Shown: positions 1 to 49,778 of the stretch, in pieces | How the letters are laid out: each line of letters starts with the position of its first letter | Numbering within the stretch: the stretch's first letter is position 1 | Source: Chloroflexia bacterium | GTDB lineage: Bacteria > Chloroflexota > Chloroflexia > QHBQ01 > JADMIH01 | Assembly (NCBI GenBank): GCA_038324555.1 | Contig: JBBQIC010000001.1 | Span: 1 to 49,778, forward strand | Direction: 5' to 3' | DNA: 49,778 bases | Notes under the pieces: generated by a model | The model's input: only the letters and a program-made list of their open reading frames with translations | The model's database searches: none | Told to the model about the DNA's origin: nothing | Position numbers and translations under genes: made by a program

Positions 1-1506
1 GGCTCCCAGGTCCGTAACCCCGCGCTCTTCACTGATTACACCTTCTGCGTCGGCGCCCCAGGCTCCTGCGGCGCAACCCCAACAAACACCCGTACCAGCA
101 CGCGCGTACCGCCCACCAATACTCGCACCAATACATCCACAGCTACACCCGCGCCAGCGACGGCGACAGGTACGTTTACTAACACACCTACAGCTACACG
201 CGCTCCAGCGACAGGTACGTTTACTAACACGCCTACACCCGCGCCAGCGACGGCGACGGCGACGGCGACAGGTACGTTTACTAGCACACCTACACCCGCA
301 CCGCCCACCAACACCCCCACGCGGACCAACACACCGGCGTGTGGCCCTGTGACCTACGTCAGCACGGATGCGGCCAGGGCTATCCCAGATTACAACACGA
401 TCAGGTCTCTACTCTCTATCCCGGATGGGCCGATCATCTCACAGATAGAAGTGGTAAACGCCAACTTTGGTCACACCTTTCCCGCTGACCTTGACGTGTT
501 CTTGGTCAGCCCTTCGGGTACGAGAGTGGAACTATTCACCGATGTGTGCTCAAGCCTGGACTGGACTTCTGCCAACACGGGCTTTACTCTATCCAGCAGT
601 GGGAGTCGCGTCATCGGTTCCGTATGCCCTCCAGGCGCCCTTACCTACCGGCCTGAAGGCTCGCTAAACGATCTAATAGGCCAGGCCTCAGCAGGGACCT
701 GGGTATTGGAAGTTACCGACGACAGGATTGGGGACGTGGGTACTCTCAATAGATGGGGACTTCGGATCACGGGTGATTCGACTTGCGGAGCCATAACTCC
801 TACGCCTACAGGCACGTACACGCCCGTATCCACAGCAACCAGCACGTCAGCGCTTCCCACGTTCACCCCAACTAATACCGCTACACGCACGCGCACGCCG
901 ATAACGGCCCCTACTTTTACCCCTACAAACACGCCCCCGCTTGTGAACACGCCAACTAATACGCGCACAGTTGCCAGGAGTTCTACCCCTACTGTGACGC
1001 CCACCGACACTCCTACCATCAGGCCCACAGGCACAGCAACAAGCACACCCACTAACACGCCGTGCCCGGGTAGCACCACGATACAAGGGGCTATAACCAC
1101 CAGCGATGTGCGGCAACGGGGCAGAATCGTGCGGAGCCATATCCCAAGCGTATGCGGCACAATCAAAGCTTGCCCCGCCCTCGATAGCAGCAGCAGCCTG
1201 AGGTACTTTGACTCCTACTCGTTTGCCAACACCACAGGCATCGCTCAATGCGTTACCATCAGCCTGACTACGGCGTGTTCAGGAACTAACGACATATTCA
1301 GCACGGCCTACCTGGGAACTTATCATTACACAGACCTGTGTATTAACTACAGAGGAGACATCGGATACAGCCCAGGCGAAGTGGGCGGTACTAGCAGTTA
1401 CTCTATTTCCGTACCCGCAGGGGCAACCTTCGTGGTGGTAGTGCATGAGATAACGCCCGGCGCAGGGTGCTCGGCTTATACACTCAACATAGAGACTTGC
1501 CACTAG
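1..1506 (+). CDS. Secreted protein with proprotein-convertase P-domain, Thr/Pro-rich linkers and a Cys-containing C-terminal domain (5' partial)
   Basis: Frame 1 is open from nt 1 to TAG 1504-1506. The track 'M' at 349 is an internal GTG. FGHTFPADLDVFLVSPSGTRVELF...GTWVLEVTDDRIGDVGTLNRWGLRI fits the P_proprotein pattern. TPTNTPT-type linkers lie on both sides. Confidence 0.75.
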   Translation, partial: GSQVRNPALFTDYTFCVGAPGSCGATPTNTRTSTRVPPTNTRTNTSTATPAPATATGTFTNTPTATRAPATGTFTNTPTPAPATATATATGTFTSTPTPAPPTNTPTRTNTPACGPVTYVSTDAARAIPDYNTIRSLLSIPDGPIISQIEVVNANFGHTFPADLDVFLVSPSGTRVELFTDVCSSLDWTSANTGFTLSSSGSRVIGSVCPPGALTYRPEGSLNDLIGQASAGTWVLEVTDDRIGDVGTLNRWGLRITGDSTCGAITPTPTGTYTPVSTATSTSALPTFTPTNTATRTRTPITAPTFTPTNTPPLVNTPTNTRTVARSSTPTVTPTDTPTIRPTGTATSTPTNTPCPGSTTIQGAITTSDVRQRGRIVRSHIPSVCGTIKACPALDSSSSLRYFDSYSFANTTGIAQCVTISLTTACSGTNDIFSTAYLGTYHYTDLCINYRGDIGYSPGEVGGTSSYSISVPAGATFVVVVHEITPGAGCSAYTLNIETCH

Positions 1507-1542
1507 GTGGCCGGGATATGAGGCAGCGAACCAATTGCGGAC

Positions 1543-1591
1543 ATCAGCCATCAGCTATCAGTTATCAGCCGTCAGAAGCTGGTAGCTGGTA
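1543..1591. repeat. Heptamer tandem hairpin (atcagcc x5 / gctggta x2)
   Basis: atcagcc atcagct atcagtt atcagcc gtcagaa gctggta gctggta. The arms pair with G-U wobbles. Confidence 0.6.
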
Positions 1592-1630
1592 ACTCACCTT
1601 ACGCAGACTCTTGAAGGAAAAGGACTACGC

Positions 1631-1660
1631 CAACCCGTAGGGGCAGGCCCCTACGGGTTG
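1631..1660. repeat. GC palindrome caacccgtaggggc-ag-gcccctacgggttg
   Basis: 14-bp perfect arms read directly from the sequence. Confidence 0.85.
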
Positions 1661-1696
1661 CTCCCCAAGTCTGGACCCTTATGCGGTATGCAGACA

Positions 1697-1717
1697 GGGC
1701 GACCACAAGGGTCGCCC
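1697..1717. repeat. GC palindrome gggcgacc-acaag-ggtcgccc
   Basis: 8-bp perfect arms. Confidence 0.7.
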
Positions 1718-1838
1718 CTACGGATAGATTTTCCTCTACCTCTAACTCTGCACAGTAACGTATCCACACCTCAATTAGCCGATTTCACCCTTATGTGATA
1801 AAATACCCTCTGCCTAGACTGATAACAGAGGGTGCCTA

Positions 1839-2888
1839 ATGCCGAACGAAATCCTGATAAATCAACTCGATATGCTGCGCGACACATACGCCCAACAACA
1901 ACGCACTGTAGTGGCGTTGCAAACCGCTTTCAAGGCCGTCACAAACGCGCAGAGCAAGGCGCAAAAGGTGTTACAAGAACTCAGCGCGCAGAGCGTGGGG
2001 ACCAGTATCACCGGCGTCAACGACTCGCAAGAAGCCTTTGCCCGCACGCGATTGAAGGAAGAGGCTATTGATCCTCTGCTGCCGGAACTACGCCGCGAGC
2101 TAAAGGGTCTGACCTCCCTGACTGCCGCGCTCAGAGACGCGAGCACTGCGCTTCGTAGCGAGCCGGTGGACGTGGTGCGCCTCGATAGAGCCTCCACGAT
2201 GCTGCAAACCGCCAGGCAGCAAGACGTGCTTGATCTGCTCCCACAGCTTGGCGAAGAATTGGACCTGGCACAGCGTGTGCTGGGTGATGAGTTCGGCCAG
2301 AGACTGCGCGACGCACTTGCCGAACAGGGCGTCGAGATCGGCGGGCGCGCCCCAAGGTTCGAGATTGGGCGTTTCGAGCTTGAGGCTAACTTCGCCCGGC
2401 GATTCGTCGCGTTACGCTACGGCAAAGATATAGTGGTGCCCCACGCTCCTATCACAGTGGACGCTGTCATGAAGGCTTACCAGGCAGCAGCCAAAGCAGT
2501 GTGCGGGCGCAACCAGGACGGCAATGCCTGGATCGCCCAGTTCCACGAAGCCTACCAGGTGGCGAAGCGCAAACGTCCGGCGAACGGAACGCGGGTAAAC
2601 ATCGTAGAGTGCTACATCGAGATAGTGCTGCTACGCCAGGGACGCGCATTCTCAAGCGAGCCGAGCAAGCGCACCTTTACCGACTACACGCGGGCGCAAT
2701 TCGCCTATGATTTCTACGAGTTCGCCGACCGCCTACGTCTCGCATACAACGACCATATGGTCAAAGCCCACAGCGCCACCAAATCCCAGACCGATAGCCC
2801 GGCAAAGAGCTTCTGGATCGTCGAAGGCGACACACCCTACGACGGGCGCTATATCGCCGACGTGGAATTCGTGAAACGTGAAACGTGA
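1839..2888 (+). CDS. Hypothetical protein: helical/coiled-coil N-terminal half plus uncharacterised C-terminal domain. First gene of the ATPase/helicase cluster.
   Basis: 349-aa ORF with ATG preceded by GAGGG (cagagggtgcctaATG). I recognise no family motif. The last 5 codons and the TGA lie inside the gtgaaac repeat. Confidence 0.6.
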   Translation: MPNEILINQLDMLRDTYAQQQRTVVALQTAFKAVTNAQSKAQKVLQELSAQSVGTSITGVNDSQEAFARTRLKEEAIDPLLPELRRELKGLTSLTAALRDASTALRSEPVDVVRLDRASTMLQTARQQDVLDLLPQLGEELDLAQRVLGDEFGQRLRDALAEQGVEIGGRAPRFEIGRFELEANFARRFVALRYGKDIVVPHAPITVDAVMKAYQAAAKAVCGRNQDGNAWIAQFHEAYQVAKRKRPANGTRVNIVECYIEIVLLRQGRAFSSEPSKRTFTDYTRAQFAYDFYEFADRLRLAYNDHMVKAHSATKSQTDSPAKSFWIVEGDTPYDGRYIADVEFVKRET

Positions 2889-2939
2889 AACGTGAAACGT
2901 GAAACGTGAAACGTGAATTACGATAATCACGTTTCACGT
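2871..2939. repeat. gtgaaac-family hairpin element
   Basis: (gtgaaac) x~6, loop gaattacgataatc, then acgtttcacgt. Contains the stop of the 1839-2888 gene. Confidence 0.9.
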
Positions 2940-2959
2940 ATAGAAGGAGAAGAGGAGCT

Positions 2960-4258
2960 GTGCTGCCTGAACCACGCCTCGCCCGGCAGATCATCGAAAC
3001 ACTCGGCCAATCGGGCACACCTATGTCAAAGGGCGTCAGCTACTACAACGTGGGTAACGAGTCGCTGCTCAACGCCATTGACACGCACTACCTGGGGTCA
3101 TACCTGGCGGACGGCGGGGCGGCCTTCAAACTGGTGGTTGGAGACTACGGCAGTGGCAAGTCGCACTTCCTGTATTGCGTGCGCGACCGCGCATGGCAAC
3201 GCGATTTCGCCGTGAGCAAGGTGGACCTCAGCCCCAAGGAAAGCCCCTACGACGATCAGCGCCGGGTATACTCGGCGGTGGCGTCCTCGCTTGTGTGGCA
3301 CGAATTGGGTAGCGGGAGCGAAGATGAGCAGGGGCTGTCGCGCTTCCTCGAAGGCACGCTGAGGCGGTTGGTCGCGCCGCACGGCTTCGATTTCCAGGAC
3401 GAGGGCGCGCAAGACGTTCCCGAAGTGCGCGCTTTCCTGCATACTCTGGAAACCACGCCCGTTGACAGCCTGAGTTTCCATAGGGCCATACAGGGCTACT
3501 TCAACGCGCTACTTCGGGGGCAGGAGCGGCGCGTCGAAACGCTAGAACGTTGGTTGCACGGCGAAGAAGTGACGCCGGAAGATATGCGCGACCTGCGCTC
3601 TATTGGTGTGACCGAGAAGATCAACAAGAACAACGCCTTCAAGATGCTGCGCTCGCTGTGCCAGGCCGTGCGCGCAATGGGCTATACAGGATTGGCCTTG
3701 CTGTTCGATGAAGGCGACCGCATGATGAGCATCGGCGGCAAAGCCGAGAAGACGGCCACCGACAACCTGCGCGAAGTGATAGACCGATGCCGGGAGGACT
3801 TACCGGGCGCGCTCTTCATGTACGCGGTCCCGCCCGATTTCCTGCATACGGTAGTGCCCAAGTATCCGGCGCTACAGCAGCGCGTCCAGGCTGCCGACTA
3901 CTTCTCGCGCGTCAACCCTTTCAGCCCACAGATAGACCTCGACCATCTCGATCTGCCCGACGGCCAACTGCTGATTGAGATCGGCAACCGCCTCCTGCCC
4001 ATCTTCGAGACGGCCTACGATGTGAGGCTTGATCACGAGAAGCAGGCCGCGAACATCGCAACTTTGTCCGGAGCCGCGTGCAATTCGTATCTGGCGATCA
4101 GCCATCGCCGGTTGTTCGTGAAGGCTATCGTCACCGAATGGTATCGCCAGAAAGAGACCGGCGAAAGTGTCATTTCGCCAGAGCACGCCGACGCCCTTAT
4201 CAAAGGGCAAAGTGAAGCCCTGAACCGCCAGGCGGACGAAGAGCAGGGGGCATATTAG
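2960..4258 (+). CDS. P-loop ATPase, BrxD/DUF2791-like
   Basis: GTG start after GAAGGAGAAGAGGAG. Walker A GDYGSGKSHF (3140-3169) and Walker B ALLFDEGD. The N-terminal 'IIETLGQSGTP' segment before the P-loop is typical of the DUF2791 architecture. Family assignment is from motif memory, not from a search. Confidence 0.65.
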   Translation: MLPEPRLARQIIETLGQSGTPMSKGVSYYNVGNESLLNAIDTHYLGSYLADGGAAFKLVVGDYGSGKSHFLYCVRDRAWQRDFAVSKVDLSPKESPYDDQRRVYSAVASSLVWHELGSGSEDEQGLSRFLEGTLRRLVAPHGFDFQDEGAQDVPEVRAFLHTLETTPVDSLSFHRAIQGYFNALLRGQERRVETLERWLHGEEVTPEDMRDLRSIGVTEKINKNNAFKMLRSLCQAVRAMGYTGLALLFDEGDRMMSIGGKAEKTATDNLREVIDRCREDLPGALFMYAVPPDFLHTVVPKYPALQQRVQAADYFSRVNPFSPQIDLDHLDLPDGQLLIEIGNRLLPIFETAYDVRLDHEKQAANIATLSGAACNSYLAISHRRLFVKAIVTEWYRQKETGESVISPEHADALIKGQSEALNRQADEEQGAY

Positions 4259-4262
4259 GGGA

Positions 4263-4334
4263 GTTAGAACGTTGGAACGTTGGAACCTGCCAACGTTCTA
4301 ACGTTCTAACGTTCTAGCGTTCTAACGTTCTAAC
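4263..4334. repeat. gttggaac/gttctaac-family hairpin element (8-nt units)
   Basis: gttagaacgttggaacgttggaac-ctg-ccaacgttctaacgttctaacgttctagcgttctaacgttctaac. Fills the gap between the two ATPase genes. Confidence 0.9.
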
Positions 4335-4336
4335 AC

Positions 4337-5761
4337 ATGGAGCAGTCACCCAAAGTCAATCACTCGCAGTTTGGCCCCGGAACGCTTCTTAAGACGTTCA
4401 TGGGCGGTTTTGAGTGGGAAGTGCAGTTTGATTCGGGGCGGCGATTCCGCCTGCCCGCAAAAGAGTTCGACGGAGTACAAGGGGTGGCGGGACCAGGGGT
4501 TGGGGACTGGGGATCAGAAGTTAGGGACCGGTCCCCAATTTTGCAGCGCGCGGCGACGTTGGACGTTGACCAGTTTCGGGCGCAGCAAACGCTGGAGAGC
4601 CTTCGCGTTGGCATCGTGCCTGTGCAGGACGCCGAAACGCTCACTATCGGTCTGGAAGCCGAGCGGGTGACGCTGGACAGGGCGTTGGACCGTAGTAGAG
4701 AACGGGGCGGCGACGTGCTGGCGATCATCGGGGATTATGGCTTCGGCAAGAGCCACTTTATCGAACTGACGGCGCGGCGCGGGTTGCGCGAGAACTTCAT
4801 CGTGGCAGGCGCAAGCCTCGACCTGGTGGAAACGCCGCCCGGCAAGGCGCACAAGATTTACGAGGCGCTGGTGACGTCGCTGCGTTATCCCGACACCGAG
4901 CAGCGCGGACTGGCTCCCCTGCTGAATAAGGCGCTGGAAAACCCCTCGGTGATCGCCCGCTTCGTAGAGTTGTGCCCCCGCGAACCGAGGAGTTGCCCAC
5001 TCGCGTCGGCGTTGCTGGCGCTCCAGGATTGTCCCAGCCAATTAGCGTTCGACCAGATCGTGCAGTGGTTGAGCGGGCAGGCCAAACCGCAGGCTGAGAT
5101 GAAAAGCTGCCTTAAGAAGCCGCCTCCCCTCTATGTCACACGCGAAACAGCGCGGCAGTATACCTACCTGCTTACAGGCATTAGCACGCTGGCGACCATG
5201 CTGGGATATAGCGGGCTAGTCGTGCTGATTGACGAGTCCGAGCACTATTCGCTGCTGCGCACTTCACAGCGCGAGCGGGCCGACTCGTTCTTCAAGGCGA
5301 TGATAGTTAGCGCGTTGGGGCTGAACAACGCTCGCATAGACGCCCGCGAAATCCCCGACAACTCTCGCGCCGAGTACCCTGTGAGCTACGCCTCCGAAGC
5401 CCACATGCTATTCCTCTTTGCTCTCACGGAGAGCGCGGACCGGATGCCGGTGGGCACATGGCTCGCGCCCTCGCATATAGTCCGATTGGACGACCGTTTT
5501 ATCGAGAAGGACATCCGCGAGTTCTTCGAGACGCTGCTGCGCTACCATGCTCTGGCCTACAGCTACTCACCCACGCCCGAAGGCCATGGGGAGACCGTCC
5601 CCAGCGCAACGGAGATGCTCTCTCGCGCTCTTGGTCAGCACCGTGTGAACCTGCGCCAGCTGATCCGCACCGCAGTGACGGTGTGCGACCTGCTCTACCT
5701 CTACCCCGACTATCTGCCCGCCAAGCTGCTGGAAGAATTGAAGCGTGGGTTGAGGGTTTAA
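4337..5761 (+). CDS. P-loop ATPase, BrxD/DUF2791-like paralog with N-terminal Tudor/SH3-like domain
   Basis: Walker A GDYGFGKSHF (4731-4760), Walker B VVLIDESE, and 'ESLRVGIVPVQDAETLTIGLE' ahead of the P-loop. The N-terminus HSQFGPGTLLKTF..WEVQFDSGRRFRLPAKEF resembles the PcrA/UvrD C-terminal Tudor-like (DUF3553-type) motif. Confidence 0.65.
   Translation: MEQSPKVNHSQFGPGTLLKTFMGGFEWEVQFDSGRRFRLPAKEFDGVQGVAGPGVGDWGSEVRDRSPILQRAATLDVDQFRAQQTLESLRVGIVPVQDAETLTIGLEAERVTLDRALDRSRERGGDVLAIIGDYGFGKSHFIELTARRGLRENFIVAGASLDLVETPPGKAHKIYEALVTSLRYPDTEQRGLAPLLNKALENPSVIARFVELCPREPRSCPLASALLALQDCPSQLAFDQIVQWLSGQAKPQAEMKSCLKKPPPLYVTRETARQYTYLLTGISTLATMLGYSGLVVLIDESEHYSLLRTSQRERADSFFKAMIVSALGLNNARIDAREIPDNSRAEYPVSYASEAHMLFLFALTESADRMPVGTWLAPSHIVRLDDRFIEKDIREFFETLLRYHALAYSYSPTPEGHGETVPSATEMLSRALGQHRVNLRQLIRTAVTVCDLLYLYPDYLPAKLLEELKRGLRV
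4489..4538. repeat. cagggat/ggggatc-family element inserted in frame in the second ATPase
   Basis: gggaccaggggttggggactggggatcag...gggaccggtcccc. ttggggac (4500-4507) pairs with gtccccaa (4531-4538). Encodes GPGVGDWGSEVRDRSP. Confidence 0.65.
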
Positions 5762-5790
5762 CTGCCCGAGTTATATGCCCACACACCTAC

Positions 5791-5819
5791 TTGATGCTGC
5801 TATCGCATCCTGCTACAAT
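5791..5819 (+). promoter_or_regulatory. Sigma-70-like promoter for vapBC (TTGATG-17 nt-TACAAT)
   Basis: ttgatg (5791-5796), 17-nt spacer, tacaat (5814-5819). Lies 65 nt upstream of the antitoxin ATG. Confidence 0.45.
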
Positions 5820-5883
5820 GAACTTGAGGCATGGTGCGCAATCGTGCGCTTAAGTCTAAACTATAAATCAAAGAGAAATAACA

Positions 5884-6174
5884 ATGGAGATTACCCTAAC
5901 ACCGGACATTGAACAAGCTCTGCGGGAGCAAGCTGAACGGCGCGGGACTACGCCGGAGCAGCTTGCGATAGAGAGTTTGCGCCAGCAGTTCGTGCATCCA
6001 ACGCAGAGCGAGCGACCGGCAGAGGGCCAAAGAACGCTCGCAGATTTCCTCGGCGACTCCATCGGAGTTCTACACAGCCACGAGCACGTTCCAGGTGGTG
6101 CACGGATGTCTGAGGTTACAAGTGAGACCTTTACGAAAGGGCTAATCGAGAAGAGGGCGCGAGGTCAGCTGTGA
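5884..6174 (+). CDS. Type II antitoxin (VapB-like)
   Basis: 96-aa ORF overlapping the downstream PIN gene by 4 nt (GTGA). N-terminus MEITLTPDIEQALREQAERRGTTPEQLAIESLRQ is typical of small DNA-binding antitoxins. Confidence 0.7.
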   Translation: MEITLTPDIEQALREQAERRGTTPEQLAIESLRQQFVHPTQSERPAEGQRTLADFLGDSIGVLHSHEHVPGGARMSEVTSETFTKGLIEKRARGQL

Positions 6175-6581
6175 TTCTTATGGATACAGGCCCCATAATC
6201 GCCCTTTTAGATACGGACGATTCTAATCATACAGCTTGCATGGCTACCGCACAACGCTTGCCCCCTGAGCCACTGCTCACAACGTGGCCGTGCTTTACCG
6301 AAGCCATGTATTTGCTAGGGGCAGTAGGTGGCTACCGGTACCAGGCAAAACTTTGGCAGCTGTGGGAAGCAAAGCGACTCGTTTTATATGACTTCACGTC
6401 CACAGAGCTAGAGCGTATGCCTCTATTGATGGAAAAATACCGCGATACACCGATGGACCTTGCCGATGCATCGTTGATTGTATTGGCAGAGAGTCTTTCT
6501 CTCAAACAGATTTTCACGGTGGACAGAGATTTCTACGTCTACCGTTTGGCGGATGGAACGGCGCTGGAAGTTATCAAGTGA
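6171..6581 (+). CDS. vapC: PIN-domain toxin, VapC family
   Basis: ILMDTGPIIALLD (first acidic residue), DLADASLIVLAE, FTVDRDF. Spacing is PIN-like. Coupled to the upstream antitoxin. Confidence 0.8.
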   Translation: MILMDTGPIIALLDTDDSNHTACMATAQRLPPEPLLTTWPCFTEAMYLLGAVGGYRYQAKLWQLWEAKRLVLYDFTSTELERMPLLMEKYRDTPMDLADASLIVLAESLSLKQIFTVDRDFYVYRLADGTALEVIK

Positions 6582-6632
6582 TAAGGGTTATCGCAGTGCT
6601 GTAATCGTCAGACAGAGATAAAGGCAGAATCC

Positions 6633-7232
6633 ATGGCGCTACAACTTGAACCAAGAACCGGCATCAGGCGGCACATTGTCTCTCTCGATGAATACGACCG
6701 GATGATAGAGGCAGGGGTGTTTGAGCCGGAAGCGCGCGTTGAGCTTATTAGAGGTGAGATTGTAGATATGCCCCCTCCCGGACCTGAACACGAAACCTCA
6801 GTTACACGGTTACACCTACTCTTCTTTGAACAGTGCCGCAGGCGTGCCATTGTGTGGCCGCAGGGCAATTCCATTGGCTTACCCCAAAGCACATCACGCC
6901 CGCAACCCGATGTTACAATACTGAAATGGCGTGACGACCTCTACTCAGGCAAGCGTCCCATGCCGGAAGATGTAATCCTAATTGCTGAAGTTGCAGATAG
7001 CAGCCTCAAACTCGACCGTGGGAGTAAGTTAGGACTCTACGCTGAGGCAGGTGTTCAGGAATACTGGGTGATCAACCTCGTGGACGGCATTGTTGAAATA
7101 TATACAAACCCCAGCGCAGGCAAGTATCAGGTCGTCAGGGCAGCCCACGAGGGTGAGACGTTGCGACTGCCAGGCGGTCTGGATGGGGGCGTTGCTGTCA
7201 GCGACATATTGAGCCAGGAGTTGACACCCTGA
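6633..7232 (+). CDS. Uma2-family (DUF820) putative PD-(D/E)xK endonuclease
   Basis: ELIRGEIVDMPPPGPEHE, PDVTIL, LIAEVADSS...KLGLYAEAGVQEYWVINL is the characteristic Uma2 pattern. Confidence 0.8.
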   Translation: MALQLEPRTGIRRHIVSLDEYDRMIEAGVFEPEARVELIRGEIVDMPPPGPEHETSVTRLHLLFFEQCRRRAIVWPQGNSIGLPQSTSRPQPDVTILKWRDDLYSGKRPMPEDVILIAEVADSSLKLDRGSKLGLYAEAGVQEYWVINLVDGIVEIYTNPSAGKYQVVRAAHEGETLRLPGGLDGGVAVSDILSQELTP

Positions 7233-7242
7233 GACCCGTCTG

Positions 7243-9654
7243 ATGGATGAGGGCATGGAACCTGATCGCCTCGAAAATGGTCACGCGCTAAAATCAGCCC
7301 TGCCGCGCACATGGGGCGCGTTCTTTGGCCGCCACGGCAATTTCACTCCCGCCCAGCTTGCCGCTATTCCGCCGTTGCTGGCGGGCGAAAACGTGCTTCT
7401 GTGCGCTCCTACCGCCTCCGGCAAAACAGAGGCCGCGCTTGCTCCGCTAATTGAGCGCCACCTGTCGCTGTCAGGCAGGACCGAGTATACACCAGCCGAT
7501 GGACGATGGACGATGGACGATGGACGCACCCAATCTCCAGCGTCGTCAACCGTCCATCGTCCATCGTCCATCGTCCATCGTCCATCATCCCTAACGATCC
7601 TCTACCTTCTGCCCACGCGGGCGCTGATCAGCGACTTGTGCGCCCGCCTTGCCGCGCCACTGGAAAGGCTGCGCGTCTCTTTTGCGGTCAAAACGCACGA
7701 CTTCACCACCTTCGACCCCAAGCGGCCCGCCGATCTGCTGCTGACCACGCCGGAGTCGCTCGATGCGCTGCTTGCGAGTCAGGCGAAGATACTGGCGGGC
7801 GTGCGGGCGGTGGTGATAGACGAATTGCACGTTTTCGACGGCACGCCTCGTGGCGATCAACTTCGGGTTGTGCTGAACAGGCTGCGACAAGTGCGCGCCC
7901 ACGCAGCCCGCGTAGGGGACGCGACTGACGATAGCCTGCAACTCGCCGCGCTTTCAGCGACCCTCACGCAACCCGAAGCCGCCGCAACGCGCTTCCTGGC
8001 TTCGGCCAAAGTGGTGCGAGCGTCGGGCCATCGCACGATACAGGCCGAGCAGATTGCACTCGCTGTGCCGGACGACGGACGATGGACGATGGACGATAGT
8101 GAAGAATCGTCCATTGTCCATCGTCCATCGTCCATAACGACCGATGCTCTGCTCAACTACCTGAGCGATTTCCGCAAGCGCGGTTGGCGCAAGGCGCTGG
8201 CCTTCTGCAACACCCGCAGCGAAGTAGAGACCTATGCCGCAGCGGTGCGGGCAGCAGGATCGCCTTTCGGCGACGCCGTGTACGCGCACTACTCTAACCT
8301 GGCGTGGGAGAGACGGCGGGAAATCGAGCAGCAGTTCGCACAGGCGCAAGCAGCCATCTGCTTCGCCAGTAGCACGCTCGAACTGGGGATAGACATCGGC
8401 AACATTGACGTGGCTCTACTCATCGGCGCGCCGGGAAGTATCGAGGCATTCGTACAGAGGACCGGAAGGGCCGGTCGCCGTCAGCCGGTAGCGAGGGTGG
8501 CCTGCTTTTATCGCACACCCCTTGAACGTATCACCTTCGACGCGCTAATCAGGGCTGAAAGTCCAGGGTCCAAGGTTCAAGGTCCAAAGTCCAACATCAA
8601 TGGGATTGGACCTTCAATCCTGGACCCTGGACCCTGGACCGCCGGAGTTGAGCAGGCGACATCAGAGAGGGACGCAGCTACATCGTCGCACTTTCACCCA
8701 TCGGTCGCCATACAGCAGATATTCAGCTTGCTCAAGCAGAGTCCGACAGGCGCGGTACGGCTCAACCCTTTAGCCGGGTTGTTTGCCGGGATGCTCTCTG
8801 CCGACGACCTTCGGGCGATAATGGGCACGTTGCAGGCTTTGGGGTATTTACAGAGCGGGCGGGCCGGGGAATGGCGAGCGGGGGAGCAGCTCAACCAGCT
8901 TGCCGACCTCCAATCGGCTGAATACACCCCTCTCAGCCTGCACAGCAATATTCCAACGTCAGGCTCGAAACCGATCAAAATCCGGGACCGGTACAGCCAG
9001 CGCGTTGTGGCAAGTGTCGACCGGCAGTGGTTTGACCGCGACCAACTTACGTTGGAAGGGCGGCCTATGAGTATAGAGTGGTACGACGGCGAGTCGCTGT
9101 GGGTCTCTGCCCAGCGCGGTCACGACACCGAGGACGTGCCGGCACGCCTGCGCTATCTCTCGACGCGACAGATATTGAGCTACGACCTTGCACGGCGCTT
9201 CCCGCCTGTTCTTGGCCTGCCGCCCGCGACAGCGCCGTTGGTCCAGCAAGATAACGGCTTGGTATGGTTTCACTGGTTAGGGGACGTTTATGGGCGGGCG
9301 GCCCTAGACCTGGTAAAGTACACGATGCCCGCAATGGAAACACCGGAGCCTGGGCTGTGCTTACTGCTGCAAGACGTGGGTGACGCACGAGGCGGGAGCG
9401 GGCTTCGCGCCGCCATCCTGTCCTGGACGCACGAGCAGGTCGTACACTACCTCCACGACAAGTATCGCCGCTATGAACCGATGCTGGCGCTTGGAGCCTA
9501 TCACCACCTGCTGCCTGTGGAACTGCGCCGCCGGGCCGTAGTGGAGCAGTTTGACGTGCCGCGTTTCTTGCAAGCCGTAGAAAATCTCAATATTGGACAT
9601 GCTGGTGAAGCCCCCACCGAGGAGCTAGGGGATTTTATAAATGGAATAGGGTGA
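7243..9654 (+). CDS. Lhr-like DEAD/DEAH-box SF2 helicase with long C-terminal extension
   Basis: Motif I CAPTASGKTEAA (about 7405-7428), motif II DELH (7819-7830), ALSATL, and motif VI VQRTGRAGRR. Carries three in-frame hairpin-element insertions. The stop codon lies inside an agggtgagggaat element. Confidence 0.85.
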   Translation: MDEGMEPDRLENGHALKSALPRTWGAFFGRHGNFTPAQLAAIPPLLAGENVLLCAPTASGKTEAALAPLIERHLSLSGRTEYTPADGRWTMDDGRTQSPASSTVHRPSSIVHRPSSLTILYLLPTRALISDLCARLAAPLERLRVSFAVKTHDFTTFDPKRPADLLLTTPESLDALLASQAKILAGVRAVVIDELHVFDGTPRGDQLRVVLNRLRQVRAHAARVGDATDDSLQLAALSATLTQPEAAATRFLASAKVVRASGHRTIQAEQIALAVPDDGRWTMDDSEESSIVHRPSSITTDALLNYLSDFRKRGWRKALAFCNTRSEVETYAAAVRAAGSPFGDAVYAHYSNLAWERRREIEQQFAQAQAAICFASSTLELGIDIGNIDVALLIGAPGSIEAFVQRTGRAGRRQPVARVACFYRTPLERITFDALIRAESPGSKVQGPKSNINGIGPSILDPGPWTAGVEQATSERDAATSSHFHPSVAIQQIFSLLKQSPTGAVRLNPLAGLFAGMLSADDLRAIMGTLQALGYLQSGRAGEWRAGEQLNQLADLQSAEYTPLSLHSNIPTSGSKPIKIRDRYSQRVVASVDRQWFDRDQLTLEGRPMSIEWYDGESLWVSAQRGHDTEDVPARLRYLSTRQILSYDLARRFPPVLGLPPATAPLVQQDNGLVWFHWLGDVYGRAALDLVKYTMPAMETPEPGLCLLLQDVGDARGGSGLRAAILSWTHEQVVHYLHDKYRRYEPMLALGAYHHLLPVELRRRAVVEQFDVPRFLQAVENLNIGHAGEAPTEELGDFINGIG
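7498..7586. repeat. gatggac-family hairpin, in frame in the helicase
   Basis: (gatggac) x4, 24-nt loop, (cgtccat) x5. Encodes [10 protein letters not shown]...[15 protein letters not shown]. Confidence 0.9.
8071..8135. repeat. gatggac-family hairpin, in frame in the helicase
   Basis: gacgacggacgatggacgatggacgat-agtgaagaat-cgtccattgtccatcgtccatcgtccat. Confidence 0.9.
8561..8640. repeat. gtccaaa/ggtccag-family hairpin, in frame in the helicase
   Basis: gtccagggtccaaggttcaaggtccaaagtccaac...tggaccttcaatcctggaccctggaccctggacc. Confidence 0.85.
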
Positions 9655-9707
9655 GGGAATAGGGTGAGAAATAAAGACTACTCCCTCACCCTACTCCCTC
9701 ACCCTAT
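9644..9707. repeat. agggtgagggaat-family hairpin between convergent helicase and phoU (likely bidirectional terminator)
   Basis: ggaatagggtgagggaatagggtgag-aaataaagacta-ctccctcaccctactccctcaccctat. Contains the helicase TGA. Confidence 0.9.
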
Positions 9708-9718
9708 TTTATCTCTTC

Positions 9719-10384
9719 TCAATACTTGGAAGAATTGAACTCCTCCATTTTGCCGGTAATGAGGAAGGCTACGCGCTCGCAGATGTTGGTCACACGGTCT
9801 GCTATGCGCTCAAGATTATGGGCCACCCACAAGAGGTGCGTAGCTCGATTGATAGTGCCTGGATCGGCCATCATGAAGGTGAGCAGTTCTCGGTATATCT
9901 GCTCATAGAGCGCGTCTACCTGGTCGTCTTCATTGGCAATCTGGCGGGCTGCTTCTGCGTCGCGCTTCATGAAAGCGTCCATGCTTCGACGCAGCATGGA
10001 TCGGGTTAAATCGTCCATTTGCGGAATGTCAATGAGCGGCTTTAAGGGTGGCTCATCGCCCGTCATTGTGACGATTTTGGCAATGCCTTCGGCGTGATCG
10101 CCCATGCGCTCAAGGTCCGTGATGATATTGAGCACCGCCGCGATGATGCGCAAATCAGACGCAATCGGCTGCTGTGTGGCTATCAGCAGCAAGCACTCTT
10201 CTTCGATGCCGAAGCGTTGCTGGTTGATCTTGAAGTCGTCGTTGATGACCTCTTGCGCCAGCTTCTGGTCACGGCTCTTGAGGGCCTCAACCGAGCGTTG
10301 AATGGCCTTCTCGACCATACTCGCCATGACGAGCATTTCTTCCTGCACCCGTTGCAGTTCTTTGTTGAACAGTTCCCTGACCAT
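9719..10384 (-). CDS. phoU: Phosphate signalling complex protein PhoU
   Basis: Two PhoU repeats (DLERMGDHAEGIAK / NLERIADRVTNICE). AAGGAG lies upstream of the ATG. Located at the end of the pst operon. Confidence 0.9.
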   Translation of the reverse strand: MVRELFNKELQRVQEEMLVMASMVEKAIQRSVEALKSRDQKLAQEVINDDFKINQQRFGIEEECLLLIATQQPIASDLRIIAAVLNIITDLERMGDHAEGIAKIVTMTGDEPPLKPLIDIPQMDDLTRSMLRRSMDAFMKRDAEAARQIANEDDQVDALYEQIYRELLTFMMADPGTINRATHLLWVAHNLERIADRVTNICERVAFLITGKMEEFNSSKY

Positions 10385-10399
10385 CGCGTTCTCCTTAGT

Positions 10400-10468
10400 T
10401 AGGGTGAGGGAGTAGTCCTATTCCTATTCCCTCACCCTATTCCCTCACCCCACACCCCTCACCCTATC
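10400..10468. repeat. agggtgagggaat-family hairpin between pstB and phoU
   Basis: tagggtgagggagtag...attccctcaccctattccctcacccc...cctcaccctat. Supplies the last codons and the stop of pstB copy 2. Confidence 0.85.
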
Positions 10469-11280
10469 CGCCCCGTGATATACGCTTCCGTCCGAGGGTC
10501 TCTCGGCGACGTAAATATCTGGCGAGTGGCAGCTACCTCGATCAGTTCGCCCGCCCGCTCCTCGTTCATCATCAACACGCCCACCTGGTCCGAGACGCGG
10601 GCCGCTTGCTGCATATTATGGGTCACTATGACGATTGTGATACTCTCCTTCAACTCGTACATCAGATCCTCTATCTTCAAGGTGGATATGGGGTCGAGGG
10701 CCGAAGCAGGCTCGTCCATCAGCAGCACTTCGGGTTCGACCGCAAGGGCGCGGGCGATGCACAGACGCTGCTGCTGCCCGCCGGAGAGCGATGTGGAGGG
10801 CTGGTCAAGCTTATCTTTTACCTCGTCCCACAGGGCCGCTCGCCGCAACGCGGTCTCCACGTATTGTTGCAAATCTGCGGCATTGCGGATACCGACTATC
10901 GTAAGTCCGATTGCTACGTTGTCGAAGATGCTTTTTGTGACCAGCGGGTTCGGCCTCTGGAAGACCATACCGACCGCCCGCCGCACTTCCCCCACATCCG
11001 CACCCGAATAGATGTCGGTGTCACCGAGCATGACGCGACCCGTCACTCGTGCTCCGGGCGCGGTCTCGTGAATACGGTTCAAGCACCTGAGCACCGTGGA
11101 TTTGCCCGAACCCGACGGCCCTATCAACCCGGTTATCCTGTTGCACGGTACGTCCATGCTCACGCCATTCACGGCCAGGAACTTGCCGTACCAGGCGTTC
11201 AGTTCCTGTATGCTCAGGGCTATCTGCTGCCCCGAAGTGGCACGTTGAGTGCTGTCTATCGCGTGTTCCATTGTGCTCAT
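10459..11280 (-). CDS. pstB: Phosphate ABC transporter ATP-binding protein PstB (copy 2)
   Basis: [49 protein letters not shown] start at ATG 11280 (MSTMEH...) because the 80 upstream codons of the long ORF are only a translation of the gatggac repeat array. Confidence 0.9.
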
Positions 11281-11289
11281 ATTGCTCCT

Positions 11290-11443
11290 GACGATGGACG
11301 ATGGACGATGGACGATGGACGATGGACGATGGACGATGGACGATGGACGATGGACGATGGACGATGGACGATGGACGATGGACGATGGACGATGGACGAT
11401 GGACGATGATGAACGGTCGTCCATCGTCCATCGTCCATCGTCA
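11290..11443. repeat. Expanded gatggac array (~17 units) with a short complementary arm
   Basis: A heptamer tandem runs 11291-11408. The loop is atgaacggt. The reverse arm cgtccatcgtccatcgtccatcgtc is only ~3.5 units. Confidence 0.95.
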
Positions 11444-12316
11444 TCATCCAAACCGTCCCGTAATGAAGTCCTCGGTCTCCTTCTGGGCGGGCGTGAGGAA
11501 CATCTGCATGGTAGGGCCAACCTCTTTAATGCGGCCTGCCAGGAAAAAGGCGCAGTATTCGGAGACGCGGGCCGCTTGCTGAAGGTTGTGGGTAACTATC
11601 ACTGTAGTATAGTTCTTCTTCAACTCGACTATCAGGTCCTCTATTTTGCCTGTGGAGATGGGGTCGAGGGCAGAAGCAGGCTCGTCCATCAGCAACACTT
11701 CGGGGCGCAGAGCTATAGCGCGGGCGATGCACAGGCGCTGCTGCTGCCCGCCGGAGAGCGCGAACGCCGACTTCTTGAGCTTATCCTTCACGTCGTCCCA
11801 AAGCGCGGCTTCCCGCAGGCTCTTTTCCACGCGGTCGGATATTTCGCTCCTGGCATACTTGTGGACGTGAAGAGCATAGGCTACGTTGTCGTAAATAGAC
11901 TTGGGAAATGGGTTGGCCCTCTGGAAGACCATACCTACCCTAAGGCGTAACCTGACCACATCAACGTCGCTTCCAAGCAATTCCTGGGCGTCCAGCCTTA
12001 TGCTCCCCTCGGCGCGGGCGGATGGCACAATGTCGTTCATGCGGTTGATGCAGCGCAGAAAGGTGGTCTTGCCGGAACCCGAAGGCCCGATGAGCGCCGT
12101 AACTTGCTTCTCGCGTATGTCCAGGTTGATGCCGTAAAGCGCCTGCTTCGCGCCGTAGTAAAAATCGAGGTTGCTGGCTGTCACTTTCGGTTTGGCATCA
12201 GGGTTAGCCTCAAATACAGGCCGCAACCCGGTCAGCAGAGCCGGTTTTGGTTGGTCCATTAAGCTGCTTCCTGGCCCCCTTCCGTTGGGGGCTACTGTCT
12301 TTAGGTAGTTGCCCAT
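11444..12316 (-). CDS. pstB: Phosphate ABC transporter ATP-binding protein PstB (copy 1)
   Basis: [47 protein letters not shown]. The true start may be ATG 12259 (MDQPKP, AGGAAG 7 nt upstream), giving 271 aa. Confidence 0.85.
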
Positions 12317-12363
12317 AGTTTCTCGTCCCTTATCCTTTATCCCTTATCCTATTATCTTCAGGA

Positions 12364-12416
12364 CTTACGCAAAATAAACATCGTCTATCGTCCGTCGTCT
12401 ATCGTCTCTGCGTAAG
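12364..12416. repeat. cttacgca...tgcgtaag stem enclosing atcgtct heptamer tandem
   Basis: 8-bp inverted repeats at 12364-12371 and 12409-12416 flank atcgtct atcgtcc gtcgtct atcgtct. Confidence 0.6.
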
Positions 12417-12424
12417 CCCTTAGC

Positions 12425-13330
12425 CTATTGTATCTTAATCCCCCGCCCTCTGGTGGTCAAGCGCAGCAGCAAAGCGCCCAACGTCACCCCGGCAACCAGC
12501 ACGAAGGCTGCGCCGTAGGCTTGTTGGTGCCAGACCTCGAACGGCCCCCGCGCATATTTGAGAATCCGCAGGGTCAGTTCGTCGGTGGGTTTGAGTGGGT
12601 TCGTCTGCACGAATTCGTTACCGAGGGCCGTCAGGATGAGCGGCGCGGTCTCGCCAGCCACGCGAGCTACGGCCAGCACGCCACCTGTAATGACGCCTGC
12701 TCGTGCGGCGGGGAGCACCAGGCCCAGAATCACCCTCCAACTGGGGATGCCCAACGCCAGACCGGCCTCGCGGATGCTGCCTGGGACCAGGCGCATCACG
12801 TCCTCGGAAGTGCGGGCGATTATAGGAACCATGATTATCGCCAGGGCTATCCCCCCTGCTAGGGCCGAGAAGCTGCCCATCGGCTTGACTACGGTGAAGT
12901 AGACGAACACGCCCACGATGATTGAGGGTATGCCCGCGAAGGTGTTGACGGCCAGCCTGGCCACGTTTGCGAAGACGCCCTCGCTCCTGGCAAGTTCGGA
13001 CAGATACATGCCGATCATCAGGCCCATAGGCACGCCGAAGATGGAGGCAATCCCAACTATCAGGAGTGTGCCAAGCAGCGAACTGAGTATGCCTCCTCCT
13101 GCTTCTCCGACGGCGCTTGGCTCTTTAGTGAAGAAGTCCCAGTTGAGCGCGCCGATGCCTTTGGAGAGCAAGAATATCAGGAGGTAAAGCAGCAGGCCGA
13201 GCGATAACAGCGTGGATAGGGCGGTAAACCCGTATACCAGCACGCTTGTGATGCGTCGCCTGGTCTTGTTGCGCGTGTTCTTCCCTTTGGTCTTAAGATT
13301 ATTTGTTTGTAGTGTTTGTGGCGCGCTCAT
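12425..13330 (-). CDS. pstA: Phosphate ABC transporter permease PstA
   Basis: Polytopic permease with an EAA-like loop (REAGLALGIPSWRV). Sits between pstC and pstB. Confidence 0.9.
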   Translation of the reverse strand: MSAPQTLQTNNLKTKGKNTRNKTRRRITSVLVYGFTALSTLLSLGLLLYLLIFLLSKGIGALNWDFFTKEPSAVGEAGGGILSSLLGTLLIVGIASIFGVPMGLMIGMYLSELARSEGVFANVARLAVNTFAGIPSIIVGVFVYFTVVKPMGSFSALAGGIALAIIMVPIIARTSEDVMRLVPGSIREAGLALGIPSWRVILGLVLPAARAGVITGGVLAVARVAGETAPLILTALGNEFVQTNPLKPTDELTLRILKYARGPFEVWHQQAYGAAFVLVAGVTLGALLLRLTTRGRGIKIQ

Positions 13331-13334
13331 ACGT

Positions 13335-14396
13335 CTATCTCACCCCATGCGCCCGGTTCATGCGGCGCAACATAAAATAAGCTGCTATGTTGACGAGGGC
13401 CGTGAGCACGAATAGTATCAGGCCCGCCTCGATCAGGGCCGATAGGTACAGATCGGAAGACACTTCGTTGAACTCGTTGGCGATTATGCTGGCGAGAGTG
13501 TAGCCCTGGTCAAATATAGTCTTGATGAAGCGAAACCCCCCACCGATGGTCATGGCGACAGCCATCGTTTCGCCGAGGGCGCGACCCAGAGAAAGGATAA
13601 TAGCGCCGAAGATGCCACTGCGCGCGTAGGGTATCACCGCCTGATGCAGCACTTCCCAGCGGGTAGCGCCGAGGGCCAGCATAGCTTCTCGCTGACTGTC
13701 CGGCACGAGGAGCAGCGCCTCTCTTGATAACGACACTATCAACGGCAATAACATTATGGACAGAATGAGGGACGCCGCCATGATTCCTACGCCATAGGGC
13801 GGGCCATTGAAGAACGGTATGGCTCCCAAATGCTGTTGTATCCAGGGCTGGACGGTTTGCTGGAGCCAGGGGGCCATTACCAAAAGGCCCCACAAACCGT
13901 AGACCACGCTCGGTATGTAGGCCAATAATTCGATCAGGAAAGCGACCGGCTCGCGCAACCACCTGGGCGCGAACTCCACAAGGTAGAGGGCAGTAGCCAG
14001 CCCAACCGTACCGGCCAATATCATCGCTACGCCCGCCACGATAATTGTGCCCAGGATGAAGGGAGCCGCGCCGAACTTGAAGTTCACGGGGTCCCAGGCT
14101 TCCTGAGTGAAGAATGCCAGCCCTGAATGTTGTATAGAGGGCCAGGACTGCACAACCAGCACAATGGCGATGCCGACAAGCACCGCCAGGAAAAGCCAGA
14201 CCGAGATGCGCACTGCGCTGCCGAAAACGAGGTCGCCGAAGTTACGAGAGCGCGCAGGCGATACAACAGCAGAAGCGCCCGCCGTATCTATTTGCGTGGC
14301 ACGTTCCATGCCCATCATGGGCGCGCCCTCCTGGCGGGCCTGCAACGGCTCGGTTTCCGGTTCTTCCGCGTGTTTCTGGCTCACAATGTCTTTCAT
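13335..14396 (-). CDS. pstC: Phosphate ABC transporter permease PstC
   Basis: Polytopic permease (REAMLALGATRWEV). Immediately downstream of pstS, with a 4-nt gap to pstA. Confidence 0.9.
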   Translation of the reverse strand: MKDIVSQKHAEEPETEPLQARQEGAPMMGMERATQIDTAGASAVVSPARSRNFGDLVFGSAVRISVWLFLAVLVGIAIVLVVQSWPSIQHSGLAFFTQEAWDPVNFKFGAAPFILGTIIVAGVAMILAGTVGLATALYLVEFAPRWLREPVAFLIELLAYIPSVVYGLWGLLVMAPWLQQTVQPWIQQHLGAIPFFNGPPYGVGIMAASLILSIMLLPLIVSLSREALLLVPDSQREAMLALGATRWEVLHQAVIPYARSGIFGAIILSLGRALGETMAVAMTIGGGFRFIKTIFDQGYTLASIIANEFNEVSSDLYLSALIEAGLILFVLTALVNIAAYFMLRRMNRAHGVR

Positions 14397-14415
14397 TCGC
14401 CCTTGTCCTGGTTGA

Positions 14416-14512
14416 CGTAGGGGCAGACCCCCGTGCCTGCCCTGGTGGGTTTACCACCAATATTCGGCGATATACATATGGGAGAGGGCAGGCACGGGGG
14501 CCTGCCCCTACG
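14416..14512. repeat. 28-bp-arm GC inverted repeat upstream of pstC
   Basis: cgtaggggcagacccccgtgcctgccct (14416-14443) pairs with agggcaggcacgggggcctgcccctacg (14485-14512) with few mismatches. Confidence 0.8.
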
Positions 14513-14526
14513 CCAAGTCAATTATC

Positions 14527-15771
14527 CTACGGGAAACATGGCGACGCGCCGCACATCATGCGCTTGATCTGGGCCTCATCTCGCCCCACAAGCGATTGCG
14601 GTAGGGGCGCGTAGAAGAGCGCGTCGGAGTACTGCTGCCCGTCGTGGGTAGTCCACCAGAGAAAGTATGCCAGCGCCCTACCCTTAGCGGTGTCGGCTTG
14701 CGCGGCGTAGACTAGCGCCCACACTGTACCCGCGATAGGGTAGGCGTTTGCGCTGGGCGCATCGGTAATCGAGTAGCGCAGGTCGGCGGGTATGGAACTT
14801 TTGATGATACTGTCGCCGGCCTCGGCGACATTGGCGGCTGTTGCGTCAACGAAATTGCCCGCCTTATTCTTCGCCAGGGCGTATGGCAGTTTATTATTCT
14901 TGGCATACGAAAGCTCTATGTAACCGATAGCGCCACTGGTGAGCTTGATCTGGTTGGTAACTCCTTCGTTACCCTGGGAGCCTATCCCGCCAGGCCACTG
15001 TATAGAAGTACCGCGACCCGGCCCGCTCTTCCAATCGGGACTGACCTTGCTGAGGTAGTCGGTGAAGATGTCGGTCGTTCCTGAGCCTTCCGAGCGATGC
15101 ACTACGGCGATAGGTTGGTTCGGCAGGGTCACGCCTGGGTTGAGCGCGGTTATGGCTGGATCGTTCCAATTGTTTATCTTCAAGAGGAAGATATTTGCGA
15201 TGGTCGGGCCGTCTAACTTGAGTTGGGTGGTGACGTCCTTGAGGTTGTAAGCGAGCACCACGCCGCCCATTGCCAGCGGTATATGCATGGCTTTGTCCGG
15301 CCCGCCCGCCTGGGTGAATTGCTCATCTGTGAGCGGAGCGTCGCTGGCTCCGAAGTCCACCGTCTTATCGAGGAAGTTCTTGCGCCCACCACCTGAGCCG
15401 ATTGACTGGTAGTTGACCTTCACGCCCGCATAAAGTTTGTTGTACTCCTGGCTCCACTTCGACATGAGCGGATTCACGAAGGTTGAGCCTGCCCCTGTCA
15501 GGTTGGCGCTGCCGCCTGGGTAGTTGACGTTGCTGTCGCTTACTGCGCCCTCAGTTGGTGAGGAGACGCCACCGGTCATGGCCTGGGTTGGAGTACTATT
15601 GTCGGTTGTCATCGGGGTAGCGGCGGTTTCAGTGGCAGCGCCGTTAGCTGGTGTGACCGCTGTAGTTGGAGCCTCTGCTGACGGCGTAGTCGTTGGTTGG
15701 CTACCGCTGTCACACGCGCCTAATATGAGCGCCATGAGCAGACATAGCGCAAGCGCTGAACGTAGTTTCAT
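14527..15771 (-). CDS. pstS: Phosphate-binding lipoprotein PstS (copy 2)
   Basis: ATG 15771 with GGAGG upstream. Lipoprotein signal MKLRSALALCLLMALILGAC and a Thr/Pro linker. PBP core GAGSTFVNPLMSKW...YQSIGSGGG...VHRSEGSGTT. Confidence 0.9.
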   Translation of the reverse strand: MKLRSALALCLLMALILGACDSGSQPTTTPSAEAPTTAVTPANGAATETAATPMTTDNSTPTQAMTGGVSSPTEGAVSDSNVNYPGGSANLTGAGSTFVNPLMSKWSQEYNKLYAGVKVNYQSIGSGGGRKNFLDKTVDFGASDAPLTDEQFTQAGGPDKAMHIPLAMGGVVLAYNLKDVTTQLKLDGPTIANIFLLKINNWNDPAITALNPGVTLPNQPIAVVHRSEGSGTTDIFTDYLSKVSPDWKSGPGRGTSIQWPGGIGSQGNEGVTNQIKLTSGAIGYIELSYAKNNKLPYALAKNKAGNFVDATAANVAEAGDSIIKSSIPADLRYSITDAPSANAYPIAGTVWALVYAAQADTAKGRALAYFLWWTTHDGQQYSDALFYAPLPQSLVGRDEAQIKRMMCGASPCFP

Positions 15772-15802
15772 TCTGATCCTCCATCTGTATTCCTGGAAAT
15801 CG

Positions 15803-15839
15803 CCAGGGCGGAGTCCCGCTTTCGCGGGTCCGCCCCTGG
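15803..15839 (-). terminator. GC-rich imperfect stem-loop between the two pstS genes
   Basis: ccagggcggagtcccgc-tttc-gcgggtccgcccctgg. On the minus strand it is followed by a T-containing tract. May act as an attenuator or processing site. Confidence 0.35.
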
Positions 15840-15881
15840 GAGTTTGGTATATTGAGTGCTGGGAAAGACTAATCGTAAGCT

Positions 15882-17642
15882 TTACGGGAAGCACTTGGAC
15901 GAACCGCACATCAACCTCTTAATCTGCTCTTCGGCTCGATACACGATAGAACCGGGCGCGCTAGGCAGGGGCGCGTAGAAGAGCGAATCCGAGTACTGCT
16001 GTCCCTCGTGAGTAGCCCACCAAAGGAAGTAGGCCAGCACCTTGCCCTTGACGGTATCGGTCTGGTCCACATATACCAGCGCCCACACTGTGCCGGAGAT
16101 GGGATAGGCGTTGGTTCCTGGCGCATTGGTTATCGAGTAGCGCAGGTCGGCGGGTATGGAGGTATTTATCAGGCTATTTGCGGCCTCGGCGACATTGGCT
16201 GCTGTAGCGTCAGGGAAGTTGCCCGCCGTGTTCTTCACCAGCCCATATTGCAGGTTGTTGGTTTTCGCGTATGAAAGTTCGATGTATCCGATAGCTCCAT
16301 TTGTCTGCTTGACCAGTTGGGTCACACCTTCGTTGCCTTGAGCGCCTATGCCACCGGGCCACTGTACAGATGTACCGCGCCCGACCGTGGTCTTCCACTC
16401 ATCGCTGACCTTGCTGAGGTAGTCGGTGAAGATGTCGGTCGTTCCTGAGCCTTCCGAGCGATGCACTACAGCTATAGGCTGGTTGGGCAGGTTCACACCT
16501 GGGTTGAGTGCGCTTATGACCGGGTCATTCCAGGTGGTGATTTTCAGCAGGAAGATGTCGGCGATGACCTGCCCTGTGAGCTTGAGCTGGGTGTTCACGC
16601 CAGGAATATTATAGGCCGCCACCACGCCGCCCATAGCCAGAGGTATGTGCATCGCCTTGCTGGGGCCGCCCGCCTGGGCAAACTGGTCGTCGTTGAGCGG
16701 AGCGTCACTGGCTCCGAAGTCCACCGTCTTGTCGAGGAAGTTCTTGCGCCCGCCGCCTGAGCCGATTGACTGATAGTTGACCTTCACGCCCGAATAGAGC
16801 TTGTTGTACTCCTGGCTCCATTTCGACATGAGCGGATTCACGAATGTAGAGCCTGCCCCTGTCAGGTTGGCGTTGCCGCCTGGGTAGTTGACCTTCACAG
16901 GCGCGGGGGTAGAGGGGGTAGAGGGTGTCTGCGTAGGAGGCTGAACGGCATTATTCTTCGCGTCCCATCGGAACTTGCCAAGCTGGCTCAACAGCACGTC
17001 GTTGGGCGGCTGGTTCTCAGGGTGCATCTCGAAGACGGCGCGCTGGAAGTACTGGACCGTGTAGGTCTTGCCGTTTAGGGCGCTCTTCTCCTGGAACTCT
17101 TCGCTGATGGGATAGCCCTGCTGGGCCAGCCCGCCATGCTGCTCCCAATAGGCGCGGAACTTGCCGCCCACCGTATGCCCGGTCTCGCTGAACTTCAGCG
17201 CGTTATCGGTGCTCACTTTTTGGTTGGGCGCACCCGCCGAACCATAGCGATTCTTGTATTCGAAGGTGCCGAGCAGGGAAAGGAGTACGTCGTAAGGCTT
17301 CTGGTTCTCGGTGTGCATCTCGAAGACAGCGCGCTCGAAATATTGGGTCATGTAAGTTTTGCCGTCGGTGTCATTCTTCTCGTTTTTCGCGTCGGAGATA
17401 GGATAACCCTGCTGGGCCAGCCCTCCGTTCTGGTTCCAGTACTCAAGAAAGCGGTCGCAGACAGTCTTGCCGGTCTCTTTGAATGTCTGGCAATTAGCCT
17501 GGCTTTGTGCCTTCGCGGAAGCTACCAATGTGGACGCAGGTAACAGCCCTGCGACCAGCGCGAGAAGGGCAAACATGTTGAACAACCTGTGTAACTTGCC
17601 CTTAGAACTGTGTAAGCTTCCTAAACTTGGTGTGTTTATCAT
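15882..17642 (-). CDS. pstS: PstS-type phosphate-binding domain fused to two N-terminal 'GGL..GYPIS..GKTY..QYF.RAVFEMH' repeat modules
   Basis: ATG 17642 with AAGGAGG upstream and a signal peptide. Two ~75-aa repeats, then a Pro/Thr linker, then a PstS core about 85-90% identical to the neighbouring copy. Confidence 0.85.
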   Translation of the reverse strand: MINTPSLGSLHSSKGKLHRLFNMFALLALVAGLLPASTLVASAKAQSQANCQTFKETGKTVCDRFLEYWNQNGGLAQQGYPISDAKNEKNDTDGKTYMTQYFERAVFEMHTENQKPYDVLLSLLGTFEYKNRYGSAGAPNQKVSTDNALKFSETGHTVGGKFRAYWEQHGGLAQQGYPISEEFQEKSALNGKTYTVQYFQRAVFEMHPENQPPNDVLLSQLGKFRWDAKNNAVQPPTQTPSTPSTPAPVKVNYPGGNANLTGAGSTFVNPLMSKWSQEYNKLYSGVKVNYQSIGSGGGRKNFLDKTVDFGASDAPLNDDQFAQAGGPSKAMHIPLAMGGVVAAYNIPGVNTQLKLTGQVIADIFLLKITTWNDPVISALNPGVNLPNQPIAVVHRSEGSGTTDIFTDYLSKVSDEWKTTVGRGTSVQWPGGIGAQGNEGVTQLVKQTNGAIGYIELSYAKTNNLQYGLVKNTAGNFPDATAANVAEAANSLINTSIPADLRYSITNAPGTNAYPISGTVWALVYVDQTDTVKGKVLAYFLWWATHEGQQYSDSLFYAPLPSAPGSIVYRAEEQIKRLMCGSSKCFP

Positions 17643-17677
17643 TTTTCGTAAATCCTCCTTCAAATCTATGCCTCTTG

Positions 17678-18178
17678 CTAATGTGATGCGCGCTGCGTCC
17701 TTCTTAGTTGGATTGGTTCTTTGCGCGGCGCGCCATCCGGCTCCGGGTCTGATATGTGAACGAAGCCCCATGGCCGAGCGGTTACTGCTCCCCAGTCTGG
17801 ACTATTCAACAAGAAGTAAATCAGAGCTTCCGCTGTGGCACGGTTGGTGGCAATGGGTATCTCGTGGCTGTCACAGAGCTTGAGCAGTTCGCCAAAGTTG
17901 GGTTCGCGCGGCCCTGGGGAAAGTGGGTCTCGAAAGAAGATAACGGCCTGGATCTCGTTTTCTGCGGTAAGTTCACCGAGTTGCCGGTCCCCTCCCTGCT
18001 TGCCGGAGTCCAGCAAATGCACCCTCAGACCGGTCCATTTCTGCACTATCTTGCCCGTTCCTTCTGTGGCTACCAGGTGGAAGCGATTGAATTCGGCTCG
18101 GTGGTCCAGAACGAACCAGGCGAGCATCTCCTTATAGCGGTCGTGCGCGATCAGCGCCAGGTTAATACTGTGACTCAA
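17678..18178 (-). CDS. mgsA: Methylglyoxal synthase
   Basis: LALIAHDRYKEML...HLVATEGTGKIV...SGKQGGDRQLGELTAENEIQAVIFFRDPL...IPIATNRATA matches the MgsA signature. Confidence 0.85.
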   Translation of the reverse strand: MSHSINLALIAHDRYKEMLAWFVLDHRAEFNRFHLVATEGTGKIVQKWTGLRVHLLDSGKQGGDRQLGELTAENEIQAVIFFRDPLSPGPREPNFGELLKLCDSHEIPIATNRATAEALIYFLLNSPDWGAVTARPWGFVHISDPEPDGAPRKEPIQLRRTQRASH

Positions 18179-18223
18179 ACCGCAAACCTTCTGACCTGGA
18201 GCCTGCCAGGGTCCGTGTCGCTA

Positions 18224-18287
18224 ACTTTGGACTTTGGAGCTTGGACTTTAAACTTTCAGCCCTATCCTTCCTATCCTTCCTATCCTT
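18224..18287. repeat. Direct tandem repeats (actttgg units, then cctatcctt x3) upstream of mgsA
   Basis: actttggactttggagcttggacttt and cctatccttcctatccttcctatcctt. No complementary arm is present. Confidence 0.7.
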
Positions 18288-18368
18288 TTGTTTCATACTC
18301 TGATTATAGATGTCAGATTTTAGGAGATTATTAACGGATTCGAGGAAAGTTGTTAACAGGATGTTAAA

Positions 18369-20273
18369 TCAGCCGCTATTCGCAGTGCCTCTACCTTCGG
18401 AGGGCAGAGTGAAGAAGAAAGTCGTGCCCCGATTCAGTTGGCTTTCGACCCAGATATGCCCGCCGTGAGCCTGCACTATATGCTTGGCGATGGCAAGGCC
18501 CAGACCCGTCCCGCTCTCCCGATTGGATGCGCGCAGGGTCGAAGCTTCTCCCTCCACATCGCCACGAGCGCCAGTGCGTCCCTTGTCTACTTTGTAGAAT
18601 CGCTCGAATATGCGAGGCAGATCGTCGGGCGGGATGCCGATCCCCGTATCCTCTACCGCGATAACAATGCCTCCCTTTTGAGACGCCGCTTGAAGGGTTA
18701 TCTGACCACCCGGAGGGGTAAACTTGATGGCGTTATGGACGAGGTTGACCAGCGCCTGCTCGACCCGTTCGGCGTCAGCATAAGCGTATAGCGCGGGGTC
18801 GGTAGTCCGCGCGCTGAGGTTGAGATTGGCGCGCTCGGCCTGGGCCTTCAACCTCCGTACCGTGCTATTGAGCAGTTCTACGACCTGAACGGGCCTCTTG
18901 TTCAATTGGACCTTGCCCGACTCGATCCTTGATAACTCGAGCAGTTCCCGCACCAGTTGAGTGAGGCCGTCTAGCTCTACGTCTATCGTCCGCAAGAAAC
19001 CGCGCGCGACCTTCGGGTCGTCCTTCACGGCGGTTTCAAGGGTCTCGACGAGCAGCTTGATTGAAGCTAACGGGGTGCGCAGTTCATGCCCTATATTAGT
19101 TACGAAGTCGCGGCGCACGCGCTCTAACCGTCGCAGTTCGGTCACGTCCTGGAGCACCACGAGGCCCTTGGGCCGCCCCCCGTCAGCTCCTGGCACCAGA
19201 GTAACGACGGCAGCAATCGTATGCCCGGCTATCTCGGTTTCCAACTTCTGAGGTTCGCGCCGAGCCAGCGCCGCGCTCAACGCCCGGTGCAGATCGTGGT
19301 TGTGGCTCACTTCGATAAGCGAGCGTTCGGCGGCTTGCTCAGGAGCAGAACCTAGTAGCAACGCCGCAGCCGGATTGATGCCCTGGATGCGCCCCTGGGC
19401 ATCGGTGAGCACTACGCCGTCCTGCATATTGGCAAGGACCGCAGCCATCTGATTGCGCTCGGTGGTCAGTTGTAGGATAGTGGCGCTCAACTGGTCGGCC
19501 ATAGAGTTGAATTCCCGACTTAGTTCCCCTATTTCTCCACTGGTAACAAGAGTTGAACGCATAGACAGGTTGCCCCGCCCCAGGCTTTGGGCCGCGTGGC
19601 GCAACGTTGATAGCGGCCCAACTATAGAGCGGGCAAGGAGAGTGCTAAGTAGCACGGCAGGAATGCTGACAAGCAGCACCGCTATGATAAGGTCGCCCCA
19701 CAGGGCGTCGCGGGCGCTCTCGACCGAAGTCATAGGATAAGCGACGCGGGCCACGCCAATGACAGACGATGGACGGCGGACGATGGACGATGGTTGAGGC
19801 GTGCTACCGTCCATCGTCGGCTGTCCATCGTCCTGTAAATCAGTGACCGCCATCGCAACATATAACAAGCGCCGGTGTACCGTCGCACTGAGACGTATAT
19901 CGCTGCCCGGTTGGTCCTTTCTTGCCAGGGCTTCGCGCACTTCGGGACGGTCTTTATGGTTCTCCATGAGGCTGGGGTCTTGCTCCGAGTCACCTACCAC
20001 CGTGCCGTCCGGCCTGATAAATGTGACCCTGGTCCCGAAAACGCCTGATAGCTGGTGGGCGAGAGAATTGGTAGCCGTTATGGGGGCGTCACCGGCAAAA
20101 AGCGGTGCGGCGCTGTACGCAGAGGCACGTACCTCGTCGGCCAGGCGCGCCCGCAAGGCTTCTTCCTCACGGCGCTCGAACTCGCCCCCCAGCAACAGAG
20201 CCAGCACGCCCCCCGTGATCAGCGCCAGCAGCGCATAACTCAGGGCGATGCGGGTCCAGGTGGTTGAGAGCAT
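18369..20273 (-). CDS. phoR: Sensor histidine kinase, PhoR-like (TM-sensor-HAMP-PAS-HisKA-HATPase)
   Basis: H-box IGHELRTPLASI, N-box LVHNAIKFT, G-boxes EDTGIGI / GTGLGLAIAKHIV. Adjacent to an OmpR-type regulator and the pst genes. Has an in-frame gatggac-element insertion in the sensor domain. Confidence 0.8.
   Translation of the reverse strand: MLSTTWTRIALSYALLALITGGVLALLLGGEFERREEEALRARLADEVRASAYSAAPLFAGDAPITATNSLAHQLSGVFGTRVTFIRPDGTVVGDSEQDPSLMENHKDRPEVREALARKDQPGSDIRLSATVHRRLLYVAMAVTDLQDDGQPTMDGSTPQPSSIVRRPSSVIGVARVAYPMTSVESARDALWGDLIIAVLLVSIPAVLLSTLLARSIVGPLSTLRHAAQSLGRGNLSMRSTLVTSGEIGELSREFNSMADQLSATILQLTTERNQMAAVLANMQDGVVLTDAQGRIQGINPAAALLLGSAPEQAAERSLIEVSHNHDLHRALSAALARREPQKLETEIAGHTIAAVVTLVPGADGGRPKGLVVLQDVTELRRLERVRRDFVTNIGHELRTPLASIKLLVETLETAVKDDPKVARGFLRTIDVELDGLTQLVRELLELSRIESGKVQLNKRPVQVVELLNSTVRRLKAQAERANLNLSARTTDPALYAYADAERVEQALVNLVHNAIKFTPPGGQITLQAASQKGGIVIAVEDTGIGIPPDDLPRIFERFYKVDKGRTGARGDVEGEASTLRASNRESGTGLGLAIAKHIVQAHGGHIWVESQLNRGTTFFFTLPSEGRGTANSG
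19765..19833. repeat. gatggac-family hairpin, in frame in phoR
   Basis: gacgatggacggcggacgatggacgatgg-ttgaggcgtgctac-cgtccatcgtcggctgtccatcgtcc. Encodes DGQPTMDGSTPQPSSIVRRPSS. Confidence 0.85.
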
Positions 20274-20287
20274 GTGTGGTAGTTGAA

Positions 20288-21160
20288 TTAAGCCTTCTTT
20301 ACGCTCACGGGCTGATTGAACTTATAGCCTATTCCGAAAACGGTGTGTATCATCTCTGGGTTCGCGGGGTCCTCTTCGATCTTCAGGCGCAACCAACGCA
20401 CATGCACGTCTACGGTTCTAGTGCCGCCTACGAAATCGTATCCCCATACCCGGTCGAGCAAAACGTCGCGTGAGAAAACGTGCATCGGATGGGACGCCAG
20501 GAAAGCCAACAAATCAAACTCTTTCGGCTTTAGTTCAATAGGGGTGTCAAGGCGGGTAACGGTCCGACCCACCAGGTCAATGACCAGTTGCCCGGTAATC
20601 AGCTTATGGATCGTCTGCGCTTCTACGTCTATAAGCCCTTCCGTTTGGGCAGGTGAGGACGCCGCCTGAACTATTTCAGAGCGGCGTAGCATGGCGTGAA
20701 CGCGAGCGAGCAGTTCTCGTAGGCCGAACGGTTTGGTCATGTAGTCGTCCGCGCCAAGCTCAAGCCCCAACACCTTGTCAATCTCTTCTTCGCGGGCGGA
20801 GAGGATGAGGATAGGCACGGCCAACTGCTTCCGAATAACGCGGCACACTTCTAAGCCGCTCATGTCGGGCAGCATAACATCCAGAATGACCATGTCGGGT
20901 CTCTCGGAAAACGCTAAACGAATAGCATCTTCAGCGTTGCTAGCCGTCAGTACATTGTACCCCTCTCGCTCTAAATTATAGTCAAGCAGATTACGCAAAG
21001 TTTCCTCGTCATCCACAACCAGAATAGTCCGCGTCCTGGTTATGAGAGGAGATGCAAGATTGGCATTGCTAACTGTTTCGTCTGTGTTCAATCTCAATTC
21101 ATTTCTCTTTATAGAGCGATTCGCCCTCCGGCTACATGACGTGCCAGGCAATTCTACCAT
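20288..21160 (-). CDS. phoB: OmpR/PhoB-family response regulator
   Basis: Receiver ILVVDDEE...DMVILDVMLPDMSG...K, plus a winged-helix C-terminus (LTPKEFDLLAFL..., RTVDVHVRWLRLKIE). The start is uncertain: ATG 21160 or in-frame TTG 21091. The receiver begins at about aa 45. Confidence 0.8.
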   Translation of the reverse strand: MVELPGTSCSRRANRSIKRNELRLNTDETVSNANLASPLITRTRTILVVDDEETLRNLLDYNLEREGYNVLTASNAEDAIRLAFSERPDMVILDVMLPDMSGLEVCRVIRKQLAVPILILSAREEEIDKVLGLELGADDYMTKPFGLRELLARVHAMLRRSEIVQAASSPAQTEGLIDVEAQTIHKLITGQLVIDLVGRTVTRLDTPIELKPKEFDLLAFLASHPMHVFSRDVLLDRVWGYDFVGGTRTVDVHVRWLRLKIEEDPANPEMIHTVFGIGYKFNQPVSVKKA

Positions 21161-21195
21161 GTGAGGATTCTGGCTGCAATGCTGTCTGTGAGAGA

Positions 21196-21327
21196 GCAGG
21201 GTGGATGCAAAGTCGGTGGAGCGTGCCCCTTGACGATAGACGATAGACGATAGACGATTGAGCAGGCATCGTCTATCGTCTATCGTCTATCGTCTATCGT
21301 CGGATAAGCGACTTTGCACCAGCCCTA
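21196..21327. mobile_element. MITE-like element: ~18-bp TIRs around a gatagac hairpin core, flanked by an 11-bp direct duplication
   Basis: Direct repeat tctgtgagaga at 21185-21195 and 21328-21338. Left end gcagggtggatgcaaagtcg. The reverse complement of the right end is tagggctggtgcaaagtcg. The core is (gatagac) x3.5-ttgagcagg-(catcgtct) x4.5. Confidence 0.7.
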
Positions 21328-21346
21328 TCTGTGAGAGATCAATGTC

Positions 21347-21376
21347 TTGACACTGCGCGCTTGCGTGTCCTATAAT
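21347..21376 (+). promoter_or_regulatory. Near-consensus sigma-70 promoter for yceD-rpmF-fabHD (TTGACA-18 nt-TATAAT)
   Basis: ttgaca 21347-21352, tataat 21371-21376. Lies 64 nt upstream of the yceD ATG. Confidence 0.55.
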
Positions 21377-21439
21377 AGCTAAGTTGACTCGTAAAAGATG
21401 TCCGTAAAATTTGTTGTTAACTGCGGGTCGATATAAGGT

Positions 21440-22048
21440 ATGGAAAGCACTAATAAAGATTTGGTTTTCAATGTGTCACAACTCATGAAAGAGTCTGTGG
21501 GGGCGACCCGCAAATTAGAGTTGTATACGCCATCGCTCGTGCTCGGCGATGAGGACACAGACACAGATAGCGATGCCTTAGAGCTACAGGCGCGAAACCT
21601 GGAAGGTAATATCAAGGTCACTCGCCTCACAAGAGATTTGCTGGTGCAGGGGCAGGTCGAGGGAGAGGTTCTGGTGGAATGCAGCCGGTGCCTGGACCAA
21701 TTTTGGACGCCGATAGAGACGTCGTTGGAAGAAAAGTTCCAGCCTGCGGTAGACGTAGAAACGGGCCGTCCCGTGCATCGTGAGGCCGAGGAGGAAGACG
21801 ATACCGCGTTTGAGATCAGCGCGAACCACGAGATGGACCTCGCGGAGCCTGTGCGCCAGTCTATCCTTGTGGAACTGCCTCTCAAGCCATTATGTAAAGA
21901 CGATTGCAAAGGCTTGTGCTCACAGTGCGGCGCGAACCTCAACGAAGGGGCGTGCGACTGCGTGACCGAGACCGTAGACAACCGTTGGGAGGCGCTTCGG
22001 AAACTCCAACTCGAAGACCTGCCCAGCGGCGACAGCAACGTAAACTGA
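21440..22048 (+). CDS. yceD: YceD/DUF177 family protein (large-subunit ribosomal accumulation protein)
   Basis: CSRCLDQF...EPVRQSILVELPLKPLCKDDCKGLCSQCGANLNEGACDC. Conserved position upstream of rpmF. Confidence 0.85.
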   Translation: MESTNKDLVFNVSQLMKESVGATRKLELYTPSLVLGDEDTDTDSDALELQARNLEGNIKVTRLTRDLLVQGQVEGEVLVECSRCLDQFWTPIETSLEEKFQPAVDVETGRPVHREAEEEDDTAFEISANHEMDLAEPVRQSILVELPLKPLCKDDCKGLCSQCGANLNEGACDCVTETVDNRWEALRKLQLEDLPSGDSNVN

Positions 22049-22067
22049 AGAAGGAGCAACACCGACT

Positions 22068-22265
22068 ATGGGTGCGACACCCAAACAGCGCATATCGCGC
22101 AAGAGACGCGGAGACCGCCGCAGCCAGCAGCATATCAAGCCTCTACAGCTAGTAGAGTGCCCGCAGTGCCACAACCCACGCCAGCCCCACTACGTATGCC
22201 CCACATGTGGCACCTATCGCGGCCGCGAGGTCGTGCAGGTCAAAGCGGCCAGCGAACCGAGCTAA
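22068..22265 (+). CDS. rpmF: 50S ribosomal protein L32
   Basis: MGATPKQRISRKRRGDRRS...CPQCHNPRQPHYVCPTCGTYRGREV. Confidence 0.95.
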   Translation: MGATPKQRISRKRRGDRRSQQHIKPLQLVECPQCHNPRQPHYVCPTCGTYRGREVVQVKAASEPS

Positions 22266-22279
22266 CTTACTAAGTCGAA

Positions 22280-22345
22280 GGTTGGAAAGTTGGCAGGTTG
22301 AAATGTCCTAATGTTCCAACCTGCCAACTTTCCAACTTTCCAACC
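22280..22345. repeat. ggttggaa-family hairpin between rpmF and fabH
   Basis: ggttggaaagttggcaggttgaa, an 11-nt loop, then ttccaacctgccaactttccaactttccaacc. Confidence 0.85.
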
Positions 22346-23348
22346 CGGAGAAGCATTGGCGACTAAGTATGCAGCGATAACCGGCTGGGGAAGCGCGGTG
22401 CCCAAGAAGGTGCTCACCAACGCCGACCTGGAAAAGTTGGTTGATACATCAGACGAGTGGATTACCAGTCGCACGGGCATCAGCGAGCGCCACGTCGTAA
22501 GCCCAAACGAAAGCACATCCACCCTGGCGATTGCCGCAGCGCGTCAGGCCCTCGAACGCGCCCAGGTATCCCCCTGGCAAGTTGACCTCGTAATCTGCTG
22601 CACCGCGACGCCCGATTTTCTCTTCCCAGCCACCGCCTGCCTGGTTCAGCACGAGATTGGAGCCGAGAACGCGGGCGCGTTTGATTTGGAAGCCGCGTGC
22701 GCCGGGTTCATTTACGGCCTCAGCGTGGGCAGCCAGTTTATCAAGTCGGGCGCTTACAAGACCGTGCTCGTGGTAGCAGCCGAAGCCCTTTCGCGCTTCA
22801 TTGATTGGAAGGACCGGTCCACCTGCGTGCTATTTGGCGATGGGGCGGGCGCTGTGGTGCTCCAACCGTCCGACACGCCGAGCGGCCTGCTGTCGTTTGT
22901 GCTGGGATCACACGGCGTGGGAGCCGATCTTATCAAGCTGCCTGCTGGCGGCGCGGCCAAACCCGCTACCGATAACACGGTTGCGATGCGCGACCACTAC
23001 ATAAAGATGAATGGGCAGGAAGTGTATCGTTTCGCCGTGCGCATCCTGGGCGATTCGGCTATCGAAGCCCTCGATAAGGCCAACCTGGGATACAACGACA
23101 TTTCGCTGTTCATACCCCACCAGGCCAACACGCGCATCATCGACTCCGTCGCCAGGCGTCTGGAACTCGACACCGACAAGGTCTACATGAACATCGCCAA
23201 GTACGGCAACACGTCTGCTGCCTCTATACCCATCGCGCTTTGCGAAGCGATAGACGCCGGACGTGTCAAGGCTGGCGATAACCTGTTGTTCGTGGCATTC
23301 GGCGCGGGCCTCACGAGCGCGGCTGCCGTCGTCAAATGGGGATGCTGA
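22311..23348 (+). CDS. fabH: Beta-ketoacyl-ACP synthase III
   Basis: TSDEWITSRTGISERH, active-site Cys context EAACAGF, HQAN, and GNTSAASIP...FGAGLT. The first 15 codons of the ATG-22311 form are hairpin-element sequence. In-frame TTG 22356 (GGAG 6 nt upstream) is an alternative start. Confidence 0.9.
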   Translation: MFQPANFPTFQPGEALATKYAAITGWGSAVPKKVLTNADLEKLVDTSDEWITSRTGISERHVVSPNESTSTLAIAAARQALERAQVSPWQVDLVICCTATPDFLFPATACLVQHEIGAENAGAFDLEAACAGFIYGLSVGSQFIKSGAYKTVLVVAAEALSRFIDWKDRSTCVLFGDGAGAVVLQPSDTPSGLLSFVLGSHGVGADLIKLPAGGAAKPATDNTVAMRDHYIKMNGQEVYRFAVRILGDSAIEALDKANLGYNDISLFIPHQANTRIIDSVARRLELDTDKVYMNIAKYGNTSAASIPIALCEAIDAGRVKAGDNLLFVAFGAGLTSAAAVVKWGC

Positions 23349-23352
23349 TTTT

Positions 23353-23421
23353 GACGATGGACGATGGACGATAGACGTTAGTAAGCCATCGTCCATCGTC
23401 CATCGTCCATCGTCTATCGTC
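23353..23421. repeat. gatggac-family hairpin between fabH and fabD
   Basis: gacgatggacgatggacgatagacg-ttagtaagc-catcgtccatcgtccatcgtccatcgtctatcgtc. Confidence 0.9.
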
Positions 23422-23469
23422 GGGAGCGAAGCGACTACGAGCGCAAACCTGGGGACCGGCTCATCGGCG

Positions 23470-24372
23470 GTGGCCTGGGTATTTCCGGGCCAGGGTTCGC
23501 AAGCAGTTGGTATGGGCAAGGCGCTCTATGACGCCTACCCGCAGGTGCGCGGCCTCTACGACACCGCCGACCACATTCTGGGCTACTCGCTATCCGAACT
23601 CTGCTTCAACGGCCCCGCCGACGCGCTACAGCAAACCAACCACGCCCAACCCGCGCTCCTCGTAACGGAGCTTGCGCATCTTGAAGCGCTGAAAGCTCGC
23701 TACCCAGCAGATTTCGAGCAGCCGCTGTTCGTCGCGGGCCACAGCCTTGGCGAGTATTCAGCGTTGGTCGCTGCTGGCGCGCTGACCTTTCCTGATGCTC
23801 TCAGGTTGGTAGCCGAACGCGGCAGGCTCATGCAACAGGCGGGCGATGCGCTGGATCGTCCCACCGGCATGGCAGCGATATTGGGCCTCGAAGATAATGC
23901 GCTCAGGGAGGTGTGCGACCAGGCGGGCGTGGACGTGGCGAACCTGAACGCGCCCGGCCAGGTGGTCATAAGTGGACCCCTTGATGCGCTCGAAGTTGCG
24001 GGAAAGCTGGCGAAGGAACGCGGTGCGCGTCGGGTTATGCCTCTGCAAGTTAGCGCGTCCTTCCATTCCAGATGGATGCGGCCCATGTCCGAGGGGTTTG
24101 CCCGAACGATAGCCGAGACGCCATTCCAGGACCCTCATACGACGGTAGTGGCGAACGTAACCGCCCTCCCCGCGCCAACCGCTGCGGAAATTCGCAAGTT
24201 GCTGGTGGAGCAGACTTACTCACCCGTGCGCTGGGTCGAATCAGTGCAGTATATGGCCGCCGAAGGCGCAAGCACGTTCGTGGAGATCGGCCCCGGCAGG
24301 GTACTCTCCGGTCTGGTCAAGCGAATCATCCCTGACGCTCAAATACTCTCATCGGAAGATTTGCTAGTTTAG
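23470..24372 (+). CDS. fabD: Malonyl CoA-ACP transacylase
   Basis: GTG 23470 gives (M)AWVFPGQGSQAVGMG, GHSLGEYSAL, and a typical ~300-aa length. The longer ORF from 23263 overlaps fabH and translates the gatggac hairpin. Confidence 0.85.
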   Translation: MAWVFPGQGSQAVGMGKALYDAYPQVRGLYDTADHILGYSLSELCFNGPADALQQTNHAQPALLVTELAHLEALKARYPADFEQPLFVAGHSLGEYSALVAAGALTFPDALRLVAERGRLMQQAGDALDRPTGMAAILGLEDNALREVCDQAGVDVANLNAPGQVVISGPLDALEVAGKLAKERGARRVMPLQVSASFHSRWMRPMSEGFARTIAETPFQDPHTTVVANVTALPAPTAAEIRKLLVEQTYSPVRWVESVQYMAAEGASTFVEIGPGRVLSGLVKRIIPDAQILSSEDLLV

Positions 24373-24391
24373 TGCTTCTAACAAAACTCTG

Positions 24392-24877
24392 ATGAAGGAC
24401 ATGTTGTTGGCAACAGTAAAAAAACGCTCCTTTGTTGTGCCTTTATCGCTTATTATCGCTTTAGGGATATTGGGACTTTGCGGATGGTTCGTTGTAATTC
24501 AACCCATCGGTAAGACTCTATGCTTGATCCGGCCCGACAGCCTACGCAACCCACCCATACTTCCAAACGCCAAAAATATCCAGTTTGGAAAATCCAGTTT
24601 TACGCCTCAACAGGGCGACGTCGGAAAGCTCGTCCAGTTTGAGACTAGCGACAGCCCTGCCAGTATCTACGACTTCTATCAACAGTCATTAGCCAAAGAC
24701 GGATGGTCAGAAGATAGCGCCCAATATGTAACGACTGGCCCAGGTAGAATAGACGCAAAGTTCGATTGGGCGTGCGGTTTAGAGAGCGAGAATTATTTCT
24801 CCACACTCTGGTTTCATTCAGAAGTCGTTGCTTCAGGCAAGACGGTGGTAACGCTCAACTTCGAGTACGAGCCTTGA
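24392..24877 (+). CDS. Hypothetical membrane-anchored protein
   Basis: 161-aa ORF with one N-terminal TM helix (SFVVPLSLIIALGILGLCGWFVVI). No recognisable motif. Confidence 0.5.
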   Translation: MKDMLLATVKKRSFVVPLSLIIALGILGLCGWFVVIQPIGKTLCLIRPDSLRNPPILPNAKNIQFGKSSFTPQQGDVGKLVQFETSDSPASIYDFYQQSLAKDGWSEDSAQYVTTGPGRIDAKFDWACGLESENYFSTLWFHSEVVASGKTVVTLNFEYEP

Positions 24878-24922
24878 TTGCTTTCGTGTTGTATAGGAAG
24901 TGAATTAATAACGGGATTTACA

Positions 24923-26002
24923 ATGAAAGAGCTTATACAAAAACTTCCAAAGAGCGAATTGCACGTCCATGTTAGGGGCGCGATACCTGTCGAGGTGTTT
25001 GCCGACCTGTTGAATAAATACCCCATCGCCGACGTGTTGAGCAGAGTGTCTCCTGACTACCAGGCAAAACTCGCCGGATATGATAACATTCGCCCGTTCT
25101 TATCCCCATCGCCGCAGCCATGGACCGTCGAAGCCGCCTCTCGAATATTCCAATTCAAGACCTTTGAGCAGTTCCTCGACACCTTCAACTTCACAGGCTT
25201 CTTCTTGCGCGAGGTAGCCGACATGAGAAGGCTGGTCATAGGTGTTGTGGAAAGCCTCAGGTCACAGAACGTGGTCTACGCCGAGATCACGATTTCCATC
25301 AAGGAATACATCAGGCAAAATATCACGTTGGAAGATATTGCAAGCTGCCTGGAAGAAGCCGCCCATGTGCCGGGAATACGGGTACAGTGGATAGTGGACC
25401 TGGTACGCGACTTTGGCAGCGAAGCGGGATTGGCGCTGCTCAAAGACATTATCGCCCTACGGTCGAAGAATATTGTGGGCTTGACGATTGGCGGGGCCGA
25501 ACACCTTTTCCCGCCCGAACAGTTCGTAGAAGTGTATAATACGGCCAGGGATAACGGGCTGCGTCTAACAGTACATGCGGGTGAAGCCCTTGGCCCACAA
25601 AGCGTTTGGGACGCCATACGGCTGCTTGGCGCGGAGAGGATTGGGCACGGTGTGCGAGCGATAGAGGACCCTGCACTGGTGGAATACCTGGTCGAAAAGG
25701 GCAGCCCGCTCGAAGTCTGCCCCACGAGCAATCTTCGCACGGGCATTTATCCGTCCTACGAAGCCCACCCTGTCAAAACACTGTTCGAGGCAGGCGTGCC
25801 AATCACCATCAATTCGGATGATCCCACCTTTTTCGGCACGACATTGGCGGATGAGTTCGCGCACGTCTATAATATGGGTGTGGCTAAAGAAGGCATCCAT
25901 CGTATGCTGCGAAACGGCTTCACCTACGCATTCCTGCCCAGGGGCGACATCGAAGCCTACCTTAGCCAACTTGAACAGGAATGGCGCAGCTTTTCGTCAT
26001 AG
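24923..26002 (+). CDS. add: Adenosine/adenine deaminase family metallohydrolase
   Basis: ATG 24923 (MKELIQKLPKSELHVHVRGAI). HAGE, IGHG and INSDDP motifs. Confidence 0.85.
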   Translation: MKELIQKLPKSELHVHVRGAIPVEVFADLLNKYPIADVLSRVSPDYQAKLAGYDNIRPFLSPSPQPWTVEAASRIFQFKTFEQFLDTFNFTGFFLREVADMRRLVIGVVESLRSQNVVYAEITISIKEYIRQNITLEDIASCLEEAAHVPGIRVQWIVDLVRDFGSEAGLALLKDIIALRSKNIVGLTIGGAEHLFPPEQFVEVYNTARDNGLRLTVHAGEALGPQSVWDAIRLLGAERIGHGVRAIEDPALVEYLVEKGSPLEVCPTSNLRTGIYPSYEAHPVKTLFEAGVPITINSDDPTFFGTTLADEFAHVYNMGVAKEGIHRMLRNGFTYAFLPRGDIEAYLSQLEQEWRSFSS

Positions 26003-26006
26003 GAAA

Positions 26007-26059
26007 AGTATCTCTTTCAACAATTGGCTACTTCGGAGTCAATTGTTGAAAGAGATACT
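26007..26059 (+). terminator. Perfect 20-bp stem hairpin between add and the methyltransferase
   Basis: agtatctctttcaacaattg, a 13-nt loop, then caattgttgaaagagatact. Confidence 0.45.
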
Positions 26060-26068
26060 CAAGTAACC

Positions 26069-26716
26069 ATGTTGCAGGAATACTACAACCGACGTGCGCC
26101 TGAGTACGAGGAGAAGTACTACCGCGACGAGCCTGTACGCCAGGCCGAACAGGCAGCGATGGCCTCAGCCATCAGGGAGGCTTTTGTTGGTCGCCAGGTG
26201 CTTGAAGTTGCGTGCGGTACGGGCTTCTGGACTGAGGTGGTGACTGAGGTTGCCAGGTCTGTAGTTGCTACCGACGCATCCAGCGAAATGCTTGCTATCG
26301 CTCGCATGAAGGGTATCACCCCCGACCGGGTAAAATTCCGTGAGGGCGACGCCTACGCGCTGGAGGGTGTGCCTGGCGAATTCGACGCGGGATTGGCTAA
26401 TTTCTGGTTCTCGCACGTCCAGAAGGTCGAGATAGGGCGATTTCTGGACGGCTTTCATAAGAAGATAGGCGCGGGCGCTGTGGTCTTTATGGCCGACGAT
26501 ATATATTTACCCGGAGTGGGCGGCGAGTTCGTAGAGCCAGCCGGAAGCGAAGATACGTACAAGCGGCGCAAGCTCGCGGACGGCTCGGAGTACGTTATAG
26601 TGAAGAATTACTATGCCAGGGAGACGCTAGATAGCATGTTTGCGCCGTATGCCGGCAATTTACAGATCCATATAGGCGCGTGCTTTTGGTGGGTAAGATA
26701 TTCGGTTGAAGGTTAG
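26069..26716 (+). CDS. Class I SAM-dependent methyltransferase
   Basis: Motif I VLEVACGTGFWTE and acidic loop VATDAS. ATG 26069 is preferred over TTG 26024, which lies inside a 20-bp-stem hairpin. Confidence 0.8.
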   Translation: MLQEYYNRRAPEYEEKYYRDEPVRQAEQAAMASAIREAFVGRQVLEVACGTGFWTEVVTEVARSVVATDASSEMLAIARMKGITPDRVKFREGDAYALEGVPGEFDAGLANFWFSHVQKVEIGRFLDGFHKKIGAGAVVFMADDIYLPGVGGEFVEPAGSEDTYKRRKLADGSEYVIVKNYYARETLDSMFAPYAGNLQIHIGACFWWVRYSVEG

Positions 26717-26781
26717 AAAGTTGGAAGGTTGGAAGGTTGGAAGGTTGGAACAGTCAACCTTCCAACCTTCCAACCTTCAAC
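26705..26781. repeat. ggttggaa-family hairpin (8-nt units)
   Basis: gttgaaggttagaaagttggaaggttggaaggttggaaggttggaa-cagtc-aaccttccaaccttccaaccttcaac. Contains the methyltransferase TAG. Confidence 0.9.
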
Positions 26782-26797
26782 ATGGAGGGGCTGAGAC

Positions 26798-27364
26798 ATG
26801 GCGGTAAACTATTCGTTATTTACGCCGACACACTTACGGTACGAATATTGCCCGATGTGTACAAGCCTGCTTGTGGAAGCGCCGGGGCGCGATGGGCGTC
26901 CCCGTCCCCACTGCCGGGTTTGCCAGTGGACCTATTATCCCACAAACCTCCTTGGAGTGAACGTGGTGATAAACACGCCCGAAGGAGTGGTTTTCCTGAC
27001 ACAACATGAGGGGATCGGCGAGAGTGTGGTCGTCTTGCCGGGAGGAAGTATCGAGTTCGGCGAAGCGCCGGAAGAGGCAGCCGTTCGGCTGGTGAAAGAA
27101 GAGACAGGTCTGGTGGTCCACGTTATGGGAGACCTGGGCAAGCATTTCGACCGCGACTTTCCGCTCGGCCCACTGCTTACGTTCATGTTCGAGGCGCGTG
27201 TAATCGGAGGCAAACTGAAGATGGGCCACGACACCCGCATAGGAATCTTCCCCGAAGGACAGTTCCCGGAGATCTCGCCTGCACGCAAAGGCAGCCAACG
27301 CACGCTCGCCGCCTGGATTGAGGCGAAGAAGTGGGCAAGGGGATTGAGCGAGGAAGTAGGGTGA
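26798..27364 (+). CDS. NUDIX hydrolase with N-terminal zinc ribbon
   Basis: CPMC...CRVC ribbon. Nudix box LPGGSIEFGEAPEEAAVRLVKEETGL. Confidence 0.85.
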   Translation: MAVNYSLFTPTHLRYEYCPMCTSLLVEAPGRDGRPRPHCRVCQWTYYPTNLLGVNVVINTPEGVVFLTQHEGIGESVVVLPGGSIEFGEAPEEAAVRLVKEETGLVVHVMGDLGKHFDRDFPLGPLLTFMFEARVIGGKLKMGHDTRIGIFPEGQFPEISPARKGSQRTLAAWIEAKKWARGLSEEVG

Positions 27365-27434
27365 GGGAATAGGGTGAGGGAATAGGGTGAGGGAATAGTT
27401 TTGTTACTACTCCCTCACCCTATTCCCTCACCCT
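27356..27434. repeat. agggtgagggaat-family hairpin
   Basis: (gtagggtgagggaat) x3, loop ttttgttacta, then ctccctcaccctattccctcaccct. Contains the NUDIX TGA and abuts the next gene's GGAGG. Confidence 0.9.
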
Positions 27435-27446
27435 GGAGGTAACGCA

Positions 27447-27770
27447 ATGGGCAAAGTAATCGCAGAAGTCACGTTTTCGCCGCTTGGCACACCGACGCCT
27501 AGCCTCAGCCAGTATGTAGCTGCGGCGCTGGCGGTGCTGGATGACCACCCCGAAGTGAGCTATCAACTCAATCCTATGGGCACGGTACTTGAAGGGGAGA
27601 GGCGAGATGTGATAAACGTAGTGGAAGCAATGAACGAAGCGGTGTTCGGGGCGGGCGCGCCCAGGGTGGGCACGACGCTCAAAATAGACGAACGCCGGGA
27701 CAAAGAAACGTCAATGGAACACAAGGTCGAAGCAATCAGGGAACGGCTGCAAGACCGGAAGCGGGGATAA
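27447..27770 (+). CDS. MTH1187/YkoF-family (UPF0045) thiamine-binding-like protein
   Basis: VIAEVTFSPLGTPTPSLSQYVAAAL...YQLNPMGTVLEGE...TTLKIDERRDK. GGAGG lies upstream. Its stop abuts the accC ATG. Confidence 0.75.
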   Translation: MGKVIAEVTFSPLGTPTPSLSQYVAAALAVLDDHPEVSYQLNPMGTVLEGERRDVINVVEAMNEAVFGAGAPRVGTTLKIDERRDKETSMEHKVEAIRERLQDRKRG

Positions 27771-29198
27771 ATGTTCAAGAAAGTGCTGATCGCCAACCGG
27801 GGGGAGATAGCCCTTCGCGTAATGCGCGCCTGCCACGAGCTAGGCATAAGAGCAGTGGTGGCTTATTCGGAGGCCGACCGGGATACTCTGCCCGTCAGGT
27901 TGGCCGACGAAGCCATTTGCATAGGTCCGGCGGCTCCCGCCCGTTCGTATCTGCATATCCCAGCCATCATCAGCGCCGCCGAGATGACGGGCTGCGACGC
28001 TCTCCACCCAGGCTACGGCTTCCTCTCAGAGAACCCTTATATATCCGAGATTTGCGACAAAGTCGACCTCGCCTTCATCGGTCCGAGCACGGAGGCGATA
28101 CAGGCGATGGCGAACAAGGTAGAGGCCCGCAAGCTAATGCGAGACGCGGGGCTGCCCATCATACCCGGCACCGAAGAAGCCCTCATCAACGCTGACCAGG
28201 CGCGCACGGTGGCAGAGGAGCTTGGCTATCCGTTGCTGTTGAAAGCGGCGGGCGGCGGGGGTGGACGCGGTATGCGCGTCGTCCAGACGGGAGAGGACCT
28301 CGCTGAGGCTTACACGGTTGCCAGAGGAGAGGCTTCGTTGGCCTTTGGCAATCCGGACGTTTACCTCGAGCGTTATTTATCGCACCCCAGGCATATCGAG
28401 GTTCAGATACTCGCCGACAAGCACGGCAACGTTATCCACCTGGGCACGCGCGATTGCTCCTTGCAGCGTCGCCACCAGAAGATATTGGAAGAAGCCCCCG
28501 CGCCTGGCGTGCCGGAGAGCGCGACCAGGAGTATCTGCGACGCCGCGGTCAAAGGAGCGGCGGCGATAGGCTATAGCACGGTAGGCACTTTCGAGTTCTT
28601 GATGGACGAGTCGGGCCAGTTCTACTTCATAGAGATGAACACCCGCATCCAGGTCGAGCACGGCATAACCGAGATGGTGACGGGCATAGACCTCGTGAAG
28701 TGGCAGATACGGGTGGCGGCGGGCGAAACCCTGACGCTAAAGCAGAAAGACGTAACCATCACGGGACACGCCATCGAGTGCCGTATCAACGCCGAGGACG
28801 TGGCGCGTGGCTTCATGCCCCAGGGCGGGACCATCGAACTATACCTGCCCCCTGGCGGGCCGGGTGTAAGGGTCGATTCCCACATGTATTCGGGCTACGT
28901 CACGCCTTCTAACTACGACTCGCTTCTCGGCAAGCTCATGGCGTGGGGCGGGGACCGCGCCGAGGCTATCAGCAGGATGAAACGCGCCCTGGCCGAGTGC
29001 ATAATCATCGGCCCCTCCACTACGATCCCGTTCCACAGACGAATATTGGAAGACCCACGATTCATAGCAGGCGAAGTAAACACCGCCCTGGTAGAAGAGT
29101 GGCTATCCGAGCAGAGCATAAACGATGGTGATAATTTACCCATTGAGGCGGCTGAATCGGCACAAAAAGTGCATAGGAACGGGAAAGTGACTCAGTAG
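27771..29198 (+). CDS. accC: Acetyl-CoA carboxylase biotin carboxylase subunit
   Basis: MFKKVLIANRGEIALRVMRAC, ATP-grasp GGGGRGMRVV, EMNTRIQVEHGITE. Confidence 0.95.
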   Translation: MFKKVLIANRGEIALRVMRACHELGIRAVVAYSEADRDTLPVRLADEAICIGPAAPARSYLHIPAIISAAEMTGCDALHPGYGFLSENPYISEICDKVDLAFIGPSTEAIQAMANKVEARKLMRDAGLPIIPGTEEALINADQARTVAEELGYPLLLKAAGGGGGRGMRVVQTGEDLAEAYTVARGEASLAFGNPDVYLERYLSHPRHIEVQILADKHGNVIHLGTRDCSLQRRHQKILEEAPAPGVPESATRSICDAAVKGAAAIGYSTVGTFEFLMDESGQFYFIEMNTRIQVEHGITEMVTGIDLVKWQIRVAAGETLTLKQKDVTITGHAIECRINAEDVARGFMPQGGTIELYLPPGGPGVRVDSHMYSGYVTPSNYDSLLGKLMAWGGDRAEAISRMKRALAECIIIGPSTTIPFHRRILEDPRFIAGEVNTALVEEWLSEQSINDGDNLPIEAAESAQKVHRNGKVTQ

Positions 29199-29199
29199 A

Positions 29200-29541
29200 A
29201 TGCAAGAAAACAAACTGGGCACAGTACGCATAGCGCCGAGCGTGCTGGCGATGATCGTCAGCCTGACGGCGCGCAAAATAAGCGGCGTGACGGACATGAG
29301 CGCGGTGTCGCGCCCGCCCGGCAGGGCGCTCCAACGCACCAATATGGGCAACGCGCCCGGAGTTAGCTTGCAAGTGCGTAACGGCTCGGTCTCTACAGAC
29401 GTTTACATCATAGCGGCCCCCGAAAGTAACCTGCGTAAGCTAGGCCAAACAGTCCAACGACGCATCCGAGAGGCCCTGGACCAAATGGTAGGCATACCGA
29501 CTGACCAGGTGAACGTGTATATTGAGGATGTGAGCGAGTGA
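29200..29541 (+). CDS. Asp23/Gls24-family envelope stress protein
   Basis: GTVRIAPSVLAMIVSLTARKISGV. Conserved accC-asp23-nusB order, as in Bacillus yqhY. Confidence 0.85.
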   Translation: MQENKLGTVRIAPSVLAMIVSLTARKISGVTDMSAVSRPPGRALQRTNMGNAPGVSLQVRNGSVSTDVYIIAAPESNLRKLGQTVQRRIREALDQMVGIPTDQVNVYIEDVSE

Positions 29542-29590
29542 AACGTGAAACGTGAAACGTGATGTCGTAATTCACGTTTCACGTTTCACT
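29536..29590. repeat. gtgaaac-family hairpin
   Basis: gagtgaaacgtgaaacgtgaaacgtga-tgtcgtaat-tcacgtttcacgtttcactc. Contains the asp23 TGA. Confidence 0.9.
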
Positions 29591-29600
29591 CATCAGACCC

Positions 29601-30062
29601 ATGGCTACAACAGCACGGCGGCAAGCCCGCACAATTGCGTTACAGACGCTTTATGAAATTGATACGTCCGGGCACTTGCCGGAGGATGTTTTGCAGCGTA
29701 ATATGGAGGAGCCTATTTCGGAGAATACGAATGGCGCTCTTCCGGTGGACGTTCGCGTGCGTGAGTATAGTAGCTCGCTTGTTTTAGGTGTATTGCAGAA
29801 TCGGGATGAACTTGATAGGCTGATCGAAGAATGCACTCCTAGCTGGCCGCTTGATCAGATGTCTAGTATTGACAGAAATATACTGCGACTTGCAATTTTC
29901 GAGGTTCTACTTGATAATAGAGTGCCCCTCAAAGCGGCTATCAACGAAGCGGTGGAGCTGGGTAAACGGTTCGGTAGTGATAACTCCAGCCGTTTCATCA
30001 ACGGGGTGCTCGGCACCGTAGCCGCGAACGAACAGGCGCGAGGGCGCAAACTGCGAAAGTAG
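29601..30062 (+). CDS. nusB: Transcription antitermination factor NusB
   Basis: ARTIALQTLYEIDTS...IDRNILRLAIFEVL...AINEAVELGKRFGSDNSSRFINGVL. Confidence 0.9.
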   Translation: MATTARRQARTIALQTLYEIDTSGHLPEDVLQRNMEEPISENTNGALPVDVRVREYSSSLVLGVLQNRDELDRLIEECTPSWPLDQMSSIDRNILRLAIFEVLLDNRVPLKAAINEAVELGKRFGSDNSSRFINGVLGTVAANEQARGRKLRK

Positions 30063-30107
30063 ACGCTCTGCCGTCTCCGCAATTGCCAGGAGCCTGAGAG
30101 GTGGAAA

Positions 30108-30365
30108 TTGGCGAACATGGCTGCGTTACGCAACGATATATACACGAGAATTCGTCCCTTGCTCGCAGAAAGCCTGGGGGCCGAAGAGGAAGAGATAAAC
30201 TGGGAGACTAACGTCTACGATGACCTCAATGCTGATACAATGGAGTTTCACGATGAAGTGATCTCGCTTCTCGAAGAGACTTTTGAAGTCACCATTAACA
30301 ACGAGGACGTACCGGAACTGACCACCGTGCGCGAACTGGTGGATTATATAGCGGAGAATACGTGA
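30108..30365 (+). CDS. Acyl-carrier-protein-like protein with Ser-to-Thr at the phosphopantetheine site
   Basis: ACP-fold pattern, but the motif is DLNADTMEF instead of DLGADSL. The start is TTG 30108 or ATG 30117. Confidence 0.6.
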   Translation: MANMAALRNDIYTRIRPLLAESLGAEEEEINWETNVYDDLNADTMEFHDEVISLLEETFEVTINNEDVPELTTVRELVDYIAENT

Positions 30366-30368
30366 AAT

Positions 30369-30420
30369 CCAGGGATCGGGGATCAGACCTGACAATGAGA
30401 AACCGATCCCTGATCCCTGA
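30369..30420. repeat. cagggat-family hairpin between the two ACP-like genes
   Basis: ccagggatcggggatcag...ccgatccctgatccctga. Confidence 0.8.
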
Positions 30421-30453
30421 CGGAAGCAACTATTACAGGAGGTTAGCAAAGTT

Positions 30454-30879
30454 ATGGCAGACGCTGTCGAGCACCTTAGAGAGGTAGCAGTCCAGCAGTA
30501 CGGTGCGAACGCTGCGGAAGTAGATAGTATGGACGCTCGCGCCCTTACCAACATGATCATGGGTAAGATCGCCCAGGACAAGTACAAGGTAGAGGCAGCC
30601 GATATAAACGGCAAGGACACGCGCGGCCTGACTCAGGTCTTGCTCACCAACATGGTGGTGGATTTGCTGAAGGTTGACCCAGGCAAGGTTACACCTGAAA
30701 CTTCGTTCTCCGACCTGGGAGCCGACTCGCTCGATATGGTCGAATTGCTGATGAGCATTGAGGACACCTTTGAGCCGTTCGGTGAGATGAAGATTCCCGA
30801 AGAAGAAGCTAACATCGCTACCGTAGGCGAAGCTATTGACCGCATCGATTCCTACGTAGAGAATTACGTCTCCGTATAG
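30454..30879 (+). CDS. Acyl carrier protein domain with ~60-aa N-terminal extension
   Basis: C-terminal [22 protein letters not shown] is a canonical ACP motif. The N-terminal 60 aa are unassigned. Confidence 0.7.
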
Positions 30880-30884
30880 GACCA

Positions 30885-30962
30885 CCCGGTGGGTGAATAG
30901 GATGAACCCGTAGGGGCACACGGCCGTGTGCCCCTACGGGTTCACCCTATTCACCCACCGGG
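30885..30962. repeat. 78-bp near-perfect palindrome with gtaggggcacacggccgtgtgcccctac core
   Basis: cccggtgggtgaatagg(a)tgaacccgtaggggcacacgg pairs with ccgtgtgcccctacgggttcaccctattcacccaccggg. Lies between convergent genes. The right arm encodes the anti-sigma C-terminus and stop. Confidence 0.9.
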
Positions 30963-32572
30963 CGATTTGCCACCGGAGTAGGCGTGGCATAGGTATCTAC
31001 GAAGCCCGACCAGGTAAAGTCATCATATAGTACGCGGATATAGCGGTCACTGGTCCACAGGGTATTGCCGTGTGCGAAAGGCTGCCACGCCCCTGTTATG
31101 GCGGCCTCCTGGTCTGTTGCCCAACCCAGGCGCTGGCGCAACCCCGGATCAGCGTGCCATACCTTGCCGAAGCCACGCACCGGCTCATAATAGCCTTGGG
31201 GCGGAGTAGAAGGTACAGGAGTAGGATCGCTTTCCCGCCAGGTATCGGTATACGATACCCATGTGCCGCCGTCCGACGCGCCGTTCAGGAAGACCAGGAT
31301 GACGTGCGTGTCTTCTCGCCAGAACATGTAGCCACCCTGGAAGTGCTGCTGTGTCGCCGCCAGTATTGCCGACTCGCTTTCCTCCGGGCAACCTAACCCG
31401 TTCCGCACCACAGGATTGCCGTTCCACAACTTTCCAAAACCGCTCACAGGTGTAGATGAGCACGCAGGAATAGGAGTAGAAGCGCCAGGCGTAGCCGTTG
31501 TGCCAGGCCCAGGCGTCTGCGTACCTTTGTGGCCGGGTGTGGTGGTTGGGTCCTGTCCCGCCTCGTTGGTAGGCGTAGCGGTCGGCGTGGCAGAAGGCTC
31601 AACGGTCCTCGCAGGCGTAGAGGTGCTTGTGCTCGTAGCGCCCGGTATTGACGTACTCGTAACATCAATTATCGCCCTGGTCGGCAACGTAGAAACCGGC
31701 TCAGGCGTATTCGCCGCGTGAATGACCTGCGCGATAGCGGTTGGCTCGGCGGTGTGCGTCGGCTTGACGGTGCTCGTGCTTGTGGGGGTGCTTGTGGGCG
31801 TGGCAGTTAGCGCAGGCAGCGAAAAGGTAAGTGTGATTGGTTCGGGAGCCAGGATGCCACTGACGATGTTAAGGTGTATGTTCGGAGCATCAATATCAAT
31901 TTCGTAGTTAGCCCCTGCAACCCACTTGCCACCTGGTGGGGAAATTGCCAATATTCTAGTAGACAGCGAATACGACTTTACAATGTTGGTGATGGCAGCA
32001 GAAGCGCCCGCTTCTACACGTCGAACGGACGTGTTCTGGCGAGCTTCGTCAGCCTTTACGTCCTTGCTGAACTGAACGCGCACAGGCTCAACATAAGTTG
32101 GCGAGGCATCAAGACGAGCCGCAGCCTGGGTTGATGAGATGTTGCGGGTTATCAATATAGCTGCCACGAACAGAACTAACGCTGCCACTGTCAAGCCCAT
32201 CACAGGTATAGCCCCTCCCCAACCTTTACCAAACTTAGTAGCAAGCGGGTTCGCGGGACGCGACGCAGGTGACTTTGGACTTTGGACTTTGGACCTTGGA
32301 GCTGCAAGAACTGCACGACCCGGCGTCGCTGTGCTCGGACGCGCTTCGATAGCCCGCCAAACGTCGCGCCGCAAACCAGAAGGTGGAATGGGCTCGGCCA
32401 GAGCGCGCATTCCGCTTCCTATAGCCCTGTACTCAGCCAGAGCATGGCTGCAAGCTTCGCACCCCACCAGATGGCTCTCTACCCTGGAGTATTCCTCCGG
32501 CGTAGCTTCACCATCATAGTAAGCTGAGATTAGCGGCCTGATGTCGTTGCAGTTCATTACAAAGTTCCCCAC
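30947..32572 (-). CDS. Anti-sigma factor (zf-HC2) with one TM helix and a large extracytoplasmic domain
   Basis: N-terminal CNDIRPLISAYYDGE...HLVGCEACSHAL, a TM segment, Thr/Pro linkers, and C-terminal G.G..W......LG repeats. Downstream of the ECF sigma gene. Confidence 0.8.
   Translation of the reverse strand: MGNFVMNCNDIRPLISAYYDGEATPEEYSRVESHLVGCEACSHALAEYRAIGSGMRALAEPIPPSGLRRDVWRAIEARPSTATPGRAVLAAPRSKVQSPKSPASRPANPLATKFGKGWGGAIPVMGLTVAALVLFVAAILITRNISSTQAAARLDASPTYVEPVRVQFSKDVKADEARQNTSVRRVEAGASAAITNIVKSYSLSTRILAISPPGGKWVAGANYEIDIDAPNIHLNIVSGILAPEPITLTFSLPALTATPTSTPTSTSTVKPTHTAEPTAIAQVIHAANTPEPVSTLPTRAIIDVTSTSIPGATSTSTSTPARTVEPSATPTATPTNEAGQDPTTTPGHKGTQTPGPGTTATPGASTPIPACSSTPVSGFGKLWNGNPVVRNGLGCPEESESAILAATQQHFQGGYMFWREDTHVILVFLNGASDGGTWVSYTDTWRESDPTPVPSTPPQGYYEPVRGFGKVWHADPGLRQRLGWATDQEAAITGAWQPFAHGNTLWTSDRYIRVLYDDFTWSGFVDTYATPTPVANRPVGE
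32271..32300. repeat. actttgg heptamer tandem, in frame in the anti-sigma gene
   Basis: (actttgg) x4. Encodes KVQSPKSP on the minus strand. Confidence 0.8.
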
Positions 32573-32576
32573 GCTT

Positions 32577-32646
32577 GAATTATGAAGTAAGAATTATGAA
32601 TTATGAGGCTTTTCCTTATTCATAATTCTTACTTCATAATTCTTAC
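32577..32646. repeat. AT-rich hairpin element at the sigma/anti-sigma junction
   Basis: gaattatgaagtaagaattatgaattatgagg-cttttcc-ttattcataattcttacttcataattcttac. Confidence 0.9.
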
Positions 32647-33232
32647 TTTCCGGTGCGTGCCCATACTGCGAGAGATACGCCTGGCGAAACTCTTCGCGGG
32701 CGCGAAACAACAGCGATTTCACAGCGGAGCGAGTCAGCTTCATTACCTCACCAATTTCATCGCAGGACATACCCTGGTACTCTTTCAGCACGAGGGCCGT
32801 CCTGTGCTTTGGCGACAATCTGTTGAGCACCATCTGGACCTCACTGCTTGTCTCGGCCTGATTGTATTCCCCGACCGGATCGTCGCTGGCCGTAGGCTCG
32901 AGCGCCGGGTTTGTATCGAACGTTTCCCACGGAAGCCATCTTATCAGCTTACGCCGCCTGAGTACATCCATGCAGGAGTTCCAGGCGATGCGGTGCAGCC
33001 ACGCGGACAGGTTCATCTCGGTAGGAGAGGTACGTGGCAGGGCCGAATACGCCTTGACGAAGGTATCCTGCGTCAGGTCATAAGCATCTTCGCTGTTACC
33101 CATTAGCTGGTAGATAAAGGCGTATATGCGGCGTTCGTAGCGATTGTAAATCGCCTCGAAGGCAGCAGAGTCGCCCTCACGCGCACGGCTAACCCAGCTT
33201 TTCTCATCATGAGCCACGGCAAAACTACCCAA
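32594..33232 (-). CDS. ECF-type RNA polymerase sigma factor
   Basis: Region 2 IYAFIYQLMGNSEDAYDLTQDTFVKAY. Region 4 LVLKEYQGMSCDEIGEVMKLTRSAVKSLLFRAR. The last ~19 aa and the stop come from a hairpin element. Confidence 0.85.
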   Translation of the reverse strand: MGSFAVAHDEKSWVSRAREGDSAAFEAIYNRYERRIYAFIYQLMGNSEDAYDLTQDTFVKAYSALPRTSPTEMNLSAWLHRIAWNSCMDVLRRRKLIRWLPWETFDTNPALEPTASDDPVGEYNQAETSSEVQMVLNRLSPKHRTALVLKEYQGMSCDEIGEVMKLTRSAVKSLLFRAREEFRQAYLSQYGHAPESKNYEVRIMNKEKPHNS

Positions 33233-33389
33233 TGCGGCCCACCTCCTATAAGTAGAACGGAGGCAAGGCCAGGAGGTTGCAAAAATAGCAGAGTGGATGT
33301 TGGTGGTATCTGGGGTAATTGTACCACACGAGTAGGGTGAGGGAATAGGGTGAGGGTCTATTCAAAGACGAAAATGCAAGCGAAAGACC

Positions 33390-33499
33390 AACCAACTAGA
33401 CCTTGTCATTCTGAGCGAAGCGAAGAATCTGGTCGTCGGGCACTGTGCTGAGGTTTAGAGATTCTTCGCTTCGCTCAGAATGACAAGGTCTAGTTGGTT
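33390..33499. repeat. 41-bp perfect inverted repeat (…gtcattctgagcgaagcgaagaatct)
   Basis: aaccaactagaccttgtcattctgagcgaagcgaagaatct (33390-33430) pairs with its exact reverse complement (33459-33499). The loop is 28 nt. Confidence 0.9.
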
Positions 33500-33535
33500 C
33501 CTCAACCCCAACACCAGCGACTTTGAATTGACCCT

Positions 33536-33598
33536 GGAGTAGGGTGAGGGAGTAGGGATAAAGACTACTCCCTCACCCTATTCCCTCACCCTACTCCC
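33536..33598. repeat. agggtgagggaat-family hairpin
   Basis: ggagtagggtgagggagtaggg-ataaagacta-ctccctcaccctattccctcaccctactccc. The loop and arm are shared with the 9644 copy. A half-copy lies at 33332-33356. Confidence 0.9.
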
Positions 33599-36105
33599 TA
33601 CCGCTTACAGGCTTGTTTAGCGAGATACTCCGCTCCCAGGAGGCCGAGGAGCACTTCGTTCTCTGTGCCTTTGTATTCGGGGTGGTATTCGAGGCGGTTG
33701 CGTTCAAAGTACTGGACGGTGTAGGTCTTGCCGTCCGCGTCGTTTCTCTCTTGCGTCTCTTCGGATAGCGGGTAACCAAAAACGCCAAGCCCGCCCTGCT
33801 TCTGCCACCAATCTTTGAAGAGACTCATCGTATGTCCAGTTTGGGGGAAGTATAGGCTGGAGATCGCGCCTTGCGGATTCGTACCGGCAGCGAAATTGCG
33901 CCCGCTCGTGAGCCAAACGCCTAGCAGACCTAGCTGCACGTCGTTGGGCGGCGCGTTTTCGGGATGGTATTCCATACGAGCGCGCTCGAAGTATTGCTGC
34001 TTGTAAGTCTTGCCGTCGCTTGATGGACCTGTGAACTCTTCGCTGATGGGTAGACCGAGCAAGCGAAGGCCGCCATGGCTCTCCCAGTAGGCGCGGAACG
34101 GGCCTCGCAAGTTATGTCCTGTCTCCTGGAAGTAGTGGTTATCGGCGTCGCTCAGAGGATTCGCACGCCCCAGGGCCAGACAAACTGCCGCAGAGGAGTT
34201 TTGAGTTCTGAGTTCTGAGTTTTGAGTTTGGCTAGTGGCATTGGCGAAGGCAAGCATAGAAGCGGCGTCTGTGGGCTTGTGGACCACGTAGGTCGGATCG
34301 CTGCCCACCTGTAAAGATACAACGCCGCCGTTAGCTGCGAACGAGCGCGTTTGGCCGTTACGGTCTATTATCTGCACCTGGCTAGAAAGGGTGGGCAGGC
34401 TGACCTGCACGCTATCCGTTGCCCAGAGCACGTCAACCACCTGGCCGTCGGTGCGGTCGAAGCGCGTTATAGAGACGTCAGGACCCTCGATAGATTGCAT
34501 ATCGTCAACATAGATTGTGCCGCTGCCCGCAGGCTCGTCGGGTGTGTTTTCCAGGCGGAAGGCCGCAAAGCTCACAGGATAGTCTACTTTGCCGTTGGCG
34601 GGACTGCCCCCGGCGCGTTCCCATGGGAAGTAGTAGTTGTTGATGCGCGCCCCATAATAACGCCAGCCGTCTTGTGAGCCTGTGACCGCACCAAGGCGCG
34701 CTTTGAACAATTCGCCGTCGCGGTCGCGCAGCCAGGCGCTGAGATAATTGCCAGAGGCGTCGCCCCGTATCCACAGGCCCAATTCGTTAGGCTTGCCCGG
34801 AAGGGGGATAGGTTGCGACGGTGTGAAGTCTACAGCCTGGTTAGGCGTGTCAAACCTGTACTTTAGCTGACCGGAGGCGTTACCGCCGTGATGCTGGTCA
34901 GGGCTGCCGGTGAAGTCGCCGCCGGGGTTTCCCGAAACGACGCTGTGGGTCCAGGTGGGCGGAGACTCAAAATCGGCGACGATGGTGGACGTGCCGAGAT
35001 GTACGCGGCCCTGCGGGGTAACGTCCGTTAGCAAGTGGGCGTTGGTGGCATATGCGGCGAATGATGGACGACGCGACGCGAGGTCGGCCTTGCCGTTGCC
35101 CCACGACGTGAGGCCCCACGATTGCCCACCTGCCGGTCCTTCGTCCTTGAAGCTGTACCAGAAAACGTGGTCAACCATGCCACTGGCGAGCATCTGCGCG
35201 TAAGCCTGGGCGAGATAATCGGCCTGCGTCTGGTCGTTTAGCTGCCAGTCGTTCGCGGGCCAACCCACCTCAGTCACCCATAGAGGTCGATCAAAGTTGT
35301 GGCGTTGCAAAAAGGCGTGATACTTAGAGAGTTCAACCTCAACTATTTTATGCACATCCGGGCGGCTCTCCTGACGCGCTTGCGAAGGGTCTACTGGCAC
35401 GGCGTAAGGGTGGATGGCGAGAATATCAAAGCTGTCGCCCGCGCCCGCCGAAACCATATCTTCCAGGAAGGGCACGGCGTTGCCGGTCAGCCCGCCCGTG
35501 AGCACTTTCGCGCTGGGATCGGTCTCTTTCACGGCTCTGTAGGCCGTCTTGAGCAGGTCGGCGTAGGCGTGGGCGTCGGGCGCTGGCTTCCAGAAGAGGT
35601 CGCTGTTGGGTTCGTTCCACACTTCCCAGAAGTGGACTTTGCCGCGATAGCGGTCAACCAACGTGCGCACGAACCAGTAGTATTTGCTGCTGTCGGGCGG
35701 GTAGAAACTGAGCGGGTCGGATTGTCCATCGTCGGCGGTGGACGGTGTGGCCCAGTTCACAGAGTAGGAGATTATGCCCACGATGTTGATGTTGCGCTGG
35801 CCGAGGGCGTCTACGATGCGGTCGGTGGCCGTCCAGTCGAACTGGTTCTCATGCGGCTCAATTAGGCTCCACACAAAATCTTCGCGGTCCCACGCGGCTC
35901 CCGTTTGGAGGAGAGCGTCGGCGGGACGGTCAAACGTGCCCCAATCAGGCCAGCGCATTGCCCCGGCGATACCAAACGGCGATTTGGGATCGGGTGGGGC
36001 GGCAAGCTGCGAGGCATGAGTTTGAAGTCCAGGGCTGTATGAAGCTAGGGGCGCAAACAGCAGTATGAACACAGACAGAAAGGCAATACGGCGTAACGAT
36101 GACAT
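33598..36105 (-). CDS. Secreted clan GH-A (TIM-barrel) glycoside hydrolase with C-terminal 'GGL..LG.PISEE..GKTY..QYFER..EYH' repeats
   Basis: Signal peptide. FWEVWNEPN (acid/base) and WVTEVGW (nucleophile) motifs. Three C-terminal repeat modules like those in the fused PstS. Confidence 0.75.
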   Translation of the reverse strand: MSSLRRIAFLSVFILLFAPLASYSPGLQTHASQLAAPPDPKSPFGIAGAMRWPDWGTFDRPADALLQTGAAWDREDFVWSLIEPHENQFDWTATDRIVDALGQRNINIVGIISYSVNWATPSTADDGQSDPLSFYPPDSSKYYWFVRTLVDRYRGKVHFWEVWNEPNSDLFWKPAPDAHAYADLLKTAYRAVKETDPSAKVLTGGLTGNAVPFLEDMVSAGAGDSFDILAIHPYAVPVDPSQARQESRPDVHKIVEVELSKYHAFLQRHNFDRPLWVTEVGWPANDWQLNDQTQADYLAQAYAQMLASGMVDHVFWYSFKDEGPAGGQSWGLTSWGNGKADLASRRPSFAAYATNAHLLTDVTPQGRVHLGTSTIVADFESPPTWTHSVVSGNPGGDFTGSPDQHHGGNASGQLKYRFDTPNQAVDFTPSQPIPLPGKPNELGLWIRGDASGNYLSAWLRDRDGELFKARLGAVTGSQDGWRYYGARINNYYFPWERAGGSPANGKVDYPVSFAAFRLENTPDEPAGSGTIYVDDMQSIEGPDVSITRFDRTDGQVVDVLWATDSVQVSLPTLSSQVQIIDRNGQTRSFAANGGVVSLQVGSDPTYVVHKPTDAASMLAFANATSQTQNSELRTQNSSAAVCLALGRANPLSDADNHYFQETGHNLRGPFRAYWESHGGLRLLGLPISEEFTGPSSDGKTYKQQYFERARMEYHPENAPPNDVQLGLLGVWLTSGRNFAAGTNPQGAISSLYFPQTGHTMSLFKDWWQKQGGLGVFGYPLSEETQERNDADGKTYTVQYFERNRLEYHPEYKGTENEVLLGLLGAEYLAKQACKR
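34196..34230. repeat. gagttct heptamer tandem, in frame in the glycoside hydrolase
   Basis: gagtttt gagttct gagttct gagtttt gagtttg. Encodes QTQNSELRTQNS on the minus strand. Confidence 0.8.
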
Positions 36106-36296
36106 GAAGATTTATCCTTCTCAAAAGCAGAGTCTCTAAAACACAAGCAAAATGGCGACGCTATAAAACGCCTCTTTGATTATACACACTCTGAAGCCTC
36201 TAGAGAAATAGGAAAAGCAAAGTACTTTTCGGCTAACACTCTGGGATAGGGTGGTTCCGTAGGGGCACACGGCCGTGTGCCCTGTGATGTAGGGGA

Positions 36297-36537
36297 GTAG
36301 GGGCGCACGGCCGTCATTGACCCCAACTAATACACTGGTTCGACTCCGCCCGGCGCTCTCCGCGAGCGAATTAGTTGAGGCATGGTCATAATTCGTAGGC
36401 ATGATTGCGGTTGTAGGGGCGCACGGCCGTGCGCCCCTACGGTTGGGCCGCAGATGTATGCTGGTACGTAGCGCGTGTCTGACCATTTATGACCATGCCT
36501 CAATTAGTTGGAGTCAATGACGTCCGTGCACCCCTAC
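36297..36537. mobile_element. MITE-like composite element with 35-bp terminal inverted repeats (32/35 match)
   Basis: Left end gtaggggcgcacggccgtcattgaccccaactaat (36297-36331). The reverse complement of the right end (36503-36537) is gtaggggtgcacggacgtcattgactccaactaat. Inside are a 17-bp inverted repeat ttgaggcatggtcataa (36375-36391 / 36487-36503) and a gtaggggcgcacggccgtgcgcccctac palindrome (about 36413-36440). Confidence 0.65.
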
Positions 36538-38096
36538 GGAACCGCTCTGTCCAGGCGACTATGACGCATGAGCGCGAGTACGTAGATGATTGCCCCGTAA
36601 TAAGCAAGCGCCCACAAAGGGTTTACTGCGTCGAAGCTCAAAGACGACATGGGCAGCGCCGCCCACCAGCCGACCCACCAGATCATCCACGCTGCACTCA
36701 TCCACGTTAAGAGTCCTATCGCGGCTGCGACTGGAGGAACGAATATTCCGACTACTCCGGTGAATATGCCTACAACCATAAGCGGCAGGAGTGACAGTTC
36801 GGTGGTCAGGGTGGCAAGTGGCGATACAAGGGAGAGCCGTCCGGTCAACAGGATAACAAGCGGAAAAGTTGCCACTTGCGCTCCAAAACTCGTTGCGAAG
36901 GGCAGCGCCAGATAGCCAGGAACGCGAATTCGCTTCATCGCACGGTAGATATGAGGCGACAGGAGGGTAATGCCCAACAGCGCGCCAAAGCTTAGTTGAA
37001 AGCCTCCATCAGCCAGCACGTAGGGATTAATCAAGCCCATCACGCACGCTGAGACCGCGATAGCCGACGTAGGGTCATAACGCCTGCCAACGAGCGGTGC
37101 GAGCAGCAGAATCGCGCCCATAATCGCAGCGCGCACCACGGAAGGCGTCGCACCCGTAAAGACGGTGTACGCGGCCAGCAGGACAAGCACCACTGCGGTC
37201 AACCACATAGGTAATCGCCCCGACGCTGCGCTCAGGGTAGGCTCTGCTCCGGTGCGCGTCGAATAGAGCAACCAGATAAATCCTATAAGCAATGCGATGT
37301 TTTGCCCCGATATAGCCAGTATATGCACCGTGCCGCTCGCCTGAAAATCGTCCTGTACCTTCTTGGGCATGGCTGACCTGTCGCCTATGACCACGCCAAC
37401 GGCCAGAGATGCTTCTGGCTCTGGAAGGCTGCGCTGCAACGCGCCGCGCACAGCCTGCCGCGAATTTGCCACTAGTTGCGCGGCTATGGAGGGGTTGCCC
37501 GAACCGAGGCTCCTGGCTTTCGGATAGCGCATGTAAGAATAGACCCCCTGCCGGGCTAAATATGCGGGGTAATCGAACGTTCCCAGGCGGGGAGGGGCAG
37601 TAAGCGCGCCCGAAAGCGATAGCTTTTCGCCAACGTCGAACGCCGGAAAGCGTGGCAAGATAACCAGCAGGTCGCCCCCAGTCGGGTGGACCTCTGTCTC
37701 ACGAGGCAGCCTTACGCTTTCGGCGGTAACACGCACGCGCTGAAATTGGTCAGCGAGCACGGGTTCGCCTGAGATCGTGCCGACCACGAGCAGTGGTGGA
37801 GACGTTTCCGCGCCGTTGTAAAAGGAGATGTCGGCAGGTGTCACAGGCGGGTGCATCAGCAGCCCTCGCGCGCAACCGGCTAGCGCGAATACGATGAACA
37901 AGCAACTCCATCGCACGCGCTTATCGTCCCCGGCCAGGCGAAGTGGCAACAATAGAAATAGCGCCAGACCAAAGAGAGTTAGCGACGGCACGCTATCCAA
38001 GCCCGAAGGATAACGGTTCGCAAGCAACAACCCAAGCTGAATGCCCACAAGCCAAGCCACAATGCACCCAATAGTGTTCACGCGCAATGACCTCAC
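36534..38096 (-). CDS. comEC: ComEC/Rec2-family membrane protein (no beta-lactamase domain)
   Basis: GTG start. DUF4131-like N-terminus followed by the polytopic competence domain (SGTVHILAISGQNIALL). Confidence 0.75.
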   Translation of the reverse strand: MRSLRVNTIGCIVAWLVGIQLGLLLANRYPSGLDSVPSLTLFGLALFLLLPLRLAGDDKRVRWSCLFIVFALAGCARGLLMHPPVTPADISFYNGAETSPPLLVVGTISGEPVLADQFQRVRVTAESVRLPRETEVHPTGGDLLVILPRFPAFDVGEKLSLSGALTAPPRLGTFDYPAYLARQGVYSYMRYPKARSLGSGNPSIAAQLVANSRQAVRGALQRSLPEPEASLAVGVVIGDRSAMPKKVQDDFQASGTVHILAISGQNIALLIGFIWLLYSTRTGAEPTLSAASGRLPMWLTAVVLVLLAAYTVFTGATPSVVRAAIMGAILLLAPLVGRRYDPTSAIAVSACVMGLINPYVLADGGFQLSFGALLGITLLSPHIYRAMKRIRVPGYLALPFATSFGAQVATFPLVILLTGRLSLVSPLATLTTELSLLPLMVVGIFTGVVGIFVPPVAAAIGLLTWMSAAWMIWWVGWWAALPMSSLSFDAVNPLWALAYYGAIIYVLALMRHSRLDRAVP

Positions 38097-38128
38097 TTAC
38101 TGACACTTACATGAGTTGCTAATATTCA

Positions 38129-38193
38129 GACGATGGACGATGGACGATGGACGATGGACGATTGAACGAGCATCGTCTATCGTCCATCGTCTC
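38129..38193. repeat. gatggac-family hairpin upstream of comEC
   Basis: (gacgatg) x~5, loop tgaacgagc, then atcgtctatcgtccatcgtctc. Confidence 0.9.
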
Positions 38194-38265
38194 TGGTATT
38201 GGCGGCTTATGATAAGTATCGGTAGAAGTGAGAAGCCAAAGGTAAGAGATTCACCGCTCGACCAA

Positions 38266-40026
38266 TCACTTCTCGGCTCTGACCTCAAACAACGAAAACG
38301 ACGTGCCTGGACAGCCTACCTGCGTCAACTTGTATCCATTCTTCAGATGATGATACGTTTCACCTATCCTGGTGTTACCCCATTGCTCCTCAAACCCGGA
38401 CAGAGGCAAAGCGAGATAGCCCCGCACGTCTGACTCTCCGCCCTCTAGAGCCTGGTCAACCGAACCGGGCGTTTCAAGGAAAAGCTCGCGCGGGTTCAAT
38501 CTGGTATACTGACGTAGCGTAAAGGTTATCCCAAAGCTGAATAACGGCTTTTGGGGCGAACTACTACCAACGGTTTCTTGTACACAGCGCGCCGCCCGCA
38601 AGTAGTCCTCCTTCTCAGTATACAAGCCTCGAAAATCAGCCCAGGCGGTGACTGCGGAGATTAGCAGGCCAACTCCCGCAGCGCATAGCACCAGGAGTAT
38701 GGCAATCGTGTGCAGCCGGTAGACAATTTTGGATTTTGGATTTTGGATTTTGGAGTTGGTAAGTTTAGTCCAAAATCCAAAATCCAAAATCCAAAACCCC
38801 CCTAAGCCAGCTACGATTGCCATCGGCGGCAGGTAGCTCAATACAAAGCGGTCGGCCTGATATATGTTGCCGCTGTAGAACCCCGTGAAGAGCAACCACC
38901 AACCTACAAGCAAGCCTGCGGCTGCGAGCGCCTTCCACCGCACAAGCGCCAACAAGCCCAACATCAGCATAGGTAGCAGCCCCAACCCAAGCGCGCCGAG
39001 CGACAGGAGGGGGCGCAGCAGGAAGAAATACCCCATCGGCCACTTATAGCTCAAATGACCATCAGGGCTATCAAACGACGACTGCCAGGCGTGCGCAGGG
39101 TTCCAGGTACTTATCACCGGGCTTGGAAGCGACCCCATAGGGTGCGCCAGGTTGTGCAGAAGCTGCAAACCCACAAGAAAGACTAGAGGAGCAGCTAGGG
39201 GCCAGAAGCGTCGCACCAATAGGGACCAGGGGTCAGGGATCAGGGATCGGTTAGTAGCCTTCGCCTCCCGATCCCTGACCCCTGACCCCTGATCCCTACT
39301 TCCTATGATAAATAGGAAGATAGGGAGCAACAGCAGAGGGTAAATATAACGGGTTATGGAGGCGATGCCGAGGCACAAACCCCCGGCGAGGCCCGTCCAT
39401 AGGGTGCGGGAATAGGGTGAGGGAGTGGTTACTATTCCCTCGTCCCTCACCCTATTCCCTGCGCTAAGATAGCGCACTGCCAATAGAGCGCCCAAAACAG
39501 CCCAGAAAAGGCCCGCCATATCCGCCATAACGACCAGAGAAGCCCGCACCGCTAGAGGAGATACCGCCATTATTAGACCGGCGAGGACTGAGCCATATAG
39601 CACGTTGCGCGGTAGGGTGAGGGATGAGGGAGTAGTTCCTATTCCCTCATCCCTCACCCTACTCCCTATACATTGCCAAGTAGCTATCATCAGCATGGAC
39701 GTAAGCATAGGAGTAAGCGTGCCTGCCACGAAGTTGATAGCCTGCCCTGCGATAGTGTTGAGTCCGGTGATGGGGCTGACTAATGCCATCTGTATGTGAT
39801 AGCCTAGCGGCCATACTGATATTGGCGGCGTTCCCCAGACCGTAAGCCACTGCCAGAGCTTGCCGGGGTCTGTCCAGACCTTGACTAAATCCTGCGTTGC
39901 CGTAAGATAGAAAAAGGCGTCCTGGCCGTAAAGACCGTCAAACGGAAAGAGCAGGAGCAACAGGCCGCGAAATAGCAGCGAGACCAGCCCTACCAGAAGA
40001 ATAGCCATCCAATCCTTGCTAAACAC
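38266..40026 (-). CDS. GT-C fold membrane glycosyltransferase (GT39/ArnT/PMT_2-like)
   Basis: More than 10 predicted TM helices. N-terminal loop FPFDGLYGQDAFFYL. Carries four in-frame hairpin-element insertions. Confidence 0.6.
   Translation of the reverse strand: MFSKDWMAILLVGLVSLLFRGLLLLLFPFDGLYGQDAFFYLTATQDLVKVWTDPGKLWQWLTVWGTPPISVWPLGYHIQMALVSPITGLNTIAGQAINFVAGTLTPMLTSMLMIATWQCIGSRVRDEGIGTTPSSLTLPRNVLYGSVLAGLIMAVSPLAVRASLVVMADMAGLFWAVLGALLAVRYLSAGNRVRDEGIVTTPSPYSRTLWTGLAGGLCLGIASITRYIYPLLLLPIFLFIIGSRDQGSGVRDREAKATNRSLIPDPWSLLVRRFWPLAAPLVFLVGLQLLHNLAHPMGSLPSPVISTWNPAHAWQSSFDSPDGHLSYKWPMGYFFLLRPLLSLGALGLGLLPMLMLGLLALVRWKALAAAGLLVGWWLLFTGFYSGNIYQADRFVLSYLPPMAIVAGLGGFWILDFGFWTKLTNSKIQNPKSKIVYRLHTIAILLVLCAAGVGLLISAVTAWADFRGLYTEKEDYLRAARCVQETVGSSSPQKPLFSFGITFTLRQYTRLNPRELFLETPGSVDQALEGGESDVRGYLALPLSGFEEQWGNTRIGETYHHLKNGYKLTQVGCPGTSFSLFEVRAEK
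38727..38797. repeat. ttggatt-family hairpin, in frame in the GT-C transferase
   Basis: ttttggattttggattttggattttgga, a 15-nt loop, then ccaaaatccaaaatccaaaatccaaaac. Encodes FWILDFGFW...KIQNPKSKI. Confidence 0.9.
39220..39298. repeat. cagggat-family hairpin, in frame in the GT-C transferase
   Basis: tagggaccaggggtcagggatcagggatcgg, a 17-nt loop, then ccgatccctgacccctgacccctgatcccta. Confidence 0.9.
39399..39460. repeat. agggtgagggaat-family hairpin, in frame in the GT-C transferase
   Basis: atagggtgcgggaatagggtgagggag-tggttacta-ttccctcgtccctcaccctattccct. Confidence 0.85.
39611..39668. repeat. agggtgagggaat-family hairpin, in frame in the GT-C transferase
   Basis: ggtagggtgagggatgagggagtag-ttcct-attccctcatccctcaccctactcccta. 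Confidence 0.9.
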
Positions 40027-40047
40027 GAGTTGAGTTTACATTCTTAA

Positions 40048-41190
40048 ATGCAAATAGGCAACGACTCGGCAAAGCCGGAAGAGCGAGATAAGGGCGCGAT
40101 TAATCACGCTCCCACCGGCTGGCGCGTCCGGCCTTACAGGGAGGAGGATATGCACGGCCTGCTCGCACTTTACAGCGATGTCTTCGGACGCGAGCGGACG
40201 GAAGAGGAATTTCGATGGAAGCTGCTGGGACCAGGCACAGCTATAGATACTGTGTGGGTAGCTGAGAGCGCAGACGGAGAGATAATCGGCCAGCACGCGG
40301 GCATACCCATGCGTCTCAAGCTAGGGGATAGTATTGTTACAGCGATGCACGCAGTTGAAGCCATGTCCCACCGCGATTTCCGGCGGGAAGGGATGCTCAC
40401 CAGGCTGGGTGGGGGGCTTTACGGGCGGTGGCAAGAGCAGGGCGTTCCACTCATCATAGGCTTGCCACACGAGGGTTGGGGGTCGCGCGCCTATGCCCTC
40501 GGCTATCGCCAGGCGTTTCCCATGAGGTGGCTGTCCCGACCCTTGCGGCCTCTCTCTATCGTGCTGTCCAAAGTCCAAAGTCGAATGTCCAAAGTCCAAA
40601 GTTCAGGGTCCAAGGTTCAGGGTCCAAGGTTCAGGGTCCAAAGTCCAAAGTCCGAAGCTGAGGGTTGGACTTTGGACTTGCAGGACATACAGGTGCTCCG
40701 CCACGAGTTCGCCGGACCCGACTTCGACGAATTGTGGAGCGACATAGGAGGCGCTTACAGCAACGCAGTAGTCAGAGACGCCCGATGGGTGCAATGGCGC
40801 TACCTGGACGCGCCCACTGCGCCTTACTCGCTCTTGCTCGCCAGCCGGAAAGGCAGGCCTACGGGTTACATAGCCTATCGCACCGTAACGTCTGGTGCAA
40901 GAAGGATCGGGCGCATCGCGGACATCTTCGCCCGGCCAAATGACACTCAAACAACCCGTGCCCTGGTGAGAGAGGCTATATCCGACCTTCGACGCAGTGG
41001 CGCAGACTCTGTGGTTGTCCTGGTTGCGGTTGGCTCACTTCTATACTCAACTATGAGGGCGCAAGGCTTCTTGTTCAATCGCGGCGAGTATAAAGTGGCC
41101 TTCATACGGCTCTCGGAGGCTATTGACGCCCAGACTATAAATGATCCCGGCAAGTGGCTCCTCACAGGGGGAGACTTTGATGTCGTTTAG
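40048..41190 (+). CDS. GNAT-family N-acetyltransferase (two-domain)
   Basis: VRPYREEDMHGLLALYSDVF, VAESADGEIIGQHAGIPM, FRREGMLTRLG (acetyl-CoA loop). Has a 115-nt in-frame repeat array. Confidence 0.75.
   Translation: MQIGNDSAKPEERDKGAINHAPTGWRVRPYREEDMHGLLALYSDVFGRERTEEEFRWKLLGPGTAIDTVWVAESADGEIIGQHAGIPMRLKLGDSIVTAMHAVEAMSHRDFRREGMLTRLGGGLYGRWQEQGVPLIIGLPHEGWGSRAYALGYRQAFPMRWLSRPLRPLSIVLSKVQSRMSKVQSSGSKVQGPRFRVQSPKSEAEGWTLDLQDIQVLRHEFAGPDFDELWSDIGGAYSNAVVRDARWVQWRYLDAPTAPYSLLLASRKGRPTGYIAYRTVTSGARRIGRIADIFARPNDTQTTRALVREAISDLRRSGADSVVVLVAVGSLLYSTMRAQGFLFNRGEYKVAFIRLSEAIDAQTINDPGKWLLTGGDFDVV
40566..40680. repeat. gtccaaa/ggtccaaggttcag array with short reverse arm, in frame in the GNAT
   Basis: About 13 heptamer units run 40566-40657. 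The reverse arm is ttggactttggacttg. Encodes SKVQSRMSKVQSSGSKVQGPRFRVQSPKSEAEGWTLDL. Confidence 0.9.
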
Positions 41191-42118
41191 TCGTGCCCTC
41201 TTGCGGACTCTGGCCCGCTGCATCATCTACCCTCTGGTTGAGATGATGACGATGTTGTTGCTTCTCGCGCGTGCCAAAATTGGCGGAAGCCAGCGTCTGG
41301 CCCGCCCTTTCAGATCAGCAGGTGGACAATGCGTGCTCATTATAGCAGCACACCCCGACGACGAAACAATTGGGTGTTTCGGCGTCATCCTCTTACACAG
41401 GCAAGCCGGGGATACCGTCAAGGTCCTTGTGGCGACCGACGGAAGTGGTTCGCGCGCTGGCGGACTATCTCCCAGCGAAATGGCTGCCGGGCGGCGCGAT
41501 GAAGTCACGGAATTGCAGAAACTGCTTGGTGATATCGAAATAGAGCAACTCGGCCTGGTAGAGAACCGGTGGGACCAGGGCGCACTTGAGGCAGAACTCA
41601 GAGTAACCCTAGATAAACTAAAGCCTCATATCATATATGCCCCGTCGTGCGTTGACTTCCACCCTGAGCATATAAAGGTAGGCAAGGCTCTTGCTGAAGC
41701 CTTAGTCCATCTGGGGAGTGAGCAACTACCCATAATAAGAGCATATGAGATGCAGGCGCCATTGGGCATAGAGTTGGTCAACTTCTACTCTCCCCTGGGC
41801 CAATATTACCCTGAAAAACGGCGCGCTATAGCCGCATACAAATCGCAAAAGGGCGCGCTCGACCTGTGGGAGCGACAGGCAAAGTACATGGGCGCATTAT
41901 TCGGGGCGGCGGGCGGCGCAGAAGCCTTCTGGGAAATGACCACGCCTGGTTATACCAGCATCATGCGCCACGCGGATTGGGATTGGCAAACAACGCCCTT
42001 CAAGGGCCTCTCCGGTCGCCCCTTCGGTGATTTCCGGGCGCATGTGACAGGAAGAAGGGTTCGCCTTTCACTTCTTCGTATTGCCAAGCCTACGGACTCT
42101 TCTCAACCGCAAGACTGA
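41180..42118 (+). CDS. PIG-L/LmbE-family N-deacetylase
   Basis: ATG 41180 overlaps the GNAT stop by 11 nt. Contains LIIAAHPDDETIG and a later HPEH motif. Confidence 0.85.
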   Translation: MSFSRALLRTLARCIIYPLVEMMTMLLLLARAKIGGSQRLARPFRSAGGQCVLIIAAHPDDETIGCFGVILLHRQAGDTVKVLVATDGSGSRAGGLSPSEMAAGRRDEVTELQKLLGDIEIEQLGLVENRWDQGALEAELRVTLDKLKPHIIYAPSCVDFHPEHIKVGKALAEALVHLGSEQLPIIRAYEMQAPLGIELVNFYSPLGQYYPEKRRAIAAYKSQKGALDLWERQAKYMGALFGAAGGAEAFWEMTTPGYTSIMRHADWDWQTTPFKGLSGRPFGDFRAHVTGRRVRLSLLRIAKPTDSSQPQD

Positions 42119-42174
42119 ACTTTTGCGCCAGGCAAAAAGAATGCGAAGAGTAACCAGAGCGCGTATACTGTATA

Positions 42175-42951
42175 ATGTGTTCGCGCATGATTAACAGCCC
42201 TATGAAGTCTAAGGTCCAGGGTCGAGGGTTAGAACGTTGGACTTTCGACTTTAGACTTCGGACACGCTTCAGGCACGCCATCAAGTGGGGCTACTCGCTG
42301 CGATGGAGGGCGCTGCCGCCGGATTACAACAGGACTTACTGGCTCAAATCCAATGGCTTCGAGATAACAGTTCTGCCGTCGGTCTTCCACCCGAAGTGGC
42401 ACTTTACGAGCGAATTCTTCGCGGAAACGTGCGTATCGCTCATCCCAAGGCACGGTGATTGCAGCGTGTTGGAGATCGGCACGGGCACCGGATTGATAGC
42501 CCTTTCGGCAGCACGGCGCGCAAAGAGGGTCGTGGCAGTTGACATCAACCCAGCAGCCGTGAAGTGCGCCAGGATAAACGCGACCAACAATGGCATGGCA
42601 AGTAAGATTGAAGTATACGAGGGAGATATGTTCGGTCCTGTAACGGATCGCAAATTCGACCTCATCCTGTGCAACCCGCCCTACTTCCGGGGCACACCAC
42701 GCTCCGAGGCAGACCTGGCGTACCTGGCCGGGCCAAACCTGGAGTGGATAAGCCGCATGGCAAGCGAAGCGCACAACTATCTTTCCGATGGCGGTTCTCT
42801 CGCCTGCGTGTTCGGCGATGCAGCCAATGTTCCCGCCCTCGTCGCGCTCATAGAGAAGAAGGGCTGGACGGGCCGCATCATCGCAAAGCGGGCTACCCCG
42901 TTGGAGGAGTTGACAGTTTGGCAATTCAAGGAGGGTGAGGGAATAGGGTGA
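42175..42951 (+). CDS. Class I SAM methyltransferase with NPPY motif (HemK/Mtq2-like small-domain type)
   Basis: VLEIGTGTGLIAL, VVAVDIN, DLILCNPPY. The start is uncertain (in-frame ATGs at 42175, 42187 and 42202). The N-terminal ~30 aa overlap a hairpin element. Confidence 0.8.
   Translation: MCSRMINSPMKSKVQGRGLERWTFDFRLRTRFRHAIKWGYSLRWRALPPDYNRTYWLKSNGFEITVLPSVFHPKWHFTSEFFAETCVSLIPRHGDCSVLEIGTGTGLIALSAARRAKRVVAVDINPAAVKCARINATNNGMASKIEVYEGDMFGPVTDRKFDLILCNPPYFRGTPRSEADLAYLAGPNLEWISRMASEAHNYLSDGGSLACVFGDAANVPALVALIEKKGWTGRIIAKRATPLEELTVWQFKEGEGIG
42204..42259. repeat. Degenerate gtccaaa-family hairpin at the methyltransferase 5' end
   Basis: gaagtctaaggtccagggtcgag...ttggactttcgactttagacttc. 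The arms are imperfect. Confidence 0.6.
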
Positions 42952-43062
42952 GGGAGTAGGGGCACACGGCCGTGCGCCCCTACGGGTGTCCCGTGACGTT
43001 GGGTAGGGGCGCACGGCCGTGTGCCCCTACTCCCTCACCCTATTCCCTCACCCTACTCCCTA
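42931..43062. repeat. Composite palindrome-of-palindromes (agggtgagggaat arms, each carrying a gtaggggc.cacggccgtg.gcccctac palindrome)
   Basis: gagggtgagggaatagggtgagggagtaggggcacacggccgtgcgcccctac, about 20 nt, then gtaggggcgcacggccgtgtgcccctactccctcaccctattccctcaccctactcccta. Confidence 0.9.
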
Positions 43063-43072
43063 TAAGAAAAGC

Positions 43073-44536
43073 ATGATACTACTATATAACCCAAGAGCTA
43101 CCGAGATCAAATACCGTCTACCGCTGTCGGTGTTGTCATTGGCCGCTGTCTTCGACGGTAAGTACCCATGGCAGATTGTTGACGGCAACGTGGACCCCAA
43201 CGCAAATCAAACTCTGCTCGATGTACTGGAGCGAGACCGCAGCATAAAATATCTGCTGGTGACGGTCATGCCCGGTCCACAGTTGATGCACGCCGTACCC
43301 GATACGCGCGCTGTGAAAGCGCGTTTCCCGCACGTTACGGTCATCTGGGGCGGCTATTTCCCGTCGTCTCACCCCAATGTCGTGCTGAACGACCCCGCGA
43401 TAGACTACGTTGTGCGCTCGCAGGGGGAAAACACGATCCTGGGACTGCTGGACGTGCTCGAAAATGGCGGCTCGCTGGCGGGGATAGACGGCATCTCCTA
43501 TAAAGAGGACGGCGCGATAAAGTTCAACAAAGCGCGCAAGCTGGCCGACCCCAACGTATTCCCGGTGTTGCCTTACGAGAAGATAGACGTCAGGAAATAC
43601 TTAAAGAACACGATCCTGGGCAGCAAGACCACCTCATACCATTCGAGCATCGGCTGTCCGTTCACATGCTCATTCTGCTCGGTCACGAAGAATTACGCGG
43701 GGCGATGGCTGGCAGAGACGCCTGAGCGCACCATCGAGAGCGTGCGCCTGCTGCACGATAGATATGGCGTGAACGGCATCGAGTTCCACGACAGCAACTT
43801 CTTCACCGCTGAGAAGCGCGTCGCGGCCTTTGCCGAGGGTGTGAACGGCCTGGGCATCGGTTGGTGGGGCGAGGGCACGATTGATACCATCATGCGCTAC
43901 GACGACAGCACCTGGGACCTCATGCGCGACTCCGGCTGCAAGATGATCTTCATGGGCGCGGAGAACGCCTCGGCTACCACGCTCAAGCACATGAACAAAG
44001 GCCCTCTTACGCCCGAAACGACGCTGGCGATGACCGAGAAGTCGGCGCGCTACGGCATCATCCCGGAGTTCTCGTTCGTACTGGGCAACCCCCCCGATCC
44101 CGAAGCCGACATAGACGAAAATATCGAGTTCATCTACAAAATCAAGAGCATCAACCCGGCCTCGGAGATAATCCTGTATCTTTACACGCCAACGCCCGGC
44201 GGCCACATGTACGAGGAGGCAGAGCGCGCGGGTTTTAAGTACCCTGACACGCTCGACGGCTGGATCAGCCCCGAATGGGCCAGTTTCTCCCGCCGCCGCA
44301 ACCCGCACACGCCCTGGGTAAAGCAATCGCACCTAGACAAGCTGAACAACTTCGAGACGGTCCTCAACGCCCGCTACCCGACCGTTTCCGACCTGAAGAT
44401 TCGCCCCTGGCACCGCAAGGCGCTCAAATCGCTGGGAAGCTGGCGCTACAGGCTGCGCGTATACGACAACCCCGTGGAGTTGAGGGCGATGTTCAAGTAC
44501 ATTTCGTACACGCAGCCTGAGCAGGCGGGGTTATAA
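43073..44536 (+). CDS. B12-binding-domain radical SAM enzyme (class B)
   Basis: Rossmann-like N-domain, then the CxxxCxxC cluster SSIGCPFTCSFCSV. ATG 43073 (MILLYNPRA) follows the composite palindrome. Confidence 0.85.
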   Translation: MILLYNPRATEIKYRLPLSVLSLAAVFDGKYPWQIVDGNVDPNANQTLLDVLERDRSIKYLLVTVMPGPQLMHAVPDTRAVKARFPHVTVIWGGYFPSSHPNVVLNDPAIDYVVRSQGENTILGLLDVLENGGSLAGIDGISYKEDGAIKFNKARKLADPNVFPVLPYEKIDVRKYLKNTILGSKTTSYHSSIGCPFTCSFCSVTKNYAGRWLAETPERTIESVRLLHDRYGVNGIEFHDSNFFTAEKRVAAFAEGVNGLGIGWWGEGTIDTIMRYDDSTWDLMRDSGCKMIFMGAENASATTLKHMNKGPLTPETTLAMTEKSARYGIIPEFSFVLGNPPDPEADIDENIEFIYKIKSINPASEIILYLYTPTPGGHMYEEAERAGFKYPDTLDGWISPEWASFSRRRNPHTPWVKQSHLDKLNNFETVLNARYPTVSDLKIRPWHRKALKSLGSWRYRLRVYDNPVELRAMFKYISYTQPEQAGL

Positions 44537-44580
44537 AATCACAAACAAAAATCACTCCGTGATTTTTGTTTGTGATTTTA
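44534..44580 (+). terminator. Perfect 22-bp AT-rich stem hairpin after the radical SAM gene
   Basis: taaaatcacaaacaaaaatcac-tcc-gtgatttttgtttgtgatttta. The TAA stop is the first 3 nt of the stem. Confidence 0.5.
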
Positions 44581-44586
44581 GGTGAA

Positions 44587-44650
44587 ATGAACCTAGCCCT
44601 CGTCATCCCAGGCTTCCAGGCCAACGAACGCGACTGGTGCATCCCCGCCT
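44587..44650 (+). pseudogene. Duplicated 5' fragment (first ~21 codons) of the GT4 glycosyltransferase gene
   Basis: 60 of 64 nt are identical to 45445-45508 (MNLALVIPGFQANERDWCIPA vs MKLALVIPGFQANERDWCIPA). Confidence 0.8.
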
Positions 44651-44657
44651 ATGAATC

Positions 44658-44666
44658 TGCTATAAT
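44658..44666 (+). promoter_or_regulatory. Extended -10 element (TGcTATAAT) for the second TA cassette
   Basis: tgctataat lies immediately after the duplicated GT4 fragment, 57 nt upstream of the antitoxin ATG. Confidence 0.4.
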
Positions 44667-44722
44667 GTGCCTACGTCAGTGTATACAAACGTGTAAGCAC
44701 GCAAAGAGGAGCTACAGCACAC

Positions 44723-44977
44723 ATGAGAACGGTAGGCGTCAGGGAACTCAAACAACGCACAAGCGAGATACTGCGCGAGGTCCAGGCGGGCCAAGTCGTT
44801 GATGTGACCAATCGGGGAACGACAGTAGCACGCCTGGTACCTGTTCGGCAATCGGTGTTGAGTGACGAAGAGATAGAGGTAATACTGGACGATCTTGATA
44901 GCCTGGCCGCCGAGATAAGCGCCAAGTGGCCTCAAGGTTTGAGCGTCGAAGACGTCATGGACGACATTAGGCGATAG
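44723..44977 (+). CDS. Type II antitoxin, Phd/YefM family
   Basis: MRTVGVRELKQRTSEILREVQAGQVVDVTNRGTTVARLVPV is the canonical Phd/YefM N-terminus. Precedes a PIN gene by 7 nt. Confidence 0.85.
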   Translation: MRTVGVRELKQRTSEILREVQAGQVVDVTNRGTTVARLVPVRQSVLSDEEIEVILDDLDSLAAEISAKWPQGLSVEDVMDDIRR

Positions 44978-44984
44978 CCTTAGT

Positions 44985-45440
44985 ATGGTGCAACAAGTAC
45001 AGATCGCTACGACAGGCACGGGGCAGCACGTAGTTCTCGACGCAAGCGTTTGGGTTAGCCGTACCATCACCAAAGATAGCAACCACCTCCCTGCTCGCGC
45101 ATGGATAACCAGGCACTTCCAAACACGCGGCACTATTGTAGCGCCAACACTATTCGAGATAGAGATAGCCGCAGCCATTTCCAGGGTAACAAAAGACCAA
45201 CAACTCGCACACAAGGAGGTCGCTCAATTGCACCGCCTGAACGCTCGGGGCATCCTACGCTTAATAACCGCAGACACGAAAGTCATACAAGGCGCGACGA
45301 CTATTGCTATCGGTTACGGGTTGAGGGCCGGAGATGCGATTTATGCGGCACTGGCCCAACAGCTAGGAATCGCCCTCGTCACGTTCGACACAGAATTGCT
45401 GAACCTGCCTGCAACAGTCATCACGACAATCCGACCTTGA
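44985..45440 (+). CDS. vapC: PIN-domain toxin, VapC family
   Basis: VVLDASVWV (first Asp), EIEIAAAI, GDAIYAALAQQLGIALVTFD. Confidence 0.8.
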   Translation: MVQQVQIATTGTGQHVVLDASVWVSRTITKDSNHLPARAWITRHFQTRGTIVAPTLFEIEIAAAISRVTKDQQLAHKEVAQLHRLNARGILRLITADTKVIQGATTIAIGYGLRAGDAIYAALAQQLGIALVTFDTELLNLPATVITTIRP

Positions 45441-45444
45441 CGTT

Positions 45445-46617
45445 ATGAAGCTGGCCCTCGTCATCCCAGGCTTTCAGGCCAACGAACGCGACTGGTGCAT
45501 ACCCGCCTTCACCAACCTCGCCCGCGAACTTGCCAAGAGCGTTGAGTTGCACATATTCGCCCTCCGGTATCCTGGCGAGAAGCGCGATTATAAGATAGGG
45601 CAAGTGTACGTCCATGCTATCGGTGCGGGCGCGTTTGCGGGGCGGCGTGTCGTCGGCGCAAGCCTGTTGAAGTTGTGGGGGGATGCACTTTTAGCGATTG
45701 AGGGAGAACACGCCAGAGCCAACTTTGAGGCGATAATGGGCGTGTGGGCTACGGAGTCTGGGTGGCTTGCGACCGTCGCGGCAAAGCGGCTTGGATTGCC
45801 GTCCCTGGTCCACCTTGCGGGAGGAGAGCTTACCTGGTTGCCCGACATAAAGTACGGCAGCAGGGGACGCGGCCTTGCGCGGTCGCTCGTTCGCCATTGC
45901 CTTAGAAATGCCGACATACTGACTGTGCCTTCAGGCCCCATGAAGCGAGCAATCCTGAAAAATCCAGGTGTGCAACTGAGCAAGATCAGATCGTGGGCGC
46001 TGGGTGTGGATACCATAATGTTCAGGCCATGCGAGCGACTGCGTGTGCAAGCGCGGACGGACCCATTCACGTTCGTCACGGTCGGCTCACTCATCCCCAT
46101 AAAAGGGCATCGCTGGTTGATTGAGGGCGTGAAGGGGTTAGCCCAGACCGTAACGGACAAACCCTTTCGCCTGAACATTATTGGCGACGGCCCTCTCCGA
46201 CATGAATTGCAAGCTTTGGTAAGTAGTTTGCAGCTACAGGGATATGTCAACTTCGGGGGCGAGATCAGGCACGATGATCTGCCCCATCATATGCTTATGG
46301 GGGATTGTTTCTTGCTAGGGTCAAGGCACGAAGCGCAGTGCATGGCCGCGCTCGAAGCGATGGCTTGCGGCCTGCCCTGGATCGCCCCACAGGTAGGCGC
46401 ATTGGCCGATTGCGCTATGAATGGACAGCCTTCGGGTATTCCAATAAAGGAGAGACACACCCAGGCGCTCGTTGAAGCTATGGCGACCATGCTTCATGCG
46501 ACACCAGAGCAGAGAAAGACCTGGGGTGTCGAAGCTAGAGGCCAGGCGCTCGATAATTACGAGGTGACGAAGCAGACAGCACAGCTATTGGCCTTTTTGA
46601 AGGAGTTGACGGCATAA
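45445..46617 (+). CDS. GT4-family (GT-B) glycosyltransferase
   Basis: E-x7-E motif region GSRHEAQCMAALEAMACGLPWIAPQVG. N-terminal MKLALVIPGF is typical of GT4. Confidence 0.85.
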   Translation: MKLALVIPGFQANERDWCIPAFTNLARELAKSVELHIFALRYPGEKRDYKIGQVYVHAIGAGAFAGRRVVGASLLKLWGDALLAIEGEHARANFEAIMGVWATESGWLATVAAKRLGLPSLVHLAGGELTWLPDIKYGSRGRGLARSLVRHCLRNADILTVPSGPMKRAILKNPGVQLSKIRSWALGVDTIMFRPCERLRVQARTDPFTFVTVGSLIPIKGHRWLIEGVKGLAQTVTDKPFRLNIIGDGPLRHELQALVSSLQLQGYVNFGGEIRHDDLPHHMLMGDCFLLGSRHEAQCMAALEAMACGLPWIAPQVGALADCAMNGQPSGIPIKERHTQALVEAMATMLHATPEQRKTWGVEARGQALDNYEVTKQTAQLLAFLKELTA

Positions 46618-46683
46618 AGGATAGGCTGCTAGAATGTTATGGGTTAAGTACACGTAACCCAGGCGCGTATATGTCCGTAGGGG

Positions 46684-46838
46684 CCATTGACTCCGCCCGG
46701 CGGCTAAAGCCACAGGCTACGAATACAAAGCCTCCTTTCGGAGGCTCCTTATGCAGAGAAAAGGTTCACCCCTGCCAGCCCGCGTAGGCGGGCTTTGTAT
46801 TCGTAGCCCGTGGCTTTAGCCGCCGGGCGGAGTCAATG
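46684..46838. mobile_element. MITE-like element with ~48-bp terminal inverted repeats
   Basis: ccattgactccgcccggcggctaaagccacaggctacgaatacaaagcc pairs with ggctttgtattcgtagcccgtggctttagccgccgggcggagtcaatg with 1-2 mismatches. Small inner hairpins are gcctcc-tttc-ggaggc and agcccgc-gtag-gcgggct. Confidence 0.7.
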
Positions 46839-46865
46839 ACCCCGTGCCTGACCATAAGATACACT

Positions 46866-48455
46866 ATGACCAAAGTCTTACTCGGCCAATCTTACTACCT
46901 GCGCTTCGACCCCAAATTGTGGGAGGCCATGCAGCCCTACCCGCCGCTTGGGACGCTTTACGCCGCCTCATATATACGTGAACGCGGGTACGATGTTCGC
47001 CTGTTCGACTCTATGCTGGCGGCGTCCGAAGACGAATGGGTTAGCGCGCTCGACTTGCACAAACCGGACTTCGCGGTCATCTACGAAGACGGTTTCAATT
47101 ACCTCTCCAAGATGTGCCTCACCAGAATGCGTGAAGCAGCGTTCAAGATGGCCGAAGCCGCCAAAGAGCGCGATTGCACGGTGCTTGTGTCGGGCTCCGA
47201 CGCCACCGACCACAAGGAGAGGTACTTCGCGCACGGCGTTGACGCAATTATCGTGGGAGAAGGGGAAGTGACGCTCGCACAGACGCTGGACACGCTCACA
47301 GGTAAGGAGGGCAGGCACGGGGGCAACGAGGGCAGGCACGGGGATCTGCCCCCACTGGACCGCAAGAGCATACCCGGCCTGGCCTGGCCCGACGCGCCCA
47401 ATCCTACGCCGCGCGGCTTTATGAAGGGGCTTGACACACTGCCCTTCCCAGCGTGGGACCTGGTAGACATTGAACGCTATAAGAAAATATGGCTGGAGCG
47501 CCACGGTTACTACTCAATGAATATGGTCACCACGCGCGGCTGCCCGTACCACTGCAACTGGTGCGCCAAGCCCATCTACGGCCAGCGTTACAACGTGCGC
47601 TCACCCGAAAACGCGGCTGCCGAGATGCGGTGGTTGAAAGAACACTACGCGCCCGACCACATCTGGTTCGCCGATGACATACTCGGCCTCAAACCCGGCT
47701 GGCTGGAACGCCTCGCAGCAGAAGTAGAACGGCTCGACGCGGTGACACCCTTCAAGTGCCTGCTTAGAGTTGACCTCATCAACCCCGGCGTGCCTGAAGC
47801 CCTCAAACGGGCGGGCTGCGACATAGTGTGGGTGGGCGCGGAATCCGGCTCCCAGAAGATACTGGACGCGATGGACAAAGGCACTCGCGTCGAACAGATA
47901 TACGATGCCGCTCGTAAGCTGCACGCGGCGGGCGTCAAGATAGCTTTCTTCCTGCAATTCGGCTATCCGGGCGAGGAGCACGCCGACATAGAGGCCACGC
48001 TCCGCATGGTGCGCGAGTGCGAACCGGACGACATAGGAATGTCCGTGTCCTACCCACTGCCCGGCACGAAGTTTTACGAGAGCGTCAAAGTGCAACTGGG
48101 CGAGAAGCAGAACTGGCTCGACAGCGCCGACCTCGAGATGATGTACCAGGGCGAATATTCAACAGCGTTCTACCGCAAACTGCATGTAGTTCTACACAAA
48201 GAGTACCGCGCCCGCAAGATCTGGCGAGAGTTACGCATCGGATTGCGGAATAGGAGGCTGCAAAAATCCGCAATCCGCAATCCGCAATCCGCAATCTGGA
48301 GGACCGCCGCTTCCATGCTCTACAACATGACAACACTGCCTATAGAGCGCCGGAAGTTGAACAAGTTGGCCCGCGAATCTAAGCACGGCATCGGCCCGCT
48401 CCCGCGCATTATGACGCCGGAAGCCGCCGCTACACCAACGTCACAGGTGGAGTGA
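46866..48455 (+). CDS. B12-binding-domain radical SAM enzyme (class B)
   Basis: ATG 46866 (MTKVLLGQSYYLRFDPK), TTRGCPYHCNWCAKP, VGAESGSQKILD. Two in-frame element insertions. Confidence 0.85.
   Translation: MTKVLLGQSYYLRFDPKLWEAMQPYPPLGTLYAASYIRERGYDVRLFDSMLAASEDEWVSALDLHKPDFAVIYEDGFNYLSKMCLTRMREAAFKMAEAAKERDCTVLVSGSDATDHKERYFAHGVDAIIVGEGEVTLAQTLDTLTGKEGRHGGNEGRHGDLPPLDRKSIPGLAWPDAPNPTPRGFMKGLDTLPFPAWDLVDIERYKKIWLERHGYYSMNMVTTRGCPYHCNWCAKPIYGQRYNVRSPENAAAEMRWLKEHYAPDHIWFADDILGLKPGWLERLAAEVERLDAVTPFKCLLRVDLINPGVPEALKRAGCDIVWVGAESGSQKILDAMDKGTRVEQIYDAARKLHAAGVKIAFFLQFGYPGEEHADIEATLRMVRECEPDDIGMSVSYPLPGTKFYESVKVQLGEKQNWLDSADLEMMYQGEYSTAFYRKLHVVLHKEYRARKIWRELRIGLRNRRLQKSAIRNPQSAIWRTAASMLYNMTTLPIERRKLNKLARESKHGIGPLPRIMTPEAAATPTSQVE
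47307..47353. repeat. Direct duplication gagggcaggcacgggg x2, in frame in radical SAM 2
   Basis: Units at 47307-47323 and 47328-47343 share agggcaggcacggggg with the 14485 inverted-repeat arm. Encodes EGRHGGNEGRHG. Confidence 0.8.
48239..48296. repeat. gcaatcc-family hairpin, in frame in radical SAM 2
   Basis: cggattgcggaat...(atccgca) x4.5. Encodes IGLRNRRLQKSAIRNPQSAI. Confidence 0.85.
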
Positions 48456-48457
48456 TG

Positions 48458-48507
48458 GACGTGAAACGTGAAACGTGATTATCGTGTTCACGTTTCACGT
48501 TTCACGC
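48458..48507. repeat. gtgaaac-family hairpin between radical SAM 2 and 3
   Basis: gacgtgaaacgtgaaacgtga-ttatcgtgt-tcacgtttcacgtttcacgc. The loop is homologous to the reverse complement of the 2917-2928 loop. Confidence 0.9.
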
Positions 48508-48519
48508 ATCAGAATTACT

Positions 48520-49778
48520 ATGGACATCCTACTGACGCACGGCTACTTTATAGCCGAAGACCCACACGAACAGAAGATAATGAAGCCGTACCCCACACTT
48601 GGGATACTGTATATCTCCTCGCACCTTAAAGCTAAAGGCTTCAGCGTAGAACTGTACGACACCACTTTCTCCACGAAAGCCGCTTTCCGGGCGTATTTAG
48701 AAGCGAAGCGTCCGCCCATCGTGGGCATCTACACTAATCTGATGACCAAGCTCAACGTTATCCCCATGATCGGGTGGTGCAAATCAGTCGGGGCCAAGGT
48801 CGTGCTGGGCGGACCCGAACCTCCGCACTACGCGGACGAGTTCCTAGACGCAGGGGCCGACGTGGTGGTCATCAGCGAGGGCGAAGAGACGCTGGAAGAG
48901 CTGATCCCTGCCCTACGGGTAGGGGCACACGGCCGTGTGCCCCTACAAGGCGTCAGAGGCATAGTGTTCCGCGACGAAGACGGTAAAACGGTGCGCACGC
49001 CTCCGCGCCCGCTCATAAAGAACCTGGACGCACAGCCCTTCCCCGACCGCGAGGCGATTGATATGGACCGCTACGTAGATACCTGGCGTACAAATCATGG
49101 ACGTGGCTCGGTGTCCCTCATAACGGCGCGCGGCTGTCCTTACACCTGTAAATGGTGCAGCCACTCGGTCTTCGGCAATACCCACAGACGGCGCTCTCCT
49201 GAGAATGTGCTCGCCGAGCTAGAGGAGATTATCGAACGCTACAGCCCCGACCAGCTATGGTACGCCGACGACGTGCTAACTATCCATCGAAGTTGGACCC
49301 TCAACTTCGCCGCGCTGCTAAAAGAGCGGGGCGTCAAGATACCGTTCGAGTGCATTTCGAGGGCCGACCGCCTGGACCCGCAAGTAATAGACGCTCTTGC
49401 GGAGATAGGCTGCGACAAGCTGTGGATAGGCGCGGAGAGCGGCAGCCAGAGGATACTTGACGCGATGAGCAGGCGCACGCAGGCAGAGGACGTGCAAGCC
49501 AAGACGCATATGCTCAGGCGCGCGGGCATCCAAACGGGCATGTTCATCATGCTCGGCTACGAAGGCGAGGAGATACCGGACATCGAGGCCACGGTTGACC
49601 ATCTCAAAAAGGCCGACCCCGACATCTTCCTAACCACAGTCGCCTACCCCATCAAAGGCACCCCCTACTACAACGAAGTCGAGAGCCGCATCATAGAGCA
49701 GACATCCTGGCAGGGGCGCACCGACCGCGACCTCACCGTAGCCGGACGCCACTCCAAACGCTTCTACTCCTTCGCCAC
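48520..49778 (+). CDS. B12-binding-domain radical SAM enzyme (class B), 3' partial
   Basis: Not in the ORF track because it runs off the window. I translated frame 1 from ATG 48520 to the end without finding a stop. Contains MDILLTHGYFIAEDPHEQK..., ITARGCPYTCKWCSH and IGAESGSQRILD. The last complete codon ends at 49776. Confidence 0.8.
   Translation, partial: MDILLTHGYFIAEDPHEQKIMKPYPTLGILYISSHLKAKGFSVELYDTTFSTKAAFRAYLEAKRPPIVGIYTNLMTKLNVIPMIGWCKSVGAKVVLGGPEPPHYADEFLDAGADVVVISEGEETLEELIPALRVGAHGRVPLQGVRGIVFRDEDGKTVRTPPRPLIKNLDAQPFPDREAIDMDRYVDTWRTNHGRGSVSLITARGCPYTCKWCSHSVFGNTHRRRSPENVLAELEEIIERYSPDQLWYADDVLTIHRSWTLNFAALLKERGVKIPFECISRADRLDPQVIDALAEIGCDKLWIGAESGSQRILDAMSRRTQAEDVQAKTHMLRRAGIQTGMFIMLGYEGEEIPDIEATVDHLKKADPDIFLTTVAYPIKGTPYYNEVESRIIEQTSWQGRTDRDLTVAGRHSKRFYSFA
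48919..48946. repeat. Perfect 28-nt palindrome gtaggggcacacgg|ccgtgtgcccctac, in frame in radical SAM 3
   Basis: Read directly from the sequence. Encodes VGAHGRVPL within the B12-binding domain region. Confidence 0.9.

Follow-up and report, generated by a model that had tools for sequence, protein, structure and literature searches.

The window, that is, the whole 49,778-nt stretch of a Chloroflexia MAG contig analysed here, carries 34 repetitive elements, which occupy 5.1% of it: 28 hairpins and six one-armed arrays (at 12326, 12380, 18224, 18261, 32271 and 34196). With five further REP-like palindromes included, the count rises to about 39. The elements are 50-180 nt in size, and their arms are short tandem arrays of mostly 7-nt, but also 8- and 13-nt, units separated by a short non-palindromic loop (Table 1). 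Twenty of the 34 copies are intergenic, mostly within operons, where they touch both stop codon and ribosome-binding site; the order stop codon, hairpin, ribosome-binding site is found, for example, in pstA-pstB1-pstB2-phoU, fabH-fabD, asp23-nusB and the sigma/anti-sigma genes. The remaining 14 are part of coding sequence and keep its frame. They occupy variable loops and linkers encoded by at least seven protein genes; an Lhr-like helicase has three of them, and an ArnT-like membrane glycosyltransferase four. The nearest named homologues come from Chloroflexia and Chloroflexota MAGs.

Table 1. Tandem-arm elements of the window. Subscript-like figures after brackets are unit numbers; T, Tandem Repeats Finder; I, inverted-repeat finder; R, RNAfold; "." in the strand column, no strand assigned.
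Position	Strand	Structure	Method	Location	Sister strain
1542..1591	.	(CATCAGC)4.9 vs (AGCTGGT)2.1, weak hairpin with G.U pairs	T, R	spacer of two co-directional genes	substitutions only
2870..2938	.	(CGTGAAA)6.9, loop TTACGATAATC, (ACGTTTC)1.5	T, R	provides final codons and stop of ORF 1839..2888	2 units shorter
4258..4341	.	8-nt (GTTGGAAC)3, loop CTGCC, (AACGTTCT)5.4	T, I, R	whole stop-to-start spacer of two BrxC/D-like genes	identical (also in Logan contig)
4489..4541	+	G-rich 7-mers (GGGGACT/GGGGATC type), short complementary arm	R	BrxC/D-like gene 2, aa 51-68, in frame	
7497..7590	+	(CGATGGA)4.3, 24-nt loop, (TCGTCCA)6.9	T, I, R	Lhr-like helicase, in-frame insertion of ~34 aa between motifs I and Ia	
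8064..8139	+	(GGACGAT)4, loop AGTGAAGA, (ATCGTCC)4.3	T, R	Lhr-like helicase, 22-aa in-frame insertion	
8553..8643	+	(GTCCAAG)4.9 vs (CCTGGAC)3.1	T, I, R	Lhr-like helicase, variable linker, in frame	
9641..9712	.	13-nt (GGAATAGGGTGAG)2, loop AAATAAAGA, (CTACTCCCTCACC)2.2	T, R	convergent spacer, overlaps helicase stop codon	right end altered by clustered substitutions extending the array, length unchanged
10400..10467	.	TAGGGTGAGGGAGTAG, loop TCCTATTC, (CCTATTCCCTCAC)3.4	T, R	pstB2/phoU spacer	outer stem TTAGGGT/ACCCTA kept, inner part a GTAG-type REP palindrome
11281..11458	.	(GACGATG)17 perfect units, loop ATGAACGG, (TCGTCCA)~4	T, I, R	fills pstB1-pstB2 spacer, overlaps pstB1 stop, adjoins AGGAG ribosome-binding site of pstB2	~6 mixed GATAGAC/GATGGAC units, different loop
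12326..12407	.	two unrelated one-armed arrays, (TCCCTTA)~4 and (ATCGTCT)4	T	pstA/pstB1 spacer	substitutions only
18224..18287	.	one-armed (ACTTTGG)3.7 and (CCTATCCTT)3	T	histidine kinase gene/pstS spacer	
19762..19836	-	(GACGATG)4.1, loop TTGAGGCGTGCTA, complementary arm	T, R	histidine kinase aa 146-171, in frame, between sCache and HAMP (Pfam domains, one ORF)	
21230..21303	.	(GACGATA)3.9, loop TGAGCAGGC, (ATCGTCT)4.9	T, I, R	spacer, upstream of response-regulator gene and of consensus promoter	
22277..22345	.	8-nt (GAAGGTTG)3 vs (TTCCAACC)4	T, R	immediately upstream of fabH	
23345..23423	.	(GACGATG)3.6, loop TTAGTAAGC, (CCATCGT)5.1	T, R	fabH-fabD spacer, overlaps fabH stop	
26697..26781	.	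(GGTTGGAA)6, loop CAGT, (CAACCTTC)3	T, R	methyltransferase/NUDIX gene spacer, GGAGG directly after	
27352..27435	.	13-nt (GGAATAGGGTGAG)3.5 vs (CTACTCCCTCACC)2.2	T, I, R	NUDIX gene/thiamine-binding-protein gene spacer	
29531..29595	.	(GTGAAAC)3.6, loop TGTCGTAA, (TTCACGT)2.7	T, R	asp23-nusB spacer, asp23 stop codon inside	exactly one extra 7-nt unit, flanks identical
30369..30420	.	CAGGGATCGGGGATCAG vs (GATCCCT)2.3	T, R	spacer of two ACP-like genes	left arm +14 nt, right arm +8 nt, many substitutions
32271..32300	-	one-armed (GACTTTG)4.3	T	anti-sigma factor gene, in frame between zf-HC2 and LGFP domains	
32577..32648	.	AT-rich TGAATTA / 14-mer CTTACTTCATAATT, 30-bp stem	T, I, R	sigma/anti-sigma gene spacer	
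33536..33601	.	GGAGTAGGGTGAGGGAGTAGGG, loop ATAAAGA, (CTACTCCCTCACC)2.7	T, R	immediately beyond 3' end of glycoside-hydrolase gene	
34196..34229	-	one-armed (GAGTTYT)4.9	T	glycoside-hydrolase gene, in frame between catalytic and LGFP regions	
38128..38197	.	(GACGATG)4.9, loop TGAACGAGC, (ATCGTCT)3	T, R	membrane glycosyltransferase gene/comEC spacer	
38727..38796	-	(ATTTTGG)4.1, 14-nt loop, (TCCAAAA)4, perfect 28-bp stem	T, I	ArnT-like membrane glycosyltransferase, in frame	
39220..39298	-	(AGGGATC)4 vs (CCCTGAC)3.6	T, I	ArnT-like glycosyltransferase, in-frame insertion	
39391..39462	-	13-nt (ATAGGGTGAGGGA)2 and complementary arm	T, R	ArnT-like glycosyltransferase, clean 15-aa in-frame insertion	
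39611..39662	-	GGTAGGGTGAGGGATGAGGGAGTAG, loop TTC, CTATTCCCTCATCCCTCACCCTACT	R	ArnT-like glycosyltransferase, loop, in frame	
40559..40685	+	(GTCCAAA and variants)13.1 vs (TTGGACT)2.1	T, R	GNAT acetyltransferase inter-domain linker, aa 171-213, in frame	
42204..42260	+	AAGTCTAAGGTCCAGGGTCGAGGG vs TTGGACTTTCGACTTTAGACTT	R	methyltransferase ORF aa 10-29; leader instead if the real start is downstream	
42929..43061	.	composite: 13-mer (AGGGTGAGGGAAT) arms (55 nt, 98% complementary) around two inverted GTAGGGGCRCACGGCCGTGYGCCCCTAC palindromes	T, I, R		
48239..48296	+	GGATTGCGGAAT, loop, (AATCCGC)4.6	T	radical-SAM gene 46836..48455, 10-aa in-frame insertion close to C-terminus	identical
48453..48511	.	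(ACGTGAA)2.9, loop TTATCGTG, (TTCACGT)2.9	T, R	begins at stop codon of radical-SAM gene	other hairpin, (GTATTGC)n...(GCAATAC)n

Reality and families of the repeats

An earlier note on this DNA had described the window as saturated with more than 40 hairpins. Arrays (Tandem Repeats Finder) and hairpins (inverted-repeat finder, RNAfold) were recovered at all of its coordinates, and the population is real; the count, however, is 34, six copies are one-armed arrays rather than hairpins, and the TGAATTA hairpin at 32577-32648 had been missed. It had also escaped the note that 14 copies lie within ORFs. Chance does not generate such a collection: in 20 dinucleotide-preserving shuffles of the window we found 1-10 arrays of period 6-14 (about 6) versus 65 in the window itself, 0-3 arrays of period 7 (about 1) versus 41, and not a single arm with a reverse-complement partner at most 160 nt away versus 43. 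RNAfold indicates very stable stems, folding energies ranging from -28 to -130 kcal/mol. An assembly artefact is ruled out, as the elements are reproduced in two independent assemblies: a Logan contig (L114), aligned by MAFFT to positions 2910-7526, shows a 99.76% match free of indels, and the same elements are present on four contigs of GCA_038239605.1.

All the sequence families proposed earlier were confirmed, single-copy units included. These are GATGGAC/GATAGAC (seven copies in unrelated contexts), GTGAAAC (three), the 13-mer AGGGTGAGGGAAT (seven), the 8-mers GGTTGGAA/GTTGGAAC (three), GTCCAAA (five) and CAGGGAT (three). The two arms of one element frequently differ in unit number, as had been claimed, with extremes of 17 vs 4, 13 vs 2 and 7 vs 1.5 units (Tandem Repeats Finder). 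Conservation of loops within families held in part. All three GTGAAAC copies have the 17-nt loop GTGAT(TA)TCGT(A)ATTCAC, in both orientations, and the copies at 9641-9712 (9644 in the note) and 33536-33601 have loop and arm in common. The rule is not general, because the loops of GATGGAC hairpins are only loosely alike in three of the seven window copies and completely different between genomes.

Coding copies have on average 1.86 open sense frames, compared with 0.55 for intergenic copies and 1.56 for random segments of the same length. Judging by the conserved reading frame, translation of a coding copy would add 10-35 residues to the protein. The three inserts of the Lhr-like helicase were not found in any of the 15 homologues compared, those of the ArnT-like glycosyltransferase (39391..39462 included) in any of nine, and that of the radical-SAM protein in its genus-level orthologues (L117 and L118). 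In the second BrxC/D-like gene, the flanks of the element are 78% identical to a homologue (L111), and the element itself takes the place of a linker that is nearly as long (+3 aa).

Variation between sister strains and spread beyond the window

Comparison with a sister strain revealed that hairpin and palindromic elements (tandem-arm and REP-like), amounting to 6% of the compared DNA, contain eight of the 13 indels, which are thus enriched 24-fold there (Fisher p = 2.6e-7). Within elements, substitutions reach 9.7%, compared with 3.7% outside (p = 8e-20). Length changes of +7, -14, +14/+8 and about -60 nt stand amid near-identical DNA, and those of 7 and 14 nt correspond to whole units; the microsatellite-type variation of arm length supposed in the earlier note is thus seen directly. 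Unit number changed in four of ten intergenic copies, while among the three comparable coding copies two were identical and one had substitutions only, with no unit change. At two sites the strains carry different hairpins, although the flanking DNA is only ~5% diverged. The strains thus differ in arm length, but there was no case of presence or absence of an element, all 13 tandem-arm elements compared being occupied in both strains, with no empty site or insertion event. Such replacement of hairpin by hairpin at one site, in the absence of presence/absence differences, counts against random insertion.

The units are not confined to the window. They were found in the sister strain outside the window-equivalent sequence (L113, 2523-2574), and they recur as families in other Chloroflexia MAGs; a Pyrinomonadaceae MAG has the units too, and so do unrelated genes. 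A further copy, which has the loop of the 29536 element but stands beside an unrelated flank, is present in a JGI metagenome contig. Together with the GTGAAAC loop at three loci, the metagenome copy and the units in unrelated genes support the dispersal of a template suggested before. In two other assemblies, seven of ten contig ends lie within or adjoin hairpins, as expected of genome-wide repeats.

The novelty of the architecture is weakened by published repeats. In Xanthomonas, GGGAATC heptamer arrays have been reported to form convergent inverted pairs, 70-75 per genome (PMC4692102), and from Chloroflexus aurantiacus a scattered satellite family derived from a heptamer has been reported (PMC6749651).

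Origin of the elements

We consider it probable that the elements form a multi-family class of dispersed, non-coding, non-autonomous REP/RPE-like hairpin repeats, whose arms slip and which selection confines to harmless sites. An existing element would be copied to a new site; copies of one family have the same units, and in some cases the same loop, at loci unrelated to each other and irrespective of orientation. Mobility itself is something we infer, the compared sites being occupied in both strains and the window containing no transposase gene. No target-site duplications were found, flanking direct repeats not exceeding the null expectation, a result that speaks against a cut-and-paste DDE transposase as the spreading agent. 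Taken with the frequent replacement of the target stretch, the missing duplications fit the copying of single-stranded hairpin DNA, either by template switching between hairpins in replication or by a trans-acting REP-type tyrosine (HUH) transposase, both candidate routes. Slipped-strand mispairing adds or removes whole units in each arm, leading to unequal arms and to the same-site differences between the sister strains. Copies stand in short intergenic spacers, often in operons, between stop codon and ribosome-binding site, or in variable protein loops and linkers, with inserts that are in frame and free of stops; they would persist only in such places because there they do little harm. The regular operon position of the intergenic copies counts against this interpretation, as a selected function could give the same pattern.

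In E. coli operons, REP/BIME elements adjust how strongly adjoining genes are expressed relative to one another. One may suppose that the window elements are likewise host regulatory stem-loops acting in RNA, which stop 3' exonucleases, act as RNase III sites or uncouple translation, with the coding copies being accidental. Most of the 20 intergenic copies do stand between co-directional genes, beginning at the stop codon and ending shortly ahead of the ribosome-binding site, their stems are very stable, and the Xanthomonas heptamer repeats are mostly transcribed (PMC4692102). We nevertheless regard this role as unlikely: G.U pairs are not in excess on the transcribed strand (57 sense, 54 antisense), so RNA-strand asymmetry is absent, and sequence, unit number and even family vary at one site between sister strains. 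Moreover, such hairpins are sparse in the orthologous region of genus-level relatives, and within coding sequence, where 14 of the 34 copies lie, a stable hairpin in the mRNA brings no evident advantage. Rfam gave no hits. The terminator function envisaged earlier found no support either, as the hairpins lack U-tracts and no full tandem-arm hairpin was called among the 35 terminator-like sites of the window (~42 expected), one weak call covering the inner loop of 8553-8643 only.

It is similarly doubtful that each element grew in place by heptamer slippage, the second arm arising from intramolecular template switching (fold-back copying) in replication, and shared units reflecting mutational or compositional preference instead of common descent. 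Such growth would account for the one-armed arrays, the very unequal arms, the unrelated GATGGAC loops between genomes and the array at 9641-9712, extended by clustered substitutions in the sister strain. Period 7 also dominates the arrays of many unrelated genomes (420 of 812), and (GATGGAC)n arrays are found across many phyla, eukaryotes included, mostly with no partner arm. However, one 7-nt unit stands at seven unrelated window sites, including two genes whose homologues lack similar sequence, and growth in place has against it the loops shared by the GTGAAAC copies, the metagenome copy and the 9641/33536 pair, as well as two different complete hairpins at one orthologous site. Still, the one-armed arrays, single-arm expansion and differing GATGGAC loops mean that some copies could have grown in place. 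Because 7 cannot be divided by 3, the reading frame would shift with every unit gained or lost, and the coding copies might be read as contingency loci for high-frequency on/off switching (phase variation) of defence, sensing and cell-surface genes. Perfect 4-5-unit arrays indeed lie in the helicase adjoining the BrxC/D-like genes, the histidine kinase, the membrane glycosyltransferase, the anti-sigma factor and the cell-wall-associated hydrolase, and intergenic copies do change unit number. We find this very improbable, since every coding copy in the window is in frame, the three comparable ones kept their units whereas four of ten intergenic copies did not, the arrays are short relative to known phase-variable repeats, and housekeeping-type genes (radical SAM, GNAT) carry copies too.

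Returning to dispersed repeats with slipping arms, we take any effects on the host, such as mRNA structure, protein-loop variation and frameshift switching, to be by-products and not the reason for the existence of these elements.

Hairpins with tandem-unit arms across the window

Tandem Repeats Finder returned 82 rows of short-period arrays in the window, nearly all of period 7, 8 or 13, and an inverted-repeat finder paired most of them with a reverse-complement array 2–100 nt away. The resulting stems had folding energies of −28 to −130 kcal/mol in RNAfold. When Tandem Repeats Finder was combined with an ungapped search for a complementary arm within 160 nt and run against 20 dinucleotide-preserving shuffles, the window gave 65 arrays of period 6–14 (1–10 in the shuffles), 41 of period 7 (0–3) and 43 arms with a reverse-complement partner within 160 nt (0). 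After merging, 34 elements remained, 28 of them hairpins with complementary arms of 12–55 nt and the other 6 one-armed arrays; together they account for 5.1% of the window, or 6.1% if five palindromes lacking tandem arms are included. The 41 period-7 arrays are made of contiguous head-to-tail units, 2–17 per array, with no spacers; the layout of CRISPR, with regular repeats and unique spacers of constant length, was not found in the window, where two inverted contiguous arrays stand instead. Overall, these elements form a multi-family population of small hairpin repeats whose arms are built of tandem units.

Tandem Repeats Finder confirmed an array at every position where the earlier note had placed one, and all of the sequence families proposed there hold. 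Its count of more than 40 copies was somewhat high compared with the 34 merged elements, and its inventory, though right about the families, had missed one AT-rich hairpin (see the table). The elements are not assembly artefacts, since they are reproduced in two other assemblies: a Logan contig of run SRR24807096 matches window positions 2910–7526 at 99.76% without indels (MAFFT), and four contigs of the sister strain GCA_038239605.1 have these elements at matching positions. In the sister and Logan assemblies, 7 of 10 contig ends fall within or beside hairpins, as expected for repeats recurring genome-wide.

The window is one entire NCBI contig, whose proteins have their named homologues in MAGs of Chloroflexia and Chloroflexota. 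According to a gene map built from ORFs and Pfam, it is an ordinary chromosomal region. It encodes two BrxC/D-like ATPases, a PIN protein, a Uma2 nuclease and an Lhr-like DEAD-box helicase; phoU, two pstB, pstA, pstC, two pstS and a histidine kinase with its response regulator; fabH, fabD, adenosine deaminase, accC, asp23 and nusB; a sigma/anti-sigma pair, a glycoside hydrolase and comEC; and an ArnT-like membrane glycosyltransferase, a GNAT protein and radical-SAM enzymes. Neither a transposase gene nor, specifically, a RAYT (IS200-like tyrosine transposase) gene is present in the window.

Some features of this gene setting deserve a comment of their own. The cluster that includes the BrxC/D-like ATPase genes is conserved: its core order recurs in a locus from another genome (L111), where toxin-antitoxin genes lie close by. 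It resembles a defence island of a kind other than canonical BREX. A perfect sigma-70 promoter favours the + strand ORF 21440..22048, with a 65-aa ORF and fabH behind it, over the longer − strand ORF 21379..22062 as the true gene downstream. At the contig start, next to tandem repeats of other periods, a proprotein-convertase P-domain gene shows 12-nt and 3-nt indels relative to the sister strain.

Turnover at fixed sites and placement in spacers and protein loops

The comparison with the sister strain covered 19.8 kb of the window in four contigs at 93.5–97.5% identity; tandem-arm elements and the five REP-like palindromes, counted together, make up 6% of this length. Eight of the 13 indels lie inside elements, a 24-fold enrichment (Fisher p = 2.6e-7), and substitutions reach 9.7% inside versus 3.7% outside (p = 8e-20). 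Several differences are whole units gained or lost (see the table). Others are more drastic: the element between pstB1 and pstB2 consists of 17 perfect GACGATG units in the window and of about 6 mixed GATAGAC/GATGGAC units with a different loop in the sister strain, while after the stop of a radical-SAM gene (GAGTGA) the GTGAAAC hairpin of the window corresponds to a (GTATTGC)n...(GCAATAC)n hairpin in the sister, whereupon homology resumes. Among the ten intergenic elements compared, four changed in unit number, two were replaced, three showed substitutions only and one was identical; of three coding elements, two were identical and one differed by substitutions only. Units are thus rapidly gained and lost, and elements turn over at fixed sites. 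The earlier note had envisaged that orthologous loci would reveal polymorphism in both arm length and presence; the former was borne out, while no occupied-versus-empty site was found between the two strains among the 13 compared elements. Four more distant loci (L111 and L117–L119) are too diverged or rearranged for insertion boundaries to be drawn at the DNA level.

Placement of the elements is limited to intergenic spacers and in-frame protein loops. Almost all of the 20 intergenic elements lie between co-directional genes of apparent operons, where they take up the spacer, beginning at the stop codon and ending shortly before the ribosome-binding site or start codon. Nine of them overlap or supply the neighbouring stop codon; the GTGAAAC unit contains TGA, and all three of its copies begin at a gene's stop codon. 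Mycobacterial MIRUs are likewise tandem repeats in operon spacers that overlap neighbouring stop and start codons.

The other 14 of the 34 elements are found in coding sequence, and the frame is open through every one of them. As a heptamer array runs through three frames per 21 nt, it encodes a 7-residue peptide repeat, such as DGRWTMD or VHRPSSI. The inserts of the Lhr-like helicase are lacking in 15 homologues (803 aa in the window versus ~685–750 aa), and in the glycosyltransferase we count three to four in-frame insertions. The mean number of open sense-strand frames is 1.86 in coding copies, 0.55 in intergenic copies and 1.56 in random segments of the same length; stop-rich copies all lie outside genes, whereas coding copies are all stop-free and in frame. 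Such a split is the pattern expected if selection filters insertions and coding copies are translated, as we infer they are. Two further repeats in proteins were observed. An in-frame 21-nt tandem duplication of REP-like sequence in a radical-SAM gene has its unit twice in the window, once in the sister strain and not at all in genus-level relatives. A Chloroflexia MAG homologue of the glycosyltransferase (P0271) has its own repeat, SLLATRYSLLATRY, in the loop matching element 39611, perhaps an in-frame heptamer array of independent origin.

Positions of elements and other features in the window
Feature	Position	Setting and observation
Elements	7497, 8064, 8553	Lhr-like helicase; lineage-specific insertions of ~34, 22 and ~30 aa with conserved motifs on both sides
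Elements	38727, 39220, 39391, 39611	ArnT-like membrane glycosyltransferase; 39391: clean insertion of 15 aa; 39220, 39611: longer loops; 38727: variable region
Element (AATCCGC hairpin)	48239	Radical-SAM gene 46836..48455; 10-aa insertion versus the orthologues in L117 and L118
Element	19762	Histidine kinase; between sCache and HAMP domains of one ORF
Element	4489	BrxC/D-like protein 2; replaces a linker of similar length, flanks 78% identical to homologue
Element	40559	GNAT acetyltransferase; the inter-domain linker is a 13-unit array
Element	29538	Sister strain +7 nt, one GTGAAAC unit; ~900 nt around otherwise identical
Element	2870	Sister strain −14 nt, two units
Element	30369	Sister strain +14 nt in one arm and +8 nt in the other
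Element	10400	Outer stem TTAGGGT/ACCCTA common to both strains; inner 28 nt replaced in the sister by a 40-nt segment with a GTAG-type REP palindrome
AT-rich hairpin	32577-32648	
GTAG...CTAC palindromes	1620-1662, 14412-14516, 30885-30962, 42953-43037, 46680-46843	Core GTAGGGGC(A/G)...GCCCCTAC
13-mer arms	42929-43061	Enclose REP pairs
Perfect 41-nt inverted repeat	33390-33499	Core GTCATTCTGAGCGAAGCGAAGAATCT
21-nt tandem duplication	47286-47327	Unit GAGGGCAGGCACGGGGGCAAC; in frame in radical-SAM gene
Sigma-70 consensus promoter	21347-21376 (+)	TTGACA-18 nt-TATAAT
Conserved gene cluster	2960-9654	Two BrxC/D-like ATPases, small ORF, PIN-domain, Uma2-family nuclease and Lhr-like helicase genes
Tandem repeats	138-332, 1007-1185	Contig start; units of 45, 19 and 6 nt

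Known repeat systems and occurrence in other genomes

In architecture, the closest published match is the convergent GGGAATC pairs of Xanthomonas campestris and X. axonopodis. These heptamer arrays have 2–26 units, form 70–75 convergent close pairs per genome capable of stem-loops, are mostly intergenic, between co-directional genes and <50 bp from a stop or start codon, and show no association with insertion sequences; they belong to a single G-rich unit family, read as quadruplex-forming (Rehm et al. 2015, PMC4692102). The same study notes an excess of heptanucleotide repeats in many bacteria, for which there is no explanation. The window shares with Xanthomonas the variable 7-nt units, the mostly intergenic position between co-directional genes and near stop or start codons, the lack of a tie to insertion sequences and the convergent, hairpin-capable arrays of one unit lying close together (the 43 partnered arms, none of which is expected from the shuffles). 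Unlike Xanthomonas, it holds at least 12 unrelated unit families, most of them not quadruplex-capable, as well as 8- and 13-nt units. A G3 tract in every unit occurs only in the CAGGGAT family (three copies) and the 4489 element; in contrast to the GGGNATC-type quadruplex unit, most units of the window (GATGGAC, GTGAAAC, GTCCAAA, TTGGATT) have none. The 14 in-frame copies, too, set the window apart, as does the exchange of one family for another at a given site, for which the Xanthomonas study has no description (PMC4692102).

Closest in lineage is a heptamer-derived satellite family from the same bacterial class, Fam_1_14_23 of Chloroflexus aurantiacus, a scattered family of (GATAGRA)n arrays that have 'probably transposed' (Subirana and Messeguer 2019, PMC6749651). 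Compared with the unit as printed there, GATAGAC/GATGGAC of the window is near; however, that paper deals with tandem satellites only and describes no hairpins or inverted arms, coding copies or strain comparison. Cyanobacterial STRR and long-unit SSR, including TAACTGA, comprise several heptanucleotide array families, mostly intergenic, whose stop-codon units are held to one orientation in ORFs and whose hosts are filamentous or environmental bacteria of several phyla; apart from one inverted case in 170, the TAACTGA sets are direct arrays (MacGregor 2015, PMC4679880). They resemble the window elements in their head-to-tail 7-nt arrays with variable copy number, which in the window differs between strains, but are not described as hairpins or in-frame protein insertions (PMC4679880).

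REP/REPIN sequences, associated with RAYT transposases and divided into GTAG- and CGTC-tagged families (Di Nocera et al. 2013, PMC3733652; Bertels and Rainey 2011, PMC3116915), are likewise short dispersed hairpins, with many families per genome, mostly intergenic, sometimes in frame and without target-site duplication. Their stems, however, are unique sequences of 5–13 bp and not tandem arrays, and most window families lack both the short REP tail and the end tag: neither GTAG nor CGTC ends the GATGGAC, GTGAAAC, GTCCAAA, GGTTGGAA, CAGGGAT or TTGGATT elements, GTAG being found only in the 13-mer family, beside the loop. The window also contains classical GTAG...CTAC palindromes, some of them inverted pairs (REPIN-like at 14412-14516), one with 39-nt arms and no spacer and one with 67-nt arms, and these imply a RAYT-type transposase elsewhere in the genome. 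The 13-mer unit GTAGGGTGAGGGA has a start resembling the REP head GTAGGGG, and REP pairs lie between 13-mer arms; it is therefore possible that this family at least is linked to the REP system.

Rickettsia palindromic elements (RPE), of 100–150 nt and fixed consensus, lie in frame in many unrelated protein genes and are translated as extra loops (PMC3733652). In-frame insertion in unrelated genes (helicase, glycosyltransferase, radical SAM, BrxC/D-like, histidine kinase, GNAT) is a feature in common. RPE have no tandem-unit arms and do not vary in unit number, and, given the unrelated host lineage and the tandem-arm design of the window elements, membership is implausible. With MITEs the elements share small size, terminal inverted repeats, many copies and no coding capacity; they differ in having no target-site duplication, no known parent insertion sequence, and variable tandem arrays in place of a fixed terminal repeat. 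The elements fail the defining tests for MITEs (no duplication), classical REP (most families without the end tag), terminators and CRISPR; in lifestyle they resemble REP/REPIN and RPE. In the literature library searched, no paper was found on a many-family population of tandem-armed hairpins, on such hairpins in frame in many proteins, or on orthologous sites where one hairpin family has taken the place of another.

Other genomes have this architecture too, as paired hairpins are common in other Chloroflexia MAGs (L026, L043, L069 and L095) and a Pyrinomonadaceae MAG (Acidobacteriota; DASWNP010000031.1, 32001–40000) has eight tandem-armed hairpins in 8 kb. The unit families of the latter (AATGATG, CAGTGAG, AGCAATC/AGCTCTC, TCGTAAA) are unrelated to those of the window, and several stems rely on G.T pairs. 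Sister sequence outside the window bears a further (CGAAAGA)n hairpin (L113, 2523–2574); three loci of genus-level relatives (75–80% nucleotide identity) have few arrays but share units with the window (ACGTTTC, ATTCCGC and CGTATTG/ATACGCA), at other sites. Across the fetched loci, 420 of 812 arrays are of period 7. (GATGGAC)3 occurs at at least 110 loci of GTDB representative genomes; about half of the matches listed are from Chloroflexota and the others from Bacteroidota, Acidobacteriota, Planctomycetota, Lentisphaeria and other groups. A peptide search with DGRWTMD and VHRPSSI returned mostly short spurious ORFs, eukaryotic ones included. Because the array is also found in eukaryotes and each group of loci contains 79–91 distinct heptamers, the presence of one unit across phyla is not meaningful alone, and we discarded the idea of a shared cross-phylum vocabulary. 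Spread by phages was set aside as well: (GATGGAC)3 was found in 17 IMG/VR viral contigs and paired arrays in only two (L122 and L127), too little to argue for it; these two may be Chloroflexota phages or mis-binned host DNA. As a separate matter, the core of the perfect 41-nt inverted repeat is also the 3' end of a conserved ~130-nt element in three other Chloroflexia MAG loci (L002, L003, L029), which starts TTC(TGAAACG)3TGATGCGG, includes a GTGAAAC unit and could represent either a small RNA or a dispersed element in its own right.

Origin and spread of the elements

The three GTGAAAC copies, which occur in both orientations, have a 17-nt loop in common, GTGAT(TA)TCGT(A)ATTCAC, and two of them the outer flank CATCAGA as well. 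The loop of the 29536 element recurs in a metagenome contig, in a copy whose flank is unrelated; a metagenome scan for this hairpin with its loop gave one extra locus only, too few for an estimate of copy number. Elements 9641 and 33536 have loop and arm in common, three intergenic GATGGAC copies have similar loops (TGAACGAGC, TGAGCAGGC and TTAGTAAGC), and the GATGGAC unit also occurs inside genes whose homologues have nothing similar there. A purely local origin, in which each element would have grown in place, is unlikely in the face of these resemblances, even though it would agree with the existence of one-armed arrays, the independent expansion of single arms and the loops of GATGGAC hairpins, which are unrelated between genomes and show no conservation across them. 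We conclude that copies were seeded from existing elements before diverging fast through slippage and substitution, probably with some growth in place besides. Target-site duplications did not exceed the null: the best flanking direct repeats are of 0, 2, 3 and 4 nt in 1, 13, 9 and 5 elements, respectively, and the flanks match no better than 2000 random position pairs, which argues against a MITE moved by a DDE transposase. No conserved flanking tetranucleotide is evident by eye around the GATGGAC family. Target sequence was often replaced on insertion rather than simply added to, as the net gains of 3 aa for the 18-codon element 4489, 15 aa for 24 codons in the glycosyltransferase and 10 aa for 19 codons in the radical-SAM protein illustrate. 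All things considered, we lean towards regarding the elements as REP/RPE-like 'selfish' repeats: an existing element would be copied to a new site, with no duplication left behind, through some process acting on hairpin DNA, for which the candidates are replication template switching between hairpins and a tyrosine (HUH) transposase encoded elsewhere, and harmful insertions would then be purged by selection. The Uma2-family nuclease, with one gene in the window and one in a sister contig, was dropped as a partner, as tblastn with both genes revealed no further copies in 1.1 Mb of fetched loci.

A regulatory RNA role would suit hairpins placed in operons; nevertheless, we consider it improbable. 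With 57 G.U pairs on the sense and 54 on the antisense strand, there is no sign of selection on the RNA of one particular strand. Intrinsic termination was rejected, since the 3' flanks of the hairpins have no U-tracts or T runs and the scan of the window (35 terminator-like sites versus ~42 expected) called no full tandem-arm hairpin, its one weak call being the inner loop of 8553-8643 only; a known RNA family was rejected, as Rfam 15 gave no match in the window at the gathering score. Phase variation through frameshifting arrays seems very improbable to us: unit number does change between the strains, but the changes recorded are in intergenic elements, and every coding copy keeps its frame open. 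Every model, copying of selfish repeats included, explains poorly that sites are replaced and never empty between the two strains, which suggests that existing hairpins are themselves preferred targets. It is tempting, although rather doubtful, to suppose that the elements spread with no dedicated transposase at all. A stable hairpin would stall replication, the nascent strand would jump by microhomology to another genomic hairpin, copy it and return, and tandem-armed hairpins would in this way overwrite intergenic spacers and protein linkers. The lack of target-site duplication, the replacement of target sequence, mosaics with nested REP palindromes and the family swap at one site in sister strains would all follow from it. 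If true, template switching would be a mutational process of general scope that reinforces itself, at work in several phyla (Chloroflexota and Acidobacteriota among them) and continually making new protein loops and frameshift-prone arrays.

The elements occupy about 5% of the stretch and most of the intergenic space in several operons, and would lengthen at least seven different proteins by 10–35 residues. No other DNA changes as fast between the two sister strains, which makes the elements a ready source of strain markers, protein-loop variation and possible frameshift switches. They also account for break points of short-read assemblies in these organisms, and, since many units have no stop codon, they lengthen spurious ORFs and mislead the choice of start codons. 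Overall, a lineage whose heptamer hairpins are paired, dispersed and quickly replaced offers a system for studying how heptamer repeats originate and spread.

Follow-up and report, generated by a model that had tools for sequence, protein, structure and literature searches.

Shango, a system that is experimentally anti-phage, begins with a non-enzymatic leader, the TerB-domain protein SngA, followed by a PF10923-type AAA+ ATPase (SngB) and an Lhr-like SF2 helicase (SngC). A comparable pair, BrxD and BrxHI, belongs to BREX types 2 (Pgl) and 6. The two proteins form a tightly linked pair for which a helicase-loader role has been proposed, and ATPases of the BrxD type fall into the ORC/Cdc6 class of AAA+ proteins (PMC12839542). 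The third point of comparison is the group of Lhr and Lhr-core repair helicases, including M. smegmatis Lhr.

The window, which is the whole 49,778-nt stretch of Chloroflexia bacterium DNA analysed here, carries an unnamed cassette that is related to, but distinct from, the ATPase and helicase module common to Shango (SngB-SngC) and BREX types 2 and 6 (BrxD-BrxHI). A sequence-only reading had described four same-strand genes with characteristic motifs, and all of them are present in the translations (349, 432, 474 and 803 aa). The genes and the features that interrupt or follow them are listed below.

1839..2888, + strand: g1, 349 aa, uncharacterised family
2870..2939: heptamer-repeat hairpin in the g1/g2 gap, (CGTGAAA)x7 plus partial complement
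2960..4258, + strand: g2, 432-aa ORC/Cdc6-type AAA+ ATPase, PF10923 (BrxC_BrxD), GTG start
4263..4334: octamer-repeat hairpin in the g2/g3 gap, AACGTTGG / AACGTTCT arms
4337..5761, + strand: g3, 474-aa second PF10923 AAA+ ATPase with a predicted N-terminal Tudor domain and linker
4349..4480, + strand: candidate PcrA/UvrD-type Tudor domain of g3, residues ~5-48
5884..6581, + strand: vapBC-like toxin-antitoxin pair (putative RHH antitoxin 5884-6174, PIN toxin 6171-6581)
6633..7232, + strand: Uma2-family putative endonuclease (PD-(D/E)xK fold), PF05685 7e-34
7243..9654, + strand: Lhr/BrxHI/SngC-like SF2 (DExH) helicase, 803 aa
7497..7590: in-frame hairpin insert 1 of the helicase, (GGACGAT)n/(ATCGTCC)n inverted repeat
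8068..8140: in-frame hairpin insert 2 of the helicase, residues ~276-297
8561..8639: in-frame hairpin insert 3 of the helicase, residues ~440-466, past the RecA2 domain
9645..9708: inverted repeat over the helicase stop codon, 24-nt arms, 96% complementary

What is conserved is an operon of four closely coupled genes, g1, g2, g3 and the Lhr-like 3'-5' SF2 helicase. Among the 59 loci from Chloroflexota species, most of those that extend far enough have the genes in this order. Conservation of the order elsewhere had been proposed as a check, and the order is not a matter of chance because it recurs in dozens of independent genomes. In orthologous loci, g1 and g2 are usually separated by ~3 nt and g2 and g3 by ~11 nt, and g3 overlaps the helicase gene by 4 nt. 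The corresponding gaps in the window are 71 nt (g1/g2) and 78 nt (g2/g3), and both are filled by hairpins of 7- or 8-nt repeats, the first of which rewrites the final codons of g1. The earlier view that these gaps are secondary hairpins between originally abutting genes agrees with the orthologue spacing. Because the orthologous genes abut or overlap, the two gaps, the vapBC and Uma2 block and the three helicase inserts are all secondary. Insert 1, an inverted repeat with 30-nt arms that are 100% complementary, adds helicase residues ~85-116 (…DGRWTMDD…SSIVHRPSS…) between motifs I and Ia and is absent from all aligned helicase orthologues. The window helicase has 803 aa, compared with 684-741 aa in orthologues. 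The inverted repeat at 9645..9708 marks the end of the cassette, ahead of a convergent phoU gene. The window cassette is intact and is cluttered by two intergenic hairpins, three in-frame helicase hairpins and the vapBC and Uma2 block.

The vapBC-like pair was inserted secondarily, between g3 and the helicase gene. Its toxin has a PIN match of 6.7e-9 and its antitoxin only a weak FitA-like RHH match (0.079); the pair is absent from orthologous loci, and GC dips to 0.52 across 6001-7000. The Uma2-family protein is matched by the PADLOC candidate model PDC-S03 (1e-18). A Uma2 gene at the same position was found elsewhere only in locus L013 (74% identity, in a tblastn match that ends just within the helicase start) and is absent from the other loci. 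The window gene, which immediately precedes the helicase, may be an accessory specific to its lineage. Both vapBC and Uma2 are lineage-specific insertions that lie outside the conserved system. They had been read as signs of a defence island, which does not hold, since they sit within the operon; the cassette is in fact flanked by a proprotein-convertase-like gene and the pst/phoU operon, with housekeeping genes in the remaining window.

Both ATPases are of the PF10923 type, as had been suggested from their layout, with matches well over the gathering score (1e-46 for g2 and 1.7e-29 for g3). Walker A and Walker B motifs are kept in g2 (GDYGSGKSHF and ALLFDEGD, checked in 53 orthologues) and in g3 (GDYGFGKSHF and VVLIDESE). 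Among PADLOC models, g2 is matched by BrxD (1e-35) and SngB (4e-30), and g3 is matched by BrxD and by SngB (5.5e-14), both of which align to it only from about residue 78. The strong divergence noted earlier between the two ATPases is confirmed by their 21% identity. In bacteria and archaea alike they fall into two distinct sets of orthologues, with bit scores of 204-459 and 65-277 within the g2 and g3 groups and roughly 30-70 between them. The g3 ATPase is an anciently diverged paralogue of g2, and g2 is the more BrxD-like of the two; g2 scores higher with BrxD (84-112 bits) than with SngB (49-77 bits).

The Tudor-like domain previously seen on one ATPase is supported and, on modest E-values, can be assigned to the PcrA/UvrD type. 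A profile of the g3 N-terminus built from 15 orthologues had UvrD/PcrA C-terminal Tudor domains as all six of its best PDB matches (7egt_B at E=0.0033, then 7egs, 6yi2, 4c2t, 5dma and 1qhh), and PF21196 was matched by 2 of the 15 members (best E 4.6e-5). The motif V-x-H-x3-G-x-G ... G ... V-x-F is kept in long and short cassette forms and resembles the PF21196 signature V-x-H-x2-F/L-G-x-G ... V-x-F. The g3 copy is N-terminal on an AAA+ ATPase, whereas that of PcrA/UvrD is C-terminal on an SF1 helicase, and the actual BrxD and SngB proteins examined lack the domain. In PcrA/UvrD, the Tudor domain is reported to bind RNA polymerase and has been connected with the suppression of R-loops (PMC5397179, PMC8318588).

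The helicase carries the motifs CAPTASGKTEAA, DELH, SAT and TGRAGRR and matches Pfam DEAD and Helicase_C. Its proposed Lhr-like nature is borne out by PADLOC matches to BrxHI (7e-61) and SngC (4e-57) and by the best PDB sequence matches of its motor, the mycobacterial Lhr structures 5v9x and 7lhl (1e-19). Identity to real SngC and real BrxHI is 31% and is confined to the motor. The C-terminal 350 aa have no Pfam match and cannot be aligned to SngC or BrxHI. An orthologue in locus L071 carries the winged-helix domain PF19306 (WHD_Lhr), and the top NCBIfam matches are Lhr-type models. However, all Lhr-type equivalog scores fall far under their cut-offs, and an operon with two AAA+ ATPases and g1 is not a known Lhr context.

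The Tudor domain and the helicase together raise the possibility of a genome-maintenance module, in which a Tudor-bearing AAA+ loader would bring an Lhr-like helicase to stalled or conflicting transcription complexes, in parallel to PcrA/UvrD. We regard this role as possible but rather unlikely, even though it fits the pairing of Lhr with a UvrD-type Tudor domain about as naturally as defence does. The closest solved relatives of the helicase are repair enzymes, and g2 is very strongly conserved: it has 432 aa almost without exception and is 63-88% identical in most Chloroflexota orthologues (51-57% in the divergent loci L060-L066), which is unusually high for a defence gene. Conversely, both of the closest characterised protein families are members of defence systems.

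In the leader g1, three long helices are bundled at the N-terminus (~residues 4-161), and an alpha/beta domain forms the C-terminal part (~165-349). AlphaFold2 gave a confident model of the whole protein (pLDDT 90) and of the C-terminal domain alone (pLDDT 90.8, pTM 0.87). A Foldseek search with the g1 model, a step that had been recommended, returned no significant match in PDB or BFVD. As modelled, g1 appears to be a coiled-coil protein whose C-terminal fold is not recognisable, and it lacks enzyme-like invariant residues. The earlier statement that it has no known family stands, since neither the window protein nor 97 family members matched any Pfam, NCBIfam or PADLOC model. The family comprises at least 370 close homologues and 521 clusters at 50% identity. 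A relationship to TerB or SngA was ruled out by direct testing: when the g1 profile was aligned by hhalign with a real 848-aa SngA, the probability was 0.15%, and no family member matches TerB, TerB_N or TerB_C.

In comparison with Shango, the cassette likewise has a non-enzymatic leader, PF10923 ATPases matched by the SngB model, a helicase matched by the SngC model, and no obvious nuclease effector. It differs in its unrelated leader, in having two paralogous ATPases where Shango has one, in the Tudor domain of g3, in the low identity of g2 to SngB (~25%, as also to real BrxD), and in the unalignable C-terminal half of the helicase. BrxD and BrxHI are the best-scoring models for g2 and g3 and for the helicase, respectively, and again an ATPase and a helicase are tightly linked. 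In contrast to BREX, the ATPase is duplicated, one copy bears a Tudor domain and there is the additional protein g1; PglZ, PglX, PglW, PglY/BrxC and TerB were not found among Pfam matches in the window and ten annotated related loci. The NCBIfam BrxD equivalog scores are 122.6 bits for g2 and 77.9 bits for g3, against a cut-off of 350. Where the known systems have a TerB protein or a BREX core, this cassette has g1 and the extra ATPase. The model matches could also be explained by decay of a canonical Shango or type 2 BREX system that lost its TerB protein or PglZ, PglX and PglW. This explanation is effectively refuted and retains only a very slight probability, given the missing core genes and the g2 scores, because the four-gene set is intact and coupled across phyla and domains and g1 is a conserved family in its own right rather than a TerB fragment. 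The cassette matches no complete system in the PADLOC-DB 2.0 (2023) HMMs or in the searched literature. The set had been proposed as an undescribed defence module; its conservation and its difference from complete known systems hold, and the defence role is plausible.

The cassette was found in 59 of 185,579 species representatives, all in one phylum (Chloroflexota), a count that is a lower bound as the search pattern recovers 48% of close homologues. Dehalococcoidia, candidate division TA06 and Asgard archaea (Promethearchaeota) have a shorter form, and the same gene order with g1 relatives ~20-25% identical is found in these groups and in an unidentified bacterium. This patchy distribution, together with flanking genes that are not syntenic between loci, argues against genome maintenance and for defence.

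The cassette sits in unrelated chromosomal contexts, and the proposed association with defence genes is seen in part of them. Of eight short or divergent loci, three lie immediately beside RM, OLD or Thoeris genes: L006 has HsdM, HsdS and an OLD-family ATPase as neighbours, L067 a type III RM system together with an integrase and a prophage tail gene, and L068 Thoeris genes (TIR and SIR2/STALD) with an HNH gene. A HEPN gene adjoins L072. The g3/helicase junction also repeatedly takes up toxin-antitoxin or defence modules, such as vapBC and Uma2 in the window, PARIS-like AriA/AriB in L032 and L033, PemK in L059, and an AAA_35 ATPase with probable RHH/PIN genes in L021. Such neighbours and insertions speak for defence and against maintenance, as do the family links to BrxD/SngB and BrxHI/SngC. 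Against defence, the Chloroflexota long form, window included, is surrounded by housekeeping genes, with one clear defence match (SoFic) among 150 flanking ORFs of 19 loci, and no effector, for instance a nuclease or a toxin, can be recognised in the core cassette; both observations suit maintenance.

The movement among chromosomal contexts, the integrase and prophage genes beside L067, the ORC/Cdc6 class of the ATPases and a ParM-like gene upstream of the cassette in L001 would also fit an integrated mobile element that uses the cassette for its maintenance or replication, with the ATPases as initiators or as loaders of its own helicase. This is improbable: most loci lack an integrase, transposase or repeat boundaries, no copy was found in sequenced plasmids, phages or IMG/VR contigs (which also counts against defence), Lhr-like SF2 helicases are not replicative, and the cassette has the same GC content as its flanks.

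The core may consist of the first three genes only, because several loci with g1-g2-g3 have no helicase within 7-8 kb downstream, a further point against defence. For the full operon, the best explanation is a coupled relative of the Shango and BREX module that most likely protects its host from phages or other kinds of mobile DNA, a reading we hold with about even confidence. In such a system, g2 and g3, which both retain Walker A and B, would form a hetero-oligomeric AAA+ assembly. The translationally coupled g1, without enzyme-like features, may scaffold or regulate it. By analogy with PcrA/UvrD, the g3 Tudor domain could tether the assembly to RNA polymerase or another partner with a helicase-interaction motif, and the assembly would then load or activate the helicase on nucleic acid arising from the invader's transcription or replication. 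The cassette is probably an undescribed nucleic-acid surveillance system.

The cassette consists of four genes on the + strand. They lie exactly where the sequence-only reading had placed them, and every Walker and SF2 motif that it quoted was found in the translations.

1839-2888, + strand: g1, ORF of 349 aa
2960-4258, + strand: g2, 432 aa, PF10923 BrxC_BrxD ATPase
4337-5761, + strand: g3, 474 aa, PF10923 BrxC_BrxD ATPase
7243-9654, + strand: helicase, 803 aa, DEAD and Helicase_C domains

In the typical orthologous locus, g1 (344 aa) is followed after 3 nt by g2 (432 aa), after about 11 nt by g3 (about 466 aa) and, with a 4-nt overlap, by the helicase (684-741 aa). The corresponding 71-nt and 78-nt gaps of the window are filled by hairpins of 7- or 8-nt repeats, as had been claimed, and the short gaps and overlap in the orthologues show that the genes were indeed originally abutting.

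Close homologues of g1, about 344 aa in length, number at least 370 in Chloroflexota. A scan of GTDB species representatives located 59 loci, all in Chloroflexota, which span Anaerolineae, Aggregatilineales, Caldilineales, Chloroflexales, Roseiflexaceae, and Thermoflexus; this count is a lower bound because the locus search pattern, based on a narrower g1 alignment, recovers only 48% of the close homologues. The order g1, g2, g3, helicase, whose recurrence in other genomes was a question raised by the sequence-only reading, was seen in most loci long enough to show it. An exhaustive profile search extended the g1 family to 521 clusters at 50% identity, most of which belong to a shorter form, about 283 aa long, in which roughly the first 65 residues are missing. 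Eleven distant relatives were located on contigs, one of which (1.4 kb) is too short to show neighbours. The other ten (8 short or divergent) all stand ahead of two PF10923 genes, and a DEAD/Helicase_C gene usually comes next. The taxonomy of the short form is drawn from a few named records.

Short or divergent loci and their gene content
L006, Dehalococcoidia: four genes
L067 and L068, metagenomic contigs: g1 and both ATPases, with the contig cut off at or within gene four
L069, metagenomic contig: all four genes
L070, candidate division TA06: all four genes
L071, unidentified bacterium: all four genes, with WHD_Lhr on the helicase
L072, Promethearchaeota: all four genes
L073, metagenomic contig: g1-g2-g3 trio only

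The L072 locus (1935-7249) is an Asgard archaeal copy of the whole cassette, and a related protein, P0291, comes from Helarchaeota. In the Asgard copies, a Rho_N/SAP-like helix-hairpin module (PF07498, 1.4e-5) is inserted in g1. Two Anaerolineae loci (L060 and L062) and L073 contain only g1-g2-g3, the next 7-8 kb downstream being free of a helicase, and no helicase match was obtained at L061, L064, and L065 either. Such loci suggest that the g1-g2-g3 trio may be the core of the cassette.

g1 is the least familiar member. Its AlphaFold2 model is confident (pLDDT 90 for the whole protein; 90.8 and pTM 0.87 for the C-terminal domain alone) and predicts three long N-terminal helices followed by an alpha/beta C-terminal domain. 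Neither the whole model nor the C-terminal domain alone had a Foldseek match in the PDB or BFVD at E<=0.001; the remaining matches were either coiled-coil or BAR-like with low TM scores, or weakly ORC-lid-like at E>4. Sequence profiles against the PDB returned coiled-coil noise only. The window g1 has no match in Pfam, NCBIfam, or PADLOC, PADLOC-DB 2.0 holds no model for it, and Pfam and PADLOC scans of 97 family members gave nothing consistent. The family-invariant residues (Q267, F271, P275, Y283, R285, F288, and D291) do not resemble a hydrolase site, and we infer that g1 is a scaffold or sensor. A diverged TerB/SngA protein was also considered and rejected: the 97 members lack TerB, TerB_N, and TerB_C (Pfam, E<=1) and SngA (PADLOC), and hhalign of the family profile with SngA of Roseobacter pTB1 gave a probability of 0.15%.

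Both ATPases had been assigned to the PF10923 type from their motifs and proved to be clear members (g2, 1e-46 and 160.2 bits; g3, 1.7e-29 and 103.4 bits; Pfam gathering threshold 22.2 bits). PADLOC ranks BrxD best and SngB second for each (SngB 4e-30 for g2 and 5.5e-14 for g3). In BLASTP, g2 reaches 84-112 bits with BrxD and just 49-77 bits with real SngB, which places it nearer BrxD. The two are only 21% identical, and Walker A (GxxGxGKS) and Walker B (hhhhDE) are kept without exception, in 53 g2 and 52 g3 orthologues, respectively. Pairwise scores are 204-459 bits among g2 proteins, 65-277 bits among g3 proteins, and roughly 30-70 bits between the groups. Judged by these scores, g2 and g3 are separate orthologue groups and their duplication is ancient.

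The N-terminus of g3 carries the signature V-x-H-x3-G-x-G ... G ... V-x-F in the long Chloroflexota form and the short form alike. The Tudor-like domain that had been noticed on one ATPase copy was recovered here at modest significance: the six best PDB matches of the g3 N-terminal profile are all UvrD/PcrA C-terminal Tudor domains (top E=0.0033), and PF21196 is matched by 2 of 15 g3 members (4.6e-5). These matches point to a PcrA/UvrD-type Tudor domain. In PcrA and UvrD, that domain is described as binding RNA polymerase (PMC5397179, PMC8318588), a function that is putative in g3. The real BrxD and SngB examined lack it and start directly at the ATPase. The g3 paralogue of L073 (406 aa) is also devoid of the Tudor domain.

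The helicase has the DExH motor of Lhr-type SF2 helicases, and its nearest solved relatives are mycobacterial Lhr. PADLOC matches it to BrxHI (7e-61) and, over residues 33-423, to SngC (4e-57). Identity with a real SngC and with a real BrxHI is 31% over the motor, and the C-terminal halves do not align. The C-terminal 350 aa of the window protein have no Pfam match, and WHD_Lhr was seen on the L071 orthologue only. Three in-frame hairpin inserts (residues about 85-116, 276-297, and 440-466), found in no aligned orthologue, make the window helicase about 100 aa longer than its orthologues.

With these relationships, the cassette is akin to the SngB-SngC module of Shango and the BrxD-BrxHI module of BREX and would work in a similar way. 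Shango has been shown experimentally to be anti-phage. In BREX type 2, BrxD is linked with BrxHI as a pair, for which a helicase-loader role has been proposed (PMC12839542). The window helicase is an Lhr-like helicase of the SngC type, as in Shango. Unlike Shango, the cassette has no TerB protein, as had been proposed: no TerB gene was found in the Pfam matches of the window or of the annotated related loci, and the cassette is therefore not a member of Shango. In contrast to BREX-2, no PglZ, PglX, or PglW was found, again in line with the sequence-only reading: none of the three occurs in the Pfam/PADLOC matches for the genes at 349-11520, among the best 25 families listed for the rest of the window, or in ten related loci with precomputed Pfam, for which the real BREX-2 locus L075 served as comparison. 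Because these genes were not found and both ATPases fall below the 350-bit cut-off of the NCBIfam BrxD equivalog NF033438 (g2, 122.6 bits; g3, 77.9 bits), the cassette is not a BREX-2 member. A BREX remnant was rejected, and descent as a remnant of either BREX or Shango is extremely improbable. What sets the cassette apart is its g1 family, the presence of two ATPase paralogues as an obligate pair, and the Tudor domain on one of them. No description of it was found in the full-text literature under DUF2791 with helicase, PF10923, BrxD-like, or Shango-like. The reference Shango locus (L074 9618-13035, Roseobacter denitrificans pTB1) adjoins a SAVED, MPN/JAB, and ThiF/E1-like gene cluster, which are CBASS-type accessory genes, and a DUF433/PIN-like pair is also nearby.

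In the window, a vapB-like ORF, a PIN toxin gene, and a Uma2 gene lie between g3 and the helicase. The vapBC pair consists of the PIN gene (6.7e-9) and an upstream 96-aa ORF that overlaps it by 4 nt and weakly matches an RHH antitoxin (0.079). The vapBC-Uma2 block is an insertion with a GC content that dips to 0.52. The g3/helicase junction is a 4-nt overlap in most genomes, and different cargo has been gained there independently in different lineages; an SPFH/Band7 protein is also among the cargoes.

Cargo at the g3/helicase junction
Window, 5762-7242: vapBC and Uma2
L013, 8702-9347: Uma2 alone
L021, 13751-17252: AAA_35 ATPase and probable RHH/PIN genes
L032, 12558-15054, and L033, 13814-16026: PARIS-like AriA/AriB
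L059, 13762-15541: PemK/MazF pair
L037, 13882-15760: cargo present

The Uma2 genes of the window (6633-7232) and L013 (8773-9351) are 74% identical and directly upstream of the helicase in both lineages; the gap is 10 nt in the window, and the L013 match ends just inside the helicase start. The window Uma2 matches the PADLOC single-gene candidate PDC-S03. Uma2 may be a recruited nuclease partner rather than a passive insertion.

The hairpins belong to a genome-wide class made of tandem 7-8-nt units followed by their complement, such as (GACGATG)n/(CATCGTC)n. They resemble the STRR heptamer repeats of cyanobacteria but occur here in a Chloroflexota genome. They were located at 2870-2939, 4263-4334, 7497-7590, 8068-8140, 8561-8639, and 9645-9708, and further at 11290-11437, 21232-21295, 23386-23413, 26720-26778, 38129-38156, and 38726-38796. 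They occupy intergenic gaps and also stand in frame, without stop codons, inside the helicase ORF (…DGRWTMDD…/…SSIVHRPSS…). Seventeen tandem GACGATG units (11290-11408) fall within an N-terminal extension of roughly 100 aa in a PstB-like ORF (10459-11520, - strand), whose ABC domain begins at residue 118; translation of this ORF probably starts at a codon beyond the repeat, on its downstream side. The gene upstream of the cassette (349-1506), which appears unrelated to it, codes for a proprotein-convertase P-domain protein whose long linkers are rich in Thr and Pro (TPTxT repeats). Promoter and terminator scans gave sites no commoner than chance.

The chances that the cassette is a defence system are about even. 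Its nearest characterised families, the ATPase-helicase modules of Shango and BREX-2, argue for defence, as do the repeated capture of toxin-antitoxin or defence modules at the g3/helicase junction and a patchy, non-syntenic distribution. So does the finding of known defence genes immediately beside three of the eight short or divergent loci, namely L006 (HsdM, HsdS, and an OLD-family ATPase), L067 (a type III RM system together with an integrase and a prophage gene), and L068 (Thoeris and HNH). A fourth, L072, adjoins a HEPN gene. Against defence, the defence island proposed for the neighbourhood was not found for the window or the long form. The rest of the window is core chromosome (pst operon, biotin carboxylase, NusB, ComEC, and others), and 150 ORFs flanking 19 long-form loci gave one clear defence match (SoFic), the other matches being generic ABC-ATPase and cysteine-desulfurase. 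The g2 identity of 63-88% in most Chloroflexota loci and the lack of an effector gene in the core also weigh against defence. A transcription-coupled genome-maintenance role, which the combination of an Lhr-type helicase with a UvrD-type Tudor domain would fit too, is rather unlikely. Searches of IMG/VR, PLSDB, and INPHARED gave no copy on any plasmid, phage, or viral contig, which argues against defence and likewise against carriage by mobile elements. A mobile-element function is improbable.

It can tentatively be hypothesized, at somewhat less than even probability, that the cassette is a system of immunity or surveillance that has so far gone unrecognised. Its two ORC/Cdc6-like AAA+ ATPases would form a heteromer, of which one member docks on RNA polymerase by means of the UvrD-type Tudor domain, and would sense infection through g1, a partner protein of novel fold. 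The Lhr-like helicase would then be loaded onto transcription or replication intermediates of the invader. Such an immune system would be widespread in uncultured bacteria and present in Asgard archaea.

We know of no established mechanism for the ATPase-helicase pair common to Shango and BREX types 2 and 6. The same pair occurs here without TerB or any BREX core. The cassette offers two testable clues, an ATPase with an obligate second paralogue bearing a domain that binds RNA polymerase in UvrD/PcrA, and a conserved partner protein without a known fold. As a repair module, the cassette would represent a new way to couple an Lhr helicase to transcription. Were it a defence system instead, it would add a family that occurs in Chloroflexota, candidate division TA06, and Asgard archaea and that screens of cultured genomes have missed, and it would provide a simpler model for the helicase module of BREX-2 and Shango. 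Should the RNA polymerase-docked immune mechanism hold, it would suggest a role for BrxD-BrxHI in BREX and for SngB-SngC in Shango.

Follow-up and report, generated by a model that had tools for sequence, protein, structure and literature searches.

Tandem-heptamer hairpins within an Lhr-like helicase gene of a Chloroflexia bacterium: probable members of a dispersed hairpin family tolerated in frame in conserved genes

Palindromic repeats that reside in frame within protein-coding genes are already known. The Rickettsia palindromic elements (RPEs) are dispersed palindromes of 105–146 bp, present both between genes and in frame in conserved genes (Ogata et al. 2000, as summarized in PMC2229807); in that summary their insertions are said to be translated without loss of function and are viewed as tolerated random events. 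The GTAG/CGTC REPs are located mostly downstream of ORFs, to which they sometimes supply a stop codon, and some of them lie wholly inside ORFs, where they encode 20–30 amino acids; some genes contain two of them, and DNA repair and helicase genes are frequent hosts (Di Nocera et al. 2013, PMC3733652). Elements of the Correia/NEMIS, ERIC and YPAL type (MITEs) may also be fused in frame to ORFs, and the Correia element exists in a 107-bp form with an open frame, found inside genes, and a 155-bp form with stop codons, found in intergenic regions (PMC2229807). The heptameric repeats, exemplified by GGGNATC of Xanthomonas and Nostoc (PMC4692102) and TAACTGA of Beggiatoaceae (PMC4679880), occur in large numbers, for the most part between genes and less often than expected within them, some as inverted pairs; one and the same heptamer is found in distant phyla, with no vehicle known, and units in which every frame contains a stop codon are restricted to ORF ends (PMC4692102, PMC4679880). 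Cyanobacterial STRR arrays are reported to lie inside the RNase P RNA gene (Vioque 1997).

We analyzed a 49,778-nt stretch of DNA from a Chloroflexia bacterium (referred to below as the window), the proteins of which have their best relatives in Chloroflexota. The gene of interest (7243–9654, + strand) is the only ORF with homology at its locus and encodes an SF2 helicase of 803 aa (Pfam, PADLOC and ortholog alignment; the orthologs have approx. 685–750 aa) with the Pfam domains DEAD (residues 35–243) and Helicase_C (303–413). Its best PADLOC matches are BrxHI (7e-61) and SngC (4e-57), and its best fold matches are Lhr of M. smegmatis (5V9X, TM approx. 0.56) and MrfA. The protein has a RecA1/RecA2 core with invariant motifs I, II, III and VI, as well as a winged-helix and a C-terminal domain as in the Lhr-core. 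It reaches no NCBIfam equivalog cut-off and lacks the DEAD_assoc domain of Pfam, and we therefore refer to it as Lhr-like, closer to BrxHI/SngC. The neighbourhood of the gene is defence-like (two BrxD/SngB-like ATPases, PIN and Uma2), and the same neighbourhood was found at three other loci (L001–L003).

Three hairpins are read as part of this ORF: (i) insert 1 (7498–7590, + strand; 93 nt, 31 codons), which follows the motif I helix and is composed of approx. four GACGATG units, a 24-nt loop and approx. six CATCGTC units, its arms (7497–7526 and 7551–7580) being complementary at 30 of 30 positions, with the right heptamer tract continuing to 7590, (ii) insert 2 (8070–8135, + strand; 66 nt, 22 codons), placed in the RecA1/RecA2 linker and composed of approx. 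four GACGATG and four CATCGTC units around an 8-nt loop (28-nt arms, 93% complementary), and (iii) insert 3 (8560/8561–8640, + strand; approx. 81 nt, approx. 27 codons), a degenerate GTCCARG-type hairpin in the hypervariable linker after RecA2 (arms of 27–34 nt, 79–89% complementary), which encodes the peptide SPGSKVQGPKSNINGIGPSILDPGPWT. The predicted RNA folding energies of inserts 1, 2 and 3 are −60.6, −52.4 and −49.1 kcal/mol (z = −10.5, −9.7 and −5.6), and none of 200 dinucleotide shuffles was as stable. A preliminary description of this DNA had placed the elements at 7498–7586, 8071–8135 and 8561–8640; their presence was confirmed, with slightly revised boundaries (an end at 7590 and starts at 8070 and 8560/8561). 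The three insert peptides that it quoted are exactly those encoded by ORF 7243–9654, and the order of motifs is as it had stated, with GKT (residues 60–62) before insert 1, DELH (193–196) between inserts 1 and 2, and GRAGRR (408–413) between inserts 2 and 3.

The same description had proposed an alignment with orthologs as a check. When the window helicase was aligned with 25 orthologs (A1), each hairpin coincided with an insertion specific to the window protein (93, 66 and approx. 81 nt): insert 1 follows the residues IERHL, insert 2 corresponds to a net gap of 22 aa relative to the orthologs, and insert 3 falls in a variable region. The length at all three sites varies among other family members too, and no hairpin was found in the orthologous helicase genes; insertions elsewhere in other orthologs (P0006/P0014/P0020 groups) were considered as decayed elements and dismissed, since they are not hairpins. 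All alignment-invariant columns are kept by the window helicase over its whole length. The coincidence of the hairpins with protein-specific insertions and the retention of these columns indicate that, as judged from the sequence, the gene is intact and carries its inserts in frame, which bears out the earlier claim that it is not a pseudogene. The proposal that the inserts probably form surface loops is compatible with the AlphaFold model: residues 80–112, 279–296 and 440–480 (the loop after the motif I helix and the two linkers) have no secondary structure and a pLDDT below 50, against approx. 80–95 in the flanking core, although such values are partly expected for segments without homologs in the alignment. 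The inserts are thus placed in low-confidence coil at domain linkers, and they are probably translated and harmless. Within an mRNA, stems of 28–30 bp could be cut by RNase III and could impede ribosomes, which counts against neutrality.

The helicase hairpins are not isolated. A census of the window (50 kb, 87% coding) revealed approx. 26 tandem-arm hairpins, 9 intragenic and 17 intergenic, so that coding sequence is depleted of them approx. 12-fold; most arms by far have a period of 7, and the GACGATG family accounts for 7 of the approx. 26. At least three genes besides the helicase contain hairpins in frame. A histidine kinase gene (18369–20273, − strand) harbours a degenerate GACGATG-family hairpin (19765–19832, − strand) encoding LQDDGQPTMDGSTPQPSSIVRRPSS. 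In the gene of an ArnT/PMT-like membrane glycosyltransferase (38266–40026, − strand) there are four (38727–38796, 39220–39298, 39408–39459 and 39612–39662, − strand), three of which correspond to insertions unique to the window protein and the fourth to a variable region in an alignment with 9 orthologs (A2). A GNAT acetyltransferase gene (40048–41190, + strand) appears, from its sequence, to carry in frame an array of 13 GTCCAAA units with a short inverted partner (40566–40679, + strand).

Most copies are intergenic and usually begin only a few bases away from a stop codon. This is the case for a GACGATG hairpin at 23353–23421, which starts 5 nt past the stop codon of fabH (22311–23348). A fourth hairpin at the 3′-end of the helicase gene (9643–9708), built of the 13-mer unit GGAATAGGGTGAG, contributes the C-terminal residues of the protein and its TGA stop codon (9652–9654) and lies between the convergent helicase and phoU (9719–10384, − strand) genes. 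Between two ABC-ATPase genes there is a GACGATG-family hairpin with arms of 17 and 5 units (11290–11450), through which the downstream ORF stays open because the unit contains no stop codon. Further intergenic copies are found at 21232–21301 (GACGATA) and 38128–38192. Single arrays lie at 2870–2917 and 48265–48296. The GACGATG copies of the window have only the unit in common: their loops all differ, and neither shared flanks nor target-site duplications were found among them, a pattern that lends copy-and-paste no support in this genome. No transposase or reverse transcriptase was found among the window's proteins. The window also contains a separate family of GTAG-type palindromes (GTAGGGGCACACGG...).

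Stop-free units were found in 6/9 intragenic hairpins and 3/17 intergenic ones (Fisher p = 0.028), and 50–60% of all heptamers lack stop codons on both strands, so a filter against stop codons is weak on its own. Survival of a hairpin within a gene would depend on three conditions: (i) that the unit and its reverse complement contain no stop codon (as 7 and 3 are coprime, the same seven codons are read in every frame), (ii) that the net change in length is a multiple of three, and (iii) that the site is a loop or an inter-domain linker able to tolerate 20–30 extra residues. In the helicase the units are free of stop codons, the length changes are multiples of three and the sites are a loop and two linkers; its inserts would consequently be translated as disordered loops while the enzyme core remains intact.

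The same architecture, with many different units, was found in three phyla. In public genomes and metagenomes the GACGATG hairpin itself is present at 55 loci, in MAGs of Chloroflexota, Armatimonadota and Acidobacteriota, on contigs of up to 940 kb from many independent projects and assemblers. It lies in frame in genes for Mfd, PriA, Lhr, an NRPS A-domain, PGM, PrpD, PSD1, a BTAD/NB-ARC regulator, histidine kinase, DXR, adenylosuccinate lyase (ADSL) and others; in all, at least 15 gene families in other genomes carry in-frame hairpins, and the identical GACGATG hairpin is read as a DDGRWTMDD...SSIVHRPSS peptide. The elements are 64–94 nt long. Long ORFs overlapping the hairpins at four loci (L013, L015, L018 and L025) were not counted as genes, since they are apparently spurious arginine-rich antisense frames. 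A protein search with a synthetic DDGRWTMDD...SSIVHRPSS sequence yielded only spurious ORFs of 30–83 aa and missed the helicase itself, and is thus uninformative on the spread of the hairpin. No copy was detected in viral contigs, and a phage vehicle is therefore not supported.

This distribution bears on two readings in which the inserts would not belong to a functional protein. An assembly artefact or a decaying pseudogene could be suspected in a metagenome-type contig, given that repeats can mislead assemblers; it is hardly conceivable here, where a frame of 2.4 kb is uninterrupted and no family-invariant residue has been lost, where the hairpins recur in the MAGs and metagenomes of so many independent projects and assemblers, and where the sequence on either side of the histidine kinase hairpin agrees base for base with a second assembly. 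In some mitochondrial genes, ribosomes are known to bypass hairpin inserts during translation, and the very stable stems described above resemble bypassing structures. If the inserts were removed from the transcript or skipped by the ribosome, however, neither the reading frame nor the absence of stop codons would need to be maintained, and yet the frame is open in all of the approx. 25 hairpins situated in genes confirmed by Pfam or alignment (window and fetched loci), and full intragenic hairpins are enriched for stop-free units. Moreover, elements of this size show no ribozyme or intein features, and Rfam finds nothing in them. We consider the absence of the inserts from the protein highly improbable. 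They were also rejected as inteins or self-splicing introns, being 22–31 codons of repeat-encoded peptide, with no Rfam family anywhere in the window and no Pfam domain within the three inserts.

A filled and an empty site could be compared at the histidine kinase. A 94%-identical ortholog (L059) in a close relative, GCA_038239605.1, lacks the hairpin, and between near-identical flanks a 77-nt hairpin block stands in place of 23 unrelated nucleotides, with no target-site duplication and no seed heptamer visible in the empty allele. The comparison suggests that this hairpin is a recent gain. In many of the histidine kinase hits the alignment is broken in two close to the insert.

We regard it as likely that the helicase elements are copies of a genome-wide hairpin family which landed in genes as DNA insertions and are tolerated there as translated loops. 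Each element consists of two arms around a short loop, and each arm is built of tandem copies of a short unit, in nearly all cases of 7 nt; whole hairpins may be copied from place to place by some activity, and their arms would then lengthen or shorten by slippage. In one MAG, 4–5 loci have in common a loop of approx. 29 nt and a conserved outer inverted flank, in either orientation. Such homology beyond the unit argues against a purely local origin, in which heptamer slippage and intrastrand template switching (quasi-palindrome correction) would build each hairpin without any movement between loci. Several observations fit a local origin, the first of them also the slippage of arms proposed above: the numbers of units per arm vary between orthologous loci (L005 and L031), as do those of a 9-mer array (3 copies in the window and 4 in L059); the window offers a continuum from single arrays through lopsided forms (17 and 5 units at the intergenic site between the ABC-ATPase genes, 13 and 2 at 40566–40679) to symmetric hairpins; every GACGATG copy of the window has a different loop; and heptamers are the class of SSR reported to be in excess in many bacteria, an excess that has been ascribed to slippage (PMC4692102, PMC4679880). 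It would nevertheless have to account for one unit recurring at dozens of unrelated sites in three phyla and for the arrival of a complete block at the histidine kinase where no seed heptamer existed.

The orientation of the arms is also relevant. In 65 of 68 hairpins, whichever strand is read, the G-rich arm comes first (5′) and the C-rich arm second (3′), and outside the family used for the search the same polarity was seen in 26 of 29 (p = 1.5e-5), whereas ordinary hairpins are unbiased. Template switching does not predict this polarity, and on balance we find an exclusively local origin rather unlikely. A further, rather improbable reading is that the hairpins are scars of an undescribed process rather than copies of a classical transposon: both 3′ ends of a DNA break would receive the same G-rich heptamer repeat from a repeat-adding polymerase or reverse transcriptase and would then be joined. 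Such a process would explain the polarity, the unequal arms, the arbitrary loops and the lack of target-site duplications, as well as the replacement of target sequence at the histidine kinase and the occurrence of one architecture with many units in three phyla. The loops shared within one MAG argue that copying accounts for the spread of at least part of the elements, and both processes may coexist.

Since 7 is not a multiple of 3, the gain or loss of one unit would shift the frame, and the inserts could act as a contingency (phase-variation) switch of a defence-type helicase. Simple repeats are known to switch restriction-modification and BREX genes, and both the BrxHI/SngC matches with their defence-like neighbourhood, shared with L001–L003, and the changes of repeat number between relatives are in keeping with this idea. 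We consider it improbable: DXR, PriA, Mfd, adenylosuccinate lyase and PGM are normally essential or housekeeping proteins, and turning them on and off would be deleterious; the tracts comprise few units (4–6), insert 3 is degenerate, and orthologous helicases have no repeats. Proneness to frameshifts is more simply viewed as a side effect.

Insertion and tolerance, the reading that we favour, is what has been proposed for the RPEs, which the preliminary description had cited as a precedent for in-frame insertion. The parallel is apt, and the precedent is wider, as GTAG/CGTC REPs are also intragenic (PMC3733652). Like the RPEs, the window hairpins are multi-copy, dispersed and in frame in conserved genes with motifs intact; in contrast to the family consensus of the RPEs, they have tandem-heptamer arms and share only the unit, and membership in the RPE family itself was rejected on account of length, sequence and host. 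The likeness to REPs extends to the carriers (an Lhr-like helicase three times, Mfd, PriA and Lhr) and to the fourth hairpin, which provides the helicase with its stop codon. REPs, however, have 5–13-bp stems with an unpaired GTAG/CGTC tag and (GTAG type) RAYT transposases, whereas the stems of the window hairpins are 25–30 bp long and built of tandem units; assignment to the REPs/REPINs was discarded because the terminal GACG...CGTC is paired, the hairpins lack an unpaired tag and a search of the proteins of the window revealed no Y1 transposase. The MITEs of the Correia/NEMIS, ERIC and YPAL type pass through the same stop-codon filter, but they have terminal inverted repeats, are flanked by target-site duplications and conform to a fixed consensus of 100–170 bp. 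Assignment to MITEs was likewise abandoned, no target-site duplication having been found at at least 35 copies or at the histidine kinase site. With the heptameric SSRs and STRRs the hairpins have in common a tandem 7-nt unit, many loci and a mainly intergenic location; the STRR arrays in the RNase P RNA gene reportedly form a hairpin. The reports on heptameric repeats concern mainly direct arrays, as opposed to the regular hairpin of two opposed arrays, of fixed polarity and commonly resident in frame, that we observed, and the hairpins were not assigned to the published STRRs, since the host's relatives are Chloroflexota and not cyanobacteria and the units differ.

What is particular to the hairpins described here is therefore the heptamer arms, the G-5′/C-3′ polarity and the cross-phylum spread. 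The preliminary description had remarked that such behaviour was undescribed for heptamer-repeat hairpins, and our literature search was in agreement, retrieving no prior description of the sequence, of the peptides or of heptamer hairpins in these phyla (PMC12985086, considered as one, proved irrelevant).

These results show that repeat-built hairpins, besides palindromic elements of the consensus type, can reside in conserved enzymes, among them DXR, PriA, Mfd and adenylosuccinate lyase, the genes of which are as a rule essential or housekeeping, and that this behaviour is frequent in at least three phyla that live in soil and are known largely through MAGs. The DDGRWTMDD...SSIVHRPSS peptides are repeat-derived filler, which inflates protein lengths, creates spurious small ORFs and can disrupt homology-based domain calls; at the same time, the inserts mark permissive insertion sites in enzymes. 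Heptamer repeats have long been noted as over-represented in bacteria, and the fixed polarity, the presence of one heptamer across phyla and the footprint of insertion with replacement provide a handle on how they arise and spread.

The Lhr-like helicase ORF (7243-9654, + strand) encodes a protein of 803 aa, whose translation contains exactly the three peptides that the preliminary description had assigned to palindromic elements in this gene. All three elements were recovered with inverted-repeat and tandem-repeat tools, and their arms are tandem heptamers: insert 1 (arms 7497-7526 and 7551-7580, complementary at 30 of 30 positions), insert 2 (8070-8097 and 8106-8133, 93% complementary) and insert 3 (8561-8594 and 8606-8639, 79-89% complementary). 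The positions first proposed were sound overall, except that the right tract of insert 1 extends to 7590 and not 7586. Measured at the repeat boundaries, the elements span 93, 66 and ~81 nt (31, 22 and 27 codons), with RNA folding energies of −60.6, −52.4 and −49.1 kcal/mol (z = −10.5, −9.7 and −5.6); none of 200 shuffles folded as stably. A fourth hairpin, of a 13-mer unit (9643-9708), provides the final residues and the TGA stop of the helicase. The loop of insert 3 (8590-8610) encodes NINGIG, and the C-terminus (9640-9654) ends in INGIG; the corresponding DNA, ATCAATGGGATTGG in the loop and ATAAATGGAATAGG at the end of the gene, is identical at 11 of 14 positions, a match that may mark a remnant of a 13-mer-type element or else be a coincidence.

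Alignment of the helicase with 25 relatives revealed that each hairpin corresponds to a stretch confined to this protein. Insert 1 is placed after IERHL, where orthologs have 8-15 residues; insert 2, after IALAVP, gives a net gain of 22 aa, equal to the 66-nt element; and insert 3 is located after LIRAE, in a segment hypervariable across the family. All alignment-invariant columns are retained, among them motifs I, II, III and VI and numerous C-terminal positions, in agreement with the earlier reading of in-frame insertion between intact motifs, and no hairpins were found in the orthologous helicase genes on three fetched contigs. In the AlphaFold model, residues 80-112, 279-296 and 440-480 have pLDDT values below 50 and no secondary structure (neighbouring segments, ~80-95); the low confidence is due in part to the absence of homologs of the inserts from the alignment. 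Insert 1 is predicted to lie in the loop that follows the motif I helix, insert 2 in the linker between RecA1 and RecA2, and insert 3 in the linker beyond RecA2. We infer that the three inserts are translated and neutral in the helicase.

The host protein carries DEAD (35-243) and Helicase_C (303-413) Pfam domains and reaches no NCBIfam equivalog cut-off; its top PADLOC matches are BrxHI (7e-61) and SngC (4e-57), and the top fold matches of its model are M. smegmatis Lhr (5V9X) and MrfA. Its relatives in the protein database number in the thousands, most of ~685-700 aa and the named ones from Chloroflexota MAGs, the closest showing 65% identity by BLASTP (74% over aligned columns). The protein can fairly be described as an Lhr-like, probably defence-associated helicase. 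Upstream lie two BrxD/SngB-like ATPase genes (PF10923; 2960-4258 and 4337-5761), a PIN gene (6171-6581) and a Uma2 gene (6633-7232), which together with the helicase form a defence-like module (2960-9654). The neighbourhood is comparable at the orthologs on three other contigs (L001-L003), where BrxC_BrxD and/or Uma2 neighbours are retained.

The window contains ~31 strong hairpins, ~26 of them with tandem-repeat arms (units of 7, 8 or 13 nt), and most begin 0-10 nt from a stop codon. Tandem-arm hairpins are intergenic in 17 cases and intragenic in 9; as 87% of the window is coding, this amounts to a ~12-fold depletion in genes. Besides those of the helicase, intragenic repeats include one hairpin in a histidine kinase gene (18369-20273, − strand; hairpin 19765-19832), a (GTCCAAA)13 array in a GNAT gene, and four in-frame hairpins, each of a different unit, in a gene for an ArnT/PMT-like membrane glycosyltransferase (38266-40026, − strand). 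Compared with nine orthologs, three of these four lie at insertions unique to the window's protein and the fourth in a variable region. Intergenic hairpins at 2870, 9645, 23353, 26724, 27371, 29536 and 48460 start ~0-10 nt after the preceding stop codon and are not followed by a T-run, which suggests a role, or tolerance, as 3′-end RNA structures rather than classical intrinsic terminators.

Two further repeat families were observed. GTAG-type REP-like palindromes (GTAGGGGCACACGG/CCGTGTGCCCCTAC) form a separate family (1631-1660, 14412-14516, 30885-30962, 36413-36440, 42932-43054 and 48919-48946), with one copy within a radical-SAM gene (48472-49776) and some copies fused to 13-mer hairpins. 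A longer perfect palindrome with the core TTGTCATTCTGAGCGAAGCGAAGAATCT (33390-33499) represents a third family, since related copies occur on other Chloroflexota contigs (L003 5190-5279, L007 1977-2126 and L031 3486-3627).

An array of heptamers yields one set of seven codons whichever frame is read, as 7 and 3 share no common factor. GACGATG encodes DDGRWTM and its complement HRPSSIV, and GTCCAAG, the unit class of insert 3, encodes VQGPRSK and its complement LGPWTLD, none with a stop. Stop-containing units (CGTGAAA, GACGATA, 8-mers and 13-mers) form full hairpins only in intergenic DNA or in the one frame left open, and in the window stop-free units make up 6 of 9 intragenic and 3 of 17 intergenic hairpins (Fisher p = 0.028). 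The stop-codon filter on intragenic hairpins is real but weak, given that 50-60% of all heptamers have no stop in either strand. At 11290-11450, between adjacent ABC-ATPase (PstB-like) genes, 17 GACGATG units stand opposite only 5 inverted ones; as this array is stop-free, the downstream ORF (10459-11520) stays open for ~90 codons ahead of its likely start.

Scanning one genome per GTDB species for GGACGATGGACGATGGACG-N4-34-CGTCCATCGTCCATCGTCC identified 28 loci in Chloroflexota (Chloroflexia, Roseiflexaceae, Anaerolineae, Caldilineales and Thermoflexales), Armatimonadota (Chthonomonadia) and Acidobacteriota (Pyrinomonadaceae and another). JGI metagenomes yielded 27 further loci with the GACGATG hairpin pattern, and the viral contigs scanned none. 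Roughly one third to one half of the loci lie within long ORFs, reading …DDGRWTMDD…. Pfam confirmed that some of these are real genes, with domains flanking the hairpin on both sides; they encode Mfd, a true Lhr, an NRPS adenylation domain, phosphoglucomutase, PrpD, PSD1, a BTAD/NB-ARC regulator, a histidine kinase, DXR, adenylosuccinate lyase, an MGH1-like hydrolase, a TMEM260-like transferase and PriA, where the hairpin lies between RecA1 and RecA2, as in the window's helicase. In the DXR gene of a Chloroflexia MAG (L006 196-1638), one GACGATG hairpin splits the DXP_redisom_C domain, and a second is located at, or just before, the N-terminus. The genome with helicase ortholog P0014 (contig L001) has many short 9-nt tandem arrays in place of heptamer hairpins; lineages seem to differ in the unit length that they favour.

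Sequence comparison of loci points to how the elements arise and change. In one Chloroflexia MAG, a ~29-nt loop (GGGGTAAGGATACCGGTTCCACA..CCCC, in either orientation) and the outer flank GCGGGCCTGCGGCAGACG are common to four to five loci, indicating that whole elements are copied between loci. Slippage appears to alter the arms: the orthologous loci L005 and L031 have identical loops and different unit numbers, and a 9-mer array downstream of the histidine kinase gene comprises 3 copies in the window, against 4 in a close relative. That relative was found by a representative search, which returned a 94%-identical histidine kinase (assembly GCA_038239605.1, contig JBBSEP010000082.1, L059 8041-9891) of 616 aa, against 634 aa in the window. 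The two genes have the flanks GGTCACTGATT and ATTGGCGTGGCC in common, and these enclose a 77-nt hairpin block in the window but an unrelated 23 nt in the relative, a difference of 54 nt (18 codons); the surrounding sequence is near-identical, and no target-site duplication is present. The short length is also that of more distant orthologs. Most simply, the hairpin was gained in the lineage of the window, in exchange for a few codons. The relative has an in-frame hairpin of its own (unit GGACGAA, L059 6841-6896), in a gene for a large guanylate-cyclase/NB-ARC/TPR/GerE regulator (4867-7950).

In 65 of 68 tandem-arm hairpins (window and L001-L031) the 5′ arm contains more G than C and the 3′ arm is C-rich, as is the case for 26 of 29 outside the pattern-selected GACGATG family (p = 1.5e-5); hairpins without tandem arms have no such bias (13 vs 15). 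A palindrome is the same on both strands, and the polarity is therefore intrinsic to the element. Putative addition of a G-rich repeat to both 3′ ends at a break, followed by joining, would generate it, and putative selection against exposed C-rich nascent RNA might do so. Both this fixed polarity and the insertion-with-replacement footprint bear on the origin of the elements.

Palindromic repeats within genes have precedents. RPEs occur in 19 Rickettsia genes, with one product proven active, and Correia elements have a 107-bp open-frame form inside genes and a 155-bp stop-containing form between them (PMC2229807). GTAG/CGTC REPs are reported inside ORFs in several species, encode 20-30 aa, are sometimes present twice per gene, are in many cases located in DNA synthesis and repair genes, and often provide stop codons with their ends (PMC3733652). 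Unlike RPEs, REPs and MITEs, the window's elements lack a family consensus, an unpaired tag, a target-site duplication and, within the window, an associated transposase; except for host and unit, they match the definition of heptameric tandem repeats (STRRs/heptamer SSRs), which are over-represented, mostly intergenic, occasionally inverted and common to distant phyla, their vehicle not being known (PMC4692102, PMC4679880). We found no description in the literature of heptamer-armed hairpins in frame in genes, in agreement with the preliminary description, or of the GACGATG hairpin sequence in bacteria. Both the observation and the interpretation of the preliminary description hold. In-frame palindromic repeats are already established, and the heptamer-armed form is a variant of that behaviour: the tandem-heptamer hairpin family is widespread in three phyla and behaves like RPEs and intragenic REPs.

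Follow-up and report, generated by a model that had tools for sequence, protein, structure and literature searches.

A probable ISAs1-derived MITE carrying a tandem-heptamer hairpin upstream of the yceD-rpmF-fabH-fabD promoter of a Chloroflexia bacterium

MITEs are known from bacteria, examples being Nezha in cyanobacteria, the Correia elements in Neisseria and RUP in Streptococcus. IS elements of the ISAs1 family have inverted repeats of 14–22 bp that start with CAGGG, together with 10-bp direct repeats (PMC11946415), and ISArsp11, a member of the family on the Arthrobacter plasmid pA58H3, has the left inverted repeat CAGGGCTGATGCAAAGTCG and a 10-bp direct repeat (PMC6305408, Table 3). The present work concerns a 49,778-bp stretch of Chloroflexia DNA (the window). 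We read its segment 21197-21327, with a probability of about 0.9, as a non-autonomous ISAs1-derived MITE that was inserted by transposition and holds a heptamer hairpin as nested cargo in a variable slot.

The 11-mer TCTGTGAGAGA occurs on the + strand at 21185-21195 and again at 21328-21338, and a search of the window that tolerates one mismatch finds no further match, which confirms the direct repeat reported in an earlier note on this DNA. The 132 bp between the two copies start with GCAGGGTGGATGCAAAGTCG and end with CGACTTTGCACCAGCCCTA. The earlier note had taken all of them as the insert, with terminal inverted repeats (TIRs) of about 18 bp that differ by one mismatch and one indel; the imperfect TIRs and the hairpin between them stand, but the consensus of the family described below sets the element at 21197-21327, that is, at 131 bp. 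An extra G (21196) separates the left repeat from the CAGGG end of the element, and the flanking target-site duplication (TSD) is 11 bp when exact or 12 bp with one mismatch. The left TIR, CAGGGTGGATGCAAAGTCG (21197-21215, + strand), and the right TIR (21309-21327), which reads TAGGGCTGGTGCAAAGTCG on the - strand, match each other at 15 of 19 positions ungapped and, when gapped, differ by one mismatch plus indels. Each arm departs at two of 19 positions (17/19 match) from CAGGGCTGATGCAAAGTCG, the consensus of both the family and ISAs1-type ends. CAGGG opens the left end and TAGGG the right end, the latter being a variant seen in six further family members; CAGGGTGGATGC is a variant form of the ISAs1-type end.

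Inside the TIRs lie a left subterminal segment, GTGGAGCGTGCCCCTT (21216-21231, + strand), which in alignments is common to the MITE subfamily of the MAG JBDTQH01 (e.g., L026, GTATGGAGCGTGCCCTCT), and a right subterminal segment, GGATAAG (21302-21308, + strand), which as GCTTAT beside the TIR is common to the end of another member, L008. Between these two segments sits the nested tandem-heptamer hairpin (21232-21301), consisting of about four units of (GACGATA)n at 21232-21258, the loop TGAGCAGGC at 21259-21267 and about five units of (ATCGTCT)n at 21268-21301. The arrays have a period of 7 with 3.9 and 4.9 copies and 100% matches; these copy numbers may be imprecise, because a 1.6-kb Logan contig from the same locus breaks inside the hairpin and every sequence used here is a MAG contig. 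Folded as single-stranded DNA, the stretch gives −48.7 kcal/mol (z = −9.7 against shuffles). The sole ORF overlapping the 131 bp is a 45-aa reading of the repeat itself, and the element contains no transposase gene. A search of the hairpin against Rfam returned just a sub-threshold and spurious match to mir-641 (34.7 bits versus 100).

The YceD-like protein encoded downstream of the element was used to find close relatives. Contig JBBSEP010000227.1 of GCA_038239605.1, a sister Chloroflexia MAG (L002), encodes a YceD orthologue of 89% identity and has the gene order of the window: histidine kinase, response regulator, yceD, rpmF, fabH and fabD. On either flank of the insertion site, the two genomes share about 93% DNA identity. 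At the site itself, the sister genome has a single copy of the 11-mer, with one substitution, and no insert; it reads TCTGTAAGAGA / ...ATGTCTGTAAGAGATTCAATGTCTTGACA... / ...GCAATGATGTCTGTAAGAGATTCAATGTCTTGACA..., with one extra T (AGAGATTCAATG versus AGAGATCAATG). The two BLAST segments that join the window to this contig overlap by exactly the 11 duplicated bases. The empty site that the earlier note had proposed to look for is thus present, and the comparison of the filled with the empty site reveals a real insertion with TSD. Two outgroups (L003 and L004) keep the downstream promoter and are unalignable upstream of its −35 hexamer; because they are too diverged there, the polarity of the event is taken from one sister genome.

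This dependence on a single sister genome leaves room for another history, in which the insertion is old rather than recent in the lineage of the window and the empty site arose by precise excision or by deletion between the 11-bp repeats, perhaps favoured by the palindrome. Palindromes flanked by direct repeats tend to undergo deletion, and the departure of each TIR from the consensus at two of 19 positions hints at some age. However, the two copies of the repeat agree at all 11 positions, whereas the genomes differ by about 7% in the DNA around them, and insertion is commoner than precise loss. We consider an old insertion unlikely, and under either history the element originally arrived by transposition.

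Elements with the same ends are widespread in Chloroflexales. The degenerate end YAGGGYKGRTGCAAAGTCGST, searched for in a set of genomes with one representative for each species, matched at 62 loci. Chloroflexales/Chloroflexia MAGs account for about 57 of these, among them an 'Oscillochloris' MAG (about 19), JBDTQH01 (about 14) and JAOACU01 (about 10). A MAG labelled Acidobacteriota contributes two complete elements, and the remaining three (two in Pantoea, one in Mycobacterium) are apparently chance matches. When oriented on the match, the family elements are about 150–180 bp long, run from CAGGGCTGATGCAAAGTCG to CGACTTTGCATCAGCCCTG and have flanking direct repeats. Besides the pair in the window element, 43 complete TIR pairs were found (56 elements under relaxed matching); an exact 10-bp flanking repeat accompanies 13 of the 43, and a 10-bp repeat with at most one mismatch accompanies 20. 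Over all TIR pairs the TSD ranges from 8 to 12 bp with a mode of 10 bp, so that the 11-bp duplication of the window element (or 12 bp, with one mismatch and the offset G) is at the long end of the family range and not modal. Among copies of the same genome, the mean identity was 86% in one and 91% in the other of two genomes tested. The complete copies in the related MAGs occupy different sites, each with its own duplication. The window's own genome has two family copies within the 50 kb viewed. The other copies with these TIRs that the earlier note had anticipated therefore exist by the dozen, with their own duplications of about 10 bp. A metagenome scan for the junction between TIR and subterminal segment that is specific to the window element (TGCAAAGTCGGT N0-3 GGAGCGTGCC) returned no sibling.

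The two complete MITEs in the MAG labelled Acidobacteriota (L006 5102-5275 and L018 6034-6207) have 10-bp duplications and the same 19-bp end. The occurrence of this end both there and in an IS on an Arthrobacter plasmid reflects either unusually strong conservation of the inverted repeat across phyla, horizontal transfer or mis-binned contigs. In an 'Oscillochloris' MAG (L057 3583-3633), one family MITE lies directly against a heptamer array, (ATAGCCG)4, where the contig ends. Tandem repeats flank one of the 56 elements and 23 of 3000 random positions, indicating that the family has no target preference for tandem-repeat DNA.

The second family copy in the window (33352-33536, + strand) is more diverged, with the TIRs GAGGGTCTATTCAAAGACG and, in reverse complement, CAGGGTCAATTCAAAGTCG, which match at 16 of 19 positions. 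Its core is a different palindromic hairpin, TGTCATTCTGAGCGAAGCGAAGAATC (TGTCATTCTGAGC), which is also found in the MITEs of JBDTQH01. This copy is inserted in the left arm of a hairpin built of 13-mers, (GGAATAGGGTGAG)n, between the flanks GAATAGGGT(G) and GAGTAGGGT(G), and when it is removed in silico together with one flank copy, a perfect 32-bp stem is restored. MITEs and tandem-repeat hairpins are thus distinct entities, either of which can be nested in the other.

The structure of other family members bears on how the heptamer hairpin came to lie between the TIRs. An 83-bp member (L005 3898-3980) consists of the TIRs and subterminal segments only, and 176-bp members of the same genome have a 93-nt palindrome, TGTCATTCTGAAC...GAATGACA, in the middle of the element. 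The TIR and the left subterminal segment (GTGGAGCGTGCCC) of these members recur in the window copy, where the heptamer hairpin takes the place of the palindrome. The coreless scaffold shows that the cores are nested additions, and since the slot is empty or filled by unrelated palindromes in other members, the heptamer hairpin is best regarded as nested cargo. It belongs to the commonest hairpin type of the window, with GACGAT(G/A) units and a 9-nt loop like those of the free-standing hairpins at 23353-23421 and 38129-38192, and is therefore a copy of that repeat family within a MITE.

The earlier note had gone further and linked the heptamer hairpins in general to a cut-and-paste or copy-and-paste mechanism. 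On that account the tandem-heptamer hairpins as a class would be MITEs spread by this transposase, and the present copy would merely be the one with recognisable ends. In its favour, one hairpin is indeed bounded by TIRs of a working type and by a TSD, and the GACGAT(G/A) hairpins share features of both unit and loop, so that they are copies of one another and not independent products of slippage. The generalisation is nevertheless largely refuted within this window. A search with the TIR consensus, allowing up to five mismatches, found just the two MITEs and one weak solitary match, and the flanks of the other 25–30 or so hairpins contain neither inverted nor direct repeats. The sister genome has no counterpart of the hairpin that separates fabH from fabD (23353-23421): there, at about 3158-3170, the two genes are 4 bp apart. 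The junctions of this hairpin have no TIR, no TSD and no inverted or direct repeats. A tandem-heptamer core was found in none of about 55 other family members; the four true members among the six loci from a scan of JGI metagenomes for short elements likewise lack one. The coreless scaffold and the 13-mer hairpin interrupted by a MITE also speak against it. We regard this account as very unlikely; the transposon explains this copy only and not the spread of the many other hairpins of the genome. Tentatively, the hairpins, with units of 7, 8 and 13 nt, might instead form a separate, self-propagating palindromic class in this Chloroflexia lineage, one that inserts without TIRs or TSDs and whose targets include intergenic DNA, genes (entered in frame) and MITE cores. 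If so, insertion into the core of a MITE would give a hairpin an additional means of spread, driven by the transposase.

Further repeats were observed in the window. An 803-aa Lhr-like DEAD/DEAH helicase ORF (7243-9654, + strand) contains three in-frame tandem-heptamer hairpins (7497-7590, 8070-8135 and 8561-8640), which translate as ...DGRWTMDDG...SSIVHRPSS... and similar peptides. Seven orthologues of the helicase (684–744 aa) lack the segments at the first two positions, and two have other insertions at the third; the best orthologue is 65% identical and there is no close sister, so these hairpins were compared at the protein level only. A WalK/PhoR-like histidine kinase ORF (18369-20273, - strand) has an in-frame hairpin of the GACGATG type at 19765-19850, with the peptide ...PSSIVRRPSSVI.... 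The hairpin at 11290-11450 is very asymmetric, with 17 perfect GACGATG copies on one arm and about 4–5 complement copies on the other, which suggests that the arrays expand by slippage after forming. At 12360-12421, the loop of the palindrome GGACTTACGCA...TGCGTAAGCCC contains (ATCGTCT)4, an array that has no complementary arm; this is another case of nested repeats. A third repeat type comprises perfect palindromes with a GTAG head, GTAGGGGC(R)CACGGCCGTG(Y)GCCCCTAC, present in six copies (1637-1654, 30910-30937, 36413-36440, 42956-42983, 43003-43030 and 48919-48946) where 0 are expected; the loop of a 13-mer hairpin (42932-43061) encloses two of them. These palindromes look like REP elements.

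An autonomous partner with the same TIRs, another of the checks proposed in the earlier note, was found in a further Chloroflexia MAG (L030, JBBRDO01). It is an IS of 1367 bp (3211-4577) with perfect 19-bp TIRs CAGGGCTGATGCAAAGTCG and the 10-bp TSD CTGGTAAGCC. Its 423-aa ORF scores 217.9 bits against NF033564, the model of the ISAs1 family transposase (cut-off 70), with further matches to PF13808 and PF01609. L024 has a second, incomplete copy of 81% identity, and tblastn with the partner transposase found zero matches in the window. Plasmid-borne homologues of this transposase reach no more than about 40% identity, and almost all of those listed carry an ISAs1 family annotation. The family ends fall within the 14–22 bp described for ISAs1 and start with CAGGG, and the left inverted repeat of ISArsp11 is identical to the Chloroflexia family consensus. 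Taking together the empty site, the family ends, the partner IS and the published ISAs1 inverted repeats, we conclude that the element is a MITE of an ISAs1-family IS. It is small and without a transposase, has TIRs, a TSD with an empty site and dispersed copies, and ends like those of an autonomous IS; the direct repeat–TIR–core–TIR–direct repeat order that the earlier note had interpreted as a MITE is therefore borne out by the empty site, by family copies with their duplications and by the autonomous IS.

Assignment to an IS4-family MITE (IS231/IS4 type) or to a REP/BIME-type element is highly improbable. Duplications of IS4 and IS231 are 10–12 bp, which the 11-bp repeat would fit as well, and the partner transposase has a weak match to the IS4 model NF033592. 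That match, however, scores 28.3 bits (cut-off 115), far below what was obtained with the ISAs1 model, and the annotation of the plasmid homologues, the CAGGG ends and the identity of the ISArsp11 repeat with the consensus all point to ISAs1. REP/BIME elements, mobilised by RAYT, are short imperfect palindromes with a GTAG head that make no target duplication, whereas the element has a TSD and 19-bp TIRs of the ISAs1 type; the REP-like GTAGGGGC...GCCCCTAC palindromes of this genome also differ from it in sequence. An origin of insert and repeat without any transposase, through filler DNA at a staggered break, replication slippage or chance, has nothing specific in its favour and can be dismissed on the family evidence, as the 11-mer occurs nowhere else in the window and the ends each match, at 17 of 19 positions, a TIR common to dozens of elements with 10-bp duplications and to a transposase-encoding IS.

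For the ISAs1-derived MITE, the family suggests a course of events. A DDE transposase of the ISAs1 type, acting in trans, would recognise the ends of about 19 bp (CAGGG...AAAGTCG) and, as in the ISAs1/DDE family, would make a staggered cut of about 10–11 bp in the target, and repair of the gaps would then yield the flanking duplication of TCTGTGAGAGA. The insertion itself is shown, and its landing site was the short spacer between the response-regulator gene and the conserved promoter of the yceD-rpmF-fabH-fabD cluster. The hairpin was not mobilised by virtue of being a hairpin; it fills the variable central slot of a modular scaffold, and this cargo could have been gained either before or after the copy moved to the site.

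The promoter of the yceD-rpmF-fabH-fabD cluster (21347-21376, + strand) is a sigma-70 consensus promoter, TTGACA-18-TATAAT, that agrees with the consensus at 12 of 12 positions and is kept in the sister genome (about 1155-1184) and in both outgroups (L003 60-89 and L004 798-827). It is conserved nearly base for base in the four genomes, whose YceD proteins are 75–89% identical. The promoter starts 8 nt after the right repeat, so that the MITE ends shortly before the −35 hexamer and leaves both it and the −10 hexamer intact. The earlier note had placed the element in a phoB/yceD divergent promoter region, 9 bp upstream of a near-consensus TTGACA; its position upstream of the promoter holds, but the promoter is a full-consensus one and is 8 nt away, and the upstream gene, which encodes a response regulator of the OmpR/PhoB family, does not reach the cut-off of the PhoB model (221.5 bits versus 296.2). 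A distance of 36 bp separates the insertion site from the first ATG in frame in the response-regulator ORF, whose receiver domain begins only at residue 43–46; this suggests that the real start, and probably also the promoter of the regulator, lies further left. Judged by its position, the insertion interrupts no core promoter element and might have a regulatory effect on the context upstream of the promoter. In the outgroup L003, the DNA just upstream of the promoter holds the heptamer-like CGTCCATCGTCC. Further downstream, the fabD start codon ATG of the sister genome is ACG in the window, where fabD therefore probably starts at a downstream GTG.

In summary, the feature at 21197-21327 is settled as a textbook MITE insertion for which the empty site, the family and the parent IS have been identified. 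As such it is an ordinary mobile element of a well-known kind, and the dense tandem-repeat hairpins of the window, including those translated in the helicase and the histidine kinase, need an explanation of their own apart from the transposon. The family, in turn, is widespread in Chloroflexales and apparently undescribed, with a 19-bp end that is that of an actinobacterial IS. In the accessible portions of the literature naming both ISAs1 and MITE, no ISAs1-derived MITE is described, which makes it probable, within those portions, that the Chloroflexales family is new. A search of the literature for heptanucleotide tandem repeats in Chloroflexi found none.

Two known repeat types resemble the hairpins rather than the transposon. 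Mazel et al., in 1990, reportedly described short tandemly repeated heptanucleotides (STRR) of heterocystous cyanobacteria, with the units CCCCAGT, TTGGTCA and CAACAGT. Like these, the MITE core and the free-standing hairpins of the window are dispersed tandem arrays of 7-nt units, the likeness of the core being one of period only; unlike them, they occur in a Chloroflexia host, have GACGATG, GACGATA and other units, form hairpins from inverted pairs and in some cases lie in frame inside genes. The MITE core was considered as a cyanobacterial STRR and rejected, as it is a heptamer array with neither the units of STRR1-3 nor a cyanobacterial host. The Rickettsia palindromic elements (RPE), which Ogata et al. 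are said to have reported in 2000 as complex palindromes of about 100–150 bp, resemble the in-gene hairpins of the window only, in being palindromic repeats that lie in frame in protein-coding genes and are tolerated as an extra peptide; they differ in having no tandem arrays of short units and no sequence relationship to the hairpins.

The element itself compares most closely with bacterial MITEs and with ISAs1. Like bacterial MITEs, it is small and non-coding, has the TIRs of an autonomous IS, a TSD, many dispersed copies and a palindromic body that folds strongly, and lies, as they often do, in intergenic, promoter-proximal DNA. Nezha, the Correia elements and RUP differ from it in deriving from a parent IS family other than ISAs1. 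The Chloroflexales MITEs have a modular core, which changes from one lineage to another, being absent or consisting of a TGTCATTCTGA... palindrome, G+C-rich palindromes or, as here, a heptamer hairpin. With the ISAs1 elements ISArsp11 (PMC6305408) and Francci3_2330/2941 of Frankia (PMC11946415), the window element shares the CAGGG start, its duplication is close in length to their direct repeat of about 10 bp, and each of its ends differs from the left inverted repeat of ISArsp11, CAGGGCTGATGCAAAGTCG, at two of 19 positions. Unlike these IS elements, it is 131 bp in length, encodes no transposase, is flanked by an 11-bp duplication and carries a tandem-heptamer hairpin at its centre.
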